IMG/VR virus record: IMGVR_UViG_3300020442_000005
Coordinates: 124,001 to 188,000 of that record
Length of the DNA: 64,000 nt
Strand: one strand, 5' to 3'
Notes under the pieces: generated by a model
Databases searched by the model: none
Told to the model about the DNA's origin: nothing
What the model saw: only the letters and a program-made list of their open reading frames with translations
Part shown: positions 1 through 64,000 of the stretch, one piece after another
Layout of the letters: the number at the start of each line of letters is the position of its first letter
How positions within the stretch are numbered: the stretch's first letter is position 1
Program-made: the position numbers and the translations under genes

Positions 1-572
1 AAGGTGGAGGTCTGTTTGCCGCAGACTATCCGTCAAACCAGAATTTGCTTGACGGCATGCCGGTAGAATATAGTGATACCATGGCTGAGTATGACGAAGT
101 GTCTGAGGAAGACCTAGATGAAATAGATCTTGAAAACATATCAGCAGAATATATCAAGCCATCACAGGTATCAAGTCGACAGAAAAACGTATTTGGAGAC
201 GATCTAATAAAGAAAAAAGATCGATCTGTGAAGAATGGATCACTTGAGACGCATATGCCGGATTTCTTAAAAATGACATCAACCGGTCGGGCAGGTAGAA
301 AACAGGATACTTTAAATAATCCATATGATACTGATTTCCTAAAAAATCCTTTTGGTAATCCGTTTACAGAGGGCAAAAAAAGTCTTGCAGATATAATTTT
401 AGGTGAACAAGAAGAACCTGATAATAATTATAATGGTTACAGACCAAGTTTAGATTATGCTATGCAAAGAACGTTGGAGTCAATGAATAAAAAGTTTGGA
501 AAGTTAAAGATACTAAAGGAAGATAAAGAATTAGAACTAGGCTTCGAATTGGAGGAAGACGATAATGACTAG
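1..572 (+). CDS. Partial CDS (5' end outside window); probably the acidic C-terminal extension of the portal protein (gp20-like)
   Basis: The frame is open from position 3 to the stop at 572. The sequence is acidic and low complexity. Identity is inferred only from its position upstream of the prohead protease and scaffold. Confidence 0.4.
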   Translation, partial: GGGLFAADYPSNQNLLDGMPVEYSDTMAEYDEVSEEDLDEIDLENISAEYIKPSQVSSRQKNVFGDDLIKKKDRSVKNGSLETHMPDFLKMTSTGRAGRKQDTLNNPYDTDFLKNPFGNPFTEGKKSLADIILGEQEEPDNNYNGYRPSLDYAMQRTLESMNKKFGKLKILKEDKELELGFELEEDDND

Positions 573-1407
573 AAAATCCCACAACAAAAAAAGAAATGTC
601 GGGATTATTTACGAGCAATTGATTTTGACTGTCTCGAAAGGAATTGTAAAAAATAATCCAAAGCTTGTTGAAAGCGCGAAAAGTATTATTAAAAAACATT
701 TTGTACCTGGCACCGAGCTATACAAAGAGCACAAACTCTTTCAAGCGCTTGTCAAACCACATATTGATAATGATTCGTTGGCAACATCAATTTTAGGCGA
801 GGCAAAAAAAGCAGCAAGAGCCCACGATTCGAATCGATTAGAACGTGAAAAATCACGACTCATAAGAGACATAAATCTAACTTTTGGAAAAGGCTTCTAT
901 GGTACACGTATCAAGGAATACAAGGAGTTTGCTACAGTACAGACGTTAATGAACGATTGGCGCCAAAATAGCACTAATATTCAGCGTATTGTTGAATATG
1001 AGCAAAAGGTACACAACATACTTACATCTGAAAAAACAGTAAAAACATTGTCTGAGCATAAATCACCTGATGCTGATAATCTTGTCGTAAAAATAATGAC
1101 AGAAAAATTTAATCAGAAATACGGTTCTAAACTTACTGATCAGCAAAGCATGCTTATAAAAAATTATGTAATGTCAGATAAGAAAATTAATTTTGAATCG
1201 ACACTCAATTCTATACGAGAAAACTGTATTAGAGAGTTAAATCGTTATTCAATCAACTGTGAATCATCAATAGTAAAAAGCAAAATAGATCCTGTCATTT
1301 TAGAACTAAAACAACTGGATACAGCAAATCTAAATGACGAAAACTTTAGCAAATTTATGACTTTGTGTCATTTGCAAAAAGAGCTTAAGGAGAGAACAAA
1401 TGGATAA
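565..1407 (+). CDS. Head-module protein, putative prohead core/assembly factor
   Basis: 280 aa helical ORF with an SD (GGAGG), overlapping both neighbours and lying between the putative portal and the protease. Confidence 0.5.
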   Translation: MTRKSHNKKRNVGIIYEQLILTVSKGIVKNNPKLVESAKSIIKKHFVPGTELYKEHKLFQALVKPHIDNDSLATSILGEAKKAARAHDSNRLEREKSRLIRDINLTFGKGFYGTRIKEYKEFATVQTLMNDWRQNSTNIQRIVEYEQKVHNILTSEKTVKTLSEHKSPDADNLVVKIMTEKFNQKYGSKLTDQQSMLIKNYVMSDKKINFESTLNSIRENCIRELNRYSINCESSIVKSKIDPVILELKQLDTANLNDENFSKFMTLCHLQKELKERTNG

Positions 1408-2011
1408 TGCCCTTAGATTATTACAGGAATGGAATGCTTTTTCATACGATAGAGAACAGATACTTGAGGAAAGAGCAACCAATGGCGGCCGGTATGTCAT
1501 GAGAGGCGTGCTGCAAAAATCCAACACGTTAAACCAAAACGGAAGAATATATCCGAAAGAAATATTAGAACGCGAAGTCCGAAATTATCAAAAGTTTATT
1601 GCAGAACGTAGAGCACTTGGTGAATTAGATCATCCAGAATCTTCAGTAGTTGAACTTAAAAACGCATCACACCTTGTAACTGAGGCTTACATGGAAGGGG
1701 ATATATGCTATGGAGTGGTTGAAATCCTTGATACACCGAGTGGAAAAATACTTAAATCACTTGTTGACGCAGGCGTTACTCTTGGTATTAGTTCTCGTGG
1801 TGTTGGGTCTACTCGACGTGAAGGTGACCACCAAGTGGTTCAAGATGATTTTCAGCTTATTTGTTGGGATTTTGTTAGTGAGCCATCTACTCCTGGGGCA
1901 TTCATGATGAAAGAAGGCCGTGAAATAAAAGAATCGGATTTAAAAAAATATTTTAATAAATCTGACAGAGTGGATAGAATACTTAACGATATTTTAGATT
2001 GGAGAAAATAA
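1400..2011 (+). CDS. Prohead core protease, T4 gp21-like
   Basis: Motifs NQNGRIYP, ALGELDHP, SHLVT, ILDTPSGKIL, GISSRGVGS and DFVSEPSTPGA; SD AAGGAG. Confidence 0.95.
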   Translation: MDNALRLLQEWNAFSYDREQILEERATNGGRYVMRGVLQKSNTLNQNGRIYPKEILEREVRNYQKFIAERRALGELDHPESSVVELKNASHLVTEAYMEGDICYGVVEILDTPSGKILKSLVDAGVTLGISSRGVGSTRREGDHQVVQDDFQLICWDFVSEPSTPGAFMMKEGREIKESDLKKYFNKSDRVDRILNDILDWRK

Positions 2012-2012
2012 A

Positions 2013-2381
2013 ATGGCTTATCAGGATATAGACCGAAGAAGGGAAGGCACAATTGGCTTTCCAAACGTTACTGGATCATTTGACCCAAACGCAATACCGT
2101 ATCAGTATGCGGGTACATACGGTTCTGAAACTCGTGTACAGTTTCCTTTTGAGTCCCAATGGATTCAGATTACTGCAATAACCTCCGATACTGTAAAGTA
2201 TGCTTTTCGTAATGGCGGTACAGGCGGCAGCAACTACGGAGCGGTTGGCGGTAATTCGACAACGCACATTATGTATATTAAAGCATCAGAAATATACGTT
2301 TTGAATGATGCAGCAATAACAGTGGGTATGTCACTTATTCCAAGCGGTACCAACACATACGATATGGACACAAGATACTAG
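2013..2381 (+). CDS. Hypothetical beta-rich virion protein
   Basis: 122 aa ORF with SD GGAG and a late-type motif ATACTTA at 1979. Confidence 0.55.
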   Translation: MAYQDIDRRREGTIGFPNVTGSFDPNAIPYQYAGTYGSETRVQFPFESQWIQITAITSDTVKYAFRNGGTGGSNYGAVGGNSTTHIMYIKASEIYVLNDAAITVGMSLIPSGTNTYDMDTRY

Positions 2382-2391
2382 GATGGAATAG

Positions 2392-2838
2392 ATGGCAAAA
2401 GTTAAACGTTCAGTTTTAAAACAGTTGATAAAAGAGTGTTTAGTTGAGATATTGGTTGAAGGAATTAGCGCTGACTCAAACATTGCTAATGCATTGGTCG
2501 AGGCGGCAACGCCTCGACCGTCTTCGAAAAATAACGATAATTATAAAAAGGAAGTCGAAAGAATTAATTCTCATCGCAAAAAGCTAGATGAAGTCAGGGT
2601 CAATGATCTGAACGAACAAATAATTAATAATGTTACGGAAGATCCAATGATGGCTGATATTTTTAGAGATACGGCCCAGACGACATTACAAGAACAAGGA
2701 ATGTCAAATAATGCCCGCGACGCTAGAAGGGTTCCAGCTGACGCTGCATCTCAGGCAGTTGCAAATAACGATCTAGAAGATTTGTTTGAGGGAGCTGGAA
2801 ACTGGGCGGCTCTAGCATTTAACAATAAGAGCAAGTAA
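2392..2838 (+). CDS. Putative internal head/prohead protein with a divergent leader (MAKVKRSVLKQLIKE...ILVE)
   Basis: The N-terminus resembles the shared MKITKRQLKRIIKE leader; the gene lies in the head module. Confidence 0.55.
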   Translation: MAKVKRSVLKQLIKECLVEILVEGISADSNIANALVEAATPRPSSKNNDNYKKEVERINSHRKKLDEVRVNDLNEQIINNVTEDPMMADIFRDTAQTTLQEQGMSNNARDARRVPADAASQAVANNDLEDLFEGAGNWAALAFNNKSK

Positions 2839-2897
2839 TAATCATTTTACGGCATACTTATTGTTGAGATTAATTTGCTAGTTTAGGAGATATTACC

Positions 2898-3173
2898 ATG
2901 GCAAGAAAAACAAAATCATTTGATCTAAAAGAGTTTATTTTACAAGAAGCCGCAAAACTTTCTGGCAAACCTACACCTGTCAGCAAAGTAAAGGCAAAAG
3001 AATATAAAGCTGGACAAGAAGCTTCTCAGCTTGAAAAGAATGTGAACCATGCCAAGCATCTTAAATTGAAAGAAGCTAAAATCAAGGCTGCTCACAAAAA
3101 ATTGGTACAAGAAATGAGACGTTTGCAAAAAAGAAAAGTTGCGTTAAAGAAAAAAATTATGAAGGACATATAA
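2898..3173 (+). CDS. Small Lys-rich coiled-coil head-module protein
   Basis: SD AGGAG; late-type motif at 2854; ILQE site near the N-terminus. Confidence 0.6.
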   Translation: MARKTKSFDLKEFILQEAAKLSGKPTPVSKVKAKEYKAGQEASQLEKNVNHAKHLKLKEAKIKAAHKKLVQEMRRLQKRKVALKKKIMKDI

Positions 3174-3199
3174 TTTAAATTGCAAACTGGAGAAAATAA

Positions 3200-3835
3200 A
3201 TGGGCGTCATAAACATAACAGATAAATCTCATCCGGAACAAGCCGGACGAGCACAGGAATCAATGCCATATCCAACTGGAATAGGAATAATTCCAGAGCC
3301 TTCTAATGTGTATGCGTTAGATATCAGGGGCAACGACATATCAGCCGTTGGTTCTGGAAACCAAGGCCGTAATCAGGATGTGTTAAATGCAGCATTCCCC
3401 GCTGAAACACTAGGCCTAAACACATATGATCCACTTGATTTATATAGAAAGCTCCTTGCCGGAGATCAGGCAATGGCTTTAGGTTCAAGTCCGGCGTTAG
3501 GCGCCGAAAAGTACATGGGCGCAAATTACGGCACGCATCACTTAACGCATGACCAGGCGCCAGATTTATCACAGGTTGCTATTGAAGATTTAAATATTCC
3601 TAACGCGTTTGTTCCAGATCTTGCCGCCGGCAAAGCTGGTACCAGTGCTAGTGATTACGCTGGTTCTCTTACGACAAACGGTATTAGAAATTCTTTTCCA
3701 CTTCCACAAAACGCTCAACCCACTGGCCTTGATTTAAATGCAGGAGACGGATCTTTGAATCCTGCTTCTACTCGAACAAGACTTGGTGATTGGACCAGGC
3801 CGACATTAGGAAGATGGAACAGCGATGATGATTAA
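3200..3835 (+). CDS. Hypothetical protein (head module)
   Basis: 211 aa ORF with SD GGAG. Confidence 0.6.
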   Translation: MGVINITDKSHPEQAGRAQESMPYPTGIGIIPEPSNVYALDIRGNDISAVGSGNQGRNQDVLNAAFPAETLGLNTYDPLDLYRKLLAGDQAMALGSSPALGAEKYMGANYGTHHLTHDQAPDLSQVAIEDLNIPNAFVPDLAAGKAGTSASDYAGSLTTNGIRNSFPLPQNAQPTGLDLNAGDGSLNPASTRTRLGDWTRPTLGRWNSDDD

Positions 3836-3849
3836 GGTCGTATAGTTAA

Positions 3850-4350
3850 ATGGCTTTTCCAAAAGATGCTAGATCGGATTTAGGTTTTGCAAGACTAGCA
3901 AAATCACCAATGCAGAGAGGAATGGTTGGCTCAAATAGCTGGCCATTCCTTGATGATTTTGAAGAACCTGAATATACCGACGATGAGTTAGAATTAAAGG
4001 ACATGATACAAAACAAAATGTTACCGCCTGTATCTGACTATGGCGACATGTCCGGACTTGACAGATCTGCGTATCACGATATTATAAAAGTAGAAGCTGT
4101 GGCTTCGGGGCTTTCACCCTTTCCTAACATGTATAAAAAAAGAGATGGCCATTTGGGTAGATCTAGCAAATCCATAGCCAGCACACATGCGCACGGTTTT
4201 AGAGTAGAAAAAGAGTTTTCTGGGCATAAGTATAGTAGTGAGCCTTTACCTGATGAAGATGAGCCTGTATACTCATTAAAAGATTTGGCTTTAAAGCAAT
4301 TAAGAGAATGTATAAAGAATATGATTTTGGATTATTATGAGCAAATTTAA
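3850..4350 (+). CDS. Hypothetical protein (head module)
   Basis: 166 aa ORF; the C-terminal LKQLRECIKNMIL resembles the shared leader helix. Confidence 0.55.
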   Translation: MAFPKDARSDLGFARLAKSPMQRGMVGSNSWPFLDDFEEPEYTDDELELKDMIQNKMLPPVSDYGDMSGLDRSAYHDIIKVEAVASGLSPFPNMYKKRDGHLGRSSKSIASTHAHGFRVEKEFSGHKYSSEPLPDEDEPVYSLKDLALKQLRECIKNMILDYYEQI

Positions 4351-4555
4351 TTTTCAAGTGAAAGCAAACCCGAAAGCGAAAGATCAATCGGTCGAGAGCC
4401 AAAAGGTAATTAGAAAGTTTTTGCAAAAGTGGAAAAAATCTGGACTCTTAAAAGAATTAAGAGACCGGCAATATCCAGTGACACGTGGACAAAAGGCTAG
4501 AAAGAAAAAAATGGCCGGGAAAAGACGTACTCAAAGAAGATTGAAAAAAAAGTAA
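4337..4555 (+). CDS. rpsU: Phage-encoded ribosomal protein bS21 homolog
   Basis: 72 aa, very basic. The segment ESQKVIRKFLQKWKKSGLLKELRDRQY...KARKKK matches the bS21 pattern (E-x-x-x-x-LRRFKR-x-x-x-x-G-I-L-x-E-x-R-x-R-x-Y), though divergent. Confidence 0.72.
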   Translation: MSKFNFQVKANPKAKDQSVESQKVIRKFLQKWKKSGLLKELRDRQYPVTRGQKARKKKMAGKRRTQRRLKKK

Positions 4556-4605
4556 TCCTTGCAAAATAACAACATAATTATGAAAAGATAACATGGAGAC
4601 AAATC

Positions 4606-6345
4606 ATGAGTGGTAATTTGTATGATCAAGCAATCGCAGACGCAAAAAAACTCAAAGAGTTGGCGGAAAAAAACGCTACCAATAAAATAATTGAGTCAAT
4701 CGCGCCAAAAATTAGATTGCTTATTGAGCAAGAAATCGACGATGAATTAGATTTAAGTGATTCTGATACCAGCGGTCTAGATGACGACATGGAAGATTTA
4801 GATGCAATGCTTGGTTCATCAACTGCTGCTGAATCACTAGGAATGACCGATATGGAGACTGCGGGTATGCCAATGCAGCCGGATCCGATCGAGCCTGTTC
4901 AGCAAATTAATTTAGAAGATGATGATGACGAAGACGAAAAAAACGTCACAGTAAATATTACAGTCGAGTCCAGACTTGACCGTAGAGCAAAAATGTTTAG
5001 AAAGAAAGCCGTAGACTTAGTAATTAAACTTAAGGAAGCAAAAAACACACGGCAAAAAAATAAAATCTTGCGTGAGTTATCAACAATAAAAGAAAGTTTA
5101 GTGCTTACAAATGAAGCTGATAAGAAACTCAACACAGAAATAAACGAAGTTCTTAAGGAGAGCAAAAAAATGTCAAAAAATAAAAAATCATGGATTAACG
5201 AAAACTCTTGGTGGTTGTTTGAAGCTGAAGAGGGTGAAGACGAATTAGATCTCGACCTTGGGGACGAAGACGAAGACGAGGAAGAAGGCGAAGAGGATAT
5301 CGACGTTGGCGCTATTAAGTCGGCTGTAGAAGATCTTGCTGGAGCTATCGGTCTTGAAGTTGCTGAGGGTGGCGAAGACGAAGAAGACGAAGACGAGGAT
5401 GAAGACGAAGAATTAGATCTTGATCTTGACGAAATGGATAAGATGTATGATGCTGATTATAACAATGAAGCTGATTATAACAACGAAGCTGATTATAACA
5501 ACGAAATGCATCACATGAAAGAAGCTGATAAAGATATGGATGAGGCTGATGACATGGATGAAGATGAAATGATTGAAATCAATGAATCTGCTATTCGTAG
5601 AGAACTTGCTCGCATGACTGGCGGCCGCTCTAATCGTCCAACTCGTAGATCACGTATGGCTGAATCACGTCGACGCCGTTTGGCAAGAAGACGCCGTCTT
5701 TCTGAAATGGGTGATCCATTATCAGCACAAGCAAACTTTGGTGGCTCAAGTGAAGTTATCGAAGTAGACGAAGAAACTTTAATTAATGCATTGGCAGAGG
5801 AACTCGGTAGTTCTGACGGTTTAGACCTCAATCCAGATGGAAGTGGAGATGCTTCAAAGATGGCTGGTCACTTTGGCGGAGGATCTGTTGGACGTCAACA
5901 AGTCTCCGAATCACGCCGTCGACGTCGTCAAAGAAGATTGTCTGAATCAAGACGACAACGCCAAGCTGATAATCAAAGAAGAGAACTCATGGAAGCTAAA
6001 AAAGCTGCAGCTGCAGCTAAGAAAGAACTCAATGAGTCAAATCTGTTCAATGCCAAATTACTTTACGTTAATAAGTTAATGCAACAACACGACTTGAACG
6101 CTAAGCAACAACGTGCAATTGTCGAGGCCCTAGATAATGCCAAGACGCAAAGAGAAGCTAAGCTATTATACACTAGCCTAACCGAAAGCCTTCGAAGAAG
6201 AGCTCAGTCTAAGACTGGAACTTCTAGTTTAAATGAAGGATTGGTACGCGGCGGTTCCGCAAGTAGCCCTGCCCGGTCATCAGCACCGGCTAAGTCAAGC
6301 ACGGGTTTGGATCGTTGGGCCACTTTGGCAGGTATCAAGAAGTAA
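4606..6345 (+). CDS. Prohead core scaffold protein (gp22-like)
   Basis: Directly upstream of the major capsid gene. It has AIADAKKLKELAE, long acidic tracts, many (L/I)-x-E sites, LNESNLFNAKLLYVNKL and a C-terminal RWATLAGI. Confidence 0.85.
   Translation: MSGNLYDQAIADAKKLKELAEKNATNKIIESIAPKIRLLIEQEIDDELDLSDSDTSGLDDDMEDLDAMLGSSTAAESLGMTDMETAGMPMQPDPIEPVQQINLEDDDDEDEKNVTVNITVESRLDRRAKMFRKKAVDLVIKLKEAKNTRQKNKILRELSTIKESLVLTNEADKKLNTEINEVLKESKKMSKNKKSWINENSWWLFEAEEGEDELDLDLGDEDEDEEEGEEDIDVGAIKSAVEDLAGAIGLEVAEGGEDEEDEDEDEDEELDLDLDEMDKMYDADYNNEADYNNEADYNNEMHHMKEADKDMDEADDMDEDEMIEINESAIRRELARMTGGRSNRPTRRSRMAESRRRRLARRRRLSEMGDPLSAQANFGGSSEVIEVDEETLINALAEELGSSDGLDLNPDGSGDASKMAGHFGGGSVGRQQVSESRRRRRQRRLSESRRQRQADNQRRELMEAKKAAAAAKKELNESNLFNAKLLYVNKLMQQHDLNAKQQRAIVEALDNAKTQREAKLLYTSLTESLRRRAQSKTGTSSLNEGLVRGGSASSPARSSAPAKSSTGLDRWATLAGIKK
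5452..5505 (+). repeat. Three 18-bp in-frame tandem repeats (GCTGATTATAACAAYGAA; ADYNNE x3) in the scaffold gene
   Basis: Read directly at 5452, 5470 and 5488. Confidence 0.95.
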
Positions 6346-6392
6346 TCAACTAATAATAAACAAGACAAATAAACTTTAAAGGAGTATTAATC

Positions 6393-8372
6393 ATGTCTTT
6401 TACATTAAATCAGTTGACCGAAGGTATCCGTCAGCGTCATATGGGCGCTCAACACCAACGGTTGACAGAAAAGTGGAACCGAACTGGTCTACTTAGAGGT
6501 CTTCAAGACCAATCACGCGAGAACATGGCTGTTCTTTTGGAAAACCAAGCCGCTCAAGTTCTTCGCGAAGCAAACACACTCGGTGGTACTACCAACGCAA
6601 CATCTGGAAACGCATCAGGTGATATCCGTGGATTCCAAAACATCGCATTTCCAATCGTTCGTCGTGTATTCGGTGGATTGGTTGCTAATGACCTTGTTTC
6701 TATCCAACCAATGTCTCTTCCAAGTGGACTTTTGTTCTACTTAGATTACACATACGGATCTTCAAACGGTGAAGTTGACACAGGCTCAGGTACTGATGCA
6801 GCTACTTATGCTGCAGGTCAATCGATCTACAACTCTCCAACTGGTAAATCAATCCAAGAAGGATCTTTTGCTGTTGGTGGTCAATACGATTTAGCTGGAT
6901 CTGGTTTCTCTCGTCGTCATGCTGAAGTTGAATTATCAGGTCACTCTGGTGAAACTACTGCTATTGAGTTTGGTATTATTAACCAGTCTGGTAAGTGGGA
7001 AAAAGGTAACATCATCACAGCTGTAGGATCATTGACCGGTGCTTCTGGTCGATTCATGCAGTTTGACCCACAGGTAACTACAGCTCTTGAAAACGGTACT
7101 ATCTCTCACGTACAATTTGCACGTGTTGATGTAGGCTACTTGTCAGGCTCTGGTTTCCAAGCTGATCTTACTCTTATCAAGGATGTAGCTCTTTCTATGG
7201 ATGACGCTTCGACTCTTGAAGAGGACGGTGTGGCTCCTGAAGTCGTACCTGCATCATTTCAAGCTGGAAACGGAATCCGTAACTTGCGTCGCTTGAATCA
7301 GTTGGTAACTATTCCATCTGCCACAAACGTTGTTTCTGCGGCTCCTTTAGCGACTACTAGCACATCAAATGCATTCGTTCTTATGACACTTATCGGTACA
7401 GGTTCTGCTTCTAGAACTGCAACTGGTGCTGGTGGTGCTCTTCACGGTGGTGACGCTGATGATGATTTGAACATATCATTTGTTCTTGGATCAAACCTTG
7501 ACGTTGATAACACAATCGGCGATGCACTTACTATCCCTGCTTTCGAGTCTAACTTGGCTGCAAACGGTGCTTCTGTATCTCCAGTTATTCCTGAAATCGA
7601 CATCAAGATTGAATCTTTGTCTGTAACTGCTGTAACTCGTAAGTTGCGTGCACGATGGTCTCCAGAGCTTGCTCAAGACTTGAACGCATACCACTCATTG
7701 GATGCAGAAGTTGAATTGACTCAGATCCTTTCTGAGCAAATCGCTCTTGAACTTGATCGCGAAATCTTGAACGACTTGTTGACACAAGCTAACGGTGCTA
7801 ACTTCTTCTGGTCACGTGCTCCTGGTAAGTTCGTAAACAAAGAAACTGGCGCTGCTGCTAACAAGGCTTCTTCATTGGCCGGCGGTCCTGCATTCACTGG
7901 TACAGTACGCGAATGGTACGAGACTTTGGTTGAAACCATCATCGACGCTTCTAACACAATCCATCGTAAGACTCTTCGTGGATCTGCTAACTTCATCGTG
8001 GTTGGACCTGATGTTGCTACAATCCTTGAAAGCTCTGTATTGTACAAGCCTGTTTACAGCCTTGACGGTGACGGACAAGTTGGTGCTGGAATGACTATCG
8101 GTGCTGAAAAAGTTGGTTCATTGTCTAACCGTTTCACAGTGTACAAAGATCCTTACTTCCCACGTAACAAGATTCTTATCGGTTACAAAGGTGGATCTTA
8201 CCTTGAAACTGGTTACGTCTATGCTCCATACGTACCTCTGATCGTAACTCCAACAATCTTTGCTCCTGAGGACTTCACTCCTCGTAAGGGTGTAATGACT
8301 CGTTACGGTAAGAAAATGGTTCGTTCGGACTTCTACGGAACTGTAACTTGTTTGGATATGAACATTATCTAA
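6393..8372 (+). CDS. Major capsid protein, T4 gp23-like, with a large central insertion
   Basis: Motifs LLENQ, FPIVRRVF, VSIQPMSLPSGLLFYL, RKLRARWSPELAQDLNAYH, LSEQIALELDREIL, YAPYVPL and PRKGVMTRYG. Confidence 0.97.
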   Translation: MSFTLNQLTEGIRQRHMGAQHQRLTEKWNRTGLLRGLQDQSRENMAVLLENQAAQVLREANTLGGTTNATSGNASGDIRGFQNIAFPIVRRVFGGLVANDLVSIQPMSLPSGLLFYLDYTYGSSNGEVDTGSGTDAATYAAGQSIYNSPTGKSIQEGSFAVGGQYDLAGSGFSRRHAEVELSGHSGETTAIEFGIINQSGKWEKGNIITAVGSLTGASGRFMQFDPQVTTALENGTISHVQFARVDVGYLSGSGFQADLTLIKDVALSMDDASTLEEDGVAPEVVPASFQAGNGIRNLRRLNQLVTIPSATNVVSAAPLATTSTSNAFVLMTLIGTGSASRTATGAGGALHGGDADDDLNISFVLGSNLDVDNTIGDALTIPAFESNLAANGASVSPVIPEIDIKIESLSVTAVTRKLRARWSPELAQDLNAYHSLDAEVELTQILSEQIALELDREILNDLLTQANGANFFWSRAPGKFVNKETGAAANKASSLAGGPAFTGTVREWYETLVETIIDASNTIHRKTLRGSANFIVVGPDVATILESSVLYKPVYSLDGDGQVGAGMTIGAEKVGSLSNRFTVYKDPYFPRNKILIGYKGGSYLETGYVYAPYVPLIVTPTIFAPEDFTPRKGVMTRYGKKMVRSDFYGTVTCLDMNII

Positions 8373-8397
8373 TCTGATTAGAGTGTTCTAAACAGCG

Positions 8398-8431
8398 GGG
8401 CGGCGTGTCTTTTGACCGCCGCCCTTTTTTA
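8398..8431 (+). terminator. Rho-independent terminator after the capsid gene
   Basis: GGGCGGCG-loop-CGCCGCCC followed by a T run. Confidence 0.9.
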
Positions 8432-8444
8432 TTAAAGGTGCAAA

Positions 8445-8753
8445 ATGAAAATATCAAAAAGACAACTTAAAAGAATTATTAGAGAAGAAAAGGCCCGAAT
8501 CCTTGAAGAAACCAAGTCCTTTGACCGATCGGACGCTCACTACGTTGGCGGCGTAAAAATGACTGGACCAGGCGCTGATACTATTTTTGGCACAAAAAAG
8601 CGTGACGATAGATCGATCGAAAACAAGATCATGAGTATGGGCCCAGAACAACACCGCGATCTGATTGCTTTTATCTTTGAAAAAGCGCAATATACCTTAG
8701 GGCTTGACGGATTAGAGGATGCGATTGCAGAAGCTATGGATAAATTACGATAA
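8445..8753 (+). CDS. Leader-family protein (MKISKRQLKRIIREEKARILEE), putative internal head protein
   Basis: Shared N-terminal leader; unique C-terminus. Confidence 0.75.
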   Translation: MKISKRQLKRIIREEKARILEETKSFDRSDAHYVGGVKMTGPGADTIFGTKKRDDRSIENKIMSMGPEQHRDLIAFIFEKAQYTLGLDGLEDAIAEAMDKLR

Positions 8754-8763
8754 GAGTTAGAAA

Positions 8764-9174
8764 GTGAAAATTACAAGAAAACAGTTACGGTATATTATCA
8801 AAGAAGCTACTCGAAAAGGAAAATCTAAAAAGAGAGGTTTCAAGATAAAATTTGATATGGGTGATAAACTGGTGTGTCCTCACAGCCCAGAATCAATGCC
8901 AGCTGGTTTCGCTCATCCTCAAGGTCTTTCTGGTGTTATAAAACGAAAAGAAGTCTCGCGGGGTAAAGGTATCATGTACTATAAGCTTATCATCGGTGGA
9001 AAGACTTTTGAGGGCGAGTTTAGTGGTTATGGATATGCTTCACGCGGTATTGACGATTTTGGTCCATTTTCCATGAGACTTAAACAAGAACACCGAAACA
9101 TTCCAATGCCGTTGCATGAACCTCAAATAGTATTCGCCTGGGCAAATGGTGATTTAAAAATTTTTGATGTATAG
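8764..9174 (+). CDS. Leader-family protein (MKITRKQLRYIIKEA) with a possible SH3/KOW-like cargo
   Basis: GTG start; shared leader; FDMGDKLV followed by beta-rich sequence. Confidence 0.7.
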   Translation: MKITRKQLRYIIKEATRKGKSKKRGFKIKFDMGDKLVCPHSPESMPAGFAHPQGLSGVIKRKEVSRGKGIMYYKLIIGGKTFEGEFSGYGYASRGIDDFGPFSMRLKQEHRNIPMPLHEPQIVFAWANGDLKIFDV

Positions 9175-9185
9175 TGAGAAAAATA

Positions 9186-9581
9186 ATGAAAATTACAAAA
9201 AGACAACTTAAAAAAATTATTAAAGAAGAATACTCGCGGTTAAAGCAACAGGGTCTGATTACAGAAACGAGGATGTCATCAGGCAGATTAATTGTTAGTC
9301 AAGTTAATCAGCTTAAGCAAGCATATTTTATTCTAGATCCTGAAAGAAATTACGATCGGCAGTCTATAATAGAACAACAAAAAGTAGTTGAAAGACTTAA
9401 ATCAGAAATGAATCCACGAGATTTTAAAATTGCATCACGGATGGCAGATATATATGTTGAATACTTAGGAACTGATTTTGGAGGCGGTGGCAGGATGACG
9501 CCATACGAAGAGGCGTTGTTTGACGAGGCCGAAGCGCTTGGATCTAAGATTGGTGTATCTGCTCAAGTATTATTCAGGTAA
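9186..9581 (+). CDS. Leader-family protein, long leader (MKITKRQLKKIIKEEYSRLKQQGLITE)
   Basis: Start reassigned from 9174 to the ATG at 9186, where the leader begins. Confidence 0.75.
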   Translation: MKITKRQLKKIIKEEYSRLKQQGLITETRMSSGRLIVSQVNQLKQAYFILDPERNYDRQSIIEQQKVVERLKSEMNPRDFKIASRMADIYVEYLGTDFGGGGRMTPYEEALFDEAEALGSKIGVSAQVLFR

Positions 9582-9591
9582 GGACACCAAA

Positions 9592-9816
9592 ATGAAAATT
9601 ACAAAAAGACAGTTAAGACAGATTATCAAAGAAGCTACAAGCAAGGACCGGCTTGATTACGAGGCAGGTATTGACATGGGTTTTTCTGATTACAATAGAG
9701 ATATTAGAGATCGTGATTTATCAAAGCATAGTGAATCATTTCGCAAAGGCTATAGATATGGCTATAGCCAAGCAATGCGAATGGCTCAAGACTTTGATGA
9801 TGGTAATCCGTACTAA
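9592..9816 (+). CDS. Leader-family protein (MKITKRQLRQIIKEA) with a short Y/G-x-x-x-G-repeat cargo
   Basis: Start reassigned to ATG 9592 (SD AAGGA); contains DYEAGIDMGF and FRKGYRYGY. Confidence 0.75.
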   Translation: MKITKRQLRQIIKEATSKDRLDYEAGIDMGFSDYNRDIRDRDLSKHSESFRKGYRYGYSQAMRMAQDFDDGNPY

Positions 9817-9825
9817 GAGACTTTC

Positions 9826-10386
9826 GTGAAAATTACAAGACGTCAGATTAGACATGTTATCATGGAAGCATTACAACCAAAAATGTTACCTGATGGTTGG
9901 AAAATGCAGATACATGCTGGTGATTCTCTAAGTGCTGAGGGTCATTCTTTACTAGTGGTCCTTCTAAACAGTAACGGAAGAACTATAGGAAAAGTCGGCG
10001 CTGATAGGCATTGGACCGATAACCGTTGTATTGCAGACGTGTTTGAGGTTACAGGATCTGAAGTTCGTGGTGGTTATGGACCAACACTATATGATGTTGC
10101 AATAGAGTGGGCAACACTGAATGGTCTTGGATTGGTAGCAGACCGCTCAGGTGTGTCTGCAGAAGCAGAAAGAGTATGGCAAAAATATCTTACAGCCAGG
10201 CCCGATGTATCAGCTCACCGGTTACCTGATGGATATTGTGTTGGGCCCGAGGCAGAGTATGGCGGCGGAGAATGGTATCTTCACAGATACACAAAAGAGG
10301 AAAACCTAATTCCTGCTATGGCTAGATTTGGTCAGCTAGAAATAATATATGACGATGAAATTGAGGACATGAATCTGTACATGTAG
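9826..10386 (+). CDS. Leader-family protein (MKITRRQIRHVIMEA) with a GNAT-like acetyltransferase cargo
   Basis: Acetyl-CoA-binding-like motif EVRGGYGPTLYDVAIEWA followed by VSAEAERVWQKY. Confidence 0.6.
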   Translation: MKITRRQIRHVIMEALQPKMLPDGWKMQIHAGDSLSAEGHSLLVVLLNSNGRTIGKVGADRHWTDNRCIADVFEVTGSEVRGGYGPTLYDVAIEWATLNGLGLVADRSGVSAEAERVWQKYLTARPDVSAHRLPDGYCVGPEAEYGGGEWYLHRYTKEENLIPAMARFGQLEIIYDDEIEDMNLYM

Positions 10387-10399
10387 TCCTTAAATTAAT

Positions 10400-10428
10400 T
10401 TATAAAAACAAAATATATTTGGTATAAT
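10400..10428 (+). promoter_or_regulatory. Sigma70-like promoter TTATAA-N17-TATAAT
   Basis: Exact 17-bp spacing; same class as the 12 other sites in the window. Confidence 0.6.
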
Positions 10429-10447
10429 GTCTGCGTAACCAATAATT

Positions 10448-10509
10448 ATGATTAAGCCCCTAGCATGGACATAAGGCGGACCCCACACGCTCGCTAGGGA
10501 ATCATGTGG
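10448..10509 (+). ncRNA. Candidate structured 5' leader RNA
   Basis: Nested stems ATGATT/AATCAT and CCCTAGC/GCTAGGG; the GC-rich loop contains CCACA, complementary to downstream TGTGG. Confidence 0.45.
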
Positions 10510-10545
10510 ACAAGTAATCTCAAACAAACTTTAAGGAGAAAAATT

Positions 10546-11049
10546 ATGCCAAAAGTAATCGTAACCGATACCAAGGGACTTCATCAAGTTACCGGTACAG
10601 GTGTTGAAGGCTTGGAAGCCATTAAATTTAGTAGCAAAATTGCAGTTGGAGTTACCCAAACAAATTATGATACAGCAGCAATTTCAATTCCTGCGAATGC
10701 TCTGATCACTGATTTGGGTTATATTTGTGTCGACGCGCTTGATGCAAATACATCCACAACATTGACTTTCTCATTTGGTACCGCAGCTGGAGGCGCTCAG
10801 TTAGTGACCGCAACACAGCTTAACCAAACAAATACTGATATCGCTGCAGGCGTTACACAGTCAATTCAGCTTGGAAACATACCTCACGCATCAGGTGCGG
10901 CGATTCCTTATAAGGCTGGTGCTGCATATTTTAGCGCAACTGCAAGAGACATATTCATGCGTGTAACCGTTGGTGGCGCTAACATGTCGAATGCCGGATC
11001 AGTTATTGCTTTTGTTAAATACTGTATAGTGCCAAGCGCATCATTGTAA
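10546..11049 (+). CDS. Putative capsid decoration/structural protein (beta-sandwich-like)
   Basis: Start reassigned to ATG 10546 (SD AAGGAG). Ala/Thr/Gly-rich with ISIPANALITD; lies between the capsid and neck genes. Confidence 0.55.
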   Translation: MPKVIVTDTKGLHQVTGTGVEGLEAIKFSSKIAVGVTQTNYDTAAISIPANALITDLGYICVDALDANTSTTLTFSFGTAAGGAQLVTATQLNQTNTDIAAGVTQSIQLGNIPHASGAAIPYKAGAAYFSATARDIFMRVTVGGANMSNAGSVIAFVKYCIVPSASL

Positions 11050-11071
11050 TAGAACAATAAAGTAACAACAT

Positions 11072-11104
11072 GCCACCCTTCCTTGATTGGTTGGGTGGTT
11101 TTTG
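11072..11104 (+). terminator. Probable rho-independent terminator
   Basis: GCCACCC...GGGTGGT followed by Ts. Confidence 0.7.
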
Positions 11105-11173
11105 TTAGATTTTATAAAAGTAAAACATACTTATAAAAGATAGCGTTTAATATACTCAGAACAGGAGAGAGAA

Positions 11174-11449
11174 ATGGCTACATCAAAAAAGACAACTAAG
11201 GCTGAGACCGTTGCTGCTCACGGACACGCTGAGCTCGAAGCAAAAGTCGCTGGATTAGAAAAGTTAGTTGCAGAACTTAAAAAAGAATTAAAAGAGCATT
11301 GCGCAAAATCCGAAAAAGAACATAAGGCTTTAGCTGACAAGTGTGATGCATGCTGCGAAGCAAAAGTTTCTGCTAGTGCTGCTGATCCGCGGGTTGATGC
11401 AATGTGGAAATGGCTGAGAAAAGACCGAATTTTCCGCTCAGAAAACTAA
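11174..11449 (+). CDS. Small coiled-coil protein with a Cys cluster (CDACC)
   Basis: SD AGGAG; late-type motif at 11127. Confidence 0.65.
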   Translation: MATSKKTTKAETVAAHGHAELEAKVAGLEKLVAELKKELKEHCAKSEKEHKALADKCDACCEAKVSASAADPRVDAMWKWLRKDRIFRSEN

Positions 11450-11482
11450 TAATAATCACCAGCCATGTGTAAACAATACAGG

Positions 11483-11522
11483 ATATCGGCCATAATGGCC
11501 GATATTTTTTTTTATTTTTTTT
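11483..11522 (+). terminator. Rho-independent terminator
   Basis: Perfect inverted repeat ATATCGGCCAT-A-ATGGCCGATAT followed by long T runs. Confidence 0.85.
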
Positions 11523-11646
11523 AATTTAGGTTAATGGCGTGTGGCGTGTAAGTTTTATTGGTGAAAGTTTATCCTAATAGAAACTAGTTCAAGGTTGTTT
11601 GGGTTTTATACACATAATTATAAACGAACATGAACGGAGATAAAGC

Positions 11647-12819
11647 GTGGCCACATTTACAAACACAGTAGATCCAACTCCTTTTGGGATATTTGATTCT
11701 GATACAGATTTTCAATCCGATGCAGATTCAATGATTACATTTGTAAAAAGAAAGCTAGGTGATGACGTCCTAAGCGTTGAGTTGACCTCCAAGCAAATAT
11801 GGATGTGTTTTGAGGAATCTGTTTTCGAATACAGCAAATACATAAACGAGTATATGACTAAGTCGCAGCTTGGTAATCTTATGGGAATGGCAACCGGCTC
11901 TCTTTCCGGTTCAGAAAATAAATTACCTCGAGAGACATTAGAGTTTCTTATGCGAAAAGCCGAACCGTATGCTTCGCACGCGGCACTCGGAGGGTCTCAC
12001 AACATAATCTCCGGATCTATTACGTTAACAGGATCCCAGCAAGACTATGATATCCATACAGATCTTCTTAATGGAGACGGCGATTCAATATATTCCGCAC
12101 AATCCGCTGGCTCAAAAACAAAACTTCGTATATTTGACATTTATCATTTTTCAGCTCAGGCAGCTTATAGATTTTTTGATACAACGTCTGCTATAAATTA
12201 CTTGAATAACGAGTTTTCTTTTGAGTCTTTTACTCCGGAAACTGTGTTCTATGTCCTGCCTGTATTTGAGGATGTATTACGACAACAGCAGATGGATACA
12301 TCTAACAGAGTGCGAAGATCACAGTATACCTACGAACTGATAGGCACAAAACTACGCATATTTCCAAAGCCAACTGCACGAGTTAATGGCCAAAAGCTTT
12401 GGGTGCGCGTAGGATATGCTATGGATGGTCTAAATCCAGCATATCAAGATGATACTATTTTTGGGGTATCGGGACCACAAAACGTACCATTTGGAAATAT
12501 TGAATATGCAAAAATTAATTCAATGGGCAAACAGTGGATCCGCCAGTTTACTTGCGCATTGGCAAAAGAAGTGCTAGGGCAGGTTAGAGGAAAATTCGGA
12601 TCTGTGCCAATACCCAATGGCGACGTATCGTTAAACGGTGGCGACCTAAAATCAGAGTCTTCAAGCGAACAAGAACGATTACGCACGGAGTTAAAAGAAA
12701 TGTTAGATGGTCTCACGTACGACAAGCTGCTTGAAGCACAAGCAAATGAAGCTGAGACATTGACAAGATTGTTAAAGTTAGTTCCTATTCCATTCGGTAA
12801 GTCAATAATGATAGGATAG
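11647..12819 (+). CDS. Neck/head-completion protein, gp13-like
   Basis: Motifs FVKRKLGDDVLSVELT and WIRQFTCALAKEVLGQVRGKFGSVPIPNGDVSLNG. Confidence 0.85.
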   Translation: MATFTNTVDPTPFGIFDSDTDFQSDADSMITFVKRKLGDDVLSVELTSKQIWMCFEESVFEYSKYINEYMTKSQLGNLMGMATGSLSGSENKLPRETLEFLMRKAEPYASHAALGGSHNIISGSITLTGSQQDYDIHTDLLNGDGDSIYSAQSAGSKTKLRIFDIYHFSAQAAYRFFDTTSAINYLNNEFSFESFTPETVFYVLPVFEDVLRQQQMDTSNRVRRSQYTYELIGTKLRIFPKPTARVNGQKLWVRVGYAMDGLNPAYQDDTIFGVSGPQNVPFGNIEYAKINSMGKQWIRQFTCALAKEVLGQVRGKFGSVPIPNGDVSLNGGDLKSESSSEQERLRTELKEMLDGLTYDKLLEAQANEAETLTRLLKLVPIPFGKSIMIG

Positions 12820-12829
12820 GAGACTATAC

Positions 12830-13474
12830 ATGGCAAGATTATTTATAACAGCAAGAGAAATCGATTTTATTTCTGACATAACAAAAGAACTTACAAAAGA
12901 TATAATCGGTCAAGTGATATACTACTACAAACCTCGTGTAGATTTATCAAATTCCAACAACGTATATGATGAAATGACGGAAAGGGTGTTTGATCCACCA
13001 GTAGAAATAGATTGTACGGTTCAATGGAATCCATCGGAAAAAACAACGGATCGATATGGCCACCAGTCGCTTTCATCAATTGAAATATATCTACACTATC
13101 GAGATTTATTAGACCGTGGACTAGTCGTTGAGGAGGGTGATTTCTTTCAATTCGGCGACACATTCTACGAAATGACGACCGTCAATCGTGATAAGATTAT
13201 GTTTGGACAAGTTGAACATATAACCGGTTACAAAATAGTTGCCAAGCAAGCAAGAAAAGGACTGATTGATAAACCTGTTAACGGACCAACCGGTGAGCAA
13301 TTTACAGATGCCGGATCCGTGCAAGATACATTCGCACAACAGCGCGGTGACGTATCTAAAGGTGACAAAAGACAACTGGTGTCTGATGGTGTACTAGATA
13401 GCCCGATCGGAAACGCTCAGACGGTACGAAAGGACGGTAGTGCAAAGTCTTCATTCTATGGAGATGAATCATGA
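12830..13474 (+). CDS. Neck/head-closure protein, gp14-like
   Basis: Follows gp13; motifs VYDE...FDPPVEI and VEEGDFFQFG. Confidence 0.75.
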   Translation: MARLFITAREIDFISDITKELTKDIIGQVIYYYKPRVDLSNSNNVYDEMTERVFDPPVEIDCTVQWNPSEKTTDRYGHQSLSSIEIYLHYRDLLDRGLVVEEGDFFQFGDTFYEMTTVNRDKIMFGQVEHITGYKIVAKQARKGLIDKPVNGPTGEQFTDAGSVQDTFAQQRGDVSKGDKRQLVSDGVLDSPIGNAQTVRKDGSAKSSFYGDES

Positions 13475-14631
13475 TATACAAGAATCAAAAAATAGACGCA
13501 GCATTATACAATGTCGAAGACTTTCAAGAACTTCCATCTTGTGGTGTTGAAGATCTAGATAAGGCCGTATACGATTTGTTTGCAAATAAGCTTCCATTTT
13601 ATTATCGAACAAAAGATACTCAGAAAAGAATGCCGGCAATATTTGCTTCTGGTGAACGTGCGGTCATGTTAAAAAAGAGGCGTGCACTAAGAGATAACAC
13701 AGGGGCTTTAATCTTACCGGTTATATCCGTGCTTAGAACAGGCTTAGAGCAGGATCCTGAGGGATACGGACTTACTCCAACCGGCGATGAAATTATTATT
13801 AAGAAAAAAATATATAAAAATAACGCTGAATATAAAAGAGAAAAAAACTTTGAGGGATTGCGAAACGCTGACTATACTATAAAAGAAGAGGTTTTAAACG
13901 GTCATTTTTCTAAAAGAGAATATTACCTTGGAGACAGTTATCCATCCATCAGAAAGAATACAAATAATATATGTGAATATTACACAATGCCTGTACCCAG
14001 GTTTTTTAAATGTACATACGAAATTACTTTCTGGTGTCAGTTTCAAACACAGTTGAACAATGCCTTAGAAGCTTTGATGGATTTCTATAACACTCCTGCA
14101 CGCGCATTTATGCTGGAGTCAGAAAAAGGATACAAGTTTACAGCAAACATCGATGGTGCGATAAGCCAAGATAACAATACCGACTCTTTGACTGACACAG
14201 AAAGAATTGTAAAAGCATCAATCACTCTCAACAGTTATGGGTACATAATTAATCCGGATTACCCAGGTTCTGTTTCTTCTATAAAGAGATACGTCACGCA
14301 GCCAAAAGTTGTTTTTGAGACAAATATAGGCACAGTACCCACTATTTTAAAATCTTCTGGGTTAACGAGCAATGATCCTAATAATTATGTAGAGGAAGAT
14401 TGGGCCAATGAATTTGACAATTTACCAGGCTCAGGACTAGGTACCACGGTTTTGAACACAGAAAATGAGGCGGATGTGACAATAGGAACCACTAATAAAT
14501 TAGTTACAAATCGATACGTGTTAGAAACAAAAGATCCAAATACAGGAAAAGTTACAACCGAAGAATATATTATCAAAGATGTTAATAAAAGAAACGGTGA
14601 AATTGTGTTAAGACAAATAAGGGTTTTATAG
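13471..14631 (+). CDS. Tail terminator/sheath stabiliser, gp15-like
   Basis: Lies before the sheath; motifs PAIFASGER, LILPVISVLR and YEITFW...QLN. Confidence 0.7.
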   Translation: MIYKNQKIDAALYNVEDFQELPSCGVEDLDKAVYDLFANKLPFYYRTKDTQKRMPAIFASGERAVMLKKRRALRDNTGALILPVISVLRTGLEQDPEGYGLTPTGDEIIIKKKIYKNNAEYKREKNFEGLRNADYTIKEEVLNGHFSKREYYLGDSYPSIRKNTNNICEYYTMPVPRFFKCTYEITFWCQFQTQLNNALEALMDFYNTPARAFMLESEKGYKFTANIDGAISQDNNTDSLTDTERIVKASITLNSYGYIINPDYPGSVSSIKRYVTQPKVVFETNIGTVPTILKSSGLTSNDPNNYVEEDWANEFDNLPGSGLGTTVLNTENEADVTIGTTNKLVTNRYVLETKDPNTGKVTTEEYIIKDVNKRNGEIVLRQIRVL

Positions 14632-14674
14632 TCCAGAAAACATATTTAATAAAGAACAATAGGAGATTATTCAA

Positions 14675-17600
14675 ATGGCTGAACAAACATTCAAAAGTGC
14701 AGGTTTTTTCGATTTCGAAACAGAAATAAGCCGGTCGACGTCAGCAGCATCAGGAGTTCCGCTCGCTGTTATCGGTACTGCAGAAAAAGGCCCTGCTTTC
14801 AACCCTGTTTATTTTGGTTTGCCCGCTGGCGCTTCAACAGTTGGAGAGCAGCTGCGCAACTTTACCGAAAAATTTGGAAGTATCAGTCCCACACAATTTG
14901 GTCCATATGCTGTTAAAGCTTGGTTCGAACAGGGAGTGAGTTTTTCAAACATTACTAAATCTTGTCAATACCTTCGTGTTCTTGGTGCCGGTGCTAACTC
15001 ACAGCCTGGCGACTTCACAAACACCGGAACATACGGAATAGTTAAGTCTGCCGGGTTTAAGGTTAATCACCCTAATCCTTTTGCGTTGCTCGACGGTGCA
15101 GGAGGGCCATCAGTTAGTGGCGATCACCGTATTACTCACGGTGGCCAAAGATCAGTTCCAGGTACAACATATTTCTTGGCAGCAAGACATGAAGTACCAG
15201 CTACATCGGACACAGCGCTTCCACACTTTACTGATAACGATTCATTTAAGGGCGTTTCGTCCTCTGGTGCAGATGACGTTAACCTCATTAGAGCAATGAT
15301 TTTCACGCCAACTGGATCTGCATTATTAGTGGCTGACTATGATTCCGTTAATATTGAAACTCCAACAAATGGTATTGGCGCAGGAATTTTTGCAGCTGGA
15401 CAAGCTGGTTTGGCTTCTGGATCGGTTTCAACTAAATCAACTAGTTTATTTAAGCTGCTTGTTTCATCATCTGACGGAGCTACATTTGCTACAACCGATG
15501 GAAATGCTGGAGTTAAAATATTTACATGCTCATTAAATCCAGATGAAGATGAATATATCGGAAACGTTTTGAATACGGATCCACTTCTCATGGCTTCTCA
15601 AGGACATTATCTATACATTGATTGGCCTGTAACAAACGTTGTTGCTCCGGTAAAAACTGATATCTCTACGATTGCTTTATTGTCAGGATCTTCAGAAGAT
15701 CCAGGTGTTGGACTGTCAGCAGCTGATGATGTACCGGCAACGTTGTTAAACCAGTATCAAAACATGTTTGGAAGATTTGATACAAGATACAGTACTGCAA
15801 AAACACCGTACATCATTTCACAACCATTTGGAAAAACAGAGCATAACTTGTTTTACTTTGAAAATCTTTCTGACGGTGCCGCTGGAAACACAAACTATTA
15901 TATATCGATAGAAAACGTAAAAGCATCAACAGACCCAGCCAATTTGTATGGAACGTTTGACGTTGTTCTTCACTCATTTCCCGATACTGCTGGAGCAACA
16001 TCAATTCTAGAACGTTACTCTAGAGTAAGCCTAAATCCGGATGCTAAAAACTATATCGGTAAAGCAATCGGCGATTTCAAATCAACATACAACTTTGATA
16101 CTACTGTAGATAAAAGAAGATTCTCTAACTCTGGTGCAAATCCATTAAAATCTAACAGAATCCGAGTTGTCGTTGCTGAGAGTGTAAAAAGAAAATTGAT
16201 TCCACCGATTGCATTGCCATTTGGTTTCCGTGGTATTCCTACAATTAAGACATCGCCATCCATAAGAGATTGTGGTTCAGCCTCAGACGCTGAAGCGGCT
16301 GTTACAGAAAACATCGCCTTGGGTGACGTACCAAGGCTTGCACCGTTCTTTACCGGTTCGATTGCTGATTTTGCTGCCAATGATATAAAGGTAAAAGCCG
16401 GTCTGACCGGTTCGATTGTGCCTCCATTGCCTTTCCGGTTTAAGCAAGCTAAAACAGGTGACCTTAAGTCATCTCCTTCGTTTATTGGTCAGCCTGGTCC
16501 TCAAACTGCGACAGATGCAACATTGAACTGGGGCGTGCAATTTGAAAACCAAAGATCTGAGACAAAACCTTGGGAAGCAGGCAGTGCTGACTTGGATCGA
16601 ACAAACGGTATTATCAAATCATATGCTAAGTTTCAGGGTATCTCAAAGCTAAACACCGTTTATACCGGATCAGCTGTAGATAAATTTAATAACAATAAGT
16701 TTACGTTAGCAAGAGTTGCGCTAGTAAATCAGTTAAATGCTACTAACCCGTTACAAGACATCACCGGTTCGGCTTCCGATCATATCAAAGATGCAGCATA
16801 CATTCGTAACGGCGTGGTCGATGGTGCTGACTATACTGTATATGATAGAGTGCTCGATGGTGATCGTATATCACTTGCAACGCTGTTAGCAAAAGATAAA
16901 AAGAAATACAACAAGTTTTCTTCATATGCCAAGTTCAATACTATATTTTATGGTGGATTTGATGGTTTAAATATTTTTGACCGCGACGCGTATGAAATGA
17001 ACGATAAAGCTAGCTCAACAGAGGCTGGCGGCTTTGCTCGTGACATTGTCGGAGGAACCGGAATCACAGGTTCTGATAACGGCACTCTTATGGGTAAGGG
17101 AATAAACAACAGTATTATTCAGTCATACCGTTCAGCAATCGATATTATTAATGATCGATATCAGTCAATACACCACATATTGAACATTCCAGGTATACGT
17201 GAACCATTAATCACCGATTACGCTTCTGAAAGAACAGAAGATTATCAAATGGCCATGTATGTAATGGATATTCCAAACTACGATGAATCTGGTAACCGAC
17301 TATTTATTGACAGTACCGTTGTTCCATCTGTTGTTAAAACTGTAAGCAAGTTTGAGGCAAGAGACTTAGACAATAGTTATACTGCGACATATTTCCCAGA
17401 TGTAATAATCGACGATCCAATTAACGGTAATCGAAGAACAGAAGTTCCGGCATCGATCGCCGCTGTGACTGCATACTCCTACAGTGATTCATCAAAAGGT
17501 GGCTCTGTATGGTTTGCACCAGCTGGTTTTGACAGAGGTTCTTTGAGCCCGGTTAAAAATACAACAGTACGCCTGACGACACTAGACCGTGACGATTTGT

Positions 17601-18022
17601 ATGAAGCAAAGATCAATCCAATCGCAAACTTCCCCGTTGTAAATCCAGGTTTTGTCGAGTATAAAATTTGGGGCCAAAAAACATTGCAACTTAGACAATC
17701 CGCGTTGGACAGAGTAAACGTGAGAAGAATGTTACTTGAAGTAAAAAGACAAATCCTTCAGATATCACGTCGACTCTTGTTTAAGCGCAACAACCCGCAG
17801 CTTCGCACAAGATTCATCAGTGCTCTTTCGCCAAAATTATCTTTTATACAATTGAATCAGGGAATTGAGTCGTTTAGAATAATTATGGATGATAGTAACA
17901 ATACTGCGTTAGACCAAAAAAATTACAAACTAAACGGAAAGGTAATCATTGTGCCAACAAGAACGATTGAATTTGTTAGTATTGATTTTATTATTGATCC
18001 AGACGGCGTAACATTTCAATAA
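14675..18022 (+). CDS. Tail sheath protein 1 (gp18-like, with large insertions)
   Basis: N-terminal AVIGTAEKGPAF; C-terminal WFAPAGFDRG, INPIANFP, WGQKTLQ, ALDRVNVRRML and IVPTRTIEFVSIDF. Confidence 0.93.
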   Translation: MAEQTFKSAGFFDFETEISRSTSAASGVPLAVIGTAEKGPAFNPVYFGLPAGASTVGEQLRNFTEKFGSISPTQFGPYAVKAWFEQGVSFSNITKSCQYLRVLGAGANSQPGDFTNTGTYGIVKSAGFKVNHPNPFALLDGAGGPSVSGDHRITHGGQRSVPGTTYFLAARHEVPATSDTALPHFTDNDSFKGVSSSGADDVNLIRAMIFTPTGSALLVADYDSVNIETPTNGIGAGIFAAGQAGLASGSVSTKSTSLFKLLVSSSDGATFATTDGNAGVKIFTCSLNPDEDEYIGNVLNTDPLLMASQGHYLYIDWPVTNVVAPVKTDISTIALLSGSSEDPGVGLSAADDVPATLLNQYQNMFGRFDTRYSTAKTPYIISQPFGKTEHNLFYFENLSDGAAGNTNYYISIENVKASTDPANLYGTFDVVLHSFPDTAGATSILERYSRVSLNPDAKNYIGKAIGDFKSTYNFDTTVDKRRFSNSGANPLKSNRIRVVVAESVKRKLIPPIALPFGFRGIPTIKTSPSIRDCGSASDAEAAVTENIALGDVPRLAPFFTGSIADFAANDIKVKAGLTGSIVPPLPFRFKQAKTGDLKSSPSFIGQPGPQTATDATLNWGVQFENQRSETKPWEAGSADLDRTNGIIKSYAKFQGISKLNTVYTGSAVDKFNNNKFTLARVALVNQLNATNPLQDITGSASDHIKDAAYIRNGVVDGADYTVYDRVLDGDRISLATLLAKDKKKYNKFSSYAKFNTIFYGGFDGLNIFDRDAYEMNDKASSTEAGGFARDIVGGTGITGSDNGTLMGKGINNSIIQSYRSAIDIINDRYQSIHHILNIPGIREPLITDYASERTEDYQMAMYVMDIPNYDESGNRLFIDSTVVPSVVKTVSKFEARDLDNSYTATYFPDVIIDDPINGNRRTEVPASIAAVTAYSYSDSSKGGSVWFAPAGFDRGSLSPVKNTTVRLTTLDRDDLYEAKINPIANFPVVNPGFVEYKIWGQKTLQLRQSALDRVNVRRMLLEVKRQILQISRRLLFKRNNPQLRTRFISALSPKLSFIQLNQGIESFRIIMDDSNNTALDQKNYKLNGKVIIVPTRTIEFVSIDFIIDPDGVTFQ

Positions 18023-18042
18023 GAATAACAGGAGAAACTTAA

Positions 18043-21000
18043 ATGCTTATTAACATTAATGAAGTTGATAATTCAAGTCCAACAGTCGTTGAGACGTTTG
18101 CTGGAATTCCGGCTGCAATTATAGGCACTTCACAAACTGGTCCGGCTTTTGTACCGCAGCTAGTTAATTCAGAAGAGACCTTCATCGAAACGTTTGGAAA
18201 CATTTCTTCGGAACATTTTGGCTCTGTTGCTGTAAGAGCTTGGTACAGTGAAGCTCAAGCAAATGCCGGCTTAGTGTATCTTCGCGTTCTTGGCGTTGGT
18301 GACGGAAAAAAACGTACAACAAACAGCCGAGTAGCAAATGCTGGATTCGTGGTTGGTGCAAACAATGTTCGAACCGAAGCTGAAAAAGCGCTATATTCAT
18401 CAGTGACAGTTGGATCTTTACAAAACAACCCATACGCTAACGAAACAGCCGCTTCTGACGGCGGTGCCGAAGCAACAGTCGTGCTTGCAGATCCTGTCTC
18501 ACCAGATACCCATAACCAAACACTTATAGTCACCGTTGGCGGATCTGTAGTATTGACGATCACTACTGATGATGGTACGCCATATACGGCAACTCCAACA
18601 CTATCTGGTGCGACCCACACGCTCGGTATTGCCGGAACGCAAAACGCAACATCCATATTTGCTGCTTTGGCACACTTACTCAACCAGCTGGATGGTTTCT
18701 CAGCTACAGCAAACGGAGCAACAGATGTTACTGTAACTGCAGACGCCAAAGCGGATCTTACTAGCGATATAACGCTGACTGGTACATATATTTCTGGTGG
18801 ACATTTTAGTTCTACATCAACTCTAGGTCGCCGAGCTCGCGTCGCACCTGCAGCGCCTGGTCGAATGTATTTCTTATCAACAATCATGTCTCAGTCTGAT
18901 GGCTCAACCTATCTTACTGATGCGGGCCTTACGGGGTATCGCGATCCTATTTTAAGAGCCGTGCTTCTTGTAGCATCAGGTGTGCAATTACAAGTGTCTG
19001 GTTGGCGCCCTGGAGACTCTGGCGAACAAGACCTTTCAGGATCTTCTGTCGCTCAGGACTTCCTTAGTGGTAATCTTGGGCAAGATGCTGGTAACTGGAT
19101 TGGCGCGTCTAGAGGCAACGGTGCTGTACAGCTTATTCTAAACGGTCTTAAAGACGTTGATTCAAGAGTTATTAACTTTAATTTAGACCCAGATACTTCG
19201 GGTTATTTAGATGGTATTAATACAGAGCCAGATCGATTTGATGAACTTGGCCATTATTTATACGCTCACTACCCTGTACCTAGTGCATTGGCTATAGCAG
19301 CAACCGCTTCTCTTGGCCCTAATACCGCTCATGGATCAATTCACAGCTTTGTTCAAGGTGGAGAAACATACTACCATAATGTTCTTTTGACGACTGGATC
19401 TGCAGCTCGTAACACATATGGAGAAAGTGGATATAAACCAAATTACGAAGGCTGGGAAGATAGATTTTCTACACCGTTTACACCATGGGTCATTTCACAA
19501 CCGGTTGGTGGTGTTGAAACAAAGTTGTTTAGATTACATGCGTTAGACGACGGTCAAGGAACAGAAGATCAGTTCTTTGCTGAAATAAGTAACATTATTT
19601 ATCCGGCAGACTCAGCTGACTATGCTACTTTTGATTTAACTGTTCGCGGCTATGGCGACAACGTATTGAACACTGACACTACTCAGGCTAGCCCTACTGA
19701 TAACAACAGATTTATACAGAGCTACCAGGGTCTGTCTCTCGATCCAAATGCTGACAACTATATTGCAAGAGAAATTGGTGACTATCATCGTTATTACAAT
19801 TTCGATGTAAATACCAATGAACAGAAATTAGTGTTAGCTGGAATGTACGAAAATCAGAATCGTTACTTTAGGGTAGAGGTTACTGACGATGTTGCAAATG
19901 GTAAGATTTCAAAATCTCTTGTACCTTTCGGATTCCAAGGAATGCATCACTTAGTGACGTCTGGATCTAATGCGATGCTTTCGGACATCGAACTTGGACA
20001 TACTTGGAATAATGCTTATACTCACACAACCGCTCTCGAGGGCGCAAATGCAATCGGGATTCTTTCTGGCAACATGGCTGGAATAGGAATGGGTATGATT
20101 GTTCCTCCGGTTCCGTTGAGAACAAAAAATAAAAATGACGCAAATTCCACAACAGTTTATCCATGGGGAGTTCGTTTCGATCGCCCGGGCAAAGGATTCT
20201 TATATACCGATACGGGAGACTCGGTGGCAAAGAGTTTAACAGGAAACACGCAGGGATCTGTTGCGGATCAATACGTAAACAACTCGAACAATCTTTGGGC
20301 TTCTGGTAAAAATCTGGACTTAGTAAGACAACTAAATAAATTCTATCCATCCTATTCAACTTCTCCAATGTGGGTTGGAGATAACGCCGGCGTTGCAAAC
20401 TCTTCTGAAGGAGCTGTATTGGATTCAAATGAATTTAATAGAAACAAGTTTACTCTTGGAAGAGTCTATGTAGCAACAAAAACAGTCAATTCAGTCGTCC
20501 AACCTGATGATACAAGATGGCACCAGGCGCATTACATTCGTGACGGAGTCGATCCATCAACGGCTGGATTTAGATTTTTAAAAGCCACTGATCTTAAAGA
20601 AACATTTGCAACACAAAATTATACATCGTTCGTGCTGCCGTTTCAGGGTGGATTTGATGGTTTAAATATATTCAGTGATAACAAATACAAAATGAATCAT
20701 TGGGCTGCGCACTTTGAGCAAAAGAATTCAAGCACTCAAGGCGGATTACTAGGATCAACTGTTGCTGCGTATAGAAAGGGTATTGAAATCATTGCAGAAA
20801 AAACTGATGTTGATATCAATGCATTGGCAATTCCTGGACAGAGATCAACATTTATTACAGATCATGCTGCAAACAAAATGGAAGAGCGTTTTGATGCGAT
20901 TTACCTTATGGATATTGAACTTTGTGATCAATATGGAAACGGCGATGATCAGATAATGTTCGATGGTAATCCAGGAGAGAGTCTAGATGTTTCTAGGGTT

Positions 21001-21741
21001 GTCAATACGCAAAGAACAATCGAGAGATTTTCGGGTCGTGGATTAAGCAACTCTTTTGCAGCTGCATATTATCCAAACGTTTCATTGGCATTTCCTGAGC
21101 AAGGAGCTTTTGGAGGGCCTGGTCCTGTTAACTCATATGATCAGATGCCGCCTTCCATTGCAGCATTAGCGGCTTTTGCAAGAACTGATAGACTTGAAGG
21201 TGCATGGGGTACTCCTGCAGGATATGACAACGGTCGACCTTCTGCGATTACAAATACACAGACCCAACTAGTTGCAAGTGACACAAAAGAGTTATCTGTT
21301 AACTCAATCAACCCAATCGTTATTTATAACGATCAGGTAGCTCCTGTACTTTTGTCACCAACTGATCTCGGCGTACAGGGAACAGCAATTATTGCCGGCC
21401 AAAGAACGTTGTTAAATAAAAATTCTGCATTGTCCAGGCTTGATGTACGAAAGTTGATGGTCTATATCAGACGAAAAACTCGAGACATTGCTTACAACTA
21501 CATATTTGAACCGAACCAAAGCTCTGTTCTTACTAAATTCTCTCAGGAAGTTGAAAGCTTGCTAGAGACTTTGGCAACAGCTGGTGCAGTTCAGCAGTTT
21601 AGAGTTGTGATTGATGAAACAACGACTTCACAAGCTGACATAGAAAACAATACAGTTCGTGGTAAAGTTTTTGTTCAACCTTATAAGAGTACTGAAATAA
21701 TTGCAATAGATCTTAACATAAATAATACCGATCAGGCATAA
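18043..21741 (+). CDS. Tail sheath protein 2 (gp18-like paralog)
   Basis: Motifs AIIGTSQTGPAFVP, GGFDGLNIF, INPIV, GQRTL, ALSRLDVRKL and VQPYKSTEII. Confidence 0.9.
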   Translation: MLININEVDNSSPTVVETFAGIPAAIIGTSQTGPAFVPQLVNSEETFIETFGNISSEHFGSVAVRAWYSEAQANAGLVYLRVLGVGDGKKRTTNSRVANAGFVVGANNVRTEAEKALYSSVTVGSLQNNPYANETAASDGGAEATVVLADPVSPDTHNQTLIVTVGGSVVLTITTDDGTPYTATPTLSGATHTLGIAGTQNATSIFAALAHLLNQLDGFSATANGATDVTVTADAKADLTSDITLTGTYISGGHFSSTSTLGRRARVAPAAPGRMYFLSTIMSQSDGSTYLTDAGLTGYRDPILRAVLLVASGVQLQVSGWRPGDSGEQDLSGSSVAQDFLSGNLGQDAGNWIGASRGNGAVQLILNGLKDVDSRVINFNLDPDTSGYLDGINTEPDRFDELGHYLYAHYPVPSALAIAATASLGPNTAHGSIHSFVQGGETYYHNVLLTTGSAARNTYGESGYKPNYEGWEDRFSTPFTPWVISQPVGGVETKLFRLHALDDGQGTEDQFFAEISNIIYPADSADYATFDLTVRGYGDNVLNTDTTQASPTDNNRFIQSYQGLSLDPNADNYIAREIGDYHRYYNFDVNTNEQKLVLAGMYENQNRYFRVEVTDDVANGKISKSLVPFGFQGMHHLVTSGSNAMLSDIELGHTWNNAYTHTTALEGANAIGILSGNMAGIGMGMIVPPVPLRTKNKNDANSTTVYPWGVRFDRPGKGFLYTDTGDSVAKSLTGNTQGSVADQYVNNSNNLWASGKNLDLVRQLNKFYPSYSTSPMWVGDNAGVANSSEGAVLDSNEFNRNKFTLGRVYVATKTVNSVVQPDDTRWHQAHYIRDGVDPSTAGFRFLKATDLKETFATQNYTSFVLPFQGGFDGLNIFSDNKYKMNHWAAHFEQKNSSTQGGLLGSTVAAYRKGIEIIAEKTDVDINALAIPGQRSTFITDHAANKMEERFDAIYLMDIELCDQYGNGDDQIMFDGNPGESLDVSRVVNTQRTIERFSGRGLSNSFAAAYYPNVSLAFPEQGAFGGPGPVNSYDQMPPSIAALAAFARTDRLEGAWGTPAGYDNGRPSAITNTQTQLVASDTKELSVNSINPIVIYNDQVAPVLLSPTDLGVQGTAIIAGQRTLLNKNSALSRLDVRKLMVYIRRKTRDIAYNYIFEPNQSSVLTKFSQEVESLLETLATAGAVQQFRVVIDETTTSQADIENNTVRGKVFVQPYKSTEIIAIDLNINNTDQA

Positions 21742-21775
21742 TTAGAAATATACCAAACACTTAGGAGAAAATCAA

Positions 21776-22264
21776 ATGGCTGAAACATTAGACGTCGCGA
21801 GCATGCTTCCCAGGAAGTTCGAGCCAAAATACAATAATAGATGGGTTTTTGCCCTCGAAGGAATAGACGCTTACCTTATAAAGTCTGCAAATAGACCTTC
21901 AATTTCAATTTCACCTGTCACTATTGACTATATCAATTCACAAAGACACGTTGCTGGAAAAGCAACTTTTGGTGATCTTTCTGTCACGCTTCATGATCCT
22001 ATCGCTCCATCTGGCGCACAACAGGTCATGGAATGGTGTCGGACACACTTTGAATCAGTTTCAGGTCGTGCCGGTTACGCAGATTTCTATAAGAGAGATG
22101 CTCAGCTTAAGCTTATCGATCCGATCGGTACCGTCATCGAACTATGGGACATGAAAGGATGTTTCTTGACATCTGCTGATTTTGGTGGTGTGAGCTATGG
22201 TGGTCAAGACCCAATGGAAATATCATTGAGTATGAAATTTGACAATTGTGTTTTACAATACTAA
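21776..22264 (+). CDS. Tail tube protein (gp19-like)
   Basis: Motifs FEPKYNNRW, LHDPIAPSGAQQVMEW, GRAGYADFYKRD and ELWDMKGCF. Confidence 0.92.
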   Translation: MAETLDVASMLPRKFEPKYNNRWVFALEGIDAYLIKSANRPSISISPVTIDYINSQRHVAGKATFGDLSVTLHDPIAPSGAQQVMEWCRTHFESVSGRAGYADFYKRDAQLKLIDPIGTVIELWDMKGCFLTSADFGGVSYGGQDPMEISLSMKFDNCVLQY

Positions 22265-22278
22265 TTTCCACTATTAAT

Positions 22279-22326
22279 TTATACAATATAGGCATTCCTT
22301 GTATTATATATCAGGGAATGTCCTAT
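22279..22326 (+). promoter_or_regulatory. Promoter TTATAC-N17-TATTAT with its -10 box inside a hairpin that could also terminate the tube transcript
   Basis: The inverted repeat ATAGG-CATTCCTTG / CAGGGAATG-T-CCTAT flanks TATTATATA. Confidence 0.5.
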
Positions 22327-22355
22327 AGACATGTAAACATATTAGTGAGGAAATA

Positions 22356-23216
22356 ATGAGTCAAAGAAAAGGTAACGATGTATTTGCTGGCCAAGGCGCT
22401 GACGGCAAAATAGGTCAAGGTTGGCAGGGCGAATCGCATGATATTTTAAAGGACACTTTTGGCCTTACGATTCCAACTGAGTTAGCTCCGCTTCCGTCCA
22501 AGGGCATTGTGTATCCCGAAGGTCATCCATTGCATATGAAAGAAGCAATTGAGATACGTGCTATGACAGCGCGAGAAGAAGATATTCTAACAAACCGTGC
22601 ATACATCAAACAGAAATCTGTTATCAATGAATTGATTAGGTCTTGCCTTATTGACAAACGTATAAATCCAGAGGATATGATTGCCGGTGATAGAAATGCT
22701 GTCATGACATCTCTAAGAATTACAGGGTACGGTCCCGATTACAGCGTTGAAGTCGATTGTCCTAACTGTGGTGAGAGATCAAAGCAAGAGTTTGATCTTT
22801 CCGGCTTACCAATCAAAAATTTCAACGAGCCGCCAATCGCCGTTGGTTCGAACGCGTTCGAATTTGAATTGCCCATTACGAAAGCGACTGTTAGATTTAA
22901 ATACTTGAACGGACACGAAGAGAAAGAGATAAGCATCACTGAGGAAAGATTAAAGAAAAAAGGTATCAACCGGAAAAACTTGGTGACACAAAAGTATCAA
23001 TATCAATGCGTCGCAATTAACAACATTGAAGATAAAGTAAAGGTACAAAAGTTTTGTCAGAATATGCCGGCAAGAGATTCACTAGCTTTAAGAAAGTTTA
23101 TGGATTCGAACGAGCCTGGTATTGAAATGAAATCACACATGGTTTGCCCTCATTGTTACGAGGAGTCGGAGGTGCGCCTTCCTATTGGCGCAAGCTTTTT
23201 TTGGCCTGACGCATAA
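22356..23216 (+). CDS. Baseplate hub/tail assembly chaperone (T4 gp26-like), two CxxC motifs
   Basis: Motifs LPSKGIVYP, IRAMTAREEDIL, LRITGYG, CPNCG and CPHC; ends in FFWPDA. Confidence 0.8.
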   Translation: MSQRKGNDVFAGQGADGKIGQGWQGESHDILKDTFGLTIPTELAPLPSKGIVYPEGHPLHMKEAIEIRAMTAREEDILTNRAYIKQKSVINELIRSCLIDKRINPEDMIAGDRNAVMTSLRITGYGPDYSVEVDCPNCGERSKQEFDLSGLPIKNFNEPPIAVGSNAFEFELPITKATVRFKYLNGHEEKEISITEERLKKKGINRKNLVTQKYQYQCVAINNIEDKVKVQKFCQNMPARDSLALRKFMDSNEPGIEMKSHMVCPHCYEESEVRLPIGASFFWPDA

Positions 23217-23445
23217 CGATAAAGAAATATATTTAGAGCCGATATTTTATTTGGTTTATTATATGGGTATGACCTATGGAGAAGCATACAATCTGCCTAT
23301 ATGGAAAAGAAATTGGTATTTAGAGAGAGTAGTAACAGAGATTAAAAAAGCTAATGGTGATTCAAAGAATACCTCAAATGAGCATCGTGGATTATCAAAT
23401 AAATTGCGTCCAGCAGGACCGCAGAGAACAAAAAGATTTACATAA
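23185..23445 (+). CDS. Chaperone extension ORF, probably expressed by frameshifting from the upstream gene
   Basis: Overlaps the upstream gene across a T7 run, and only a TTG start is available. Contains IFYLVYYMGMTYGEAYNLPIWKRNWYL. Confidence 0.65.
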   Translation: MAQAFFGLTHNDKEIYLEPIFYLVYYMGMTYGEAYNLPIWKRNWYLERVVTEIKKANGDSKNTSNEHRGLSNKLRPAGPQRTKRFT

Positions 23446-23603
23446 TTGATTATTAACTAGTTTGGAGTAAACTAACTAATTTTGTTTCCGGGTGTTAGTG
23501 TAATAAAGCATTTAACAAAAATTATATCTAAAAGGCCTAAGGTGAACAACGCGTATACCCGGAAGTCGCGTTTAGTAACCACTCTTTTTCTTGGCGGTAT
23601 ATC

Positions 23604-23891
23604 ATGAATAAAAATAACGAAGTGATCGAAGGGCTCGTGGTTTTGGAATATCTTAATATAGGCATAATGCCTTTCTATCCAGGTCAACCAGGTATAACAA
23701 CCGCCGACAGAAAGACTAAAAGAAAGTTTCGAAAAATGTGGCGAAAAGTTGCAACGCTATATAATTCAATCGAGTACTATTCTCTGTTAGAAGGCAAGAA
23801 ATATCCTTCCAAGTCTAAAATGTACAAAAGAAAAATGATTGTGCATACTTACATTACAACCCAAGTTAAAAAGAAATACGGTCTTTATTAA
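23604..23891 (+). CDS. Hypothetical basic protein
   Basis: 95 aa ORF containing KRKFRKMWRK. Confidence 0.5.
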   Translation: MNKNNEVIEGLVVLEYLNIGIMPFYPGQPGITTADRKTKRKFRKMWRKVATLYNSIEYYSLLEGKKYPSKSKMYKRKMIVHTYITTQVKKKYGLY

Positions 23892-23893
23892 TT

Positions 23894-23922
23894 TTGTAGT
23901 TTTCAAATTTTCTTACTATAAT
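23894..23922 (+). promoter_or_regulatory. Sigma70-like promoter TTGTAG-N17-TATAAT
   Basis: 17-bp spacing; immediately upstream of the SD of 23942. Confidence 0.7.
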
Positions 23923-23941
23923 GATATAGATAGGAGATTAT

Positions 23942-24175
23942 ATGAAGTACCAATGTAGATTTAAACCTGGTGATAGAATAGCTGTTTGGGTTACACACAG
24001 ACAAGATGTGTATGAGGGCGATTTCGGAACTGTTATTGAAACAATTCCACCTGTTACAAAAAACTCAAACGTTTGGCTAGTCACCGCAATTCTAGATACC
24101 GGAATAAAACTATCGGAATACCACGAAGGCGTATTTGTTCATGAACGAAATTACGATCCCAACATACCGTTCTAG
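23942..24175 (+). CDS. Small SH3/KOW-like protein
   Basis: FKPGDRIAV...GDFGTVIE; SD AGGAG. Confidence 0.6.
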   Translation: MKYQCRFKPGDRIAVWVTHRQDVYEGDFGTVIETIPPVTKNSNVWLVTAILDTGIKLSEYHEGVFVHERNYDPNIPF

Positions 24176-24183
24176 GAGTATCT

Positions 24184-24555
24184 ATGATTGATTCTATGGA
24201 AGCTTCCATCGATGATTGTTGTTACTACTTATTGCGCAATGAAAAGCGTCCTAGGTTTGGTACAATCGTCAGAGTAATAAAAAGGGAATCAGCTGTTGTT
24301 GTAGTCGATGCACACAGTGGCGGCACTTACGTAGTGTGGGAAAAAAATGCAGCCTGGGACGAGAAAGAATTAAAAGGGCAGAAATGGGAAAAGCCGCATA
24401 ATTATATTCGTGAAATACCTGAGGAGGAGCAAGATGAAAAAGAGCCTGCTAAAAGAGTCAGTAATGTTCGTGACGGGAAGAAGAAAACAACTAAACGTAA
24501 ACGGACCAAAAGAAAAGGTACAAGCGTTTCTAAACGTTCTAGTCGCAAGTCGTGA
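24184..24555 (+). CDS. Hypothetical protein; SH3-like N-terminus and basic tail
   Basis: SD AGGAG; 123 aa. Confidence 0.55.
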   Translation: MIDSMEASIDDCCYYLLRNEKRPRFGTIVRVIKRESAVVVVDAHSGGTYVVWEKNAAWDEKELKGQKWEKPHNYIREIPEEEQDEKEPAKRVSNVRDGKKKTTKRKRTKRKGTSVSKRSSRKS

Positions 24556-24676
24556 TCTGTATGAAGCATTACATCAGGAAAATATTACCTTGACAGAAAT
24601 AAAAGAGCTTTCCGCAAACAAGGATGAGCTAGCCAAAAGATATAAAGACCAAACAGGGAAAGTTTGGCCACTGTAA
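24434..24676 (+). CDS. Hypothetical late protein (MKKSLLKES...)
   Basis: Start reassigned to ATG 24434 (SD GAGGAG); late-type motif at 24398; overlaps the upstream gene. Confidence 0.6.
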   Translation: MKKSLLKESVMFVTGRRKQLNVNGPKEKVQAFLNVLVASRDLYEALHQENITLTEIKELSANKDELAKRYKDQTGKVWPL

Positions 24677-24727
24677 ATTTTATGTTTTAAGATACTTATA
24701 CTATATTAAAGTTGGAGTATCTAACGT

Positions 24728-27700
24728 ATGGCACTTACACCCGAAGAATTAGAATCGCAGATAGCCCTGCAAGATAGATTAAACGAATCTATCGCACGTA
24801 ACGTTGAGTTGAAGAGACAACTCAATGAAACAACAGAGACCCAGTCTGAAGTGCAGGCTAATTTTTTTGCAGCTTTCGAGGAAGGCTCTGAAAAAACAAC
24901 GAAGGCTGCAAGTAGCCAGGAAGATTTAGCCGGCGCGCTTGATGAAGTTGCCAACAAACAAAAAGACGTTGGCGATTCTACTAGTTTTATGGACAAGGCA
25001 ATGATGTTTTTAAATAAAACGGTAATGTCTGCCAAAGCCGGCTTTCGAAGCCTTATGGGTGTTTTAAAGCCATTGTATAGTTTCATAACACTTAATCCTG
25101 TTTTTGAAATACTAGGTAACAATCTGCAAAATGTATCAGCCGCTCAAACCGGCGCATTTGAAGCCGCTCAGCAATTTAAAGAGACTCTTGGCACGTTGCC
25201 GGCTACGATTGATAAATTTAATAAATTTGTAGAGGCATCGGGAAGAACGATAGCCAAAACGGGAAGATCACTTTCATCGATTGCTGGTATTGAATATGGT
25301 GATATTACCAAAAAGTTTCTTGGGTATGCCAGTGAAATGGGTATCGGGTTTGATCACTTTGTTGATCATGCCAAAAACGCAGCTGGTGAAATAATATTAT
25401 TCAAGGAAGGTCTTCAAATGTCAATTGACACTTTAGAAGATTTGACTTTTAGATTTGGAGAAGACTCTTTTGGAGATTTTGCAAAACAAATAGTTGGAGG
25501 ATCGGACAAACTCGGACTAAGTCTACAAAACGTGTCAAAGAACTTTCAGGCGGGTATTAAGGACGCAAGCAACTTTGGATATATGACAAGAAAAGAATTA
25601 TCTGCAACCTCATTGTTTGCAACAAAGCTTGGCATGGAAATGTCTGAACTTACCTCGTTTGCTGACGGATTTGATACTTTTGAAGGTGCTGCTGAAAAAG
25701 TAGGAAAATTAAGTGCGGCCTTCGGTATTCAGCTCGATACCATGGATTTAGTGATGGAAGATAATCCTGCTAAAAAGCTGGATATGGTACGTGAGGCTCT
25801 CGAGAAAAGTGGACAATCGATCGAGAACATTCTTGGGGATCGAAGACAAGCTAAATATCTAGCGGACACTTTAAATTTACCTATCGAACAACTAGAAAAG
25901 CTTTCATCAATATCAACTGATGAATTTGGATTTTCTGACGCGTTTGATGCTGCAGCCGAATCTCAAGAAGAACTAACTGAAATGGACGCGTTAAAGACGA
26001 TATCAGACCAAATGCGCGAACTAAACAATGCATTGAATCCAATGCAAAATTCCGCAAAAACGTTTTTTGGCTCCTTCATACAGGGTTTCACAACCGCAGC
26101 TGAAAAAGGTGGTATATTTAAAGAACTGACAGTGGCATTCAAGGAACCTCTCGATAAGTTCTTTGCGGTTGGATCTAAGGTTTATAATCTTATTTCTGAC
26201 CTGTTTAAAGCAGGTGATGAAGCTGGCGAAGGTGCAGGTCCATTAAGAGGTATGGTTGAGCCGTTTTTTACATATTTTAATCAAATGTCAGACGTGGCTG
26301 ATAAACTGATAGGAGATGACGAGAATCCTGGTATTCTTACAAAAGTTTTCGACAATATTAAAGCATTTTTGAGTGGCGACGACGAAGCATTTAAAGATGG
26401 AAATATATTTACTATGCTGTTTGAGCCTTTCAAAGAGGTCGATAAACCAACAATATTTACTGAGGGTATTCAAAAGGGTCTAATAAGATTAGCTGAATTG
26501 ACAATGGATTCACTGGCGCAGGCTTTTAGGTTTGTGGGATCACAATCAGTATCTTGGGTTTCTTCGCTTATAGACCGATCGACGGATGATGTTGCAGGCG
26601 GAAAAGGCGGTACAGAATCTTCGTTTATGAAGTTTGGCAAAGAGATTTTTTCTTCTATAGGAGATATGTTTACCGATCTCATGGAAGCCGGAGCGGGACT
26701 ATCTGCATATCTGGTGGGAGGAACTTTTCAGGGAAAAACCATTCCATATGAAGAGTCACTTATTGGAAAAATGTTTGGCGATACCACTGAGACTTTAGAC
26801 GAAGGTTCGCCATTTCAAGATTTGCTAGGTAGCTTGCTTGGTGGATTAATGAAAATGTTTGGCGACTCACAGTTAGGAGACGCATTCCAGGCTGGAGGCA
26901 CGGATCTATCTTCAAAGTTTGATCTTTTAATACTCAAGTTAAAAGCTGGTTTTTATGTTGCTATGGAATCTTTAAGTAGAGAACTTGCAAGCTTTGGTGA
27001 AGACGGCCTAGCGCAATTCGGAGATGTTGGCGTCATGGATGAGTTAAATCCGTCTGTGATATTGTATAAATCACTTGCCAAATTGGGTACCTCCCCGGCA
27101 TCGAAAGGACTAACGGGAATGTTAGCTAGAAAAGGAGCCCAGGCACGAAAGGAATTAAAAAAGGCTTACGCAGAGATAGAAAACGCCCAATCTATGTTTG
27201 ACGTTCTTGGAGACAAAGGAAAGTCTGGATTTTTTGTTTTAGATCCTTCAAAAGAGGATCCAACAAAAACATTATCATTTAACATGATGGAAGGTCTGAA
27301 AGAGGGTGTCGATGCCGGTACGCCACTGGTAGTGGGTGCCATGGAAGAAGCAATGGAAAAAACCAACCAAGCAGGTAAAGACACAGCTGGAGTCAAATCA
27401 CCGTCCGTGATTTACGAAGAAATGGGTCGACATATGGCCGATGGATTGATTGCTGGTTTCTTCGGCGACGAAACATTAATTCAAGGATCGGGACCAAAAG
27501 GTTTTGTTCGAAGATTCGAACAAAGAATGATTCAAGTACAACAAGATATTGAGAAGCAATATCAGGATATAAGCAACTCTGCGGTCATAGCAATTGAACA
27601 AAAACTTGGTCGGGTAGGTGAGATATTATCTGGTGAAAAACCATTGTCAGTTGTTGTTGATAATAAAAAGCTTCAAATTGCAATTGCTCTAGACGTTAAG

Positions 27701-27841
27701 ATGGATACTCATACTGTAGCGACTAGCATAGCCAAGGCCCCGGGCGGATCATATTTCTATGTTAACATGCAAAGAAAAGACGATGGATCAGACGCTTACC
27801 AAACCCTTGAATCTAACGGAGGATTTTTACCAACGCCATGA
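24728..27841 (+). CDS. Tape measure protein
   Basis: 1037 aa helical protein downstream of the tube and chaperones. Has FDTFEGAAEKVGKLSA and the GVKSPS...EMGRHMADGL motif typical of tape measure proteins. Confidence 0.8.
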   Translation: MALTPEELESQIALQDRLNESIARNVELKRQLNETTETQSEVQANFFAAFEEGSEKTTKAASSQEDLAGALDEVANKQKDVGDSTSFMDKAMMFLNKTVMSAKAGFRSLMGVLKPLYSFITLNPVFEILGNNLQNVSAAQTGAFEAAQQFKETLGTLPATIDKFNKFVEASGRTIAKTGRSLSSIAGIEYGDITKKFLGYASEMGIGFDHFVDHAKNAAGEIILFKEGLQMSIDTLEDLTFRFGEDSFGDFAKQIVGGSDKLGLSLQNVSKNFQAGIKDASNFGYMTRKELSATSLFATKLGMEMSELTSFADGFDTFEGAAEKVGKLSAAFGIQLDTMDLVMEDNPAKKLDMVREALEKSGQSIENILGDRRQAKYLADTLNLPIEQLEKLSSISTDEFGFSDAFDAAAESQEELTEMDALKTISDQMRELNNALNPMQNSAKTFFGSFIQGFTTAAEKGGIFKELTVAFKEPLDKFFAVGSKVYNLISDLFKAGDEAGEGAGPLRGMVEPFFTYFNQMSDVADKLIGDDENPGILTKVFDNIKAFLSGDDEAFKDGNIFTMLFEPFKEVDKPTIFTEGIQKGLIRLAELTMDSLAQAFRFVGSQSVSWVSSLIDRSTDDVAGGKGGTESSFMKFGKEIFSSIGDMFTDLMEAGAGLSAYLVGGTFQGKTIPYEESLIGKMFGDTTETLDEGSPFQDLLGSLLGGLMKMFGDSQLGDAFQAGGTDLSSKFDLLILKLKAGFYVAMESLSRELASFGEDGLAQFGDVGVMDELNPSVILYKSLAKLGTSPASKGLTGMLARKGAQARKELKKAYAEIENAQSMFDVLGDKGKSGFFVLDPSKEDPTKTLSFNMMEGLKEGVDAGTPLVVGAMEEAMEKTNQAGKDTAGVKSPSVIYEEMGRHMADGLIAGFFGDETLIQGSGPKGFVRRFEQRMIQVQQDIEKQYQDISNSAVIAIEQKLGRVGEILSGEKPLSVVVDNKKLQIAIALDVKMDTHTVATSIAKAPGGSYFYVNMQRKDDGSDAYQTLESNGGFLPTP

Positions 27842-28179
27842 GTGATAAAAAAATTAAAAATTCTGAAAAGACAGAAAAAACGTTTGAGGAAAAGGTTCTT
27901 GATAATTTTCCGGAAGATTTTAAGCCAGATTACAAACCACAGAGTTTTGATCCGCTCAATGATTCCGGAAAAAAAATAATTGAGCAAACCGGTGCCAAGG
28001 ATATATTTAAAAAATTAATGATCGAGGAAAGTGACAAAGTTGGATTTGATCTATTTTGGGATGCATTAGTAGACAAGAAAGCAAAAGACTTTGAAAGATT
28101 GCGTGAAACGCTGCTTGATGATAACATTCGGCGTGAGCTTTTAAAAAAAATCATAGAGGTAGCTAAACATGGCAAATAA
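27838..28179 (+). CDS. Hypothetical tail-module protein
   Basis: Translationally coupled to the tape measure gene by an ATGA overlap. Confidence 0.6.
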   Translation: MSDKKIKNSEKTEKTFEEKVLDNFPEDFKPDYKPQSFDPLNDSGKKIIEQTGAKDIFKKLMIEESDKVGFDLFWDALVDKKAKDFERLRETLLDDNIRRELLKKIIEVAKHGK

Positions 28180-31100
28180 AAATACATCAAGCCCAACACG
28201 CGACTCTACTGGAAAAGTTAAAATGCCAGGCGCAGATTTAAATCCCGAAAGAAAGCGTACCATTGGCGATTACCTAAAAAACCTAACTGCAGGTACTCCA
28301 GATCCAGAAAAGCCTAATTCGCAAACTATCGATACAAGTTTTAAAAACAATTTTCCTATCGATAACAATGCACAAACTCAAGAGGTTGATGCGGCGTTTG
28401 TTGATAACCTTCCAAATCAATCAAAATTTTTTGATAACTTATCTAATGAGGCAACTACTATTTACAACGATATTAGTTCCGGAGCGTTTTTTGATATCGA
28501 TCCAAACACGGGCGGAAACCAATTAGAAACAATTGCAGGTGAAATCGGCACAGATGGCATTGATCAACAAGGATTAAAAAATGACCAGGTTTTTGGACAC
28601 GAAATAGCAAAAGACCGCGTTGTGCGCACAATCTCTCAGCAGGTATCTAAGGTACTAACCAATAATAGATTTTCGCCTAGATTTTCTATCGAAGGCGAAC
28701 AAAGTGGCGCCGACCGCGATTTCGACCGAAACGTTGGAAGATTCAGAAGCACAGCGACAAACGAGACTCTCGAGGGATTTGAAGAAAGAAACGAAGAAAT
28801 AAAAGAGCAGGTGTATTTTTCAAACAGCAACATCGGTGGTATAGCAAGAAACTCAGACTCGCCACTAGACAACAGGGAACGTCTACAAAGACTTGGAGCA
28901 GAGGCTGTTATTGCAGCAAGTGGCTATGTCGGCAATCCTCCAGAGCCAGGTGCAAAACTTGATGCAGATGACAACGAAATTAGTACAGGGTTGCCGGGTA
29001 TATGGGCATCTACATTTGCCGCCTTTGACTTAGGGTCGCTTACTATTGAAAATGTTGGTGGTACTGGTTATGGTCTGAAAGCTGGTGTTAATGACGGTTT
29101 GACAGACGGAACAAGAAGAATTTCAGAACGATCTACAAACCCAACTAGAGAATGGCTCGAGCGACGCCGAGATCCAGACCGCAAGCCAGCAATAAATCTT
29201 GAGTATATTGATAGCCAAGGCAGACCTAGCCAAGCAGTTGATCAAGAACAGGGTAGTCTAGAAAACCATTCTTATACCGTTATGAACTCTATGATTGCTC
29301 AATTTATACAAAAGGGATTATTTTCAAATCCTCAATATATAAATAGTCTGACTTTTGCCGCGGCTATATTTGTCGAAAACTTACTACTTGCAGCAGTGTT
29401 CGATGCTTTATTGGCAGCTGAGTTTGCCGCACAAAGGGATCAAAGAAGAAATCTTAAAGCCCAATATAACAAAGACACACCGTTGTTGTCAAAAGGTAAA
29501 GCGCGAGGAAACGCTGTTGATCTCACCGAATTTCTTGGCGATGGTGCGCAAAAAACCGGCGATATATTGGAGCTTCTTGGGATTCCTAACGTACAAGATT
29601 TATTATCTGGTCCACGTTTGGTTGAATTTGTAATGAATTTTATGGGCATAAACAAACCAATACAGACAAAAACAAATTTCACAGTAAAAGACTTTAAGGT
29701 CGGGGATATAGTATCTTTTGTTCCATCATATCTCATTGGTTCTTTGCAGACAACTATTTCTGCTCTTAAAGATCCAATGTCTGCTGGGTTCTTTTTTAAT
29801 CTTTATCGACAGATAGCTCGAAAATCTGCCCTTTCTGCAGCTCCTGATCCAACCGGAGAAGGTGAACTAGCGTTCATAGAGTATTTTATGGAACTACGGC
29901 ACCAAGCTAACTTTAGGTTTTTTATTACTATGGTGAATCTTGGCGATAATGCAATTGGTCAGTTTACTATGAAAATGCAGCACTCCGGTGGACCTGCAAT
30001 ATTCAACAAAACTCGTGCTGAGTGGGGTGGTCTTTCGATGAATCCTGGCTCTGTGCGCTTTTCTCCATCCATGTTTTTGATTCCAAAGTCTTTTCGAAAT
30101 TTCCGAAAGCAAATTGGCGAGCCAGACGTGTTTATATCGGGCGTGTCCGAGACTGCAGCCGGTGGAGCAGATCAATTTCAAGGAGCAGATAGAAAACTAA
30201 CCAACGCACAAGCCGCACAAGTGGAGGCAGTGCTCGAGCAAGAATATATGCCGTTCTACATTAAAGATATGCGCACAAATGAAATTATCTCATTTCATGC
30301 GTTTCTTGATACATTAAGTGACGGCTTCACCGCGACTTACGGTTCTACCACCGGCCTAGGAAGAATCGAGCCGGTAAAAACATATGAGTCATCATCTAGA
30401 TCGATTGGTGTTTCTTTCACAATGATTGCGTTTTCTAAAGAAGATATGGATATGCTTTACTGGAAATTAAACAAGCTTGTTACTCTTATGTATCCACAGT
30501 TTTCCAAGGGTACCCAACTTATTAACGGTGAAGATAAATTTTATATGCCGTTTTCACAGATACAAACAGCGTCTCCAATGGTAAGAATGAGGATAGGTGA
30601 TATTCTTACTAACAACTATTCTAACGCCTCTGCGGCTAGATTGATAGGCGTTGGATTTGATGATGGGTTTGATATAAACGCAGATTCTAGTGCAGAAGCT
30701 GTAAAGACCAAACAAATCGATCCGACTTGGAGAGATACGTTGACCCCAACAGATGATGGTGGGTTTTCTAGACCAATGACTCTTTCCTTTCAAACAAACG
30801 CAGCTGTGTTATCCCAGGGAGATATTATAGAAATAAGCCCAGGTCGGATTTCTAGTTTTGGTAAAATCGCTACACCCGGAACAAAAGTTATTCCACCCAC
30901 GATAAAAAAGACAAAGCATATTATCGGCGTCCCGGCAAAACCTCAGTTTTTAAACCAGGAAGTCTTTACAACACGCTCGACAATTAGAGAAGATCGTGAA
31001 GAGGAAACTATAACAGATACTATCGTAACCGGTGATACATTTAAAATTATTGGATTCGAAGCCTCTGAAAAATGGCAAGAATCCGGAAAAATAAAAGTAA

Positions 31101-31654
31101 GTGGAGTACGTGTTTGGGTAGTCAAAGAAAGTATTGGTAATAGGATTTCATTCATGACCCTGAAGCAGGGTATTAACGATATGGGAGTATCGCGCAATAC
31201 TGGTACCACCAGTTCCATGGAGCTTCCTGATACAGAAGAAAGGCAAGCGACTAAAGAAAAATTACTAAAACCATCTAAAAATGCCCCCGGGGGGATATGT
31301 TTTGCCATAAGATTGTCTGAAATTGAAAAAATAGTAACAGCATCACCCGATGCACCGTTTGAAAAACTTGATTTTATAAAAGGCAACACTGTAACGCGTG
31401 CATTCCATAACAATTCTGGTGAAGGTATGGCCGGATTTATCGATAATCTGCAGATTGATTGGCAGTTAGGCACGTATAACTGGGATATTACTCCTGGATC
31501 ACGCGCGCCTATGGGATGCAAAATTACACTTGGTTTTAATCCAATACACGATATTACTCCTGGTATTGATGCTGATGGATTCAATCGTGCACCGGTATAT
31601 AAAGTAGGTAATCTTTCTCGATCTGTCCATGACGGCGGATTATTAGACGAATAA
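28169..31654 (+). CDS. Baseplate tube-initiator-like protein (gp48/gp54-type domain) with a long N-terminal extension
   Basis: Motifs PFYIKDMRTNEIISFHAFL...GRIEPVKTY...RSIGVSF...KLNKL...YP, SPMVRMRIGD and APMGCKITLGFNPIHD. Confidence 0.65.
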   Translation: MANKNTSSPTRDSTGKVKMPGADLNPERKRTIGDYLKNLTAGTPDPEKPNSQTIDTSFKNNFPIDNNAQTQEVDAAFVDNLPNQSKFFDNLSNEATTIYNDISSGAFFDIDPNTGGNQLETIAGEIGTDGIDQQGLKNDQVFGHEIAKDRVVRTISQQVSKVLTNNRFSPRFSIEGEQSGADRDFDRNVGRFRSTATNETLEGFEERNEEIKEQVYFSNSNIGGIARNSDSPLDNRERLQRLGAEAVIAASGYVGNPPEPGAKLDADDNEISTGLPGIWASTFAAFDLGSLTIENVGGTGYGLKAGVNDGLTDGTRRISERSTNPTREWLERRRDPDRKPAINLEYIDSQGRPSQAVDQEQGSLENHSYTVMNSMIAQFIQKGLFSNPQYINSLTFAAAIFVENLLLAAVFDALLAAEFAAQRDQRRNLKAQYNKDTPLLSKGKARGNAVDLTEFLGDGAQKTGDILELLGIPNVQDLLSGPRLVEFVMNFMGINKPIQTKTNFTVKDFKVGDIVSFVPSYLIGSLQTTISALKDPMSAGFFFNLYRQIARKSALSAAPDPTGEGELAFIEYFMELRHQANFRFFITMVNLGDNAIGQFTMKMQHSGGPAIFNKTRAEWGGLSMNPGSVRFSPSMFLIPKSFRNFRKQIGEPDVFISGVSETAAGGADQFQGADRKLTNAQAAQVEAVLEQEYMPFYIKDMRTNEIISFHAFLDTLSDGFTATYGSTTGLGRIEPVKTYESSSRSIGVSFTMIAFSKEDMDMLYWKLNKLVTLMYPQFSKGTQLINGEDKFYMPFSQIQTASPMVRMRIGDILTNNYSNASAARLIGVGFDDGFDINADSSAEAVKTKQIDPTWRDTLTPTDDGGFSRPMTLSFQTNAAVLSQGDIIEISPGRISSFGKIATPGTKVIPPTIKKTKHIIGVPAKPQFLNQEVFTTRSTIREDREEETITDTIVTGDTFKIIGFEASEKWQESGKIKVSGVRVWVVKESIGNRISFMTLKQGINDMGVSRNTGTTSSMELPDTEERQATKEKLLKPSKNAPGGICFAIRLSEIEKIVTASPDAPFEKLDFIKGNTVTRAFHNNSGEGMAGFIDNLQIDWQLGTYNWDITPGSRAPMGCKITLGFNPIHDITPGIDADGFNRAPVYKVGNLSRSVHDGGLLDE

Positions 31655-31667
31655 CTAGAGTTGTAAA

Positions 31668-31952
31668 ATGAGATATAGAAACGATAGAACAATCAAAGGC
31701 GGAAGCACAAAAGAGACAAACAAGGCCGCAATAAGACTTCGTCGTGCTTTTGATGAAGGCAGAATTTCAGTTCGGGTTATTGTCATTGGAAGTTCATTAC
31801 GGCTTGATCAAGTTGCTTTTCAATACATGGGTGAGCCTAGTTTATGGTGGGCAATAGCAGCATTGTCTGATATAGGTTGGGGAATGCAATTGCCAGAGGG
31901 GACAAGACTAGTTGTGCCGACTAATCTACAGCAAATCGAGGAGTTGTTTTAA
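31668..31952 (+). CDS. LysM-like baseplate wedge protein (gp53/tail X-like)
   Basis: Motif RLDQVAFQYMGEPSLWWAIA...LPEGTRLVVP. Confidence 0.8.
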   Translation: MRYRNDRTIKGGSTKETNKAAIRLRRAFDEGRISVRVIVIGSSLRLDQVAFQYMGEPSLWWAIAALSDIGWGMQLPEGTRLVVPTNLQQIEELF

Positions 31953-34939
31953 TGGCAAACAACAGAGATAAATTGATAGGCTTGATGAATAAAATTAGAA
32001 AATATCACGATCTGAATGATCGATCAAACATTCATAAGCTTATCATTGGAGAAGAAAATCTTCCGGACGATGATGCTCTTGAAGACATTGATCTTATTTA
32101 CGATAATATAGTTCAGCGTTCAGATGCTTTGTTGCCGTGGGCAAGTTATGCCAAAGAAGATGGTACAGCAGTTTCTGGTTATGCAATTAATTTAAATGAA
32201 AACTTACCTGACGACACGCCCGACCATATAAAAAATGCGTTTAAATATTGCGGCAATTGGACCGGTGATCGAGTAAAGCATGCAGATGTACCAAAGCTTT
32301 TAAATGGTGGGTTTTTATATAACAAGGCAGTAAGTTTACATTCAATTATTTATGGAGTGCATACTCCTGATGATCTTGAGAAAGATCAGATAGACTGCAA
32401 GGGACCAATTAGTAAGACAAACCCAGTCGTTAACATTGTAGAGGCTAAAGCAGAGTGGTTGCAACCAGGTGTAACCGACACGAATCTTGTCAAGTTTTTT
32501 GCGCAAGGTATACCATCAGTAGAAATGTCGCAAGCCGTACCGTATTTTGATTTAAAGATTATTGATATCACAAAAGACTCGGTCATTACCAGAGGCAACC
32601 AATCTTTTGCTGGCGAAGGAATGTCCGTGGTTAAATTCATTAAAGGGTTTGGCGCTATAAATAATGTTGATAAAAAGCTGCTAGAAGCTCAGTTACCGGT
32701 TGATGAAAACAAAAACCGAAATGAAAAAACTAAAGAAAATGACCCCTCGTTTACCCCATCTGTTGCGGGAATGGAACTGTTTTGCCTTCCACAGACATAT
32801 CAAGGCCCATCGGCTAGATATATTGACTCAAATCAAGCTGGACTTAGAGATCCAAACAGAAAAAATTCAATAATCGATCCTTTTCGGCCGTTGATGACGG
32901 TTCAAAGTTTTACCTACAATGTAGACACCACATATGTAACAATGCCAACAATTAGAGGATCGCTTCAAATCGTATTGCATGATCGATCCAGACTGCATGA
33001 AATAGCACCGTTGATTCGGCCAGACGCTAATGGCGATCAAGAATTTTTAATAGAATTTGGTTGGTCACACCCAAATAAAGATAGCGTATACGGACAGTTT
33101 TTAAATGCGTGTCGACAAACTAGAAAATTTATTGCATATTCATCATCTTATACCTTTGACACAAATGGTCATGTCAACATAGATCTCAAATTGATATCTA
33201 AGGGAGGAACAACTTTCGCAAACGAATTAGCATCTGCAGCACCGGGTAGCGGTGCGGTTGATATTTACAGAGAACTTGAATCATCAATTAAGGTTTTAAG
33301 AGAAAGATTAGCGAAGATAGAAAATAGAGACACCTTAGAAAGTTTAAATCAAAGATTTGCATTAGGAAAGTTTACTCAAGCCGGCGATACGGTAACCATA
33401 AGTCAAAAAGATTTGGATACTATTCAAGCAAGTATTACAAAATATAAAGCTGCAGCCCCAAATGCAAGTGAGGCGCTATCAGACGTCCTTACTGCTATTG
33501 ACGAAGCAACCAAAAAAGTCGAAAGCTATCGCGACAAAGTGGATGAAGCATTTGAAGATTTCAAAACACTAGTAAATGCAAAAATTACTAAGAGCTATGA
33601 TAAAGATTTTAAAAAAGGTTCCAGAGACGCACATGATCCATGGGCTGAATGTTGGCCAGAAGTTCTAAAAGATATCGGCGATGCAAAAGGCACTGCCAAA
33701 GTTGCCGGCTTCTCTACTGACGATCACATAAGTGTTGGTCGACTTTTGTCAATTGTATGTCTGCCCGTGTTAATGAAACAAAAAAAATGGGAGGCTATCG
33801 ATTTTGTTTATTATCCCTGCAATAAAGATTCCTATGGTTTCAGCAAATTTCCAACAATTGCATCCTTACCGGTAAAAAAAGCCGAGTTTTTAAAGCAATT
33901 TAAGCTATATAGGCAGACAACTGCAGCAAACCCACCGTTGTTGTCTGTAGTGAGCTTTATTTTAAAATTTGTTGTCGATTACAAAGCCAACGATAGCGGC
34001 TGGGGATTAGGAGGAGCGTTGTCTGCGACCGTTGATAAAAACGGAAAAGTAAGAACAAAATACGGAGGTAACGACAAAAAAGTATATACTGACAGAATGA
34101 CCGCAGCAGCCATGGCACTGTATGGTGAACCAAGAAAAGTAAAAGCTCCATCGTTCAAACTTGACGTGGAAACGGTTGCGTTTAAAGGTGATGAGACAAA
34201 ATCAATTCTTCGCATATCAATAACCGATGCGGCAAAAGACTGTTATAGAACATATACTGACTTAGTTAGGTCAATAACTAGTGACAGCGTAGGAATCATA
34301 TCCGCAGCTATCAAAGAATCAGAGAGTGAGGCTGGGAGAAGCCCTACAGAGATAACTGCCGTCAAAAACGCAATTGATAAGCTAGATAGTTTACAATTTA
34401 TTAAAAAAATTGAAAAAGTCAGTACTGCGACCGATGCCAACGCTTTGCTACTTAATGGAGACAGGTATGTTGTTACAGCCGGCGCTGGGCAGGTAAAACA
34501 TTTTCTTTCAACCATTATGCCGACATTTAAATTTGGTACTGAGTTTTCAATTATCAAATCAGTAGCCGTTTCATCAAATACCGATGCCGCATTAGGAATG
34601 ATTAACTTAAAACGCAGCATACAAGATGCTGATCGTCCCGAAGGAACAGATGGTGAAGGTGATGTGATATTTGAAGTGCTACCTAGCACCTTAGGTTTAC
34701 AGACAATTGGCTGTCCGTTCTATCGCCACATGCAGCAATATTTTTTCGACTACCAAACAAATACAACCATTGACAATGTATACATCGTTACAGGAGTTGA
34801 ACACAGTCTGTCACCGGGAAGCTATGAGTCGAGTTTAAAGCTAGCCAAAGTAGACTTTTATGGTACTTTCGAAAATCTTGCCACCAAGCTATCTGATTTG
34901 CAGCATGCCGCGCAAGCAGCAATAGATGCGAATAAATAA
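31952..34939 (+). CDS. Baseplate hub protein (gp27/GpD-like), large
   Basis: Follows the LysM gene; IEFGWS motif; C-terminal IGCPF...YIVTGVEHSLSPGSYESSLKL. Confidence 0.6.
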   Translation: MANNRDKLIGLMNKIRKYHDLNDRSNIHKLIIGEENLPDDDALEDIDLIYDNIVQRSDALLPWASYAKEDGTAVSGYAINLNENLPDDTPDHIKNAFKYCGNWTGDRVKHADVPKLLNGGFLYNKAVSLHSIIYGVHTPDDLEKDQIDCKGPISKTNPVVNIVEAKAEWLQPGVTDTNLVKFFAQGIPSVEMSQAVPYFDLKIIDITKDSVITRGNQSFAGEGMSVVKFIKGFGAINNVDKKLLEAQLPVDENKNRNEKTKENDPSFTPSVAGMELFCLPQTYQGPSARYIDSNQAGLRDPNRKNSIIDPFRPLMTVQSFTYNVDTTYVTMPTIRGSLQIVLHDRSRLHEIAPLIRPDANGDQEFLIEFGWSHPNKDSVYGQFLNACRQTRKFIAYSSSYTFDTNGHVNIDLKLISKGGTTFANELASAAPGSGAVDIYRELESSIKVLRERLAKIENRDTLESLNQRFALGKFTQAGDTVTISQKDLDTIQASITKYKAAAPNASEALSDVLTAIDEATKKVESYRDKVDEAFEDFKTLVNAKITKSYDKDFKKGSRDAHDPWAECWPEVLKDIGDAKGTAKVAGFSTDDHISVGRLLSIVCLPVLMKQKKWEAIDFVYYPCNKDSYGFSKFPTIASLPVKKAEFLKQFKLYRQTTAANPPLLSVVSFILKFVVDYKANDSGWGLGGALSATVDKNGKVRTKYGGNDKKVYTDRMTAAAMALYGEPRKVKAPSFKLDVETVAFKGDETKSILRISITDAAKDCYRTYTDLVRSITSDSVGIISAAIKESESEAGRSPTEITAVKNAIDKLDSLQFIKKIEKVSTATDANALLLNGDRYVVTAGAGQVKHFLSTIMPTFKFGTEFSIIKSVAVSSNTDAALGMINLKRSIQDADRPEGTDGEGDVIFEVLPSTLGLQTIGCPFYRHMQQYFFDYQTNTTIDNVYIVTGVEHSLSPGSYESSLKLAKVDFYGTFENLATKLSDLQHAAQAAIDANK

Positions 34940-34940
34940 A

Positions 34941-34969
34941 TTATAAAAAGCGCCTGAGCGGCATATTAT
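34941..34969 (+). promoter_or_regulatory. Sigma70-like promoter TTATAA-N17-TATTAT (the transcript may be leaderless)
   Basis: The -10 box ends 6 nt before ATG 34976, and there is no SD. Confidence 0.6.
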
Positions 34970-34975
34970 TACTAC

Positions 34976-36028
34976 ATGATAGTATTTACAAACAAATTAT
35001 TTGGGACAGCAAATCACTTGATATATCGCGATGGTTACGAGTGGATTGATGATATCCCCACCGGCGCATTCGTTTATGACGGTATGCATAAATATTCAGT
35101 TTCAGAGTGGTTTAGTATCACAGGTAGCGCAGTGCCACTACTGGTCGACGAAAAATATAAAAAAATGGCTGATGAGCTAAATTTAGAAAACCCATGTTGG
35201 CATAAACTTTTAGGCAACGCATTTAAGAACAGTTTAAAATCAGTATCTGAATCAACAGCTAGAATGATTGAAAATTGTAGTTATAAAGATTATGAACAAA
35301 CTTGGCGTGAGTGTCAAGATTTCATGTGGTCTATGAAGCCCGTAAAAATAAACAGGGCAAGATACGCATCATTAAAAGCGTTAAACGTTAACTTACCAGG
35401 ATTCAATCCTGTCACCGGTTCTCTTGATCCTGTACTGTATGACAGAAAAACAAAGACTGGACGTCTAAGAGTAATCCAGGGTCCTTCGGTTTTAACAATA
35501 AAGTCTGAACATCGAAACATAATAAAAGGATGTCGGCAGATAGATTTTAAAAACATGGAACCGCGATTGTTGTTGGCTTTTCTAGGTAAAGAGATAGAGG
35601 GTGACCTGTACAGCAAAATACAAAAGGATCTGAACCTGAAAGGTGATCGATCGTATGTAAAAGTATCAATTATTTCTTCTTTATATGGTTCTCGTGTAGT
35701 ACCTGAAATATCAAAATATTTTGCTATACCATTTTGGATAGAAGAGCTTGAAAAAGATATAAACGACGGTTGGATAAGAAATTACTTTGGTCGACCCATC
35801 AATGTCGAGAATGTAACTGGCCATCATCTTTTAGCTCTTTGGTTACAATCTTCGGCCGCTGACGCAGCACTATTAGCGTTCAGTAAATTTTTCAAATCAC
35901 GTCCGGACTTAACTCCCCATTGGCTTATTCACGATGCATGTATATTTAGTGGCGATGGCGATATACCAGAATACTTATATATAAACGACGATATAAAACT
36001 ACCAATTGATTGTACGGTGATAAAATGA
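34976..36028 (+). CDS. Minimal family A DNA polymerase-like protein
   Basis: TKTGRL, motif A IDFKNMEPR, motif B RSYVKVSIISSLYG, LQSSAAD and motif C IHDA; only 350 aa. Confidence 0.75.
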   Translation: MIVFTNKLFGTANHLIYRDGYEWIDDIPTGAFVYDGMHKYSVSEWFSITGSAVPLLVDEKYKKMADELNLENPCWHKLLGNAFKNSLKSVSESTARMIENCSYKDYEQTWRECQDFMWSMKPVKINRARYASLKALNVNLPGFNPVTGSLDPVLYDRKTKTGRLRVIQGPSVLTIKSEHRNIIKGCRQIDFKNMEPRLLLAFLGKEIEGDLYSKIQKDLNLKGDRSYVKVSIISSLYGSRVVPEISKYFAIPFWIEELEKDINDGWIRNYFGRPINVENVTGHHLLALWLQSSAADAALLAFSKFFKSRPDLTPHWLIHDACIFSGDGDIPEYLYINDDIKLPIDCTVIK

Positions 36029-36579
36029 CACTTCTTGATTTACTAGTTGAAAAAAGTTCAAAGAAAAAAGACGGCTATCGAGTTGTCCCGGGCCCGGCAA
36101 GGGCACTATTAGCAGGTCGGCCAAGTAAAAACATTAAAGATTTAAAGTTGCGTGTTGCATCAGACCCAAGTGGACTGCTAGACGATTTAGGAATCGAACC
36201 CAACTCTATAAGTGAAAACGACGATTCAATTTTATTTTTACATGAAGCGTTTGAGCAAATGATATCAAATGCGACCGGTAACGAAAAAGCACGGCTACTG
36301 CAAGATTTATTTGATCAGCCGGAATTAGTTCAGTCTCGGCTTACGGGAAGAAAAGCAATTTTAATAAAGTTATCGGGTGAAGGCATCAGGTTAGCGCAAG
36401 CTGATGCACGTCGTTTTTTGCGGACATACGCCTTCTGGTTTTCTTCTACGACAGAAGCACTTCAAATTACAAATAGCCAGCTAAATCTTAATCTTACTGT
36501 TAACGTAAAATTCCAATACATAGAGGGCGAAAACGCTATCTTAGTATTTAAATCACGAAGAGCGTGGACCAGCTTGTAA
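36025..36579 (+). CDS. Hypothetical late protein (MTLLDLLVE...)
   Basis: Start reassigned to the ATGA overlap at 36025; late-type motif at 35971. Confidence 0.55.
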   Translation: MTLLDLLVEKSSKKKDGYRVVPGPARALLAGRPSKNIKDLKLRVASDPSGLLDDLGIEPNSISENDDSILFLHEAFEQMISNATGNEKARLLQDLFDQPELVQSRLTGRKAILIKLSGEGIRLAQADARRFLRTYAFWFSSTTEALQITNSQLNLNLTVNVKFQYIEGENAILVFKSRRAWTSL

Positions 36580-36602
36580 ATAATATTACGTCGGGATATA
36601 AT
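36574..36602 (+). promoter_or_regulatory. Sigma70-like promoter TTGTAA-N17-TATAAT
   Basis: 17-bp spacing; upstream of SD AAGGAGGT. Confidence 0.75.
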
Positions 36603-36623
36603 ACAAATACATAAGGAGGTATT

Positions 36624-37160
36624 ATGTCTGATATTGAAATATTACAAAAAAACTACGAAACATTTACAACAGTACTACAAAAACTTGAGAACAAAGGCTT
36701 GATCGATTTTGTTGAAGAACTTGGCGATGACTTGGTCATGTCTCCGGCTGCAGCCCAAAAAGATGAATATGGATGTTTTTCCGGCGGCATCATCGATATG
36801 GCGCTTAAACTTTCGCAAAGTATGCGAAAATTAGATATGGTTGCCGGATACAATGCCAATGTTGAAAGCATTTATAAAGTTGCGTTTTTGAGAGCAATTG
36901 CAGAGTGTGGCGATTCAAAAGAAAGAATGTTTGAACCACATGACTCAGATTGGCATATTGAGAAACTTGGTCTTTTATATAAAAGAAACCCAAAGTTGAA
37001 CGGTACAACGTGGACAACAAGAGCAATTGAAATTGCAACAGTCAAACAAATCAACCTAAATAGTGAAGAAGTTATGGCACTACTAACGGCTGCCAATGAG
37101 CATCCATACAATGATTTGGCAAGATTATTAAAATCTGCAAATACTTTACTGGTTAAGTAG
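36624..37160 (+). CDS. Degenerate HD-domain-like protein
   Basis: SPAAA...GCFSGGIID and DSDWHIEKLG..Y..NP resemble phage HD hydrolases, but the HD dyad position reads LRAIAE. Confidence 0.5.
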   Translation: MSDIEILQKNYETFTTVLQKLENKGLIDFVEELGDDLVMSPAAAQKDEYGCFSGGIIDMALKLSQSMRKLDMVAGYNANVESIYKVAFLRAIAECGDSKERMFEPHDSDWHIEKLGLLYKRNPKLNGTTWTTRAIEIATVKQINLNSEEVMALLTAANEHPYNDLARLLKSANTLLVK

Positions 37161-37204
37161 CATAATTATAACTGATAAACTGTAGTAAGATCAAGGAGAA
37201 ACTA

Positions 37205-37546
37205 ATGTTGCTAACAGAATCCAGTTTAAGAAGAATCATTCGCCGTGCATTGATTGAAGCCAAAGATCAAAACTCCGATGGAAAAAACGATTTTAGAGAC
37301 GTCAAGATTGCTCGAATGAAAGCATCAGGAATGTCACAAAAACAAATCAAGGCAAAGCATGCTGATTTGTATGAAGACGAAGAAGAAGTCGATTTAGAAG
37401 ACGATGCTTTATTAGTTGAACCGGACATGACATCTGAAGATGAGCGTAATCAAGAGGTTGATGAAATGTCAACGTTGGCTGGTGGTGCAATCAGAGGTTT
37501 TCAAGCTCCTCTTGGTTACGACAACAAAAAAATGAAAGGTTATTAG
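37205..37546 (+). CDS. Leader-family variant (MLLTESSLRRIIRRALIEA), acidic, with a DxNxDG loop
   Basis: Late-type motif at 37162; SD AAGGAG; contains DQNSDGKNDFRD. Confidence 0.65.
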   Translation: MLLTESSLRRIIRRALIEAKDQNSDGKNDFRDVKIARMKASGMSQKQIKAKHADLYEDEEEVDLEDDALLVEPDMTSEDERNQEVDEMSTLAGGAIRGFQAPLGYDNKKMKGY

Positions 37547-37629
37547 TTTACAAAAATTTAAAAGACTGATAATTTTTAATACGTCAATAAAGACGTAACA
37601 CACAACTCATTACACACAGGAGAAAAACA

Positions 37630-37857
37630 ATGAGTAACAATCCATATTCATTACGCGCGGGCTTACTGAAACAAGCTGAGGGTATTCTTATGCAAAGATG
37701 GCAGACTGAAAACGACAGAGTTCGTGAATCTTTGCATTTAAAGAGAGATGCAGATCCATCTTTCAATATTGACACAGTTACTTTCCCCAAGTTTCCAACA
37801 ACTGATGAAATTATTGCAGAGGCAGAAAAGCTATATAGTTTTGTCCAAAAGAAATAA
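37630..37857 (+). CDS. Small conserved-type phage protein (NPYSLR...FPTTDEIIAEAEKLYSFV)
   Basis: SD AGGAG; possible promoter TTTACA-N17-TAATTT at 37547-37575. Confidence 0.7.
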   Translation: MSNNPYSLRAGLLKQAEGILMQRWQTENDRVRESLHLKRDADPSFNIDTVTFPKFPTTDEIIAEAEKLYSFVQKK

Positions 37858-37861
37858 ATGT

Positions 37862-37890
37862 TTGTACATTTTGATTAATCGATGTAGATT
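37862..37890 (+). promoter_or_regulatory. Promoter TTGTAC-N17-TAGATT
   Basis: 17-bp spacing; upstream of the gp32-like gene. Confidence 0.6.
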
Positions 37891-37955
37891 AACAGTGTTG
37901 GCAACCTGCCGACAAAAATCAATAATAAAACATTTAAACATTTGGAGTAATAATC

Positions 37956-38759
37956 ATGGCTATTGATTTTGATGCAATTCGCAAAAAACTAAACGCTCTT
38001 TCCGGCGCTAACTCGAAACGACGAGTAATGTGGCGTCCACCAGAAGGAGAAACTGTCAACGTACGTATTATCGGATTTACAGATAATGACGGTAATCCTT
38101 TTAAGGAACGTTGGTTTTACTACAACATCGGCAATAATCCAGGTCTTCTTACTCCTCACCAATTTGGCAAGCCAGATCCTATTCAAGAGTTGATTCAAAA
38201 CTTGAAATCAGAAGGCACCAAGGAATCTTACGAAATGGCTAAAAAGCTGTATCCTAAGATGCGTACATATGCTGCAGTTATTGTACGCGGAGAGGAAAGT
38301 GAAGGAGTTCGACTTTGGGCATTCGGTAAAACTGTTTATCAGTCATTACTAAATATCATGCTCGATCCGGATTATGGCGATATTACAGATATCCATGAAG
38401 GTCACGATATTAAGGTAACATGTACAAAGCAACCTGGAAAAATGTTTGCAATGACTGACGTAATGCCGAGACCAAAGGCAACTGCGTTAGGTACAAAAGA
38501 TCAAATCAAAAATTGGACTTCTGATATTCCAAACTTAGATGACATCTACAGCCTTAAAACATACGAGCAACTTGAAAACATTATTAACGCCTGGTTAAAT
38601 GGCGACAATGAAGAAGATGGCGACGACGAACCAACTCAACGAGAGCAGGTAAAAACTTCAACGCCACCTAAATCAAAAACTCGTGGGCCAACAAACAAGA
38701 GCTACGGAGATAATATCGACGATGCTTTTGCAGATCTAGATCAAGACCTAGGCTTCTAA
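37956..38759 (+). CDS. Single-stranded DNA-binding protein, gp32-like
   Basis: Motifs WRP...VRII...NPFKE, GVRLWAFGKTVYQ and DYGDITDIHEGHDI; acidic C-terminal tail. Confidence 0.85.
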   Translation: MAIDFDAIRKKLNALSGANSKRRVMWRPPEGETVNVRIIGFTDNDGNPFKERWFYYNIGNNPGLLTPHQFGKPDPIQELIQNLKSEGTKESYEMAKKLYPKMRTYAAVIVRGEESEGVRLWAFGKTVYQSLLNIMLDPDYGDITDIHEGHDIKVTCTKQPGKMFAMTDVMPRPKATALGTKDQIKNWTSDIPNLDDIYSLKTYEQLENIINAWLNGDNEEDGDDEPTQREQVKTSTPPKSKTRGPTNKSYGDNIDDAFADLDQDLGF

Positions 38760-38783
38760 GATCAAAGGCTATAGTGACCGCAT

Positions 38784-38811
38784 GAAAGGGAGATTTATTC
38801 TCCCTTTCTTT
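38784..38811 (+). terminator. Terminator hairpin GAAAGGGAGA-TTTAT-TCTCCCTTTC
   Basis: Perfect 10-bp stem followed by Ts. Confidence 0.8.
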
Positions 38812-38838
38812 GTAAATAGAGCTTTGTATGAGTAATAT
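38810..38838 (+). promoter_or_regulatory. Promoter TTGTAA-N17-TAATAT
   Basis: 17-bp spacing; upstream of the recombinase. Confidence 0.7.
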
Positions 38839-38871
38839 AGTTATACTAAAATTAGATTAAGGAGATTAGTT

Positions 38872-40068
38872 ATGGCAAAAAAGAACAAGGAACAAGATTT
38901 TACTTCGGACCTTATTAAATCTTTGAATAAAGACCACGGCGCACGCGTTGCATACAATTTATCTGTTGATGATTCGCCAACACATGTTGATCGATGGGTA
39001 TCGACAGGTTGTCATCAGCTTGACTACATTGTTTCTGGTCGACCAAACGGTGGATTGCCAGTAGGTAGAATTGTTGAAATCTTTGGTCCACCATCAATTG
39101 GAAAATCACACATCGCAATACAAATTGCAAAACACACGCAGGAAATGGGCGGGATCGTAGTATATATTGATACTGAAAACGCAACATCAGTCGATAATTT
39201 GGCGTTGTTAGGAGTTGATATTTCGAAGAGATTCGTATACGTCGACACCCATTGTACGGAAGAGGTACTAAGCATTGCAGAAAAAACTATTGTGAAAGCA
39301 AAAGCACTGCAAAAAGATGTACCTATTACGATTATTTGGGACTCCGTTGCTGCTACATCACCAAAAGATGAGTTGTTAGGAGACTACGACAAGCAAACTA
39401 TAGGACTGAATGCCCGCGTTATCTCAAAAGGAATGAGAAAAATTACAGGAATCATTGCAAATGAAAAAGTTTTATTTATTTGCTTAAATCAAATCAGAAC
39501 TAAAGTTGGAGTTATGTATGGAGATCCTACTACTACACCCGGGGGTAAGGCAATCCCTTTTCACTCGTCTGTACGAATCAAATTGGGAGCAGGACAACAA
39601 ATCAAAGACAAAAAGGGTAACATTATTGGGATTAATGTTTCGGCGAAAACGATAAAAAATAAAGTAGCTCCTCCGTTTCGTACTGTTAATTTCGAAATTC
39701 ATTTCGGAAAAGGCGTATATGAACACGAGCAAGCCTTTGATGTTCTTCGTAGATTCTGTAAAGACAATGGGCCAGTTTCCTTTGGTCCATATCAAATCAC
39801 TGTTGAAGGAACTGGAGCTTGGAAGACATTAATTGTCGTAGAAGAAAAGACCGGTGAAACCAAAATAGAGAAAAAGTTTTATAAGACTGATTTTGGCGAA
39901 GTATGGCAAGACGATCAGTATAAGCCTTATGTAAACGCAGTATTTTGCGCCGCATATGCAGATATAGTCGGAGATTCATTTAAATCTGCGGATATTAGTG
40001 CTGATTCGTACGAAGAAATGCGACAGATATCAATGGATCTTGGCGATGACTTTGTAGATCCGGAATAA
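38872..40068 (+). CDS. recA: RecA/UvsX recombinase
   Basis: Motifs GGLPVGRIVEIFGPPSIGKS, YIDTE, IIWDSVAA and NQIRTKVGVMYGDPTTTPGGKAIPFHSSVR. Confidence 0.95.
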   Translation: MAKKNKEQDFTSDLIKSLNKDHGARVAYNLSVDDSPTHVDRWVSTGCHQLDYIVSGRPNGGLPVGRIVEIFGPPSIGKSHIAIQIAKHTQEMGGIVVYIDTENATSVDNLALLGVDISKRFVYVDTHCTEEVLSIAEKTIVKAKALQKDVPITIIWDSVAATSPKDELLGDYDKQTIGLNARVISKGMRKITGIIANEKVLFICLNQIRTKVGVMYGDPTTTPGGKAIPFHSSVRIKLGAGQQIKDKKGNIIGINVSAKTIKNKVAPPFRTVNFEIHFGKGVYEHEQAFDVLRRFCKDNGPVSFGPYQITVEGTGAWKTLIVVEEKTGETKIEKKFYKTDFGEVWQDDQYKPYVNAVFCAAYADIVGDSFKSADISADSYEEMRQISMDLGDDFVDPE

Positions 40069-40092
40069 AGCAAATTTATAATTCACATTACT

Positions 40093-40121
40093 GTGTGAAT
40101 CCATAAAAAACTTATTAAATT
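40093..40121 (+). promoter_or_regulatory. Promoter GTGTGA-N17-TAAATT
   Basis: The same two hexamers and spacing recur at 58101. Confidence 0.55.
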
Positions 40122-40149
40122 ATAATATAACTAGTTTCCTGGGGGGAAA

Positions 40150-41115
40150 ATGACTGATGGACCTATTCTTTTAATCGATGCTTACAATGTTTTTGCACGC
40201 GCGTACTGTGTTGTGCCACTGATGTCGTCACACGGGCATCATTTGGGCGGAACAATTGGATTTATGAAATCATTATCAATGTATATTGAAAAATTTAAGC
40301 CTTCTCGCGTAATTGTGTGTTGGGAAGGAGGCGGTTCAGCCAGAAGAAGACAAATTCTTCCAGAATACAAACTGAATCGTAAACCCATTAAGTTAAACCG
40401 ATCGGATATCTATGAGGATATACCAGATACGGCCGAAAATTTTAATTATCAAGTTGCTTTACTCACGAATCTGTTAAAACACATTCCAGTTCAACAAGTT
40501 TACGTCGGAGAATGTGAAGCTGATGATATTATCGGATATATTTGCCGATATGAGGTACCAGACCAAGAAAAGATCATTGTTTCTATGGATCAAGATCTTC
40601 ATCAGCTGTTATCTCACAACGTTGTGCAATATTCTCCGGCATCTAAAAAAATGTTAGACCAGAATTATGTTCTAGAAAGATATGGAGTAAGTACAGAAAA
40701 TTTTATTACTGCAAGATGCTTTATTGGTGATAGTTCTGACGGTATATCAGGCATAAAAGGTTGTGGTTTTAAGTCATTAGTAAAACGTTTTCCAGAACTA
40801 AAAAGTCCGGAGTTTGTTAGCGTCGACGACATAATTAAATTGTGCGAAACAAGAAACGAACAGAAAAGCTACAGTATGTTTCGAAACATTCTTGCTCAAC
40901 CTGACATACCTAGAAGAAACTGGAAACTCATGTACTTAGACAATTCGAATCTATCAGCAGAACATGTAAAAAAACTTAAATATTCTGTACAAAACTATGA
41001 ATTGAGTAAAAATAAGTTTAATCTTATAAAGGATCTAGTTTCTGAAGGTCTAGACATGCCACGCGGATTTGACGTGGACAGACTATATCTTCGCATTAAT
41101 TCTTGTATCAAATAA
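40150..41115 (+). CDS. 5'-3' exonuclease/flap endonuclease (T4 RNase H / PolI N-terminal type)
   Basis: Motifs LLIDAYN, PEYKLNR, EADDIIG, SMDQDLHQL and GDSSDGISGIKGCG. Confidence 0.93.
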   Translation: MTDGPILLIDAYNVFARAYCVVPLMSSHGHHLGGTIGFMKSLSMYIEKFKPSRVIVCWEGGGSARRRQILPEYKLNRKPIKLNRSDIYEDIPDTAENFNYQVALLTNLLKHIPVQQVYVGECEADDIIGYICRYEVPDQEKIIVSMDQDLHQLLSHNVVQYSPASKKMLDQNYVLERYGVSTENFITARCFIGDSSDGISGIKGCGFKSLVKRFPELKSPEFVSVDDIIKLCETRNEQKSYSMFRNILAQPDIPRRNWKLMYLDNSNLSAEHVKKLKYSVQNYELSKNKFNLIKDLVSEGLDMPRGFDVDRLYLRINSCIK

Positions 41116-41127
41116 CCAGAGGTAAAA

Positions 41128-42549
41128 ATGGGTAGTGTAAAAGTTGCTGCAGCAGTGGCAAATACCAACTTTAGTATGATCGGCTATGGAAAGGCCTTTC
41201 AAGAAAAAATATTTCAAGGCATGGCAACAGATAAAGAATGGGCTCAGCAAATGCATGAGGTGATGAGTCCGGAATATTTTGATTTAAAATATCTGCAATA
41301 TCTAACTAGTCATTATTTCAAGTATTTCGATGATTACAGATGTTTTCCCACCATGCAGCTTCTTATTCAGATAGTAAGGGACGAACTTGCCAGCGATACG
41401 GCTGATCAAATGCTCAAAGATCAGATCGTTGCTTTCCTTCAAAGAATGAGAATGAATCAGCATCCGGAAGATCTGCCTTATGTAAAAGAAAAATCTTTAC
41501 AGTTTTGCAAAAGACAAGCTTTTAAAGAAGCGTTAACTAATGCTGTTGAGCTAGTCCAGGGAGAACAGTTCGAGGAAGTAGTCGATTTGATGCGAACCGC
41601 TGTTTCTGTTGGAATGCCTCAGTCGATCGGTCACGAGTTCTTTAACGATGTTGAAGCTAGATTCCAGGAGATAACAAGGATCACAACGCCAACTGGAATC
41701 CCGGAGCTAGATCAGAAAGATGTCCTAGATGGTGGCCTTGGCCGCGGAGAGCTTGGTGTAGTAGTTGCACCAACCGGTGTTGGGAAATCACACTGGCTTG
41801 TAAATATGGGAGCCGAAGCATTGCGTCGAGGAAAGACTGTTGTTCATTATACTTTTGAACTCTCAGAAACACTAACCGGTAAAAGATATGATGCTAACAT
41901 TACTGACATTCCAGTCTCTGACTTGATTGACAAAAAAGAAGAAGTTCTTAGGCACTATGAAGATAACGAATATGGAAATTTGATTATCAAGTATTATCCT
42001 TGCAGATCTGCAAGCGTCAATACAATTAGAAACCACCTAGAAAAACTAAAATTGCGAAACTACACTCCTTCAGTCGTAATAATCGATTATGCCGACGTCA
42101 TGAAATCAACAAAGTCTTACGATGCTTTGCGATTAGAATTACAACTTATCTATGAAGAGTTAAGACAACTGGCGGCTGATTTTAACGTACCTGTTTGGAC
42201 AGCTTCTCAATCTAATCGATCAGGCGCTAACGCAGACATGGTTGGTTTAGAAAACATGGGAGAGTCTTATGGTAAAGCGCAAGTGTCAGACGTCGTGCTT
42301 GGATTGAGCAGAAAACCTGAGGAAAAAGCGACTGGCTATGCAAGACTTTTTGTTGCCAAAAATAGAGCTGGAATGGATGGCATTAATATGGTCATCAAAA
42401 TCGACACAGCGAAGTCAACCTTTAAGACCGTCTCGGCAGACGAAAAAGAAGAATATGATATATTGACGAATCCAAAAGAAAAAATGAAACAAATATGGAA
42501 TAAAGTCCAGACAGCAAAAAAGGAGTTAAACAATGGCCAGACGACGTGA
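41128..42549 (+). CDS. Replicative DnaB-family helicase (gp41-like)
   Basis: Walker A APTGVGKS; IIDYAD; WTASQSNR; KNRAG. Confidence 0.93.
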   Translation: MGSVKVAAAVANTNFSMIGYGKAFQEKIFQGMATDKEWAQQMHEVMSPEYFDLKYLQYLTSHYFKYFDDYRCFPTMQLLIQIVRDELASDTADQMLKDQIVAFLQRMRMNQHPEDLPYVKEKSLQFCKRQAFKEALTNAVELVQGEQFEEVVDLMRTAVSVGMPQSIGHEFFNDVEARFQEITRITTPTGIPELDQKDVLDGGLGRGELGVVVAPTGVGKSHWLVNMGAEALRRGKTVVHYTFELSETLTGKRYDANITDIPVSDLIDKKEEVLRHYEDNEYGNLIIKYYPCRSASVNTIRNHLEKLKLRNYTPSVVIIDYADVMKSTKSYDALRLELQLIYEELRQLAADFNVPVWTASQSNRSGANADMVGLENMGESYGKAQVSDVVLGLSRKPEEKATGYARLFVAKNRAGMDGINMVIKIDTAKSTFKTVSADEKEEYDILTNPKEKMKQIWNKVQTAKKELNNGQTT

Positions 42550-45040
42550 TGAATACACGCACGATGATGTATATGCAGCAACACTTGATTATTTCAATGG
42601 TGACACCCTAGCTACAAGCGTTTTTGTAAACAAGTACGCGTTGCAAGATGAAGACGGAAATTTTAAAGAATTATCACCAAATGACATGCATAAACGTTTG
42701 GCAACCGAATTTGCAAGGATTGAATCCAAATATCCTAATTCAATGTCTAGACATGAAATATTTGGATTGTTTAAAGATTTTAAATATGTAGTGCCGCAAG
42801 GTTCACCCATGAGCGGAATTGGAAATGAAGCAAAAATACAATCTTTATCGAACTGCTTTGTTGTTGAATCCCCCGCTGATTCTTACGCGGGAATTCTTAA
42901 GACAGATCAAGAGCAAGTTCAAATTATGAAACGTAGAGGCGGTGTTGGATTTGACATTTCCACCATCCGTCCTAAAGGCATGCCAACCTCAAATGCTGCC
43001 AAAACTACCGATGGCATCGAAGTATTTATGGATCGATTCTCTAACTCTTGCCGTGAGGTTGCGCAAGGAGGTCGTAGAGGAGCTTTGATGCTTTCCATAT
43101 CAGTTCATCATCCTCAAGTTATGGACTTCATTAGGATTAAAAGAGATCTTAAAAAAGTGACAGGCGCAAATATATCCGTTCGAGTTTCTGATGAGTTCAT
43201 GAATGCTGTAAAGAACAACGAGTCATATGTACAACGATGGCCTGTTGATTCTAAAGATCCTGAAATTAAGAGCACTGCTGATGCCACCGAAGTTTGGAAC
43301 GAACTAATTGAAGGCGCACATGCATCAGCGGAGCCGGGTGTTCTTTTTTGGGACACTGCGACACGTATGACTCCATCAGACGCATATACTGATGACGGAT
43401 TTGGTTCTGTGTCGACCAATCCCTGTGGAGAGATTATTCTTTCTCCATACGACAGCTGTCGACTAATGTTGGTAAATCTTACTTCGTTTGTAAAAGATCC
43501 ATGGACTGAAAATGCCGAGTTTGATTATGGGCATTTTCGATCAATTGCCAGAAAGGCTCAGCGTCTTATGGATGATATGATCGATTTAGAGGTTGAGCAA
43601 ATCGATAAAATCCTGGCAAAAATTGATAAGGACCCTGAGACTGATGAAGTAAAGTATTACGAAAGAAGTTTGTGGCACCAGATTAGACAAGTTGCTTTAA
43701 AGGGAAGAAGAACAGGTCTAGGAGTTACGGGCCTTGGTGATGCCATTGCAATGCTTGGTGAAACCTATGGAGATGAGAAAAGTATTAAAACTACAGAGCA
43801 AATCTACAAATGGCTTTCTCTTGCTTCATATGAAGAGTCAATCCAGCTTGCAAAAGAACGCGGCGCGTTTGAGATATTTGATCATGAAAAAGAGATTGGT
43901 CACGAATTTTTAACTCGGGTTATTGATGAATTGACTCCAGAGGTACAAGACGATTATCGTGTATATGGTCGACGCAACATTGCGAACACAACAACAGCTC
44001 CTGCAGGTTCAGTCTCCTGCCTCACTCAAACAACATCTGGAATTGAGCCGGCTTTTATGCTTCATTACACGCGTCGTAAGAAAGTGCAGAACGATGAAGA
44101 AGTAATGTTTGTTGATGACTTGGGTGATGAGTGGACAGAGTTTACTGTTTATCACCATGGATTTAAACAATGGATAGACGCCTCGGAAGATCCTAATATT
44201 GAACAGATCAGTACTGAAAACTTGGTACAGATGAGCCCTTATGCAGGTGCTACAGCCAATGAAATAGATTGGCGAGCAAAAGTAAAACTGCAGTCAGTTG
44301 CACAAAAGTGGATCTGTCATGCCATCTCAAACACTACAAATCTTCCAAGTGACATTGACGTAGACACAGTGAAAGATATCTACATGATGGGTTGGGAGTT
44401 AGGCTGTAAAGGAGTGACGGTTTATCGCGATGGGTCTAGATCTGGAGTTCTTATTTCGGACGACGATAAAAAAGAACAAAAGCCTAAACTTGAGGATGGT
44501 AGACACGCGCCAAAAAGGCCTGAGACTCTAGAGTGTGAAATACATAACACATCAGTAAAAGGCGAACGTTGGGTGATTTTAGTCGGGTTATTAGATGGTA
44601 AGCCATATGAAGTGATTGGCGGACAAGCAGATATGATCGAAATACCAAAAAAATACACAAGCGGTAAACTAACAAAGAGGTGTTTTAAAACTCAGCCAAA
44701 CAAATACGATTTAGCATTTGGAGAAGAGGGAGACGAAGTAATTGTTAAGGACGTAGTTTCAGTTTTTGATAATCCAAATTATGCAGGATACACACGCACC
44801 ATATCTCTAGCGTTACGCCATGGGGTTCAAGTCCAATACTTGGTAGAGCAAATGCAAAAGGATAAAGAAATGGATATGTTTTCATTTTCAAAATCTATTG
44901 CGCGTTGTCTTAAAAAATACATTGCCGACGGTTCAAAAGCAACGGTAAGTGTTTGTACAAACTGCGGTGCAGAGAATACAATAATATACCAAGAAGGTTG
45001 CCAAACTTGCACTTCATGCGGCTTTGGCGTTTGCGGATAA
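42533..45040 (+). CDS. nrdJ: Class II (adenosylcobalamin-dependent) ribonucleotide reductase
   Basis: Motifs SNCFV, RRGALM, TNPCGEI and APAGSVS; C-terminal CTNCG...EGCQTCTSCG; no small subunit gene in the window. Confidence 0.88.
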   Translation: MARRRDEYTHDDVYAATLDYFNGDTLATSVFVNKYALQDEDGNFKELSPNDMHKRLATEFARIESKYPNSMSRHEIFGLFKDFKYVVPQGSPMSGIGNEAKIQSLSNCFVVESPADSYAGILKTDQEQVQIMKRRGGVGFDISTIRPKGMPTSNAAKTTDGIEVFMDRFSNSCREVAQGGRRGALMLSISVHHPQVMDFIRIKRDLKKVTGANISVRVSDEFMNAVKNNESYVQRWPVDSKDPEIKSTADATEVWNELIEGAHASAEPGVLFWDTATRMTPSDAYTDDGFGSVSTNPCGEIILSPYDSCRLMLVNLTSFVKDPWTENAEFDYGHFRSIARKAQRLMDDMIDLEVEQIDKILAKIDKDPETDEVKYYERSLWHQIRQVALKGRRTGLGVTGLGDAIAMLGETYGDEKSIKTTEQIYKWLSLASYEESIQLAKERGAFEIFDHEKEIGHEFLTRVIDELTPEVQDDYRVYGRRNIANTTTAPAGSVSCLTQTTSGIEPAFMLHYTRRKKVQNDEEVMFVDDLGDEWTEFTVYHHGFKQWIDASEDPNIEQISTENLVQMSPYAGATANEIDWRAKVKLQSVAQKWICHAISNTTNLPSDIDVDTVKDIYMMGWELGCKGVTVYRDGSRSGVLISDDDKKEQKPKLEDGRHAPKRPETLECEIHNTSVKGERWVILVGLLDGKPYEVIGGQADMIEIPKKYTSGKLTKRCFKTQPNKYDLAFGEEGDEVIVKDVVSVFDNPNYAGYTRTISLALRHGVQVQYLVEQMQKDKEMDMFSFSKSIARCLKKYIADGSKATVSVCTNCGAENTIIYQEGCQTCTSCGFGVCG

Positions 45041-45062
45041 TCAATAAACAAAGGATATAAAA

Positions 45063-45683
45063 ATGCATTGGACAACCAACATCGATCCAAAAGTAAGAGA
45101 ACTAGAATTACGACACAACCCTGTGATGATACGAGTTAATAAATTCACAGAGGAAAGCGCCGCTGAATTTGCAACAAAAATGGCTATGGCACATAACACT
45201 GGACAATCTGTTATCCCGGTCGTTATTGATTCATATGGCGGACAGGTATACAGTCTTATGAGTATGATAAGTTCTATAAATGCCTCAGAAATCCCGGTAG
45301 CAACTATTGTAGAAGGAAAAGCAATGTCCTGTGGAGTAATATTGTTTTCATGCGGCCACGAAGGATTAAGATTTGTCACTCCAGAAGCTACTTTGATGAT
45401 TCACGATGTATCTTCGGGTGCGTTCGGAAAAAACGAGGAAATTCAAGCATCCGCAAAAGAAACAAACCGACTCAATAAAATGATTTATACTATTCTTGCT
45501 GATAACTGCAAAAAACCACGTGATTATTTTACGAAAGAAGTAAAAAGAAGAGGCCGCGCGGATTGGTATGTAACTCCAAACAAAGCTGTGAAAATGGGTT
45601 TAGCAGATCACGTGGGGCTTCCTAAACTTCAAATTGACGTCGACGTACAAATTAATTTAGCAATCCCAGATAAAGATGCATAA
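45063..45683 (+). CDS. clpP: ClpP-family protease
   Basis: Motifs IDSYGG, AMSCG (catalytic Ser), LMIHD (His) and DWY...AVKMGLAD. Confidence 0.88.
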   Translation: MHWTTNIDPKVRELELRHNPVMIRVNKFTEESAAEFATKMAMAHNTGQSVIPVVIDSYGGQVYSLMSMISSINASEIPVATIVEGKAMSCGVILFSCGHEGLRFVTPEATLMIHDVSSGAFGKNEEIQASAKETNRLNKMIYTILADNCKKPRDYFTKEVKRRGRADWYVTPNKAVKMGLADHVGLPKLQIDVDVQINLAIPDKDA

Positions 45684-45706
45684 TTAATAACAATGGAGTT
45701 ATTCGT

Positions 45707-46171
45707 ATGTCGACATCAATTTTAAAATGGGTTCACATGCACAAAGCATACGTGGAGTGGTTTCACTCCGCGCACTTGTTATCAAAGGGATCAAGTTTTG
45801 CTGGTGACCATGTAAATCTTTATGGAAAAATATACCAAGAAGCTTTTGAGCAATACGACGGTATTATAGAACGTGTGATTGGTATTACAAACAACGAAGA
45901 TTGCGCCTGTCCATCTAGTATCAATATGGGTGCATTGGGTATTTTACAAAAGTACCCATCTCCATCAAACGTTCCTGCCTTGAATATTGCTACGTCTGCA
46001 TTGCAGCTCAACAAAGACTATTGTCATTTTTTGAATGACCTTGTTTTAAATCTTAGGCAATCAGGAAAAATTACTTTGGGAACAGAAGATTTAATCGCTG
46101 GAACATGTAATACTATTGAAGGGTATACTTATTTGTTGCAGCAACGCGTCAAAGAATCAATTGGAGTTTAA
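45707..46171 (+). CDS. Dps/ferritin-like protein
   Basis: HSAHLLSKGSSFAGDH...Y...YDGIIER matches the Dps ferroxidase signature; late-type motif at 45680. Confidence 0.75.
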   Translation: MSTSILKWVHMHKAYVEWFHSAHLLSKGSSFAGDHVNLYGKIYQEAFEQYDGIIERVIGITNNEDCACPSSINMGALGILQKYPSPSNVPALNIATSALQLNKDYCHFLNDLVLNLRQSGKITLGTEDLIAGTCNTIEGYTYLLQQRVKESIGV

Positions 46172-46172
46172 A

Positions 46173-46574
46173 ATGAAAATATCAAAAAGACAACTTAAGA
46201 GAATCATCAGAGAAGAATACTCACGCCTCAAGAGTCAAGGACTTATCAACGAAATGTCGGGTGTTGCATTTCCAGATCCGGAATTAGAGCAAGATACTCC
46301 GTATGATCGACTTATGGATGGTGCAGAAAATGAACCATACGATGGATACGTAGAAAAAATGGCACTTGCCCATGTTGAGAGCCAAGCTGGTAGATTAAAC
46401 TTTGATGAATATGCAGACTTTGCTTGGGATTATGGATACCGAACTGATGACGACTTAGATCAACTTGAAGAATGGTGGGAAGCAGCAATCGAGGAAAGTC
46501 GTGGTTATTCCTTCCGCGATTCTTTTGGCGATGGATATGGCCCTGGAGAGCGAAGACCGACAAGGCGAAGATAA
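46173..46574 (+). CDS. Leader-family protein, long leader (MKISKRQLKRIIREEYSRLKSQGLINE), acidic cargo
   Basis: Start reassigned to ATG 46173 (SD GGAG); late-type motif at 46125. Confidence 0.75.
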   Translation: MKISKRQLKRIIREEYSRLKSQGLINEMSGVAFPDPELEQDTPYDRLMDGAENEPYDGYVEKMALAHVESQAGRLNFDEYADFAWDYGYRTDDDLDQLEEWWEAAIEESRGYSFRDSFGDGYGPGERRPTRRR

Positions 46575-46951
46575 TGAAAATTACAAGAAGAAAATTAAAG
46601 CAGATTATCGAATCCGTTATGAACGAAGCTGTTCAAGATCCAGAATATGACAGAGAATATGACCTTGTTCAAAATAACATTAAAACACAACGTGGTTTTC
46701 TAGGATTTGCAATGCGAAGTTTGGAATCTAGTTATGGAAATCGATTTTATAATCATGGAAGGGGCAACATTGGAATATATCTTACACTTATAGGACAACA
46801 CGTAAGAGATGGACAAGACTCAAGAGGTGGCACCGTCGAAGGTCATATCGCATCAATAGAAGGCAAGCTCGCAGAATATCCCGATCTTCTCACACCAGCA
46901 GGGCGAGGACGACTGGATGCGTTGCTGGACCACTTAAAACAAAACTATTAA
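46574..46951 (+). CDS. Leader-family protein (MKITRRKLKQIIESVMNEA)
   Basis: Start reassigned to the TAATG overlap at 46574. Confidence 0.75.
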   Translation: MKITRRKLKQIIESVMNEAVQDPEYDREYDLVQNNIKTQRGFLGFAMRSLESSYGNRFYNHGRGNIGIYLTLIGQHVRDGQDSRGGTVEGHIASIEGKLAEYPDLLTPAGRGRLDALLDHLKQNY

Positions 46952-46965
46952 TCAGGGGAAAACGA

Positions 46966-47232
46966 ATGAAAATTACAAGAGCAAAATTAAAGCGGATTAT
47001 TCGTGAAGAAAAAGCACGCATTTTCGAGATGCATCACGGGCGTCCTCATGGAGATTTGGATAGTCTCGTTGAAGACACTCTTGAATATATTTCAGATGGT
47101 GCCTTTTCTAATGGTATGCAGATAGTACAATATGTTCGAGATGCAGGTCGCGATTATGGCCTTTCTGCAAGTGATCAGGATAAAGCAATTGCAAGAATTA
47201 TTAACGGTATGATGGCTGGCCCAAGATTTTAG
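46966..47232 (+). CDS. Leader-family protein (MKITRAKLKRIIREEKARIFE)
   Basis: Shared leader; small helical cargo. Confidence 0.75.
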   Translation: MKITRAKLKRIIREEKARIFEMHHGRPHGDLDSLVEDTLEYISDGAFSNGMQIVQYVRDAGRDYGLSASDQDKAIARIINGMMAGPRF

Positions 47233-47241
47233 GAAAATAAA

Positions 47242-47757
47242 ATGAAAATATCAAAAAGACAGCTTAAGAAGATAATACAAGAAGAATACATCGCCTTGAA
47301 AAGACAGGGTTTAATTACTGAATACGGTCTTGGCGATGAGTTTGACGGAATGCGCAATCCAGGCAGACGTGCACAAGATAGATCTATACCCGGAAGTATT
47401 GCTCGGGTTGATTGGATTAAACTCCACCATGACCCTTATTATGATAATAACCCACCAGAATGGCTCGGAAACCCAAAAGAAGAGTTGGATGCATTCCTTG
47501 ACTTAATAATTTCTGCCGAGCTTGAGAATGTACTGGATGGCTTAGGAATGTCAGAACTATATAGACCAGCGATGGATGAGATCGACTACGAAGGAATTTT
47601 CCACGGCGGCAAAACAATCATGAAAATACTTGAAAATGTTTTTCCTTATTCTGATGGTTCATATTTATACAGAGCCTTAGAAAGATGGGCTGCTGAGCAT
47701 ACAAGTTCAGGAAAAATACATTCTGGCGAAATCCGGTATACCCAGCCGCAGAGATGA
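47242..47757 (+). CDS. Leader-family protein, long leader (MKISKRQLKKIIQEEYIALKRQGLITE)
   Basis: Shared leader; unique cargo. Confidence 0.75.
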   Translation: MKISKRQLKKIIQEEYIALKRQGLITEYGLGDEFDGMRNPGRRAQDRSIPGSIARVDWIKLHHDPYYDNNPPEWLGNPKEELDAFLDLIISAELENVLDGLGMSELYRPAMDEIDYEGIFHGGKTIMKILENVFPYSDGSYLYRALERWAAEHTSSGKIHSGEIRYTQPQR

Positions 47758-48161
47758 TAAACGTAATGAGCAAGATATTAACAAAAGCCTTTTGGGATTC
47801 TGTATGGAATTGGTGTAAGATCAACTGGAAATTTCTTGTTGGTTTTGCAATACCCTGTATTTTGCTGATTGCGGTTAATAGACGTAAGGCATTCAAGTTG
47901 CTTGAAAAAGGCATTGAGTTCCGTAATCAACAGTTAGATGTAGCACAGAGAGCTTCGGATCTCGAGTCCGATGGGAAGGTCAAGAACGCTAAGGAATTTG
48001 CTGATCGTGTAGAGGAGGTGACAACCAGACACGAGGAGGCTCTTCGCAAGCTTGGTGAAAACGTCCAAGACCGGCGTGAAGAATTGGGTGGGTCTGATGC
48101 TGCTGTTGTAACGGACGCTTTGGCGGATCGCTTTAATTTGAAGAATGGAGACAACAAGTGA
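47754..48161 (+). CDS. Membrane-anchored coiled-coil protein, possible i-spanin
   Basis: N-terminal TM segment (FLVGFAIPCILLIAV) followed by a coiled coil; near the endolysin. Confidence 0.45.
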   Translation: MINVMSKILTKAFWDSVWNWCKINWKFLVGFAIPCILLIAVNRRKAFKLLEKGIEFRNQQLDVAQRASDLESDGKVKNAKEFADRVEEVTTRHEEALRKLGENVQDRREELGGSDAAVVTDALADRFNLKNGDNK

Positions 48162-48835
48162 ATGCTAAAAAACTAAGAAAAATTATCGCTGAAGAGTTAG
48201 CGGTTATCTCAAAATCAGCAATTGACGACACTGTAATGAATATTCTAAGTGATGAAGGTGGCGCAGCTGGACTCGATCCAATCGAAAAAGCTTTAAAAGA
48301 TTTAGAAAACGATCAGATGGAACTTCCGGAAGAAAGTATCGAAGAATTAATATCAAGTGTTGCAGGCGTTAAACGCCATCGCGATGGTGACTATATAGAC
48401 ACAACTCAACTTGAAGGAAAAGCATATTTTACAAAACGCAGATTAAATCAGATAGTCAAAGAAGAATACAAACGCTTAAAGGATGAGGGACTAATATCAG
48501 AAACCTTTAAAAGTAAGTCAACTTTTGGCGGCAGATCCCCAGAATATAAAATGCGAATGCCTAAGTTGTACGGTACACAAATGCAAGATGCAAGACGGGG
48601 TAACCGACTACCACCAGAAAGTTCAAATTGGTTTAGATTTGCAAAACATTTGGATATCGGTATACTAGATCTAGATGAAGTAGCACATGAACTTCGTTTT
48701 AAAAATTTTGAACACATGGACGCAGCTGTGTCACCACGTGGTCTAAATCAATCAGAAGCTGATCGAGTTGCTGATATAATGTATGATTTATACATGATTG
48801 AAGATATCGATGTATACGACGCTTTGGAGAAATAA
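48158..48835 (+). CDS. Leader-family protein with two leader copies
   Basis: N-terminal MNAKKLRKIIAEE and internal FTKRRLNQIVKEEYKRLKDEGLISE. Confidence 0.7.
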   Translation: MNAKKLRKIIAEELAVISKSAIDDTVMNILSDEGGAAGLDPIEKALKDLENDQMELPEESIEELISSVAGVKRHRDGDYIDTTQLEGKAYFTKRRLNQIVKEEYKRLKDEGLISETFKSKSTFGGRSPEYKMRMPKLYGTQMQDARRGNRLPPESSNWFRFAKHLDIGILDLDEVAHELRFKNFEHMDAAVSPRGLNQSEADRVADIMYDLYMIEDIDVYDALEK

Positions 48836-48838
48836 AAA

Positions 48839-49366
48839 ATGAGTATATCAAAAAGAGAAATCAGGCGAATAGTAGAAAAATCATCTTGTGGTCGGCGCCG
48901 TGTACGAGAAATGGACGATGCGGCACCTGGAATCGGTACGTCATACGAAGACGTTCGTGAACTAGCCAAGTATCACGCTCTTAATGGCGACAAAGACCAA
49001 ATGCTTTATCGCGATAACCCTGATTACAAAGATGCATATGATGAAATGACAATGAAGGAATCTAAAATAAATTTACGACTTAGAACAAAAATTAGACGTC
49101 TTACCGAATCGATGAAAAACCTTTACGGTGACATACAGAATGAAATACTGTATATTGGCCAAGAGCAGGGCGGTGAAATAGTTGTGCAAGATGTCGTTGA
49201 TTATTTGCAAAATTATGCAAATGACCCATTGGGAGATCCGCGAGCTGATTATGTTAGTAGCATGCCATATGAAGAAGTACGGCAAATAATGTTTGATATG
49301 GTTGACGCCGGAATGCTTACCGATGGCTATGAAGATTTCTTCTATGTCCATCCGGACTACATGTAA
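48839..49366 (+). CDS. Leader-family protein (MSISKREIRRIVE) with an internal leader-like segment and a winged-helix-like C-domain
   Basis: Internal LRTKIRRLTES; C-domain IQNEILYIGQEQGGEIVVQDVVDYL. Confidence 0.65.
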   Translation: MSISKREIRRIVEKSSCGRRRVREMDDAAPGIGTSYEDVRELAKYHALNGDKDQMLYRDNPDYKDAYDEMTMKESKINLRLRTKIRRLTESMKNLYGDIQNEILYIGQEQGGEIVVQDVVDYLQNYANDPLGDPRADYVSSMPYEEVRQIMFDMVDAGMLTDGYEDFFYVHPDYM

Positions 49367-49416
49367 TATGCGGCTGCAGGCCCGTTAGAGACTGCAAAAT
49401 ATAAAAGGAAATAAAA

Positions 49417-50313
49417 ATGGCTGTTGACAAAGAGTTTTATAACGAAGCATCGGCTTCAAAGCTTGGCTGGGAACCTGAATGGTTTATTCCCGGCCATAAT
49501 CTTTTTGATAAAAAATTAACAAAAGCTATCAAAGAATGGCAAACCACACGTGGTCTGTATGCTGACGGCATGTGCGGACCTGGTACGTTTCGACATATCA
49601 ATGCTGAAATAGAATCACAGCGTGAGCTAGACGCTTTAGGTTGGGTATCAGATTCTTCAGATGTAATTTGGTGGGGAGATAAGCCCATAAAGATCGACTG
49701 GCCTTCTAACAAGGTACACACGTTTAAGGATGAAGGTTTTCCTTATCCTATTAGCAAGGGCGTTACAAAAAACTCTCGTAAAAGAAAGATTAATTCTTTC
49801 GTGACGCATTGGGACGTATGCCTTAGTTCCATGAGCTGCGCAAAAGTTCTAGCCAAGCGTAATGTATCCGTGCATTTCTGTATTGACAACGATGGCACGA
49901 TCATTCAGCTTCACGATCTTAATGACTCTTGTTGGCATGCTGGCAACAGCAAAGTAAACCGTACAAGTGTCGGCGTTGAGATTTCAAACGCATATTATCA
50001 AAAATATCAAGGATGGTATAAAAAGAACGTAGGTAAGGAAAGACCAATCATGTCTGGTGCGTTAGCACAGAATAAACCTCTTAAAGACTTTACTTGGTTC
50101 TACCCAGAACAGATTGAGGCTCTTAAAGCCTTATACAAAGCAATCCACGAGGGATGTGATGTGCCTCTTCAGTCTCCGGCAAATAAGTGGGCTTTCGATA
50201 GCTCGGCAGCTGGTGGAAGCTGGAAAGGTTTTATGAATCACTTTCACTGTTCAAAAAAGAAGATTGACTGTGGTGGATTAGATATTGAAAAACTTTTAGA
50301 AGAAATTAAATGA
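49417..50313 (+). CDS. Endolysin: peptidoglycan-binding domain plus N-acetylmuramoyl-L-alanine amidase (Amidase_2)
   Basis: Motifs AIKEWQTTRGLYADGMCGPGT, THWD, SVHFCIDNDGTIIQ, CWHAG, SVGVEI and NHFH...KIDCG. Confidence 0.88.
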   Translation: MAVDKEFYNEASASKLGWEPEWFIPGHNLFDKKLTKAIKEWQTTRGLYADGMCGPGTFRHINAEIESQRELDALGWVSDSSDVIWWGDKPIKIDWPSNKVHTFKDEGFPYPISKGVTKNSRKRKINSFVTHWDVCLSSMSCAKVLAKRNVSVHFCIDNDGTIIQLHDLNDSCWHAGNSKVNRTSVGVEISNAYYQKYQGWYKKNVGKERPIMSGALAQNKPLKDFTWFYPEQIEALKALYKAIHEGCDVPLQSPANKWAFDSSAAGGSWKGFMNHFHCSKKKIDCGGLDIEKLLEEIK

Positions 50314-50885
50314 AAATTACAAGAAGACAACTAAGAAGAATTATCAAAGAAGCAAGTGCTTCGTACGGTGAAAGATTGTATCGCGATATTGTTGGACACG
50401 AATTCCAACCGGATTATGTGTATCGACCGGTCCAACAGATGATGGGCCAGGCCCAACCTCAAAATCTAATAAAGTATCGTTCAGTCAACGAGGTAATGAA
50501 AGCAATTGCAAATTACTATCGTAAGAAATATGGACCAGATGATGCAAAAGCTTACATTCGTGCTAATCCAACCATTATAGATTTTTTAGAAAATGATTCT
50601 GAAGCTTTAAAAAGTATGCATCCCAGACGTTTTGGAGGAGATTCGTTTGGAAGACCTGGAATCTTATATTACAGCCCCTCTGAAATTAGCCTTTCATGGG
50701 GTAACGTGGATGCAGTTGCTGAGGCTGGTCAAGATTTCCAACGGCTCCCGGGAGACCTTGCACAGATTGCAGAACAATTATACAATGAAGATCGATTACT
50801 TCCCGCGTTTTTACACTTGATCACCGGTACACAGCCAAGAAATCATGTCAATCGCGCCAATGGTTACGGAAGTATTTCAAACTAA
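50310..50885 (+). CDS. Leader-family protein (MKITRRQLRRIIKEA)
   Basis: ATGA-type overlap with the endolysin stop; shared leader. Confidence 0.75.
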   Translation: MKITRRQLRRIIKEASASYGERLYRDIVGHEFQPDYVYRPVQQMMGQAQPQNLIKYRSVNEVMKAIANYYRKKYGPDDAKAYIRANPTIIDFLENDSEALKSMHPRRFGGDSFGRPGILYYSPSEISLSWGNVDAVAEAGQDFQRLPGDLAQIAEQLYNEDRLLPAFLHLITGTQPRNHVNRANGYGSISN

Positions 50886-50902
50886 TAAGGAAGATAAACA
50901 AA

Positions 50903-51760
50903 ATGAAAGCAAACTCTGCGCGCAAGTTAAGACATTTGGTTCGTCGTATCATCGTAGAATCACAAAGCTTGGATAATCAGATTCTCAGTAGATCTGATTA
51001 TATGCGTGGATTGATGTTATTTATTGAAAATAACCCGGGAACTACTACAGACGAAATGTTTGATTCTCCGGTTGCAAATGCAATTATTCCAATTGGTATA
51101 AGAGAAAGAGCAATATTGCTTTGGGTAAAGAAGCTAATCAAGGATGGTTTTATTATTTCAAAAAGATATAGGCTTTATTCAACTGGCAAAGCAGATTATG
51201 TAAATCACAATGTTGTTTTAGAAAACGTTATTATGGAAAGCGCCAAGTTCTCAAGTTATGATGCTTTCACAAGACAGGAAAATCTTGACCTTCGAATGAT
51301 GGAACATGATAAAGGTCATATCGATCTAGAAAACAATTCTGCAATTGCGAAAGCTTTTCAAGTATATTCGGAAACAACAACAGTTTCTTTGTTTCGCGGA
51401 ATATACAACACCGAAACACGGATGCTTTCAAATATGCAGCCAGGCGACACATTCCAATTTGGTCGTGTAACTTCACTATCAGAAAACTTTGAAATTGCAA
51501 AAAAGTTTGCAATAAATAAAAAAATCGTTGAGCTAGTACCAGGCACGAAAGGTTGTTTTAGTTTTGTCGATTTTCTGGTCGACTACTATGATGGATGGAA
51601 GCGAAAGGATCCTATGGACTACGAAATGCAGGATGGTGAATGGCGCAAAGGATCGGCGGAAAGAGAGGCCGAATGGTTCGTATCCGGGGATACACAATTT
51701 CAGCTTTTAGACGTTGCAGAAAGAGATGGAATGACCGTGTACAAGATCAAAACTCTTTAA
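50903..51760 (+). CDS. Leader-family variant carrying a winged-helix-like domain and an ADP-ribosyltransferase domain
   Basis: Leader RKLRHLVRRIIVES. R-S-E ART motifs: LFRG, VTSLSEN..IAKKFA and EREAEW. Confidence 0.65.
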   Translation: MKANSARKLRHLVRRIIVESQSLDNQILSRSDYMRGLMLFIENNPGTTTDEMFDSPVANAIIPIGIRERAILLWVKKLIKDGFIISKRYRLYSTGKADYVNHNVVLENVIMESAKFSSYDAFTRQENLDLRMMEHDKGHIDLENNSAIAKAFQVYSETTTVSLFRGIYNTETRMLSNMQPGDTFQFGRVTSLSENFEIAKKFAINKKIVELVPGTKGCFSFVDFLVDYYDGWKRKDPMDYEMQDGEWRKGSAEREAEWFVSGDTQFQLLDVAERDGMTVYKIKTL

Positions 51761-51768
51761 AATAATAC

Positions 51769-51797
51769 GTATAAATACTCTTACTAATGGTTATAAT
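51769..51797 (+). promoter_or_regulatory. Promoter GTATAA-N17-TATAAT
   Basis: 17-bp spacing; upstream of the methyltransferase. Confidence 0.65.
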
Positions 51798-51820
51798 AGA
51801 GAAAATCATTAGGAGTTTTT

Positions 51821-52786
51821 ATGATCAATTATCTTTATCGGCCAACAAACCTGCAAGTCTCCAGTAAAATCGTTCATCAAGGCGATAGGGTGCCATTTAA
51901 GTGGGCCGGCGCTAAAAATAGGATGTTTAAAAAATACATTTCAACTGGATTCTTTCCGGCAAAGCAACCAAAAATATTTGTTGACATGTTTGCAGGTACT
52001 GGTGCGGTTGGACGTTGGATAGCTCAAAATTATCCAAATACGACGGTAGTTCTAAACGAAACTTGTGGTGAATTAGTTGGTATGTATAAACAGCTTAAGA
52101 CCAAGAATTATAATGCGTTCATTGCAGCATATAGTAAGCATGTTAAAGCATATGCAAGTTATTCTACTGTTGAAGATCGTAAAAAATATTATTACGGTGT
52201 TAGAAACCAATACGCGTTATCCTATCAAAACATGACTCCAGCAGAAGAAGCTGCAGCTCTTTTCTATATGCTACAAACGGGCTTCAATGGAATATGGCAG
52301 ACATCAGACAACTTTAACAATAGATACGCGTCGCCCGCTGGACTAATGACTTGGAAGCCTTCTGGCGATCTATTTGATATTAATAGAATAAAAAAATATT
52401 CAGAGTTTATTGATCGCTGTGTATTACTTAATGATGACTTTGAAGCAACTTCGTGCTTTATGGGTTCCGATACCTGGTTTTATGCTGATCCACCATATCG
52501 TGTTTCAAAAGCAAAATATGCATCAGCAGGTGATTTTACAAACAACGATCAAATTAGATTATGTAATTTTCTTAATGATGCACACAAGGCAAATGATATG
52601 TGTTCAATGAGCAACAGAGAAGATTCAGATAAGCAAATTGGAAAAGAAGTTGGTACAATAACTAAGGGTTGGTTTGCTGATAAATTTAACGATGACTGGA
52701 ATGTTTCGTATTATGATGTTAAATACACAGCTGGCCGACACAACTTAGGTCAAAAAGGAAAAGAAGTTCTTATTAAAAATTATTAA
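51821..52786 (+). CDS. DNA adenine methyltransferase, Dam/D12 class
   Basis: Motifs PFKWAGAK, DMFAGTG, GFNG and YADPPY. Confidence 0.92.
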   Translation: MINYLYRPTNLQVSSKIVHQGDRVPFKWAGAKNRMFKKYISTGFFPAKQPKIFVDMFAGTGAVGRWIAQNYPNTTVVLNETCGELVGMYKQLKTKNYNAFIAAYSKHVKAYASYSTVEDRKKYYYGVRNQYALSYQNMTPAEEAAALFYMLQTGFNGIWQTSDNFNNRYASPAGLMTWKPSGDLFDINRIKKYSEFIDRCVLLNDDFEATSCFMGSDTWFYADPPYRVSKAKYASAGDFTNNDQIRLCNFLNDAHKANDMCSMSNREDSDKQIGKEVGTITKGWFADKFNDDWNVSYYDVKYTAGRHNLGQKGKEVLIKNY

Positions 52787-52797
52787 ATGGAGTCAAA

Positions 52798-53550
52798 GTG
52801 ATATTTGATCTTTACGGTGATGGAATAGGCACAGTAGAATACGTACAACACATGGGCGAAGACATAACTATTGTGAACAGCGCAAGAGTTAGCTTTGGAA
52901 AACACAAGGAGACGATGGATGAAAAAGACAGAAAACTTATCAGATATCTCATCAAGCACAGACACACATCAACCCTCGAACACAATATTGCTACGTTTAG
53001 GTTTGTGGTACCTCTGTATGTGCGTAGCCAGCACCATCGTCATAGAACTTGGTCTTATAACGAAATTAGTCGTCGATATACTGCAGAAAATTTGAGATTT
53101 TATGAGCCACAAAAATTTAGAACACAACACAAATCAAACCGACAAGCCTCCAATCATGATGAGTTGGATCCGATTATGGGATACTTTGAAGATGGCGGAC
53201 CTAACTACGCAAGCGCATCTATTAGAAGTCATCATCGCAACAGTGTATGTTTATACAACTCATTAATGGAAAAGGGCGTATGCAGGGAACAGGCAAGAGG
53301 CGTTTTGCCACAGAACATGTACACCGAATATTATGGAACAGCTAACTTAAATAATCTTCTAAAATTTTGCGGGTTGCGTCTTCATGATGGTGCGCAGCTT
53401 GAAATACAAAAAGTTGCTGAGGGTATAATTGGCATATGCAAAAATCTTTGGCCTATCACAATCGAAGCATACATTGCTAGTTTGGAAGACCGAGCACTAG
53501 CTGAAAGGCTAGAAAATATCGAGATTATTAAGGCCAAACCGCATAATTAG
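52798..53550 (+). CDS. thyX: Flavin-dependent thymidylate synthase
   Basis: Motifs IVNSARVSF, HTSTLEH, RHRTWSYNEISRRY, EQARGVLP and AQLEI. Confidence 0.95.
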   Translation: MIFDLYGDGIGTVEYVQHMGEDITIVNSARVSFGKHKETMDEKDRKLIRYLIKHRHTSTLEHNIATFRFVVPLYVRSQHHRHRTWSYNEISRRYTAENLRFYEPQKFRTQHKSNRQASNHDELDPIMGYFEDGGPNYASASIRSHHRNSVCLYNSLMEKGVCREQARGVLPQNMYTEYYGTANLNNLLKFCGLRLHDGAQLEIQKVAEGIIGICKNLWPITIEAYIASLEDRALAERLENIEIIKAKPHN

Positions 53551-53608
53551 AAATAGAGTTTTCTTTTGTTGTGCGTTGCGTATCTACATTTATTTTAGGG
53601 GATATCCT

Positions 53609-53932
53609 ATGACCGGTGATAATAATGGATGGAATGAATATTCACGTATGGTTTTAAAAGAGCTCGAAGTATTGGCCGCTGGAATCAATGGCTTAAAAAC
53701 AGAAATCGAAGGTTTAAAACGTGAGATTACAGAGATGAGAGCAAGAGAAGACAAAGTTTCAGAATTGGTTGATTGGAAAAAAAGAGTCGATGAAGTCGCG
53801 TCACCATCTCAATTGAGAGACTTACAGGACCAAGTATCAGCTCTTCAAGACTTTAAAATAAAGGCAACCACAGCATTTATTGCAGCCCAGATGGTCGTTG
53901 CAGGTGCTTTTACATTGTTAAAGCTAATCTGA
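53609..53932 (+). CDS. Coiled-coil protein with a C-terminal TM segment (possible lysis/holin-like)
   Basis: Start reassigned to ATG 53609; C-terminal hydrophobic AFIAAQMVVAGAFTLL; late-type motif at 53543. Confidence 0.5.
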   Translation: MTGDNNGWNEYSRMVLKELEVLAAGINGLKTEIEGLKREITEMRAREDKVSELVDWKKRVDEVASPSQLRDLQDQVSALQDFKIKATTAFIAAQMVVAGAFTLLKLI

Positions 53933-53982
53933 CACATACTTATATACTGAAATGCTAAATCGATATTTTTAAAGGAGCTATC

Positions 53983-54279
53983 ATGAGAATATCAAAAAGA
54001 CGCTTACGCATGATTATTAAAGAAGAATATACAAAACTTAAAAGACAAGGGTTGTTGAGTGAATCTAGATTCAGCAGCAGAGGATCTTCGTCTAGATTAA
54101 CAGTATCTCAGCTCAGAAGACTGATCAGAGAAGCGCTCGATGAAGAAGATGATTCTGAAGAGGAAGATGATAAACCAGGTCCGGGTGAGGACGCTGAGGG
54201 CCGAATGGGTGCTGGTGATCCTAAAAACGCAAAGAAAAACCCAAGAAAGAAAAAACCCAAAGCGCAAGACATGAGATAA
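53983..54279 (+). CDS. Leader-family protein with a tandem double leader
   Basis: MRISKRRLRMIIKEEYTKLKRQGLLSE followed by RLTVSQLRRLIREALDEE; late-type motif at 53936. Confidence 0.75.
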   Translation: MRISKRRLRMIIKEEYTKLKRQGLLSESRFSSRGSSSRLTVSQLRRLIREALDEEDDSEEEDDKPGPGEDAEGRMGAGDPKNAKKNPRKKKPKAQDMR

Positions 54280-54301
54280 ATCCTTCAATCCGGAGAAACC
54301 A

Positions 54302-54652
54302 ATGAGAATATCAAAAAGACATCTTAAAAGAATCATCAAAGAAGAATATACAAAATTAAAACGCCAAGGACTTATTAGTGAAGGTTTTCGCGATATGCGC
54401 GGTGGCCATGGCCGTCAAATGAGCTTGCAAGATTACGAAGAGCAAGACCCAAACATGATGGAAGACAATTATGACGCTGCAGTGGAAGAGTGTATGGCTG
54501 CTATTCCAGGAATGATGAAAAAGATTATTTCAATGGGAATGGGACACACTGTAATGAATGACATTTATCATATCTGCGCGCCAATCTGCAAAAGCTACGG
54601 CGTTGATGCTGACGAAGTTTCAGAAGAAATTATGGAAAGACTTGGATACTAA
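54302..54652 (+). CDS. Leader-family protein, long leader (MRISKRHLKRIIKEEYTKLKRQGLISE)
   Basis: Shared leader; SD GGAG. Confidence 0.75.
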   Translation: MRISKRHLKRIIKEEYTKLKRQGLISEGFRDMRGGHGRQMSLQDYEEQDPNMMEDNYDAAVEECMAAIPGMMKKIISMGMGHTVMNDIYHICAPICKSYGVDADEVSEEIMERLGY

Positions 54653-54654
54653 AG

Positions 54655-54960
54655 ATGAAAGTGACCAAGAGACAGATAAAGCGTATTATTCGTGAAGAAT
54701 ACAATAAGATGCGTAGAGAACAGCGTATTGTTACTGAAAGCTATTTTAAAAACCTTTTAGTAGAAATAGAGGATCATCTTTTGTATTTGGCTGACATGCA
54801 TGCCGGTAGTGTACCTATTGAAAAGGTTGTACGGCCATTAAAAAGAAAGTTTAAGCATTTCTCTGGAATGACAAGGGCTACAGTTTTTGCAGAGCTTATG
54901 GAAATGCAGCCCTATTTTAGCGTGATACGGATTGATGGTGACAACATAATTTCTTACTAA
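54655..54960 (+). CDS. Leader-family protein (MKVTKRQIKRIIREEYNKMRREQRIVTE) with a winged-helix-like cargo
   Basis: Shared leader; helix-G-strand-helix-helix-hairpin pattern in the cargo. Confidence 0.72.
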   Translation: MKVTKRQIKRIIREEYNKMRREQRIVTESYFKNLLVEIEDHLLYLADMHAGSVPIEKVVRPLKRKFKHFSGMTRATVFAELMEMQPYFSVIRIDGDNIISY

Positions 54961-54967
54961 AAACTTT

Positions 54968-54996
54968 CTATAAAACGCAAATGACTCCTGTATAAT
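54968..54996 (+). promoter_or_regulatory. Promoter CTATAA-N17-TATAAT (with extended TG)
   Basis: 17-bp spacing; upstream of the Fpg/Nei gene. Confidence 0.65.
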
Positions 54997-55026
54997 CTAA
55001 TACAACTGATTATATAGGAGTTTTTT

Positions 55027-55833
55027 ATGCCTGAAGGACCTGAAGTCAAACGGATTGGTGAAGGATTAGCCCGAGCCATTTCTGGTAAAACACTTATAGA
55101 AGCCAACATATTGTCTGGCAGATATGCAAAAAAACCACCATCCGGGTGGGAACACATCAACGCTTCAATTCCGCTGCGCGTTATTGGCGCTGGTGTACAC
55201 GGAAAGTTTTTGTATTGGTTGTGCGATAATGAAACCTTCTTTTATTCAACTCTTGGAATGACTGGTTCTTGGAATAAAAAAGCAAAGAAGAATGCACGAT
55301 TGGAGTTCAAATTTTCTGATGGAAGTTCAGTGTATTATAACGACACTAGAAATTTCGGTACATTCAAGGTCGTTAAAGGAAAGCAAAACCTTATTGACAA
55401 ACTTACTGGTCTAGGTCCAGATATGTTAGCTGAGGATGTAACCGACCAAAAGTTTACCGAACGCCTAAGAAAAAAATCTAACTGGGGTATAACAAAAGCA
55501 CTCATGGACCAGTCAGTAATTTGTGGTGTTGGAAATTATATAAAAGCTGATTCGCTTTGGCTAGCCAAGATTAATCCTCACAAAACAGTGTCCGAATTAA
55601 CGGATGGTGAGTTGTCTATATTAAATCGTTCAATCAAAAAAATCATTAGAGAATCTTATGAATCTGGTGGTGCAACGATTAAGTCATACTCTGGTTTTGA
55701 TGACGAGGATGGCGAGTATGGTAGACGTTTTTTGGTTTACGGCCAGGACACCGACCCTGATGGAAATGAAGTTATCAGGGAAGAAACAGCTGATAAAAGA
55801 AATACTCATTGGGTCCCGGTAGTACAAAAATGA
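55027..55833 (+). CDS. Fpg/Nei-family DNA glycosylase/AP lyase with a zincless finger
   Basis: N-terminal MPEGPEV, HGKF, LGMTG, DTRNFG and H2TH LMDQSVICGVGNY; the C-terminus lacks the four Cys. Confidence 0.92.
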   Translation: MPEGPEVKRIGEGLARAISGKTLIEANILSGRYAKKPPSGWEHINASIPLRVIGAGVHGKFLYWLCDNETFFYSTLGMTGSWNKKAKKNARLEFKFSDGSSVYYNDTRNFGTFKVVKGKQNLIDKLTGLGPDMLAEDVTDQKFTERLRKKSNWGITKALMDQSVICGVGNYIKADSLWLAKINPHKTVSELTDGELSILNRSIKKIIRESYESGGATIKSYSGFDDEDGEYGRRFLVYGQDTDPDGNEVIREETADKRNTHWVPVVQK

Positions 55834-55994
55834 AAATTGGCGATCTGGTAAGAGTTGTGGAGTCTCATATTAGCGCGGGTGACTCCGGAGTGGTAGTTGA
55901 ATGCACAAATAAGGCAGTAAACGTTTATTGGGCAGCTGCAGATGCAACATACTGGATAGAAAAAATATATCTCGAGGTCATACATGAAAATTAA
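55830..55994 (+). CDS. Small KOW/SH3-like protein (MKIGDLVRV)
   Basis: Start reassigned to the ATGA overlap at 55830. Confidence 0.6.
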   Translation: MKIGDLVRVVESHISAGDSGVVVECTNKAVNVYWAAADATYWIEKIYLEVIHEN

Positions 55995-56580
55995 AACTAT
56001 CTTAGCGGATCCACCATGGAAACTTTGTACCGGCGGGTCAAAGTCGCTAGCCGTGCATACACATTATCCAGTCCAGAAAAAAGACGAAATAATTCAAACA
56101 ATGAAAGATTGGCTTGACCAATACGATATTGCAGACGAAGCTCATCTATATCTATGGACCGTCAATTCATATTCTGCTGGTTACAGTCGAGGCATATTGG
56201 ATGCTGTTGATGTATGTAATGCGCTAGGATTTAAGCCGATAACAAATATAGTATGGACTAAGCCTCAATCAAATCCAACCCCATATGGTCAAAGAGCTGT
56301 TGAGCTATGTTTATTTGGAGCGCGTTGGAGAAAAGGTATGCATAGGGAAGTGATGTACAAGGGGACTCAAAACCCCGAATGTGTTGCAAATCCTGGATTA
56401 GTCAAGAGTGTCGATTGGTTTACGGCAGATAGACGTGACCACTCGCGAAAACCCGACGAGTTCTATAATTATATTATGAACCGTTCACAAGGACCCTATC
56501 TAGAGCTCTACAGTCGAACCACTCATCCAGGCTGGAATGTAGTAGGAAATCAAACTGATAAATTTAAAATAGGAAATTAA
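55984..56580 (+). CDS. MT-A70-family N6-adenine methyltransferase
   Basis: Motifs ILADPPW, HLYLWT, IVWTK, HSRKPDEFY and YLELYSR. Confidence 0.88.
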   Translation: MKIKTILADPPWKLCTGGSKSLAVHTHYPVQKKDEIIQTMKDWLDQYDIADEAHLYLWTVNSYSAGYSRGILDAVDVCNALGFKPITNIVWTKPQSNPTPYGQRAVELCLFGARWRKGMHREVMYKGTQNPECVANPGLVKSVDWFTADRRDHSRKPDEFYNYIMNRSQGPYLELYSRTTHPGWNVVGNQTDKFKIGN

Positions 56581-56581
56581 T

Positions 56582-56746
56582 ATGAAGTCAAAAGACGAAC
56601 TTTCACGTGATTTTGTAAAAATTAATCGATTGCACCGTGACTTGAAGTGGATGGTTTATGATCCAGAATATGATAAGCAAGAATTAAAAGATGCCGTCAA
56701 AGTACTGGCAGAAATTAAAGAAATCATTAGAAAAAAACTGGAATAG
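56582..56746 (+). CDS. Small hypothetical protein (54 aa; not in ORF track)
   Basis: MKSKDELSRDFVK...KKLE exactly fills the gap between the MTase and ClpS; SD AGGA. Confidence 0.6.
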   Translation: MKSKDELSRDFVKINRLHRDLKWMVYDPEYDKQELKDAVKVLAEIKEIIRKKLE

Positions 56747-56748
56747 AT

Positions 56749-57087
56749 ATGTCACAAAAAAAGAGAAAAGACGCAGATGGATCTTCTGGCGTAGATCTAT
56801 TGGATAAGGATAAAGCTAAGAACAAGGTTAGGCCACCTAGTAAATATAAAGTCGTGTATCACAATGATAACTTTACGCCAATGGATTTAGTTGTCTTGTC
56901 ATTAATACATTTTTTTAAGCGAGAACCTACCGCTGCTTTTCAAATCATGATGCATGTACACGAAAAGGGAAGAGGTGTCGCTCAAGGAGGACTATCGCGA
57001 GAAATTGCTGAAACAAAATGCGATCGCGTGGTACAATGGTTTAAGTCACAAGGATATCCCTTGTTGGCAACTTTCGAAAAGGAATAG
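56749..57087 (+). CDS. clpS: ClpS N-end-rule adaptor
   Basis: Motifs PPSKYKVVYHNDNFTPMDLVV, MMHVHEKG, REIAETK and GYPL. Confidence 0.92.
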   Translation: MSQKKRKDADGSSGVDLLDKDKAKNKVRPPSKYKVVYHNDNFTPMDLVVLSLIHFFKREPTAAFQIMMHVHEKGRGVAQGGLSREIAETKCDRVVQWFKSQGYPLLATFEKE

Positions 57088-57097
57088 GAGAGAAAAA

Positions 57098-57364
57098 ATG
57101 GCTAATACATCATTAACTTTAGACGATAAAACTATCGGACAAATCGCAAAATGCGTGCAAGTTGCAATTTTAACTGGTACAGACGTTGTAGATCATTTAC
57201 GTCAGTTACAGCTTACTGTAAATACAGAAACATCAAGTATTACTGTTACTGATGAATATTTATCTGTATTCAATGCAAATATTGAAAAAATGTTACAAGA
57301 GGCTGCAGAAAAGGCAACGGAACAGGCGCAAAATGAACCACAACAACTAAGTTTATTTGAGTAA
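57098..57364 (+). CDS. Hypothetical protein
   Basis: Start reassigned to ATG 57098 (SD AGGAG); ends in QQLSLFE. Confidence 0.65.
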   Translation: MANTSLTLDDKTIGQIAKCVQVAILTGTDVVDHLRQLQLTVNTETSSITVTDEYLSVFNANIEKMLQEAAEKATEQAQNEPQQLSLFE

Positions 57365-57370
57365 ATAATA

Positions 57371-58090
57371 GTGAAGGCTAGGCAGAAAAAGAGAATTAAG
57401 GATACCGCAGCATTAGTAAAAAACGTAAAGGAAATGCATGATGATATGCATTCCTTGTATATCGAATATGATTTGGACCTTAAGGATTTCTTTTTAAGCC
57501 TGGCTGGAGCTGATAACAATAAACAACAACCCAAGCCAAAAACAGGTCAAGAAAGCGAAACGTTTGAATCTCATGATATATCGGTGTCTAAAGAAAATCA
57601 GACATATGATGAACAGCCGGGCGAAACATCAAAATCAAAGAAAGCTCCCCCAAAATCAAAGGGACGTCCACCAAAGCGAAAAATTAAAGAAGTCTATAGA
57701 GCAATAATGAAATTGTGCCATCCGGACAAAATGAAAATGGAAGATCTGGAAGAAAGAGAGTATTATCGACGAAAGGCAGCTCTCAAAATATGTTCAGATG
57801 CTTATCCAAAGAATGATTATGAAGCCCTGATATTTGCGGCCGCATTGGTTGAAATATATGTACCTGGAGTTTCAGAAAAAGAATACATCGATAACCTTAA
57901 TAGCCTTTACTCAAAATACAACCAAAACATATCCAGGATTCAGACTAGTGTAGAATGGGCTTGGGGAACAAACTGGGATACTCTTGAATCAAGATATAAA
58001 ATTATCTCAATGCTTTGCGCAGCAAGAGGTATTCCATTGCCTGAAAAGATACAGGTTATTGAAAAATTAATCGAACATGAAACAAAATAA
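57371..58090 (+). CDS. J-domain (DnaJ-like) protein
   Basis: IKEVYRAIMKLCHPDK contains the HPD motif. Confidence 0.75.
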   Translation: MKARQKKRIKDTAALVKNVKEMHDDMHSLYIEYDLDLKDFFLSLAGADNNKQQPKPKTGQESETFESHDISVSKENQTYDEQPGETSKSKKAPPKSKGRPPKRKIKEVYRAIMKLCHPDKMKMEDLEEREYYRRKAALKICSDAYPKNDYEALIFAAALVEIYVPGVSEKEYIDNLNSLYSKYNQNISRIQTSVEWAWGTNWDTLESRYKIISMLCAARGIPLPEKIQVIEKLIEHETK

Positions 58091-58100
58091 ATAAAAATCC

Positions 58101-58129
58101 GTGTGAACCCTTGCAGAATGGGGTAAATT
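58101..58129 (+). promoter_or_regulatory. Promoter GTGTGA-N17-TAAATT with an upstream A-tract
   Basis: Same hexamers as 40093; heads a cluster of small genes. Confidence 0.6.
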
Positions 58130-58172
58130 ATATATGTAAGGAGAAACCTTGCAGGTTCATCATGGAGTAATT

Positions 58173-58538
58173 ATGACCAAAAAACTGACAATGTTTGACC
58201 GCGCTAAGCGCACCTCTTTGGGTAGCCTTTGGCGCACCGGCTTCGTTACGGAGTACGGCGCAGAAGACAAGTTTGCAGCTGCTGTGGCTGCTCATGACAG
58301 CGCTTGGCTCGAGCACAAGGAACTTTGCGCCGAGCAAAAGATTAAGCGTTTAGAGGATAAAGGCGTGACAGCAGATCAAAAGCTGCTTTCAAAAGAACTT
58401 GAACAGCTTGAAAAAAGCATCGCCCACTCAGCATACCGTAACGACGGTTGGCTGAATGCAAGACAGCTTGAGCTCAGTCAATACGGAATGGTGATTGACA
58501 TCATCGCGTACCGCGCCCTTTGTAAACTTCAAAAGTAG
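58173..58538 (+). CDS. Hypothetical protein
   Basis: Start reassigned to ATG 58173 (SD GGAG). Confidence 0.6.
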   Translation: MTKKLTMFDRAKRTSLGSLWRTGFVTEYGAEDKFAAAVAAHDSAWLEHKELCAEQKIKRLEDKGVTADQKLLSKELEQLEKSIAHSAYRNDGWLNARQLELSQYGMVIDIIAYRALCKLQK

Positions 58539-58548
58539 GAGAAAGAAT

Positions 58549-58890
58549 ATGTATCGCACACACGAAGAAATATACGGTATCACGGAAGAACAAATGAATG
58601 AAAGACATGCAAAAAACGAATTGCTTGGTCAAATTGAACAACAATCCAAAGTTGCTGGCAGTCATGACCGCCTCCATAAACAACATCTACCAACATGGAC
58701 AATCAAACACGCTCAAGAGGCTTACAAGCGATCAGCCAGGGTACTTGACTTGATCTCAAGTGTAGAAACCTCTCCAGAACTCACTGAAGGAAACAAGCTG
58801 TGGATTCAGACACGCTTTGAGTTAGCTCAGCAGCTCATGGAAAAATATTCTTGGGTAGCAACAAGACTTGACGAACCTTATAAATCATAA
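58549..58890 (+). CDS. Hypothetical protein
   Basis: Start reassigned to ATG 58549 (SD AGGAG). Confidence 0.6.
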   Translation: MYRTHEEIYGITEEQMNERHAKNELLGQIEQQSKVAGSHDRLHKQHLPTWTIKHAQEAYKRSARVLDLISSVETSPELTEGNKLWIQTRFELAQQLMEKYSWVATRLDEPYKS

Positions 58891-58906
58891 TCATCGAGGA
58901 GAAAAA

Positions 58907-59146
58907 ATGACAGAAAAACAATTTCAGAAAAAAGCACTTGCAGTCATCAAGGCAACACCCGGGCTTACACGAATGGAATGGTTCGAAGCAACCTGTGAAA
59001 AGGATAATCAAAACTGTTTGACATGGCATCAGTTTAAGTTCCAGGTGGCATTGCAGCTTATTCTCGGCGGCCATGTGAAGGCTGAAGGAGACAAGTTCTT
59101 TCATGTATTACATAAACAAACACCAGATACAAAGGATGCAAAATGA
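58907..59146 (+). CDS. Small winged-helix-like protein
   Basis: Start reassigned to ATG 58907 (SD GAGGAG); ALAVIKATPGLTRMEW...LILGGHVKAEGDKFF. Confidence 0.55.
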   Translation: MTEKQFQKKALAVIKATPGLTRMEWFEATCEKDNQNCLTWHQFKFQVALQLILGGHVKAEGDKFFHVLHKQTPDTKDAK

Positions 59147-59616
59147 AACGCGTATTATTTGCTCACGGAAAAGAGGGTAGCCCTAATGGGACAAAAGCAA
59201 TGATGCTAAAAGACAAATTTGACGTCACTATTCCTAAACTTACAAACAGCTATGAGATGGTTGATTTTCTTGAAGATTTAGACATTATCGAAAATATCGG
59301 CAAAGAAGTTGACGTCATGATTGGAAGTAGTCGCGGTGGAGCACTAGTGGCTCAGGCCAGAAATGACGTGCGCAAAATTTTGATATGTCCTGCATGGAAA
59401 AAATTCAAAACACTTTTGCTTCCGTATCTCACCGCGGACGATATCATTATTCACAGTAAGGCCGATGATTTAGTGCCTTTTGAGGATAGCGTCCTCTTAC
59501 GAGACACTTACGGATGTACACTGATAGAAGCCGGTTATGATCACCGCATGGGCGATGATGAAACACTCGCATTGATCGAAGAAACAGTTAGAAAAGTACT
59601 TGAAGGAGAATTATAA
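59143..59616 (+). CDS. Alpha/beta hydrolase (YqiA-like esterase)
   Basis: Motifs FAHGKEGSP, nucleophile GSSRGG, IIHSKADDLVP and DHRM. Confidence 0.85.
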   Translation: MKRVLFAHGKEGSPNGTKAMMLKDKFDVTIPKLTNSYEMVDFLEDLDIIENIGKEVDVMIGSSRGGALVAQARNDVRKILICPAWKKFKTLLLPYLTADDIIIHSKADDLVPFEDSVLLRDTYGCTLIEAGYDHRMGDDETLALIEETVRKVLEGEL

Positions 59617-59789
59617 TGACACAACCATGGGATCCAGAATACAGAAGACCTCGAAAAAGAAAACGTACAAGTTTACGCTACAGAGTTAAGAGAAAAATAA
59701 AAACAGGATTGTTTGCTTTAGGGCTTGTCTCTGTCTGCTATATGGCAGTAGCAAAGCACACAATTGCGGCAGCTAATTCTGTAAAATAA
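59616..59789 (+). CDS. Small basic membrane protein (57 aa; not in ORF track)
   Basis: TAATG overlap; SD AAGGAG; Arg/Lys-rich N-terminus followed by a hydrophobic segment. Confidence 0.55.
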   Translation: MTQPWDPEYRRPRKRKRTSLRYRVKRKIKTGLFALGLVSVCYMAVAKHTIAAANSVK

Positions 59790-59807
59790 CGCAGCAGCAT
59801 GTAGAAT
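59779..59807 (+). promoter_or_regulatory. Promoter CTGTAA-N17-TAGAAT
   Basis: 17-bp spacing; upstream of dnaE. Confidence 0.65.
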
Positions 59808-59842
59808 GACATGTCTGTTTAAATTAAATTTAGGAGTAATTT

Positions 59843-62800
59843 ATGAGTAGAACCCCGAAAAACTTTGTTGGTCTTCACGCCCATGATGGCTTTAGTACCT
59901 TCGATGGATTAGATTATCCGCAAGATCATATTGATTTCGTGATTGAGAATGGCATGAATGCGTTGGCAATCACAAACCATGGCCACATGAATTCATTTGC
60001 ACATGCATATTTGCATTCTCAAAAAGTAAATAAATCTGGAACGCCTTTTAAGTTCATTCCAGGGTGCGAAATGTACGTACATCCTGATTTGCAGGTTTGG
60101 CAGGCTCAATATGATTTGGCTCGTGCGAACAAGAAAGGTGACGATGTTGAAATCGCCAGATTAAAGGATCTTTTAAAAGAGCTGGATGCGCTAGCGTCTT
60201 CTGACGACAACGTTGCTGAAAGCGATACAGACGATGCTGGACTTACGGTTGAAAACGAAGAGGAAACAAAGTCAGGTAAGTTTTACGATCCAGTAAAAAG
60301 ACGGCACCACTTGGTTGTTTTGCCAAAGACCTCTGTCGGCTTGCAACGGCTTTTCCATTTGGTTTCTAGAGGGTATAAAGAGGGATTCTATCGCTTTCCA
60401 CGAGTCGATTATAATATGATCCGTGAAGCTGCAGAAGGCGGCCACATTATATTATCTACAGCATGCTTGGGCGGTCCGCTGTCGTATGAAGTATTCAGAC
60501 ACTTTCAAGACAAAGAGTTTGATGATTTAGTTCCAGAGTTGCTTGATGATTCTGCAACTATGGACAAAGTGATGGCGAGTGTAGAGACCGGCTACAATCA
60601 GCTGGTTGCATCTGTCGGTCCGGACAATCTTTACCTTGAATTGCAGTTTAACAGACTGAACGCACAGCATTTAGTTAATCGTGCACTCATTACTTTTGCG
60701 AAACAAAATAATCTAGAACACATGTTAATCGTGACTTGTGACTCTCATTATTCTCGCCCGGGACACTGGAAAGAAAGAGAGTTATACAAAAAACTAGGTT
60801 GGCTTGGCCACAAGAGTTTCGATCCATCCCAACTTCCACAGTCAATTGATGAGCTCAAGTGTGAGCTGTATCCTAAGAACGCAGAGCAGGTCTGGGACAC
60901 TTACAGAAAAACAACTGTAAACTATGAATGGTATAACGATGAAATCGTCTGTGACGCGATAGAGAGAACCCATCAAATTGCTTTTGATGTGATCGAGGAT
61001 ATTCATCCTAATACAGACATGAAGCTGCCGTCTTATACAATACCGAAGGGTAAAGATGCGAACACAGCAATGATAGAAGCGTGTAAAGCTGGTCTTATTA
61101 AAAAAGGCTTGCATCGTGACAGAAAATACGTTGATCAACTTAAGCATGAATTGAGAGTAATCTTTGACAAAGAGTTTGCAGAATATTTTATCACAACAAA
61201 AGCGATTATTGACCTTGCCAAAAAGCATATGTTTGTCGGACCGGGCCGCGGCTCTGGTGCTGGATCTCTAGTAAATTATGTTCTTGGAATTACAGATGTA
61301 GATCCTCTAAAATATGGTCTACTATTCTCGAGATTCATGGATCCTAACAGATCAGATTATCCGGATATTGACACGGACATTGGTGACCGCGATAAACTTC
61401 TTCACTTGATGCGTGATAAGTTCGGCCATGACAACATTGTACCCATTTCAAATTATAACAGGTTTCAGCTGAAGTCATTAGTAAAAGACATTTCAAGATT
61501 TTATGGACTTGATTTCTCATACGTGAACAAGGCACTAGCTCCACTTGAGCGTGATATAAAACAGGGACTACGTAACGATGGTGTAGAGCTAAATGGTCCA
61601 GTTCAGCCAACGTTCGAATGGGCTATGAAGTATTCTCCAGCTTTCCAAGAACTAATCGATAATCACCCTGAGATTGCTGAACCGATCGGAGTATTGTTTA
61701 AACAGAACAAGGCGCTCGGTCGACATGCTGGCGGTGTCATCGTCTCAGAAAACATTGCTGAGAGAATGCCGCTTATTATGGCAAAAGGTGAACTACAAAC
61801 ACCGTGGGTAGAAGGCGCGTCATACAAACACTTAGAGCATTTTGGTTGGGTTAAGTTTGATCTGCTTGGCTTAGAAACTCTTCGTATCATGGAACGCACT
61901 ATCGAACTTATTCTCAAACGTAAGAAAGGTTACACCGATGTTACATTCGGACAAATCAAATACTGGTTTGATCACAACATGGGTAACGATGTGATCGATT
62001 GGGATGACCAAGAAGTGTACAAGGTCTATGAAGAAGGTCGTTGGGCTGGCATCTTCCAGTGTACTAACAACGGCGCGCAAAGATTGTTTCAACGAGCAAA
62101 GCCAAAATCCATCCTTGATATTGCTGCTTTGACTTCAATCTATCGTCCTGGTCCGCTTGCTATGAGCATTGACAAGAAATACGTTAAGGCCAAAAACAAT
62201 CCGGAAGATATCAAATATGATCATCCCATTCTTGAGGAAATACTTTCAGAAACCTATGGAATGCTAGTGTTTCAGGAACAGACAATGGCCATCGTAAATA
62301 GGCTTGGCCAAATACCTTTGGATGAGTGTAACTCAATTCGTAAAATGATGAAACCACAGCAGTCCTCTGCAGAAGCAACGCGTAAAGCGAAAGCACTCAA
62401 AAGCCGTATTGTTGATGGGTTTATGGCATCCGGACTAGATCCATATCAGGCTGACAAGCTATACGCAAACATTATGAAGTTTACGGCGTATTCTTTCAAC
62501 AAGTCTCATGCTGTGGCATACGCTATGGACTCTTACTATTGTGCATGGCTGATGACATACTATGAAGAGGAGTGGCTCTGTGCATATCTAGAATCCATGG
62601 AAAAGAATGCAGACAAGCGTAACAAAGCATTCAGTGAAGTAAAAGCCCTGGGGTATGAAATCGTTCCAATCGATATTAATTATGCAACCGATTCTTGGGC
62701 TATCTTAGATGGAAAGAAGTTTATGCCTTCGTTCTCGTCTTGTAAAGGTATTGGAGATGCTGCCATTCATGAGATAATTGCTTTGCGTAATAAGCAGAAG

Positions 62801-63448
62801 GGCAAGCGTTTTTCTACCATCGAGTCTATCATGTACGACAAAGATATGGTTTGGCAGCTTTCCAAGTTTAATAAGAAGGCAATGGAGGCTCTGGTGAATA
62901 TTAAGGCCTTCGATTCTATGAATATAGTTGGCTTATCAAGTCGATTTGAGAATTACAATCATATGCGTGAGGCACTCATCCCGGGATGGCAAAAGTGGAA
63001 AAAGCGCCTGAAGAGTGATCCAAAGAGAGGCTATAACGATATGTTAGCGTCAATTGAGTCGACCGCAGGAACACCGGCGTTTACCAGGAAAGAAATCATC
63101 CAGAATGAAATGAATCATTTAGGATCTGTATCTATCGAAACATTGATACCGCCAAGATATATTGCACGATTCAACGAGGAACAATGGTCTCCAGTTGACG
63201 AGTTTGATAACCCTAACAAGCCCTATTGGTTCGTTGTTGTTCAGGCTGTAAAGAAAAAGACAAAGACTGGAAGAAATTATCTTCGATTGAAAATCATGGG
63301 ATCAAACGGAAAACAGTACTGGTGTAATTGCTGGGGCTGGAACGGTGTCGACACTGTGGATCCATACACGGTTTGTGTAGGTTACATTAGTGAAAACTCT
63401 TTTGGTAAGTCTACAAAATGGTCAAAAATGGAAATATTCCTTGGTTGA
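59843..63448 (+). CDS. dnaE: DNA polymerase III alpha subunit (family C)
   Basis: PHP domain LHAHDGFSTFDG/AITNHG; GRGSGAGSL; catalytic PDIDTD; HAGGV; KFDLLGL; FNKSHA; C-terminal OB fold. Confidence 0.95.
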   Translation: MSRTPKNFVGLHAHDGFSTFDGLDYPQDHIDFVIENGMNALAITNHGHMNSFAHAYLHSQKVNKSGTPFKFIPGCEMYVHPDLQVWQAQYDLARANKKGDDVEIARLKDLLKELDALASSDDNVAESDTDDAGLTVENEEETKSGKFYDPVKRRHHLVVLPKTSVGLQRLFHLVSRGYKEGFYRFPRVDYNMIREAAEGGHIILSTACLGGPLSYEVFRHFQDKEFDDLVPELLDDSATMDKVMASVETGYNQLVASVGPDNLYLELQFNRLNAQHLVNRALITFAKQNNLEHMLIVTCDSHYSRPGHWKERELYKKLGWLGHKSFDPSQLPQSIDELKCELYPKNAEQVWDTYRKTTVNYEWYNDEIVCDAIERTHQIAFDVIEDIHPNTDMKLPSYTIPKGKDANTAMIEACKAGLIKKGLHRDRKYVDQLKHELRVIFDKEFAEYFITTKAIIDLAKKHMFVGPGRGSGAGSLVNYVLGITDVDPLKYGLLFSRFMDPNRSDYPDIDTDIGDRDKLLHLMRDKFGHDNIVPISNYNRFQLKSLVKDISRFYGLDFSYVNKALAPLERDIKQGLRNDGVELNGPVQPTFEWAMKYSPAFQELIDNHPEIAEPIGVLFKQNKALGRHAGGVIVSENIAERMPLIMAKGELQTPWVEGASYKHLEHFGWVKFDLLGLETLRIMERTIELILKRKKGYTDVTFGQIKYWFDHNMGNDVIDWDDQEVYKVYEEGRWAGIFQCTNNGAQRLFQRAKPKSILDIAALTSIYRPGPLAMSIDKKYVKAKNNPEDIKYDHPILEEILSETYGMLVFQEQTMAIVNRLGQIPLDECNSIRKMMKPQQSSAEATRKAKALKSRIVDGFMASGLDPYQADKLYANIMKFTAYSFNKSHAVAYAMDSYYCAWLMTYYEEEWLCAYLESMEKNADKRNKAFSEVKALGYEIVPIDINYATDSWAILDGKKFMPSFSSCKGIGDAAIHEIIALRNKQKGKRFSTIESIMYDKDMVWQLSKFNKKAMEALVNIKAFDSMNIVGLSSRFENYNHMREALIPGWQKWKKRLKSDPKRGYNDMLASIESTAGTPAFTRKEIIQNEMNHLGSVSIETLIPPRYIARFNEEQWSPVDEFDNPNKPYWFVVVQAVKKKTKTGRNYLRLKIMGSNGKQYWCNCWGWNGVDTVDPYTVCVGYISENSFGKSTKWSKMEIFLG

Positions 63449-63452
63449 AAAA

Positions 63453-63481
63453 TTATAAACTTATGATTTTTTGATTATAAT
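63453..63481 (+). promoter_or_regulatory. Promoter TTATAA-N17-TATAAT
   Basis: 17-bp spacing; upstream of 63508. Confidence 0.7.
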
Positions 63482-63507
63482 GTAGCAAAGATCTGAAGGG
63501 AGAATTG

Positions 63508-64000
63508 ATGAAAACAGTATCTGATGTACGCAATATGTTTGCGCAAAAATACCTCAACAATGAATTTGTTGTCGACAAGTCTGGTTGCAAAATGCTTGAA
63601 GTGCTTGGTGTATCTTTCATTGCTGATGATGAAACCATATTTGGAAAAGTAAACTATGCGTACATTAAGAAAGAACTAGACTGGTATTTAAGTCAATCTC
63701 TCAATGTTTATAACATACCTGATACCCCTACAATCTGGAAGCAAGTTGCGACAGCTGAAGGCCAGATTAATTCCAACTACGGATATCTTATATTTTCTGA
63801 CGTCAATGGCCATCAATACGATTATGCCTTGAAGGCTTTGCTAGCTGATGAAAACACACGTCGTGCTTGCATGATTTACACTCGGCCTTCTATTCAAACT
63901 GAATACAACACGGCTGACATGTCAGATTTTATTTGCACCAATGCGGTAACTTACTTCATAAGAGATAATCGATTGAGCTGTGTTGTGCAGATGCGTTCGA
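63508..64000 (+). CDS. dCMP hydroxymethylase (T4 gp42-like, thymidylate synthase fold), partial; not in ORF track
   Basis: My translation FVVDKSG..LEVLGVSFIADDETIFG..YIKKELDWY..TPTIWKQVA..GQINSNYG..RRACMIYTRPS..MSDFICTN..VVQMRS tracks T4 gp42 motif by motif. Confidence 0.85.
   Translation, partial: MKTVSDVRNMFAQKYLNNEFVVDKSGCKMLEVLGVSFIADDETIFGKVNYAYIKKELDWYLSQSLNVYNIPDTPTIWKQVATAEGQINSNYGYLIFSDVNGHQYDYALKALLADENTRRACMIYTRPSIQTEYNTADMSDFICTNAVTYFIRDNRLSCVVQMRS

What the first reader, a model, noticed from the sequence alone, without database searches (positions are those of the whole stretch)
1979..53942. Putative late-promoter motif ATA(A/C/T)TTA marks structural genes and the leader genes embedded in the replication region
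Seen: the heptamer starts at 1979, 2854, 4574, 11127, 11614, 14642, 21738, 24398, 24692, 35971, 37162, 45680, 46125 and 53936, each 27-54 nt upstream of a start codon. More distant copies lie at 10442, 47661 and 53543. It precedes the scaffold, neck, sheath, tube and tape measure genes, and I did not see it before replication enzymes. It differs from the T4 late TATAAATA. Inference: a -10-only promoter for a phage late sigma factor. Its presence before 37205, 46173 and 53983 independently supports those leader genes being virion components.
Basis: partly seen in the sequence, partly recalled or inferred. Interest (0 to 1): 0.62.

Follow-up and report, generated by a model that had tools for sequence, protein, structure and literature searches.

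The report
Late-gene promoter motif of marine jumbo phage
The short sequence ATA-N-TTA that sits about 30-45 bases before the virion genes of this 273-kb marine T4-related phage is a real, strand-specific signal kept at the same places in hundreds of related phages, and is most likely the core of a late promoter read by a phage-encoded gp55-like sigma factor.

Summary
All 17 coordinates are correct. The raw window count is near chance (64 vs 49±7). Position and strand are not: in the -70..-14 zone of all 325 + strand genes the heptamer occurs 54 times against 14.5±3.9 under an AT-matched Markov null. ATAATTAT is the top 8-mer of all at -21..-62. ATACTTA outnumbers its reverse complement 14 to 3.

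The refined consensus is R-C-ATA-(A/C/t)-TTA-T-A, with a purine 12 nt after the first A (likely transcript start). No -35 box is conserved in this genome.

In about 275 related marine contigs and one further near-complete genome, ATANTTA is again the top upstream word. It is kept before orthologues of scaffold-like, adaptor, sheath, tube and tape-measure genes (73-92%). It is absent before UvsX, DnaB, NrdA and DNA polymerase (0%). Those carry a second, bipartite class, TTGTAAA-N16-TATAAT.

The genome encodes no RNA polymerase that I could detect. It has one gp55-like sigma (G000:72783-73523; best structural match T4 gp55, Z 11.3) with an extra sigma4-like domain.

Verdict: a real promoter-like element, probably late. 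It is a new variant of the T4-type late promoter. No TSS or timing data exist. The inference that the "leader" genes are virion parts does not follow.

The parts
2854..2860 (+). ATACTTA (ggcATACTTAtt), 44 nt before g2898 (91 aa), intergenic
   Evidence: Orthologue upstreams carry ATAATTA before the likely true start in 3 of 4 cases; the automatic count gave 1 of 4 because of start misassignment.
4574..4580 (+). ATAATTA (aacATAATTAtg), 32 nt before the acidic scaffold-like gene 4606-6345. This gene is followed by the major head gene 6393-8372, which has no motif of its own.
   Evidence: 6 of 7 orthologue upstreams have ATANTTA; the MCP itself 2 of 64. g4606 is 23% D+E. An RNA-library contig of a relative bridges the 4606/MCP junction (weak).
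11127..11133 (+). ATACTTA (aacATACTTAta), 47 nt before g11174 (91 aa)
   Evidence: Intergenic. 2 of 2 orthologue upstreams.
11480..11518 (+). Intrinsic terminator (13-bp stem, T-run) between g11174 and the next motif
   Evidence: The order terminator, motif, RBS, ATG argues that 11614 restarts transcription.
11614..11620 (+). ATAATTA (cacATAATTAta), 33 nt before the head-tail adaptor/neck gene 11647-12819
   Evidence: phrog_211. 36 of 49 non-redundant orthologue upstreams keep ATANTTA while the flanks diverge.
14642..14648 (+). ATATTTA (aacATATTTAat), 33 nt before sheath gene 14675-18022
   Evidence: phrog_23. 61 of 66 orthologue upstreams.
21738..21744 (+). ATAATTA (ggcATAATTAga), 38 nt before tube gene 21776-22264; overlaps the stop of sheath-2
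   Evidence: phrog_4542. 47 of 54 orthologue upstreams.
24398..24404 (+). ATAATTA (cgcATAATTAta) inside the 3' part of g24184, 36 nt before ATG 24434 of an overlapping 80-aa ORF (24434-24676)
   Evidence: ATANTTA lies 305-344 nt upstream of the TMP start in 11 of 14 relatives.
24692..24698 (+). ATACTTA (aagATACTTAta), 36 nt before the tape-measure-like gene 24728-27841
   Evidence: phrog_1686. 9 of 12 orthologue upstreams.
35971..35977 (+). ATACTTA (agaATACTTAta) in the 3' end of g34976, 54 nt before g36025
   Evidence: 3 of 3 orthologues. It lies in coding sequence, so its conservation is not independent of the protein.
37162..37168 (+). ATAATTA (agcATAATTAta), 43 nt before g37205 (113 aa, unknown), inside the replication region
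   Evidence: 3 of 3 orthologue upstreams. No family hit for the protein.
45680..45686 (+). ATAATTA (tgcATAATTAat), 27 nt before g45707 (154 aa); also likely serves 46173
   Evidence: 7 of 7 orthologue upstreams. Weak phrog_3636 'DNA binding protein' hit.
53543..53549 (+). ATAATTA (cgcATAATTAga), 66 nt before g53609 (107 aa)
   Evidence: 9 of 12 orthologue upstreams have ATA(C/T/A)TTA at 55-75 nt.
53936..53942 (+). ATACTTA (cacATACTTAta), 47 nt before g53983 (98 aa). Fits the extended consensus, but conservation is not shown.
   Evidence: 0 of 2 orthologue upstreams.
46125..46131 (+). ATACTTA (ggtATACTTAtt) inside g45707, 48 nt before 46173 (leader-family gene). Status open.
   Evidence: No orthologues recovered. 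Lacks the C at -1.
1979..1985 (+). ATACTTA (agaATACTTAac) in the 3' end of g1400, 34 nt before g2013. Status open, poor fit to the flanks.
   Evidence: No orthologues recovered.
36575..36602 (+). Contrast class: bipartite TGTAAA-N16-TATAAT before g36624
38811..38838 (+). Contrast class: TGTAAA-N16-TAATAT before UvsX (38872), just after a terminator
   Evidence: The pattern is present in 14 of 21 orthologue upstreams, which have ATANTTA in 0 of 21.
59780..59807 (+). Contrast class: TGTAAA-N16-TAGAAT before the DNA polymerase gene 59843
   Evidence: Relatives show TTGTAAA-N16-TACAAT/TAAAAT. ATANTTA in 0 of 16.

Best explanation
ATANTTA, here mostly R-C-ATA-(A/C)-TTA-T-A, is the core -10-like element of a phage-specific promoter class. 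It starts the late transcription units: terminase, portal, scaffold+capsid, neck, sheath, tube, tape measure, baseplate and some small unknown genes.

Proposed mechanism. The phage encodes no RNA polymerase that I could detect, so host core polymerase is probably redirected. The likely agent is the phage's divergent sigma factor (246 aa, G000:72783-73523). Its N-terminal domain is gp55/sigma2-like and would read the motif. Transcripts would start at a purine about 12 nt after the first A of the motif. Replication genes use a different, bipartite promoter (TTGTAAA-N16-TATAAT), read by host sigma70 or by the phage's RpoD-like sigma.

Shown: the motif's reality, orientation, position and conservation; its gene-class specificity; the presence of the sigma.
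Inferred: promoter activity, late timing, and which sigma reads it.
For: Enrichment and strand bias.

No conserved -35 box in this genome.

Geometry: purine at +12, with C in only 1 of 100 and 1 of 65 sites in relatives and 42 of 55 purines here.

Replication in other genomes:
- In 57 non-identical related loci the top upstream 7-mers of all are ATAGTTA 65/100, ATACTTA 35/65, ATATTTA 45/137 and ATAATTA 31/105. Reverse complements give 0/31, 1/25, 7/85 and 12/87.
- In a second near-complete genome, G001, ATATTTA is the top word (18/33, p=4.5e-14, reverse complement 0/9).
- The cultured Flavobacterium phage immuto has (A/C)TATTTAT(A)A before its terminase, portal and sheath genes.

Orthologue test, which is bimodal:
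- Motif kept: scaffold-like 6/7, adaptor 36/49, sheath 61/66, tube 47/54, TMP 9/12, g45707 7/7, g53609 9/12.
- Motif absent: MCP 2/64, UvsX 0/21, DnaB 0/15, NrdA 0/23, DNA polymerase 0/16.

Transcription-unit layout: terminators are followed by the motif before the next gene.

Gene function outside the window: the motif precedes the portal, baseplate-wedge and terminase operons. TATAAT-class sites precede helicase, exonuclease, SbcCD, methyltransferase, thymidylate synthase and UvsX. In the structural block, strict motif sites are 16 of 37 against 2 of 17 for the bipartite class (Fisher p=0.03).

Sigma: phrog_234 'late sigma transcription factor' is the only PHROG hit and the only six-frame hit in the genome (E 2.7e-4). 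T4 gp55 is the only PDB sequence hit of the 9-sequence profile (E 0.73). AF2 model pLDDT 80.7. The top VIA-align match is T4 gp55 7d7c_F (Z 11.3, rmsd 3.9, 119 of 137 residues), and all other top matches are sigma factors.

No RNAP Pfam hits.
Against: - No transcript 5' ends or expression timing exist. The only RNA runs holding related sequence are kept as contigs and cover capsid genes of relatives.
- The sigma-to-gp55 sequence link is weak: E 0.0025, 2.7e-4 and 0.73. It was lost with a deeper profile. Helical folds score high easily.
- The motif also precedes non-structural genes: a DHH phosphoesterase, an endonuclease, a RuvC-like resolvase and possibly the RpoD-like sigma gene.
- Part of the ATAATTA hits are TATAAT+TA and cannot be told from the bipartite class.
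- No clamp (gp45 or DnaN) or gp33 homologue was found. The record is only 82% complete.
- Orthologue counts include inherited sites, so they are not independent events.
Confidence: 0.62

Rival explanations
1. The motif is only a variant -10 box of ordinary host sigma70 promoters, or of promoters read by the phage's RpoD-like sigma at G000:206827-207528. On this view it is the same class as the TATAAT sites, lacks a good -35, and involves no dedicated late sigma.
For: ATAATTA overlaps TATAAT in about a quarter of upstream hits. Read as xATANT, the motif keeps A at hexamer position 2 and T at position 6. A few sites were flagged by the generic sigma70 scan with weak -35 boxes: 21713-21742, 45657-45684 and 53519-53547. 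A full RpoD-like sigma is encoded.
Against: - The invariant TTA tail, the preferred C rather than T before the motif, and free choice at the 4th base differ from the TATAAT[A/G]TA sites. Those sites come with TTGTAAA at a fixed 16-nt spacing.
- The two classes separate by gene function and stay separate in relatives.
- In immuto the first A is often C (CTATTTA), which breaks the xATANT reading.
- The generic sigma70 pattern is not enriched in the window: 61 vs 49, 50 vs 54 and 60 vs 55.
Confidence: 0.14
2. The motif is a binding site for a phage regulator (repressor or activator) or an RNA-level signal in the 5' leader (processing site or translational operator), and not the promoter itself.
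For: Orientation-specific, gene-proximal motifs can also act in RNA. Distance to the start codon is fairly narrow, mostly 25-50 nt. Several copies lie inside upstream coding sequence where read-through transcripts would carry them: 1979, 24398, 35971 and 46125.
Against: - The distance to the RBS and ATG varies from 22 to 75 nt, too loose for a translational operator.
- No second conserved box lies downstream that could serve as the real -10.
- A purine preference at a fixed +12 fits a start site.
- The motif follows terminators, where a new start is needed.
- A -35-like GACATTT at a fixed 14-nt spacing in one clade is typical promoter architecture.
Confidence: 0.1
3. The motif is a promoter for an unrecognised phage-encoded RNA polymerase, as in phiKZ- or AR9-like jumbo phages.
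For: Jumbo phages often carry very divergent multisubunit polymerases that Pfam models can miss. Many large ORFs here have no family hit. The record is 82% complete.
Against: There are no hits to the Rpb1, Rpb2 or single-subunit polymerase families. The virion module is T4-like. Two sigma-type proteins are encoded, which implies use of a bacterial core enzyme.
Confidence: 0.04
4. Chance clustering of an AT-rich word in AT-rich intergenic DNA.
For: The whole-window count is close to expectation: 64 vs 49+-7.
Against: There is excess over an AT-matched null, strand bias, and independent recovery as the top word in relatives and in a second genome.
Confidence: 0.01

Closest known systems
T4-type late promoter (TATAAATA) read by gp55 with gp33 and the gp45 clamp (review PMC2988020)
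   Same: - A short A/T-only box about one helical turn before the start, with no -35 conservation in this genome.
- It lies before virion genes of a phage with a T4-like capsid, sheath, tube, portal and UvsX.
- The candidate reader has a gp55-like sigma2 domain.
- Written side by side, xATAAATA and CATA(A/C)TTA share 6 of 8 positions.
   Different: - The sequence differs: T instead of A at the 6th place, a free 5th place, C preferred at the 1st. TATAAATA itself is not enriched.
- The sigma carries an extra sigma4-like C-terminal domain.
- No gp33 or gp45 homologue was found.
- The replicative polymerase is not the T4 type (phrog_405).
- One clade of relatives adds a -35-like GACATTT.
Two-domain alternative sigma factors (group 3/4, ECF-like) and their bipartite promoters; phage examples such as SPO1 gp28 and gp33/34 (own knowledge)
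   Same: The model aligns over both domains with SigB, SigH, SigE, SigW and sigma32. In the ATAGTTA clade the promoter is bipartite with a fixed spacer. The logic is a temporal cascade, with a phage sigma encoded at the end of a unit driven by the other promoter class.
   Different: In the focal genome no -35 box is conserved. Pfam Sigma70_r2 scores only 13.8 bits, below the cut-off. The motif matches no described consensus that I know of.
Late promoters of T4-like cyanophages (NATAAATA; own knowledge, cf. PMC2984593)
   Same: Marine T4-related myoviruses. The capsid protein of this phage is 32-34% identical to theirs.
   Different: They keep the T4 box and a short gp55. This lineage has changed both the box and the sigma architecture.

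Membership tests
T4-type late promoter system (gp55/gp33/gp45) | 8-bp TATAAATA box at about -10 | tested here: not met
   TATAAATA occurs 2 times in upstream zones vs 2.15 expected. The enriched word is ATANTTA.
T4-type late promoter system (gp55/gp33/gp45) | No sequence conservation at -35 | tested here: inconclusive
   Met in the focal genome, where no position upstream of -2 exceeds 0.22 bit. In the ATAGTTA clade of relatives GACATTT is conserved at -21..-15 (G 49/65, T 53/65).
T4-type late promoter system (gp55/gp33/gp45) | A gp55 homologue (sigma2-like, no sigma4) | tested here: inconclusive
   One ORF only (G000:72783-73523) hits phrog_234 (E 2.7e-4). Its model matches 7d7c_F at Z 11.3. 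However, it is 246 aa with a C-terminal domain that aligns to sigma4 of two-domain sigmas.
T4-type late promoter system (gp55/gp33/gp45) | gp33 co-activator | not tested
   Only the ORF next to the sigma gene (122 aa) was scanned, with no relevant PHROG hit. No genome-wide search was made.
T4-type late promoter system (gp55/gp33/gp45) | gp45-type sliding clamp as activator | tested here: not met
   There was no PF02916 hit and no DnaN C-domain (PF02768) hit in the 273-kb record. The record is 82% complete, so absence is not proven.
T4-type late promoter system (gp55/gp33/gp45) | Sites lie before late (virion) genes and give late transcripts starting about 6-7 nt downstream | not testable with these tools
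   Placement before virion genes is met. Start sites and timing cannot be read from contig-only RNA runs. The purine at +12 is only suggestive.
sigma70-family sigma factor (for the 246-aa protein) | sigma2 domain | tested here: met
   Pfam r2 scores 13.8 bits, below the cut-off. The fold matches sigma2 crystal fragments: 4lup_A Z 10.0, rmsd 2.2, 91 of 91 residues; 4x8k_A Z 9.3; 7d7c_F Z 11.3.
sigma70-family sigma factor (for the 246-aa protein) | sigma4 helix-turn-helix domain | tested here: inconclusive
   Alignments to SigB, sigma70, sigmaS and sigmaE run to residues 240-246 but with a large overall rmsd. There was no Pfam r4 hit. The domain was not folded alone.

The most novel reading that the evidence does not exclude
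This marine lineage keeps an 'unsplit' form of the T4 late-transcription sigma. It is a single protein with a gp55-like sigma2 domain that reads ATANTTA, plus a DNA-reading sigma4-like domain that reads GACATTT in some clades and has lost its box in others. It works without a gp33/gp45-type clamp activator. That would make it a living intermediate between ordinary sigma70-family factors and the split gp55+gp33 system of T4.
Probability: 0.25. Interest if true: 0.65.

Novelty: new variant of a known kind. Interest (0 to 1): 0.45.

Why it matters
These phages are abundant in marine metagenomes. One search found 3,960 homologues of the sigma alone. Related contigs reach 305 kb, and none of the close relatives is cultured.

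A defined late-promoter word, together with the contrasting TTGTAAA-N16-TATAAT class, gives three practical things:
- A cheap way to split their many unknown genes into temporal classes.
- A way to delimit transcription units.
- A way to correct gene starts, for example the hidden ORF at 24434.

It also shows that the T4-type late box is not fixed across the T4-related radiation and may have co-changed with the sigma's architecture. The cultured Flavobacterium phage immuto carries the same kind of box, so the idea can be tested at the bench.

Tried and rejected
- A free EM motif search of width 30 on all upstream zones drifted to coding periodicity and was dropped. Anchored profiles and exhaustive k-mer ranking were used instead.
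- Megablast of 8 kb against GenBank phages found nothing.
- phmmer of the sigma candidate against PDB found nothing. The 9-sequence profile gave only gp55 at E 0.73. The 33-sequence profile lost it and gave one designed protein at E 0.16.
- Foldseek E-values were all above 0.001, although nearly all hits were sigma factors.
- RNA evidence: two marine metatranscriptome runs hold 6% of the words. They are kept as contigs at 90-97% identity over the capsid gene of relatives, so they give no 5' ends, strand or timing.
- The generic sigma70 and terminator scan is not enriched for promoters.
- No tRNA and no Rfam family in the window.
- Pfam RNAP families, the gp45 N-domain and the DnaN C-domain gave no hit.
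- Counting motif variants in the short flanks of sigma loci L100-L108, to look for sigma/motif co-variation, was uninformative.
- An upstream TTTTAT seen by eye near several window sites has variable spacing (4-12 nt), so it was not accepted as an element.

Full report
**What the window is.** The window is bases 124,001-188,000 of a 273,025-bp IMG/VR virus record. CheckV puts it at 82% complete, GC is 0.40, and almost all genes lie on the + strand. DNA runs that hold the sequence are marine metagenomes.

The capsid protein is gp23-like. Its nearest named relatives are Flavobacterium phage immuto (44%), Microcystis phage Mel-JY01, Rhodothermus phage RM378 and cyanomyoviruses.

- major head protein 6393
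- adaptor/neck 11647
- two sheath paralogues, 14675 and 18043
- tube 21776
- TMP-like protein 24728
- then UvsX 38872, DnaB 41128, NrdA 42533 and DNA polymerase 59843

Upstream of the window lie baseplate-wedge genes (76.1-78.5 kb), SbcCD, large terminase and portal. G000 76-160 kb is therefore one long virion block.

**The observation.** All 17 coordinates are right, and the 14 proximal copies are 27-54 nt from a start codon. The raw count in the window is not impressive (64 vs 49±7). Placement is.

- Of 164 + strand copies in the genome, 43 start 20-49 nt before a gene start.
- Against a first-order Markov null trained on the same AT-rich upstream zones, the heptamer occurs 54 times vs 14.5±3.9 genome-wide and 14 times vs 3.8±1.9 in the window. 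CATA[AC]TTA occurs 18 times vs 1.45. No simulation reached the observed values.
- Ranking every 8-mer by enrichment at -21..-62 puts ATAATTAT first (16 of 36, p=4e-12) and ATACTTAT seventh (9 of 15).
- Among intergenic words only Shine-Dalgarno words score higher.
- The non-palindromic form is oriented: ATACTTA 14, TAAGTAT 3.
- T4's TATAAATA is at expectation.

**Anatomy.** Anchored profiles show no conserved position upstream of -2 in this genome. The 12 window sites with comparative support give R(-2) C(-1) ATA (A/C/t) TTA T A A A, and a purine at +12 counted from the first A. In relatives C is almost excluded at +12 (1 of 100 and 1 of 65). That is the expected look of a start site 5-6 nt after the box.

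**A second class.** TATAAT followed by A or G is also enriched (27 vs 10.8). It comes with (T)TGTAAA exactly 16 nt upstream. It precedes a helicase, an exonuclease, SbcCD, a methyltransferase, thymidylate synthase, UvsX and the DNA polymerase.

Some ATAATTA hits are simply TATAAT+TA of this class, for example G000 201,820. These are ambiguous.

**Comparative test.** Tube, capsid, UvsX and g55027 proteins recovered about 275 related IMG/VR loci.

In 57 non-identical tube loci (686 kb) the four top-ranked 7-mers at -21..-62 are the four versions of ATANTTA:

| word | upstream / all copies | reverse complement |
|---|---|---|
| ATAGTTA | 65/100 | 0/31 |
| ATACTTA | 35/65 | 1/25 |
| ATATTTA | 45/137 | 7/85 |
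| ATAATTA | 31/105 | 12/87 |

For each window gene I took non-redundant orthologue upstreams and asked whether ATANTTA lies at -20..-75. The result is bimodal.

| motif kept | fraction | motif absent | fraction |
|---|---|---|---|
| scaffold-like g4606 | 6/7 | MCP | 2/64 |
| g11174 | 2/2 | g12830 | 1/56 |
| adaptor | 36/49 | g2392 | 1/31 |
| sheath | 61/66 | UvsX | 0/21 |
| tube | 47/54 | g40264 | 0/18 |
| TMP | 9/12 | DnaB | 0/15 |
| g36025 | 3/3 | NrdA | 0/23 |
| g37205 | 3/3 | endolysin | 0/13 |
| g45707 | 7/7 | DNA polymerase | 0/16 |
| g53609 | 9/12 | | |

The flanks of the conserved heptamer are otherwise unalignable. UvsX and polymerase upstreams instead keep terminator, then TTGTA(A/C)A, 16 nt, then a TAnAAT-like hexamer.

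The in-gene copy at 24398 is also kept, in 11 of 14 relatives. It points to a hidden 80-aa ORF at 24434.

A second near-complete genome (G001, 280,913 bp, GC 0.45) gives ATATTTA as the top word of all (18 of 33, p=4.5e-14, reverse complement 0 of 9). GTATAAT is a separate enriched word there.

The cultured phage immuto shows (A/C)TATTTAT(A)A before its terminase, portal, sheath and other virion genes.

These counts include inherited sites, so they show purifying selection on the word, not independent origins.

**Why a promoter.**
- Of 14 intergenic terminators, 6 are followed before the next gene by ATANTTA alone and 5 by the bipartite pattern (two of these also contain an ATANTTA), while 3 have neither. 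An example is the terminator at 11480-11518, then the motif at 11614, then the adaptor gene.
- No further conserved box lies downstream that could be the real -10.
- The distance to the RBS is loose.
- A purine sits at a fixed +12.
- In the ATAGTTA clade a GACATTT lies exactly 14 nt upstream.

An RNA-level signal or an operator is not excluded but fits these facts less well.

**Who reads it.**
- Pfam models of multisubunit and single-subunit RNA polymerases find nothing.
- Two sigma-type genes exist. One is RpoD-like (G000:206,827-207,528; r1.2, r2, r3; phrog_351 at 3e-52).
- The other is a 246-aa ORF at G000:72,783-73,523. It lies at the end of a unit that starts with a TATAAT-class site at 69,195, and 2.6 kb before the first motif-driven baseplate gene.
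- This ORF is the only phrog_234 ('late sigma transcription factor', the gp55 family) match in the genome (E 0.0025 and 2.7e-4).
- It has 3,960 homologues, mostly unnamed. A few are called sigma-24 family by JGI.
- Its AF2 model has pLDDT 80.7.
- Foldseek returns almost only sigma factors.
- VIA-align ranks T4 gp55 in the late open complex first (7d7c_F: Z 11.3, rmsd 3.9 Å, 119 of 137 residues, model residues 21-158). Two-domain sigmas align on to residue 246.
- The sequence link to gp55 alone is marginal.

This pairing is inference.

**What does not follow.** The motif is enriched in the virion block. Strict sites number 16 of 37 there, in 20% of the genes, against 2 of 17 for the other class (Fisher p=0.03). 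It is not confined to that block. It also precedes a DHH phosphoesterase, an endonuclease and a RuvC-like resolvase. Late genes need not be structural.

The 'leader' genes belong to a family of at least 13 paralogues starting MKI(S/T)KRQL(R/K)(R/K)II. Only three have a motif of their own. For 46125 no orthologue was found. For 53936 two orthologues lack it. Only 37162 is conserved. The motif therefore does not independently show that these proteins are in the virion.

**Known or new.** The logic is that of T4 late transcription (PMC2988020). The box, the sigma architecture and the apparent lack of gp45 and gp33 differ.

[quoted passage not shown] I did not verify that this phage belongs to that lineage. 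Full-text searches returned no paper describing this motif.

I file it as a new variant of a known kind.

Noticed in passing
window 36575-36602, 38811-38838, 59780-59807 (also 23917-23922, 51792-51797, 54991-54996): A second promoter-like class, (T)TGTAAA-N16-TATAAT-like, lies before replication and nucleotide-metabolism genes. It often comes directly after a terminator and is conserved in relatives before UvsX and the DNA polymerase.
   Followed up: partly
window 58120-58151; also before genes starting at G000 21544, 22123, 245238, 246242, 247485 and 264642: A roughly 30-nt near-identical element, GGTAAATTATATATGTAAGGAGAAACC, several copies of which run straight into a TTG start codon (window 58149; G000 246242, 264642). 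It looks like a sub-type of the bipartite class (GTGAA-N16-TAAATT) with a shared leader, possibly an early-gene cassette.
   Followed up: no
related loci, e.g. L050, L078, L040, L043 upstream of sheath, adaptor and tube: In the clade that uses ATAGTTA, a GACATTT box lies at -21..-15, which is a 14-nt spacer (G 49/65, T 53/65). It is only a faint echo in other clades and in the focal genome.
   Followed up: partly
window 8445, 9186, 9592, 46173, 46574, 47242, 50310; G000 9992, 10252, 10561, 33054, 237907, 239732: A paralogous family of small proteins shares the N-terminus MKI(S/T)KRQL(R/K)(R/K)II(K/R)EE. There are at least 13 copies. Three follow the capsid gene directly. It may be a targeting or pro-peptide leader; this was not tested.
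   Followed up: partly
window 24184-24676: An 80-aa ORF (24434-24676) overlaps the 3' end of g24184 in another frame, just before the tape-measure-like gene. It has its own conserved ATANTTA and a strong RBS. The arrangement recalls tail-chaperone pairs.
   Followed up: partly
G000:206827-207528 and 207548-207820 (L003:1399-2100 and 2120-2392): The RpoD-like sigma ends inside region 4.1. The next 90-aa ORF reads like region 4.2 (…YREIAEKM…ATARNYFIRAMKKI…). This may be a split sigma, a frameshift or a pseudogene. An ATACTTA lies 26 nt before its start, and a GroEL-like gene lies just upstream.
   Followed up: no
G000:73529-73897 (L004:2019-2387): The 122-aa acidic ORF right after the gp55-like sigma gene ends in …SSDDLFNEIGG. 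The sigma family itself ends in a conserved …DIL/DIF tail. Both loosely resemble clamp-binding tails. No gp33 or clamp homologue was found.
   Followed up: no
window 14675-18022 and 18043-21741: There are two tandem sheath paralogues of 1115 and 1232 aa, about twice the usual length. Only the C-terminal 400 aa match sheath families.
   Followed up: no
window 5262-5411: An acidic low-complexity stretch of the scaffold-like gene attracts very high contig depth from a DNA run (about 9,000). This is a mapping artefact of simple sequence, not a copy-number signal.
   Followed up: no
window 10387-10545: A 160-nt non-coding gap carries TGgTATAAT (10420-10428) and ATAATTA (10442), followed by a GC-rich stretch. 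There is no tRNA or Rfam hit. A small RNA is possible.
   Followed up: partly
window 6010-6946 and 7550-8245: Contigs from two marine metatranscriptome runs (X19, X20) match these parts at 90-97% identity. Capsid genes of close relatives are therefore present in RNA libraries. One contig bridges the scaffold/capsid junction.
   Followed up: yes

Follow-up and report, generated by a model that had tools for sequence, protein, structure and literature searches.

What is the role of a short N-terminal leader that recurs on many otherwise unrelated proteins of one phage? The window that we analysed is a 64-kb stretch of a 273-kb IMG/VR contig from an uncultured marine phage, a far-T4 jumbo myovirus whose capsid, sheath, and replication genes are of the T4 type. 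At least 13 small proteins encoded in the window share a 14-residue N-terminal leader and are otherwise unrelated. We propose, with a probability of roughly 0.6, that the leader serves as a T4-like propeptide for capsid targeting and is cleaved by an S77 protease, that the proteins behind it (the cargoes) are changeable internal head proteins, and that at least the enzymes among them are injected.

An earlier note on this DNA had listed 13 clear leaders, and all 13 hold up, with 0 expected by chance. Each is on the + strand and starts at the first codon of its ORF, with a purine-rich stretch resembling a ribosome binding site 5′ of it. The consensus is M-K-I-(T/S)-(K/R)-R-Q-L-(K/R)-x-I-I-(K/R)-E. 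A profile built from these leaders gives them 25–33 bits; when all six frames of the window are scanned, the next best match has 11.5 bits. A degenerate DNA pattern found 10 sites with up to two mismatches, versus 0.00 expected (from 100 dinucleotide-preserving shuffles). The leader has a net charge of +4 or +5 and would form a basic amphipathic helix (AF2 predicts leader helices with only moderate confidence). As the note had said, (I/L/V)-x-E is where the leaders end: by sequence pattern, I12 is conserved in 91–96% and E14 in 91–97% of the leaders, and even in 197 leaders that do not match the search pattern, each of these residues is conserved in 91%.

Five leader genes follow the capsid gene. 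The first (8445–8753) encodes a 102-aa protein (MKISKRQLKRIIREEKARILEE) whose cargo family is conserved in marine metagenomes; its AF2 model has a leader helix at residues 5–23, low confidence at 19–51, and C-terminal helices. It is followed by 8764–9174 (136 aa, GTG start, basic cargo), 9186–9581 (131 aa), 9592–9816 (74 aa; 39.7 bits with a profile of 371 leader sequences), and 9826–10386 (186 aa, GTG start, a very large family). A second cluster includes 46173–46574 (133 aa), 46574–46951 (125 aa, its start overlapping the preceding stop), 46966–47232 (88 aa), 47242–47757 (171 aa), and 50310–50885 (191 aa, no Atlas lead), whose start overlaps the stop of an endolysin-type amidase gene (49417–50313; Amidase_2 and PG_binding_1). 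The others are 53983–54279 (98 aa; aa 42–56 form a second leader-like copy that scores 17 bits), 54302–54652 (116 aa), and 54655–54960 (101 aa). An extended leader, EEYxxLKxQGLIxE, is common to 9186 and 47242 (ending in GLITE), 46173 (GLINE), 54302 (GLISE), and 53983.

We scored the five variants that had also been proposed with the 371-sequence profile, and two of them are supported. In the 225-aa protein 48158–48835 (+), the N-terminal copy is weak (10.3 bits) and an internal one is clear (aa 92–115, about nt 48431–48502; aa 92–109 score 15.7 bits), and the leader of 50903 is backed by a family comparison despite a score of −0.7 bits. The other three are weak: 37205–37546 (+, MLLTESSLRRIIRRALIE/A, with a slash after the Glu) has 8.2 bits, 48839–49366 (+, MSISKREIRRIVE/K) has 6.2 bits, and 2392 has 3.3 bits. 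Because of these scores and the family comparison for 50903, we count 13 certain, 2 supported, and 3 weak leaders in the window.

Conservation could in principle lie at the nucleic-acid level, either as a recombination cassette (T4-type phages shuffle genes at conserved short sequences) or as a translation-initiation or mRNA feature that is reused at gene starts, and the leader codons are A-rich (AAA, AGA, ATT), which could favor initiation. However, the 30 nt upstream of the leaders are unrelated DNA (32% identity), and identical residues are encoded by different codons in 35% of such residue pairs, so selection on the leader acts at the protein level. Furthermore, leaders also occur within proteins and at their C-termini, and the hydrophobic and Glu pattern persists across leader classes that differ in their residues. 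We therefore consider the nucleic-acid explanation barely credible.

The earlier note had claimed that similarity stops after the leader. Between cargo families, this is correct: in a profile–profile comparison of three cargo families, just the 15–24 leader columns align. But blastp with the cargoes (residue 16 to the end) recovered, besides the extended leader, only one weak pair (48839 and 54655; 29% identity over 76 aa, E = 1.5e-5). Most of the cargoes in the window are acidic (pI 4.3–6.5) and have no recognisable enzyme fold.

When we scanned related genomes, as the earlier note had suggested, we found over 400 copies of the conserved leader in 120 IMG/VR loci, and the cargo content differs strongly among close relatives. 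The leader was not found in cultured phages, Pfam, or PHROGs, and no cultured phage has the leader or the cargo families of the window. It was also not found in isolate genomes, and 13 of 13 matches in 596 Gb were in MAG contigs. The leader superfamily spans a large clade of uncultured marine phages. Its sequences fall into three classes that intergrade (MKITKRQLRRIIKE, MxxLRxYIRxxLLTE, and MKLLxENWRxFLxE), and all three keep L/I/V at P3, Glu at P1, and then a small residue. The GNAT-like family to which the cargo of 9826 belongs, with 2492 representative clusters, bears class A, B, or C leaders. Among its 125 single-domain representatives, 123 have a hydrophobic-x-Glu within the first 30 residues, with Glu at position 14–15 in 84, L/I/V at P3 in 122 of 123, and A/G/S at P1′ in 96 of 123. 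More generally, single cargo families have differing leader classes, all with the hydrophobic-x-Glu end, or have no leader; fusion proteins have one leader per domain junction; and copies are also found internally and at C-termini. The earlier note's portable address label fits this modularity, but the label is far wider than the one phage it had in mind.

Several observations connect the leader to the head genes. The protease at 1400–2011 (+), which had been called gp21, is indeed a prohead maturation protease of the T4 gp21 type (Peptidase_S77), with 94 bits for PF03420 (cutoff 27) and E = 1.7e-49 for phrog_207. It is 32% identical to T4 gp21, with identical residues matching His85, Ser140, and the Asp of GVDAV, and it is the candidate enzyme for removing the leader. 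The major capsid protein (6393–8372, +; gp23 type; phrog_138, E = 5.7e-73) has a predicted maturation site at VLRE56/A. An L-(R/K)-E follows an ENQ motif here and, without exception, in the 78 relatives for which we recovered the N-terminus, and T4 gp23 is cleaved in the same place, at LTE65/A (PMC5694885). Directly 5′ of the capsid gene, in the position of T4 gp22, is a gene (4606–6345, +) whose product matches nothing in Pfam or PHROG and is scaffold-like by position and composition alone. It has a pI of 4.58 and includes 50-aa stretches whose net charge is −21 and −26, so the scaffold-like protein is indeed acidic and the leader might bind it, as the earlier note had proposed; its N-terminus includes KIIE/S and LLIE/Q. 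The conserved head-module protein 2392–2838 (+) is probably a prohead core protein. It has a leader-like N-terminus (KRSVLKQLIKE/C, LVE/I, LVE/G) with a LIKE motif, and its orthologues are in the same place in L003, L004, L009, and the L157/L096/L113 lineage.

Among 13 other loci with a homologue of the protease, 7 have a class-A leader gene that runs right up to the protease start. In these sister lineages, the leader gene occupies the place of the T4 prohead-core genes 67 and 68, and its product is rich in Q, R, A, and D and scaffold-like. The synteny in sister lineages and the matching predicted capsid cleavage site support, at the sequence level, a link between the leader and head morphogenesis.

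The gene neighborhoods in the window raise another explanation. Most of cluster 2 (46173–50885) is tightly packed with genes for ribonucleotide reductase (RNR), ClpP, and other replication and nucleotide metabolism proteins, which are typically of the early or middle kind; this argues against capsid targeting. Instead, the leader might be a shared helix that docks proteins onto a common partner outside the capsid (DNA or RNA, a host machine, or an oligomerisation hub), with hydrophobic-x-Glu being structural. This would fit the basic, amphipathic character and the +4/+5 charge of the leader, the neighbors of cluster 2, the internal and C-terminal copies, and locus L219, where about 24 of 29 consecutive genes have leaders (many of them are paralogues of one family). 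But a docking helix leaves unexplained why a leader gene lies immediately 5′ of the S77 protease in sister lineages, why 2392 begins with a leader-like sequence, why the leader matches the L-(R/K)-E that never varies in the capsid propeptide, why three classes of different sequence agree in having a small residue behind a P1 Glu and L/I/V at P3, and why leaders lie exactly at the domain junctions of fusion proteins. We view docking as unlikely, and we favor capsid targeting because the I-(K/R)-E end of the leader matches the capsid motif at the T4 gp23 cut place, because a leader gene adjoins the protease in sister lineages, because a core-like protein has a leader-like N-terminus, and because leaders are modular (classes are swapped, absent, or at fusion junctions).

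The ClpP-family protease gene (45063–45683, +; Pfam CLP_protease, 97 bits) lies just 5′ of cluster 2, and N-terminal tags can serve as degrons. So we also considered that the leader might be a degradation or regulation tag that sets protein lifetime via this ClpP or a host protease. However, ClpP homologues were found in just 4 of the 120 leader loci, versus 14 with an S77 protease, and most loci that we examined have leaders without a phage ClpP. Also, no unfoldase or adaptor gene was noticed beside the ClpP gene, and the head-module synteny and the Glu-ending motif suit the S77 enzyme. A degradation tag is very improbable.

There are also some hints about the timing of transcription, one of them being the overlap of 50310 with the amidase gene. 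An intrinsic terminator (8397–8431, +) separates the capsid gene from the first leader gene; its hairpin (−24.3 kcal/mol, z −3.2) has a U-run behind it, and a consensus scan missed it. Since about 13 nt separate the terminator from the ATG at 8445, transcription of cluster 1 would rely on read-through out of the capsid gene. The genes for the scaffold-like, neck, and tail-tube proteins have a promoter-like motif, CATA[AC]TTATA, 33–63 nt 5′ of them, and so do 37205 (CATAATTATA at 37161, 44 nt upstream) and 53983 (CATACTTATA at 53935, 48 nt upstream). Metatranscriptome contigs spanned just the capsid genes of relatives.

Two cargoes look like enzymes. The 285-aa protein at 50903–51760 (+) has a diverged leader (RRIIVE/S), a domain of about 95 aa, a leader remnant (NVIME112/S), and then what its sequence identifies as an ADP-ribosyltransferase of the T4 Mod/Alt family. 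R165, S191-x-S193, and E255-x-E257, which correspond to the catalytic motifs R...S-x-S...E-x-E, are invariant in an A3 alignment, and hhalign matches it to T4 ModB with a probability of 86% (E = 4.8e-6). A local Pfam scan gave no match for 50903; its homologues have precomputed matches to PF26816 (Mod_ADP_RT), and there is an Atlas lead for 50903 too. The first domain is also found with a class-A-like leader or without a leader. The classic case of an ADP-ribosyltransferase that is packaged and injected is T4 Alt, and because the family of 50903 includes Alt, the idea of an injected payload gains one parallel. On the other hand, ModA and ModB, which are the closest matched ADP-ribosyltransferases, have no N-terminus like the T4 capsid-targeting sequence (CTS) in the T4 record, and this counts against capsid targeting.

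The other cargo, of 9826, is probably a GNAT-fold domain. It has no Pfam match, but its AF2 model (pLDDT 72, pTM 0.73) has Foldseek matches in the PDB whose top ranks are almost all GNAT acetyltransferases (E from 4e-4, with TM scores of only 0.28–0.45), and an Atlas lead agrees. In the model, an invariant G-x-G-P-x-L-Y-D would lie on the helix where GNAT motif A is expected.

These enzymes bear on whether the leader targets and is cleaved in the prohead as we propose, but with purely structural cargoes (core or inner-body proteins or DNA organisers) and no injected effector. The processed inner-head proteins of phiKZ-type jumbo phages are numerous and paralogous (PMC5694885, PMC9026906), the protease-adjoining leader protein of sister lineages is scaffold-like, and most cargoes in the window lack a recognisable enzyme fold. 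Purely structural cargoes would not account for an ADP-ribosyltransferase with invariant catalytic motifs and a probable GNAT, or for content that varies among close relatives as it does for accessory genes, and we think this version is rather improbable.

In T4, gp21 removes the CTS from IPI, IPII, IPIII, and Alt (Mullaney and Black 1996, in PMC9026906, PMC3012670, PMC5694885), at IAE/A (IPII and IPIII), ITE/A (IPI), and ITE/L (Alt) in the T4 genome (cf. PMC5694885, PMC9026906). Similarly, the leader is a short N-terminal peptide on otherwise unrelated small proteins, it begins with MK, its end is hydrophobic-hydrophobic-x-Glu, and an S77 gp21-type protease is encoded in the same genome. The tagged genes are scattered, with some adjoining a cell-wall hydrolase gene; the cargoes vary between relatives and include, as with Alt, an ADP-ribosyltransferase. 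However, just the general format is alike: in sequence, the leader shows no significant resemblance to the T4 CTS (MKTYQEFIAE). With 14–22 aa, the leader is also longer, and it is strongly basic; 64 kb contain at least 13–16 copies, versus three IPs and Alt in T4; at least three intergrading classes extend across a very large uncultured clade; and copies are also internal and at fusion junctions. The lack of sequence similarity to the T4 CTS argues against capsid targeting, as do two further differences: P1′ after E14 is Glu in about two-thirds of class-A leaders, whereas the T4 sites listed above have Ala or Leu, and most cargoes are acidic, whereas the T4 IP-type proteins are basic, with lysines that contact DNA (PMC9026906, PMC3012670).

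Like T4 gp67, gp68, and gp22, the leader proteins can lie beside the protease and have multiple (I/L)-x-E sites; T4 gp67 contains DLIKEEK, the leader genes of sister lineages fill the gp67/gp68 slot, and 2392 resembles such a core protein. But most leader proteins of the window are outside the head module and vary between relatives, and no sequence homology to gp67, gp68, or gp22 was shown. The phiKZ-like phages (phiKZ, 201phi2-1, SPN3US) have an S80 protease related to gp21. These jumbo phages also have many different, partly paralogous internal head proteins whose propeptides are cut after Glu, and gp53 and gp54 of SPN3US have conserved N-termini on diverged paralogues (PMC5694885). Their propeptides are mostly over 100 residues with the motif S/A/G-x-E, while the leader is short with the T4-like I/L-x-E, and the protease of the window is S77 rather than S80.

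For the leader proteins, we infer core binding, cleavage, packaging, and ejection, as follows. During head assembly, the basic amphipathic helix of about 14–22 residues would bind the prohead scaffold or core, so that any protein fused behind it becomes enclosed in the prohead. Cleavage by the S77 protease (1400–2011) would follow, behind the Glu of I-(K/R)-E14 and for many leaders also at a second hydrophobic-x-Glu a few residues on, and would free the cargo within the head. The cargo set would be changeable internal head proteins, and at least the enzymes (the ADP-ribosyltransferase of 50903 and the probable GNAT of 9826) would reach the host cell together with the DNA, like T4 Alt and IPI. 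The roughly 24 leader genes among 29 in one relative would be much to package, which is another point against capsid targeting, as is the moderate confidence of the AF2 leader helices.

The CTS and internal proteins of T4 are already known, and the leader system would be a greatly expanded variant. More tentatively, and at somewhat less than even odds, the leader superfamily as a whole may be a readable address label for head loading and delivery that is carried by thousands of protein clusters, ADP-ribosyltransferases and GNAT-like enzymes among them. If so, then whole 20-kb genomic islands would be given over to injected proteins, and the set of proteins that uncultured phages inject could be read from genome sequence alone.

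The earlier note had placed 13 clear leaders at 8445, 8764, 9186, 9592, 9826, 46173, 46574, 46966, 47242, 50310, 53983, 54302, and 54655, and each of these starts proved exact; the 14-residue leader reads M-K-I-(T/S)-(K/R)-R-Q-L-(K/R)-x-I-I-(K/R)-E (class A). In a six-frame translation, the 13 leaders score 25–33 bits against a profile of the first 16 residues, and the next match scores 11.5 bits. All 13 are at the starts of open reading frames on the + strand, which carries all of the plausible genes of the window. That similarity stops after the leader also held up: blastp of the sequence past the leader found just two things: five genes share an extended leader (EEYxxLKxQGLIxE), and two cargoes, as we call the protein parts behind the leaders, form a weak pair. 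When we compared three cargo families profile to profile, they shared just 15–24 columns, all of them leader. Five poorer "variants" fared unevenly: 48158 (whose N-terminal leader is weak but whose internal leader is clear) and 50903 (whose leader is backed by family comparison) are supported, while 37205, 48839, and 2392 are individually weak. The gene at 53983 has an additional leader copy at amino acids 42–56. With a net charge of +4 or +5, the leader reads as a basic, amphipathic helix.

We considered whether the leader might be a nucleic-acid-level element. The back-translated leader pattern has 10 sites with at most 2 mismatches, versus 0.00 in 100 shuffles. The 30 nt upstream of the leader genes are unrelated (32% identity), and 35% of the codon pairs behind identical leader residues differ; therefore, selection is on the peptide and not on a DNA cassette. 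A nucleic-acid-level element is hardly credible.

In IMG/VR, the leader pattern occurs in at least 120 stretches, and the profile has at least 416 hits of at least 14 bits. Among the matches listed, 410 of 416 profile hits are N-terminal, the median protein has 109 amino acids, and there are up to 17 hits per locus. Because 197 of the leaders among the matches listed were found by the profile only, they are free of pattern bias; in these, L8, I12, and E14 are 90–91% conserved. Past about residue 22, the sequence is variable and rich in Gly, Asp, Glu, Ser, and Pro. Further copies lie elsewhere on the source contig (IMGVR_UViG_3300020442_000005; 273,025 bp, with the window at bases 124,001–188,000). 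Bacterial and archaeal genomes, 596 Gb in all, gave just 13 stretches, all on MAG contigs and none from isolates; one 306-kb MAG contig has at least 20 leader copies. Another contig with leaders is labeled as a giant virus MAG; it has hits to phage-type ATPases, no hallmark gene was found on it, and it is not a clear counter-example. Among the capsid-gene relatives on contigs of at least 100 kb, at least 4 of 10 (including the source contig) are also among the leader loci listed.

Searching cultured phages by tblastn with two leader proteins and one protein with a class B leader (MxxLRxYIRxxLLTE) and a GNAT-like cargo gave nothing relevant. Profiles of the class B and class C (MKLLxENWRxFLxE) leaders found nothing in the window. 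Pfam and PHROGs assigned no family to any of the 18 leader or variant proteins, and we judged the sub-threshold rows for MRP-S28 (53983) and phrog_34053 (9592) to be chance. A literature search for the leader strings gave no match, and the literature that we found on capsid targeting sequences (CTS) concerned T4 and phiKZ-type phages only.

The window has a T4-type virion module on the + strand, with a gp21-type S77 protease (1400–2011), an acidic scaffold-like protein (4606–6345), a gp23-type capsid protein (6393–8372), a neck protein, a tail tube, and two sheath paralogues. Downstream is a T4-like replication block (gp32, UvsX, exonuclease, DnaB-like helicase, RNR, ClpP, Dam, ThyX, Fpg, MT-A70, and DNA polymerase). 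By capsid protein, the closest cultured phages are Flavobacterium phage immuto, Microcystis phage Mel-JY01, and Rhodothermus phage RM378 (42–48% identity), and a near-identity DNA search of positions 1–20000 against 50,697 phage records gave zero matches.

Alignment of the capsid protein (659 amino acids) to the gp23 profile, and to the capsid proteins of other phages, breaks into two: the N-terminal part and residues 368–641 (the best-scoring stretch of the profile). This suggests a large insertion in mid-protein. The sheath paralogues (14675–18022 and 18043–21741, +) are adjacent and very long (1115 and 1232 amino acids), and in both the match to the sheath profile is confined to the C-terminal 300–400 residues. 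The DNA polymerase (59843–63448, +; 1201 amino acids; phrog_405, E = 3.8e-225) has an N-terminus that looks like a PHP domain of the Pol III alpha type, not the T4 gp43 type. The ClpP-family protease gene (45063–45683, +; 97 bits) is within the replication block and separate from the S77 head protease. Amid the head module, 4337–4555 (+) encodes a strongly basic protein of 72 amino acids that is kept in the related loci L003, L004, L009, L157, and L096; it is possibly a phage-encoded bS21, as it matches ribosomal protein S21 (PF01165) with E = 0.006 and 16.6 bits, under the 27-bit cutoff.

We propose, with a probability of roughly 0.6, that the leader is a capsid-targeting propeptide that binds the core and is cut by the S77 protease, so that the cargo is packaged and enzymes are ejected. 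The leader helix would bind the acidic scaffold or core during prohead assembly; the protease would cleave behind E14, with a second cut where a further site is present; cleavage would free the cargo inside the head; and enzymatic cargoes would pass into the host with the DNA. The proposal builds on the observed leader family, with its conservation at the protein level and its modularity, and on the protease, the matching predicted cleavage motif of the capsid protein, and synteny.

The S77 protease is 32% identical to T4 gp21, and His85 and Ser140 of T4 and a conserved Asp are aligned. The capsid N-terminus could be retrieved for 78 relatives; between the ENQ and VRR motifs, every one of them has L-(R/K)-E and then a variable stretch rich in Gly and Ser. 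The counterpart in T4 gp23 at the same place is LTE65/A (slashes mark known or predicted cuts), and the gp23 propeptide has 65 residues (PMC5694885). The leader ends in I-(K/R)-E, and the sites from the T4 genome are MKTYQEFIAE/A (IPII and IPIII), ...ITE/A (IPI), and MELITE/L (Alt) (PMC5694885, PMC9026906). Among the matches listed, 13 other leader loci have a protease homologue, and in 7 of them a class A leader gene ends at the start of the protease gene; in T4, the slot before the protease gene holds the prohead-core genes 67 and 68. We consider it very improbable that the leader is instead a degron or a tag for ClpP. The conserved head-module protein encoded at 2392–2838 and its orthologues have a leader-like start, KRSVLKQLIKE. 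Besides the leaders, six head-module proteins contain [ILVM][IL][KR]E, against only 7 occurrences in about 16,000 other residues, which is weak enrichment.

Leaders and cargoes combine in a modular way. The GNAT-like cargo family of 9826 comprises 2492 representative clusters. A set of 125 single-domain representatives divides by N-terminus into class B (73), class C (29), and other, including class-A-like (23). Hydrophobic-x-Glu occurs within the first 30 residues of 123 of the 125; Glu is at position 14–15 in 84, and with this Glu as P1, 122 of 123 have L, I, or V at P3 and 96 of 123 have A, G, or S at P1'. In the two-domain fusions P0082, P0090, P0093, and P0094, this motif precedes each unit. 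Members of the 8445 family differ by a 7-residue indel that takes out precisely the second unit EEKARIL, an optional second site. The first domain of 50903 is found elsewhere behind a class-A-like leader (P0249–P0252) or with no leader (P0253 and P0254), and its ADP-ribosyltransferase (ART) domain is also found alone behind a class B leader, MKLLRETIRRILLE/A; at that position, 50903 has NVIME112/S, and the Glu is invariant. One contig of 265 kb has a run of 29 genes of which about 24 begin with intergrading class A and B leaders, including an exact MKITKRQLKRIIREEYDRLTRKGLLQE; at least 11 of these genes are paralogues in the GNAT-like family.

We also noticed a 930-codon stop-free frame in contig IMGVR_UViG_3300007513_000001 (L124, 6974–9766, +), in which a GNAT-like cargo follows IVRLLTE/AAKGPQDLP and is flanked by other apparent domains; the frame is that of one large fusion, or else it spans several genes. 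In the cultured relative Flavobacterium phage vB_FspM_immuto_3-5A, two adjacent and otherwise different genes upstream of the terminase (2730–3731 and 3731–4030 of locus L081) have a common N-terminus, M(A/E)xNFxL(R/K)xFLxENKLT...LKE, so immuto may have its own leader type.

Two cargoes resemble enzymes, and we consider it rather improbable that the leader-tagged proteins, though targeted and cleaved, are all purely structural components of the inner head. The 8445 protein is small and helical (in the AF2 model, the leader helix spans residues 5–23 and is followed by a low-confidence stretch), and an Atlas search with the 50310 cargo gave no lead. Outside 8445, 50903, and 9826, the cargoes could not be assigned a function. 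By sequence comparison, the C-terminal part of 50903 is an ADP-ribosyltransferase of the T4 Mod/Alt family: R, S-x-S, and E-x-E are invariant, hhalign to T4 ModB gives 86% probability (E = 4.8e-6), and homologues are annotated with precomputed PF26816. The profile of the ART family found nothing significant among PDB sequences. The 9826 cargo is a probable GNAT, as the PDB neighbors of its AF2 model (pLDDT 72) are nearly all GNAT acetyltransferases, with low TM of 0.28–0.45.

A terminator (-24.3 kcal/mol) ends about 13 nt before 8445. The five leader genes that follow the capsid gene (8445–10386) have no room for their own promoter, and transcription running on from the capsid gene would cover them. 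We identified CATA[AC]TTATA as a candidate late promoter, distinct from the T4 late promoter TATAAATA. On the + strand, it lies at 4573, 10441, 11126, 11613, 21737, 37161, 53542, and 53935, which is 33–63 nt before start codons, mostly of structural genes: those of the scaffold-like protein, 10504, 11174, the neck protein (11647), and the tail tube, as well as 37205 and 53983. Overall, it has 31 matches versus 16.9 expected. We rejected TATAAATA as this phage's late promoter (3 copies on the + strand, none placed before structural genes). Scans for sigma-70 and terminator consensus did no better than on shuffled sequence, and missed the terminator of the capsid gene.

The leader genes in 46173–48835 lie close-packed after RNR and ClpP, and as evidence on timing this points neither way; the start of 50310 overlaps the stop of an endolysin-type amidase gene. 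We consider it unlikely that the leader is instead a helix that docks proteins onto some partner outside the capsid. In four seawater metatranscriptome runs, contigs match only conserved parts of the capsid gene, and 8464–10465 is almost empty; as the contigs are those of relatives, this gap is no evidence either way. Within 6000–8460, these contigs match parts of the capsid gene at 90–99%; relatives of the phage appear to be present in those RNA libraries, with DNA carry-over possible. Leader genes (48158–48839 and 50310–50903) flank the amidase gene (49417–50313), and others (53983–54960) adjoin an Fpg/Nei DNA glycosylase gene (55027–55833). In T4, ipII and ipIII are between denV (DNA glycosylase) and e (lysozyme); the likeness may be coincidence.

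The internal proteins of T-even phages are diverse and have only a conserved CTS in common, and the CTS may be a general route for loading varied proteins (PMC3012670, PMC9026906). The leader has the sequence-level features of CTS-tagged proteins but no homology to the T4 peptide. By this analogy, the concept behind the capsid-targeting propeptide is already known. What would be new, judging from the sequences, is a distinct, longer, and basic leader, with several intergrading classes on the same cargo families and leaders at fusion junctions. Also new are the scale (within 64 kb, at least 13–16 genes; still more copies elsewhere on the contig) and the confinement of the leader to uncultured marine T4-like phages.

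If our reading is wrong, then a very large and undescribed N-terminal motif family of marine phages needs another explanation. If it is right, then leader genes in abundant ocean phages could be flagged from sequence as candidates for internal or ejected proteins, which would give a handle on the first-minute host-takeover and counter-defense factors of phages not amenable to culture. In engineered T4-like systems, proteins for delivery might also be packaged by means of the short leader. On our reading, the principle of the CTS, with three or four T-even proteins as its known examples, would extend to dozens of cargoes in a genome and to thousands of protein clusters, with several interchangeable classes of leader.

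What the first reader, a model, noticed from the sequence alone, without database searches (positions are those of the whole stretch)
9186..54960. Two leader subtypes: a short form ending IIxE-A and a long form EEYxxLKxQGLIxE with a second cut site
Seen: the short type occurs at 8764, 9592, 9826 and 50310. An intermediate EEKARI(L/F)E type occurs at 8445 and 46966. The long type ends GLITE, GLINE, GLITE, GLLSE and GLISE at 9186, 46173, 47242, 53983 and 54302, with an internal copy in 48158 and a looser copy in 54655. Subtypes are mixed across loci up to about 45 kb apart. Inference: the extension adds a helix and a second protease site, perhaps changing copy number per head, binding partner or order of release.
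Basis: partly seen in the sequence, partly recalled or inferred. Interest (0 to 1): 0.6.

Follow-up and report, generated by a model that had tools for sequence, protein, structure and literature searches.

The report
Capsid-targeting leader family, three lengths
An uncultured 273-kb T4-like giant phage puts one conserved basic leader peptide, in short, middle and long versions that each end in a T4-type protease motif, on about 28 unrelated small proteins, most likely to load them into its capsid.

Summary
There are at least three length classes, not two: cut motif at Glu14, Glu21/22 or Glu27. They recur across phages and also differ inside the shared core.

The cargo parts are unrelated to each other and mostly acidic. 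Three orthologous cargo pairs carry different leader classes, so class is not tied to cargo.

The phage has a T4 gp23-type capsid protein and a gp21-type (Peptidase_S77) prohead protease. Its capsid protein has an invariant L-[RK]-E where T4 gp23 is cut. The leader resembles the N-terminus of a conserved head-module protein (hhalign P = 1e-6). In a relative, leader genes lie between portal and protease.

Best reading: a T4-style capsid targeting sequence, removed after hydrophobic-hydrophobic-x-Glu. Cleavage, packaging and any effect of leader length are untested. Whether the long form adds a cut or only moves it is open. This is a new variant of a known kind.

The parts
1400..2011 (+). Prohead protease, T4 gp21 family (Peptidase_S77); the enzyme proposed to cut the leaders
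   Evidence: PF03420 E=8e-27; phrog_207 head maturation protease E=2e-49; PDB 5jbl T4 prohead protease E=3e-16. Has LLQE at residues 7-10.
2392..2838 (+). Conserved head-module protein whose N-terminus is leader-like (K-x-x-R-x-x-L-K-x-L-I-K-E, then LVE, LVE)
   Evidence: N-terminus conserved in 34 relatives (alignment A3). hhalign against leader profile A2: probability 91%, P=1e-6, leader residues 2-20 align with core residues 3-21. [LI]xE density 5.4 per 100 aa against a genome mean of 1.35.
4606..6345 (+). Scaffold-like 579-aa protein with long Asp/Glu tracts, directly upstream of the capsid gene; candidate docking partner of the basic leader (inferred)
   Evidence: Sequence. Lies in the position of T4 gp22. 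[LI]xE density 3.6 per 100 aa. No family hit.
6393..8372 (+). Major capsid protein, gp23 family, with predicted maturation cut after V-L-R-E59
   Evidence: PF07068 E=8e-76. Alignment to mature T4 gp23 places the cut region at about residue 56-60. L-[RK]-E is invariant in 80 of 80 homologues and the next residue varies.
8397..8431 (+). Terminator-like hairpin plus U-run between the capsid gene and the first leader gene
   Evidence: Fold of 8373-8444: -29.4 kcal/mol, z=-4.05.
8445..8753 (+). Leader gene, intermediate class (leader nt 8445-8510)
   Evidence: (E=1.4e-9).
8764..9174 (+). Leader gene, short class (leader nt 8764-8805), basic cargo
9186..9581 (+). Leader gene, long class (leader nt 9186-9266). 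Its 75%-identical cargo orthologue P0002 has a short leader
   Evidence: (E=2.6e-11).
9592..9816 (+). Leader gene, short class (leader nt 9592-9633)
   Evidence: E=8e-12.
9826..10386 (+). Leader gene, short class (VIME-A; leader nt 9826-9867)
   Evidence: Weak GNAT hint only (E=0.15).
46173..46574 (+). Leader gene, long class (leader nt 46173-46253)
   Evidence: (E=2e-11).
46574..46951 (+).
   Evidence: E=3e-9.
46966..47232 (+). Leader gene, intermediate class (leader nt 46966-47028)
47242..47757 (+). Leader gene, long class (leader nt 47242-47322). Eight orthologues all keep the long leader
48158..48835 (+). Fusion ORF: weak N-terminal leader plus an internal long leader (nt 48422-48502) with no start codon
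   Evidence: Residues 92-224 are 50% identical to a stand-alone 137-aa gene of relative G002 (L085:13575), which has an intermediate leader. Internal hit E=0.004.
48839..49366 (+). Loose short leader (RRIVE). Its C-terminal domain is 88% identical to an L097 protein that has a long leader joined directly to it
50310..50885 (+). Leader gene, short class (leader nt 50310-50351)
   Evidence: E=3e-10.
50903..51760 (+). Alt-like ADP-ribosyltransferase with a leader-like 19-residue N-terminal extension ending IIVE-S (judged by eye, below profile threshold)
   Evidence: phrog_832 RNA polymerase ADP-ribosylase E=2.9e-8. Atlas leads to ADPrib_exo_Tox/ModB at 0.83-0.84. The orthologue in G001 lacks the extension.
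53983..54279 (+). Leader gene, long class (nt 53983-54063), plus a second short-type copy ending LIRE-A (nt 54094-54132)
   Evidence: i-E 9e-4.
54302..54652 (+). Leader gene, long class (leader nt 54302-54382)
54655..54960 (+). Leader gene, loose long form, 28 residues, ending IVTE (leader nt 54655-54738)
45063..45683 (+). ClpP-like protease at the conserved left border of the hypervariable leader locus (part of a rival reading)
   Evidence: PF00574 E=1.5e-27. Same position in G001 and in L095.

Best explanation
The leader is this phage lineage's version of the T4 capsid targeting sequence (CTS).

Proposed mechanism:
1. A basic amphipathic helix (residues 2-14, net charge +4 to +6) docks the precursor onto the assembling prohead core. 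The likely partner is the very acidic scaffold-like protein. This step is inferred.
2. The gp21-type Peptidase_S77 protease then cuts after hydrophobic-hydrophobic-x-Glu and frees the cargo inside the head. This step is inferred from motif and homology.
3. The cargo is later ejected with the DNA. This step is inferred by analogy with T4 IPI-III and Alt.

The three classes differ in where the last such motif lies: Glu14, Glu21/22 or Glu27. The extensions look like a repeat of the core's L-[KR]-x-hydrophobic-hydrophobic-x-E module. They lengthen the same helix face by about two turns.

The classes are old, separate leader lineages. They are exchanged between cargo genes by recombination and are not tuned to a particular cargo. 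Two questions stay open: whether long leaders are cut twice (which would give smaller fragments that clear more easily, as proposed for other phage propeptides) or only at the distal site, and whether length changes loading.
For: Shown:
- A T4-type head module with a gp23-family capsid protein and an S77 protease.
- The leader sits at the exact N-terminus of about 28 ORFs here, 10-27 in relatives G001, G002 and G004, and 10 in the complete 191-kb G009.
- 726 clusters at 50% identity match the long-leader profile. Of 144 of the 150 best hits examined, 126 have the match at residue 1.
- Cargo parts are unrelated: 11 homologous pairs among 125 proteins, none within this genome.
- All classes end in a hydrophobic-hydrophobic-x-Glu motif. 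For the long class, LIxE or LLxE was found in 110 of the 115 examined hits that match the long-class pattern.
- The capsid protein has an invariant L-[RK]-E at the place aligned to the T4 gp23 cut.
- The leader profile matches the N-terminus of a conserved head-module protein.
- Leader genes lie directly after the capsid gene here. In G009 they lie between portal and protease, where T4 has gp67/gp68.
- [LI]xE is enriched in the scaffold-like, core and protease proteins.
- An Alt-like ADP-ribosyltransferase carries a leader-like extension. T4 Alt is a packaged, gp21-processed head protein (PMC9026906, PMC5694885).
- Cargo loci are hypervariable between relatives, as T4 IP loci are (PMC3012670).

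Literature: gp21 cuts after L/I-X-E; the T4 CTS is 10 residues, with targeting in its N-terminal part and processing at residues 8 and 10 (PMC9026906). Multiple cuts within propeptides are known (PMC5694885).
Against: - There is no proteomic or biochemical evidence of packaging or cleavage, and no cultured phage with the family was found.
- The cargo is mostly acidic (79 of 97; 111 of 115 in metagenomes). The T4 internal proteins are basic (own knowledge).
- The leader is basic and 14-28 residues long. By eye it shows no similarity to the T4 CTS beyond the M-K start and the I-x-E end.
- No late-promoter signal was found.
- Most leader genes lie among metabolic or early-type genes rather than in the head module.
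- Structure models were too poor to use.
Confidence: 0.6

Rival explanations
1. The long and intermediate extensions do not add a second cut. They move the single cut downstream. The first IIxE is kept only as part of the docking helix, because Glu at the next position blocks cleavage there.
For: The residue after Glu14 is always Glu in the 23 intermediate and 39 long leaders. It is Ala, Ser, Thr or Val in 32 of 35 short leaders, and A/Q/S/V/T at the capsid-protein site. In the T4 CTS, targeting and processing residues are separable (PMC9026906).
Against: T4-type proteases show few determinants beyond P3 and P1 (PMC9026906). Multiple cuts in propeptides are common (PMC5694885). Glu14 stays invariant in long forms.
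Confidence: 0.3
2. The leader is not removed. It is a working part of the mature proteins: a basic amphipathic helix for nucleic-acid, membrane or partner binding, shared by a family of small host-takeover proteins.
For: High hydrophobic moment (0.72, z=1.8) and charge of +4 to +6. No evidence of cleavage. Many of the genes sit among non-structural genes.
Against: - Class boundaries fall exactly on hydrophobic-hydrophobic-x-Glu.
- The leader resembles the N-terminus of a head-module protein.
- Leader genes occur inside head modules.
- The cargo is unrelated and leaders are swapped among orthologues.
Confidence: 0.15
3. The leader is an N-terminal degradation tag read by the phage ClpP-like protease with a host unfoldase. 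It would time the removal of early proteins.
For: A ClpP-like gene (45063-45683) borders the hypervariable leader locus in this phage, in G001 and in L095. The tag is strictly N-terminal.
Against: - This reading does not explain the conserved Glu motifs, the match to the capsid-protein cut site, or the likeness to the head-module protein.
- No unfoldase or adaptor was seen next to the ClpP-like gene.
- Leader clusters elsewhere in the genome have no ClpP neighbour.
Confidence: 0.08
4. The conserved 5' gene end is kept for a DNA- or RNA-level role (a recombination handle for cassette exchange, or a translation-start optimum) rather than for the peptide.
For: Whole leaders are exchanged between orthologous cargo. 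The start region is A-rich.
Against: Synonymous codons vary at invariant residues, and third-position identity is lower than at positions 1+2. Conservation extends over 27 codons in 726 diverged clusters.
Confidence: 0.05

Closest known systems
T4 internal proteins IPI, IPII, IPIII and their capsid targeting sequence
   Same: A short N-terminal peptide shared by otherwise unrelated, hypervariable small proteins. It ends in I-x-Glu and occurs in a phage with a gp21-type protease and a gp23-type capsid protein. The genes are scattered in several loci (PMC9026906, PMC3012670).
   Different: - Length is 14-28 residues in three or more classes, against 10 in T4.
- The leader is strongly basic, and no sequence likeness to the T4 CTS is evident.
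- There are about 28 genes per genome, against three.
- The cargo is mostly acidic rather than basic.
- Nothing has been shown experimentally.
T4 Alt, gp24, gp67/gp68 N-terminal propeptides
   Same: These are head proteins with 10-20-residue propeptides removed by gp21 (PMC5694885). Here an Alt-like enzyme and a conserved head-module protein carry leader-like N-termini, and in G009 leader genes sit at the gp67/68 position.
   Different: No homology to gp67/68 was detected. The leader-like extension of the Alt-like protein is below the profile threshold and is absent from its G001 orthologue.
Propeptides of phiKZ / 201phi2-1 / SPN3US ejection proteins
   Same: Giant phages with many head-internal proteins cut after Glu. 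The paralogues gp53 and gp54 share an identical 15-residue N-terminus containing extra cut motifs, which was suggested to help clearance (PMC5694885).
   Different: Those propeptides are mostly over 100 residues, the motif is S/A-x-E, and no single leader is shared by dozens of unrelated proteins.
Encapsulin cargo-loading peptides (own knowledge)
   Same: One short conserved peptide directs diverse cargo into an HK97-fold shell.
   Different: Those peptides are C-terminal, are not cleaved, and bind the shell protein itself. No encapsulin is involved here.

Membership tests
T4-type capsid targeting sequence (gp21-processed N-terminal propeptide) | Short peptide at the very N-terminus, shared by otherwise unrelated small proteins | tested here: met
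T4-type capsid targeting sequence (gp21-processed N-terminal propeptide) | Peptide ends in L/I-x-Glu, the gp21 cleavage motif (PMC9026906) | tested here: met
   All three classes end in hydrophobic-hydrophobic-x-Glu.
T4-type capsid targeting sequence (gp21-processed N-terminal propeptide) | Genome encodes a gp21-family protease and a gp23-family capsid protein | tested here: met
   PF03420 and PF07068; PDB 5jbl. S77 is also present in the leader-bearing G008 and G009.
T4-type capsid targeting sequence (gp21-processed N-terminal propeptide) | Proteins are loaded into proheads and lose the peptide by proteolysis | not testable with these tools
   No cultured member was found. Only motif-level support exists, such as the capsid-protein site L-[RK]-E in 80 of 80 homologues.
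T4-type capsid targeting sequence (gp21-processed N-terminal propeptide) | Sequence similarity to the 10-residue T4 CTS | not tested
   No T4 IP sequence was fetched. The length (14-28 against 10, PMC9026906) and the basic charge differ.
T4-type capsid targeting sequence (gp21-processed N-terminal propeptide) | Cargo genes hypervariable between related phages | tested here: met
   The five-gene cluster after the capsid gene is absent from 78 of 80 related loci. The ClpP-amidase locus holds 7, 2 or 1 leader genes in three phages.
T4-type capsid targeting sequence (gp21-processed N-terminal propeptide) | Cargo are small basic DNA-associated proteins, as in IPI-III (own knowledge) | tested here: not met
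   Cargo net charge is negative in 79 of 97 proteins and in 111 of 115 metagenomic hits.
phiKZ/SPN3US-type ejection-protein propeptides | Long propeptide (mostly over 100 residues) cut at S/A-x-E (PMC5694885) | tested here: not met
   Leaders are 14-28 residues, with a hydrophobic residue at P3.
N-terminal degradation tag for a Clp protease | Recognition by an unfoldase or adaptor, followed by degradation | not testable with these tools
   Only adjacency of a ClpP-like gene in three genomes is seen.
Alt-type RNA polymerase ADP-ribosyltransferase (for 50903-51760 only) | Match to the family profile | tested here: met
   phrog_832 E=2.9e-8 over residues 112-273. No Pfam hit. Atlas scores of 0.83-0.84 are leads only.

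The most novel reading that the evidence does not exclude
The leader classes are a sorting code. Leader length would set which layer of the prohead core a cargo joins, and so its copy number and the order in which dozens of mostly acidic, possibly DNA-mimicking anti-defence proteins leave the capsid on infection. On this reading the freed basic leader peptides (+4 to +6) stay behind as counter-ions for the packed DNA.
Probability: 0.1. Interest if true: 0.75.

Novelty: new variant of a known kind. Interest (0 to 1): 0.5.

Why it matters
If the reading holds, about a tenth of the genes of a widespread group of uncultured giant T4-like phages encode proteins pre-loaded into the capsid. At least 726 distinct cargo families in metagenomes would then be flagged by one 14-28-residue tag. 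That would give a simple sequence rule for finding injected host-takeover and anti-defence proteins in metagenomes. It would also give a second, chemically different packaging tag beside the T4 CTS for loading foreign proteins into phage heads. Finally, the three leader lengths are a natural series for testing how propeptide length and the number of cut sites affect loading and release.

Tried and rejected
- Megablast of the head region against phage records: no match.
- tblastn of a long-leader protein against phage records: no match.
- Cultured MCP relatives (Flavobacterium phage immuto, Microcystis phage Mel-JY01, Rhodothermus phage RM378) have no convincing leader. The 484-kb uncultured LR756508 has weak N-terminal look-alikes.
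- Pfam and PHROGs gave nothing for the cargo parts except the Alt-like protein.
- AF2 of 50903-51760 (pLDDT 36) and of the 47242 orthologue alignment (pLDDT 45) were too poor, so no fold search was run.
- The T4 late-promoter word TATAAATA is not enriched (7 found against 5 expected).
- Sigma-70 and terminator consensus scans did not differ from shuffles.
- A word search restricted to the leader found only orthologues of that one gene.
- No paper holds the motif strings, and no paper describes such a family.
- By eye I read 45707-46171 as Dps-like. Pfam does not support this, so I dropped it.
- Complex prediction was not run. The docking partner is unknown, the candidate scaffold is long and low-complexity, and a blank result would say nothing.
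- The reads tools were not used. No genetic code other than table 11 was needed.

Full report
**What the window is.** The window is bases 124001-188000 of a 273,025-bp IMG/VR virus record, about 82% complete. It has about 40% G+C and nearly all genes on one strand. It encodes a gp23-family major capsid protein (6393-8372, PF07068, E = 8e-76). It also encodes a gp21-family prohead protease (1400-2011; PF03420 Peptidase_S77; phrog_207; PDB 5jbl, E = 3e-16). The nearest cultured capsid relatives are only 42-48% identical: Flavobacterium phage immuto, Microcystis phage Mel-JY01 and Rhodothermus phage RM378. At least 599 stretches of uncultured viral contigs encode a related capsid protein; the 80 loci kept are 61-88% identical. 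The phage is therefore an uncultured giant member of the distant T4 group.

**The observation.**
- A 22-residue profile scores the named copies at E = 1e-7 to 1e-12 against all six-frame ORFs of the genome. It finds about 28 copies genome-wide, always at a start codon except for the internal copy in 48158-48835.
- Loose copies sit at 48158 (N-terminus), 48839 and 50903. The 53983 protein carries a second, short-type copy at residues 38-50.
- Conserved residues use several synonymous codons, and third codon positions are less alike than first and second (0.62 against 0.76). So the peptide is under selection, not the DNA.

**The classes.** I classified 115 leaders from this genome and from related contigs.
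- Short: 35 leaders, motif ending at Glu14, next residue mostly Ala or Ser.
- Intermediate: 23 leaders, IIxEE[KY]xx, then hydrophobic-hydrophobic-x-E at about residue 22.
- Long: 39 leaders, IIxEEYxxLxxxGL[IL]xE ending at Glu27.
- Other: 18 leaders.
- Nine short leaders have another hydrophobic-x-Glu within residues 15-21, about one helical turn on.

So the series is graded and there are more than two types. The classes recur in phages whose capsid proteins are only 63-70% identical. They also differ inside the shared core. Position 9 is Arg in 29 of 35 short leaders but in 7 of 39 long ones (p = 3e-8). Position 5 is Arg in 16 of 35 short leaders and in 0 of 39 long ones. These tests ignore relatedness, but they show that the classes are distinct leader lineages and not one core with optional tails. 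The extension resembles a repeat of the core's second half: L-K-R-I-I-x-E against L-K-R-x-G-L-I-x-E. The profile similarity is only weak.

**Cargo.** After removal of the first 30 residues, only 11 homologous pairs remain among 125 proteins, and none within this genome. The leader is therefore a module on unrelated proteins. The cargo parts have no Pfam or PHROG family. Most are acidic (79 of 97; median net charge -7 to -10), whereas the leader carries +4 to +6.

In three cases orthologous cargo carries different classes:
- Window 9186 (long) against P0002 (short), 75% identical in the cargo.
- Window 48839 (loose short) against L097 (long).
- The distal part of 48158 (long) against a stand-alone G002 gene with an intermediate leader.

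In contrast, all eight orthologues of 47242 keep the long leader. The internal copy in 48158 has no start codon and is a gene fusion.

**Spread.**
- The relatives G002 (289 kb), G004 and G001 hold 27, 15 and 10 copies.
- The complete 191-kb G009 holds 10.
- A profile of the long leader finds 726 clusters at 50% identity among 1.84 billion proteins.
- Of 144 of the 150 best hits examined, 126 have the motif at residue 1. Of these, 115 match the long-class pattern, and 111 of those 115 have acidic cargo.
- No cultured phage has a convincing copy, and no paper holds the motif.

**Why a capsid targeting sequence.** T4 gp21 cuts after L/I-X-Glu. The T4 internal proteins share only a 10-residue N-terminal CTS that loads them into the prohead core and is then removed (PMC9026906, PMC3012670). 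Seven lines of evidence point the same way here:
1. The protease is of that family.
2. The capsid protein has V-L-R-E59 followed by Ala, six residues before the stretch that aligns with residue 11 of mature T4 gp23. L-[RK]-E is invariant in 80 of 80 homologues while the next residue varies. This motif, hydrophobic-hydrophobic-basic-Glu, is the leader's II[KR]E and the long leader's LI[KR]E.
3. A conserved head-module protein (2392-2838) has an N-terminus that matches the leader profile (hhalign probability 91%, P = 1e-6). It is followed by two more L-x-E motifs.
4. Five leader genes are inserted directly after the capsid gene, behind a strong terminator-like hairpin. L009 has one leader gene at the same spot and L012 has the start of one there at its contig end. 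In G009 two leader genes lie between portal and protease, where T4 has gp67 and gp68.
5. [LI]xE is two or more standard deviations above the genome mean in the scaffold-like, core and protease proteins.
6. The Alt-like ADP-ribosyltransferase at 50903-51760 (phrog_832, E = 2.9e-8) has a leader-like 19-residue extension ending IIVE-S that its G001 orthologue lacks. T4 Alt is a packaged, gp21-processed protein (PMC9026906, PMC5694885).
7. The leader loci are hypervariable between relatives. The stretch between the ClpP-like gene and the amidase holds 7, 2 or 1 leader genes in three phages.

**The extension.** Residues 2-14 have a high hydrophobic moment (0.72, z = 1.8). Tyr16 and Leu19 fall on the same face as Leu8, Ile11 and Ile12. 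After Gly23, Leu24 and Ile25 fall off that face. A low-confidence AF2 model shows a helix over residues 5-21.

Whether the first site is still cut is open. In long and intermediate leaders the residue after Glu14 is always Glu. In short leaders and in the capsid protein it is small or polar. Extra cuts in propeptides are known and are thought to aid clearance (PMC5694885). Effects on copy number, partner or release order remain speculation. The class swaps among orthologues argue against a cargo-specific role.

**Weak points.** There is no evidence of packaging or cleavage. The cargo is acidic, unlike the T4 internal proteins. The leader is unlike the T4 CTS in sequence and charge. No late-promoter signal was found. 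Most leader genes lie among non-structural genes. The rivals are an uncleaved functional helix, a Clp degradation tag (a ClpP-like gene borders one locus in three phages) and a DNA-level handle. All are less well supported but none is excluded.

**Verdict.** The finding is a new variant of the T4 capsid-targeting principle, seen only in uncultured phages. My confidence in the mechanism is 0.6 and my interest score is 0.5.

Noticed in passing
window 50903-51760; L092:10683-11507: Alt-like ADP-ribosyltransferase (phrog_832, E=2.9e-8). Arg, Ser-x-Ser and Glu-x-Glu motifs are visible by eye in both copies. Only the window copy has the leader-like N-terminal extension.
   Followed up: partly
window 48158-48835: In-frame fusion of two leader genes. 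The distal half is a separate gene in relative G002. If the leader is a cut signal, one precursor would yield two products.
   Followed up: partly
window 53983-54279: This protein has a long leader, then a second short-type leader copy ending LIRE-A at residues 38-50, then a very acidic tract and a basic tail.
   Followed up: partly
window 8373-8444: Strong terminator-like hairpin (-29.4 kcal/mol, z=-4.05) with a U-run directly after the capsid gene. It could lower expression of the leader genes that follow.
   Followed up: partly
window 45063-46171, and L092, L095: A ClpP-like protease gene and a conserved gene of about 150 aa form the fixed left border of the hypervariable leader locus in three phages. 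An amidase with a peptidoglycan-binding domain and a Dam-like methylase form the right side.
   Followed up: partly
window 6393-8372: The capsid protein is 659 aa. It aligns to T4 gp23 only at residues 66-124 and about 358-639, so it carries an insertion of about 230 residues of unknown fold.
   Followed up: no
all leader proteins: The cargo parts are overwhelmingly acidic (111 of 115 metagenomic long-leader proteins, median net charge -9), opposite to the basic leader. This hints at DNA-mimic or scaffold-like roles.
   Followed up: partly
L126:1501-1620 and L128:1501-1620 (LR756508.1, 484-kb uncultured phage): Weak leader look-alikes at ORF starts (M-[KR]-L-[ST]-E-R-x-L-[KR]-R-I-[IV]) occur in a huge phage whose capsid protein is 47% identical. 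The module may be older than this clade.
   Followed up: partly
genome position about 9300-9388 (outside the window; L116): The sequence just upstream of one leader gene looks like the 3' end of a tRNA gene. This was not checked with ARAGORN.
   Followed up: no
L120:922-1734 (G009): A 270-aa ORF has one leader at its start and a second at about residue 108 that begins with Met. Similar two-leader ORFs appear among the metagenomic hits. They may be merged gene calls or real tandem precursors.
   Followed up: no
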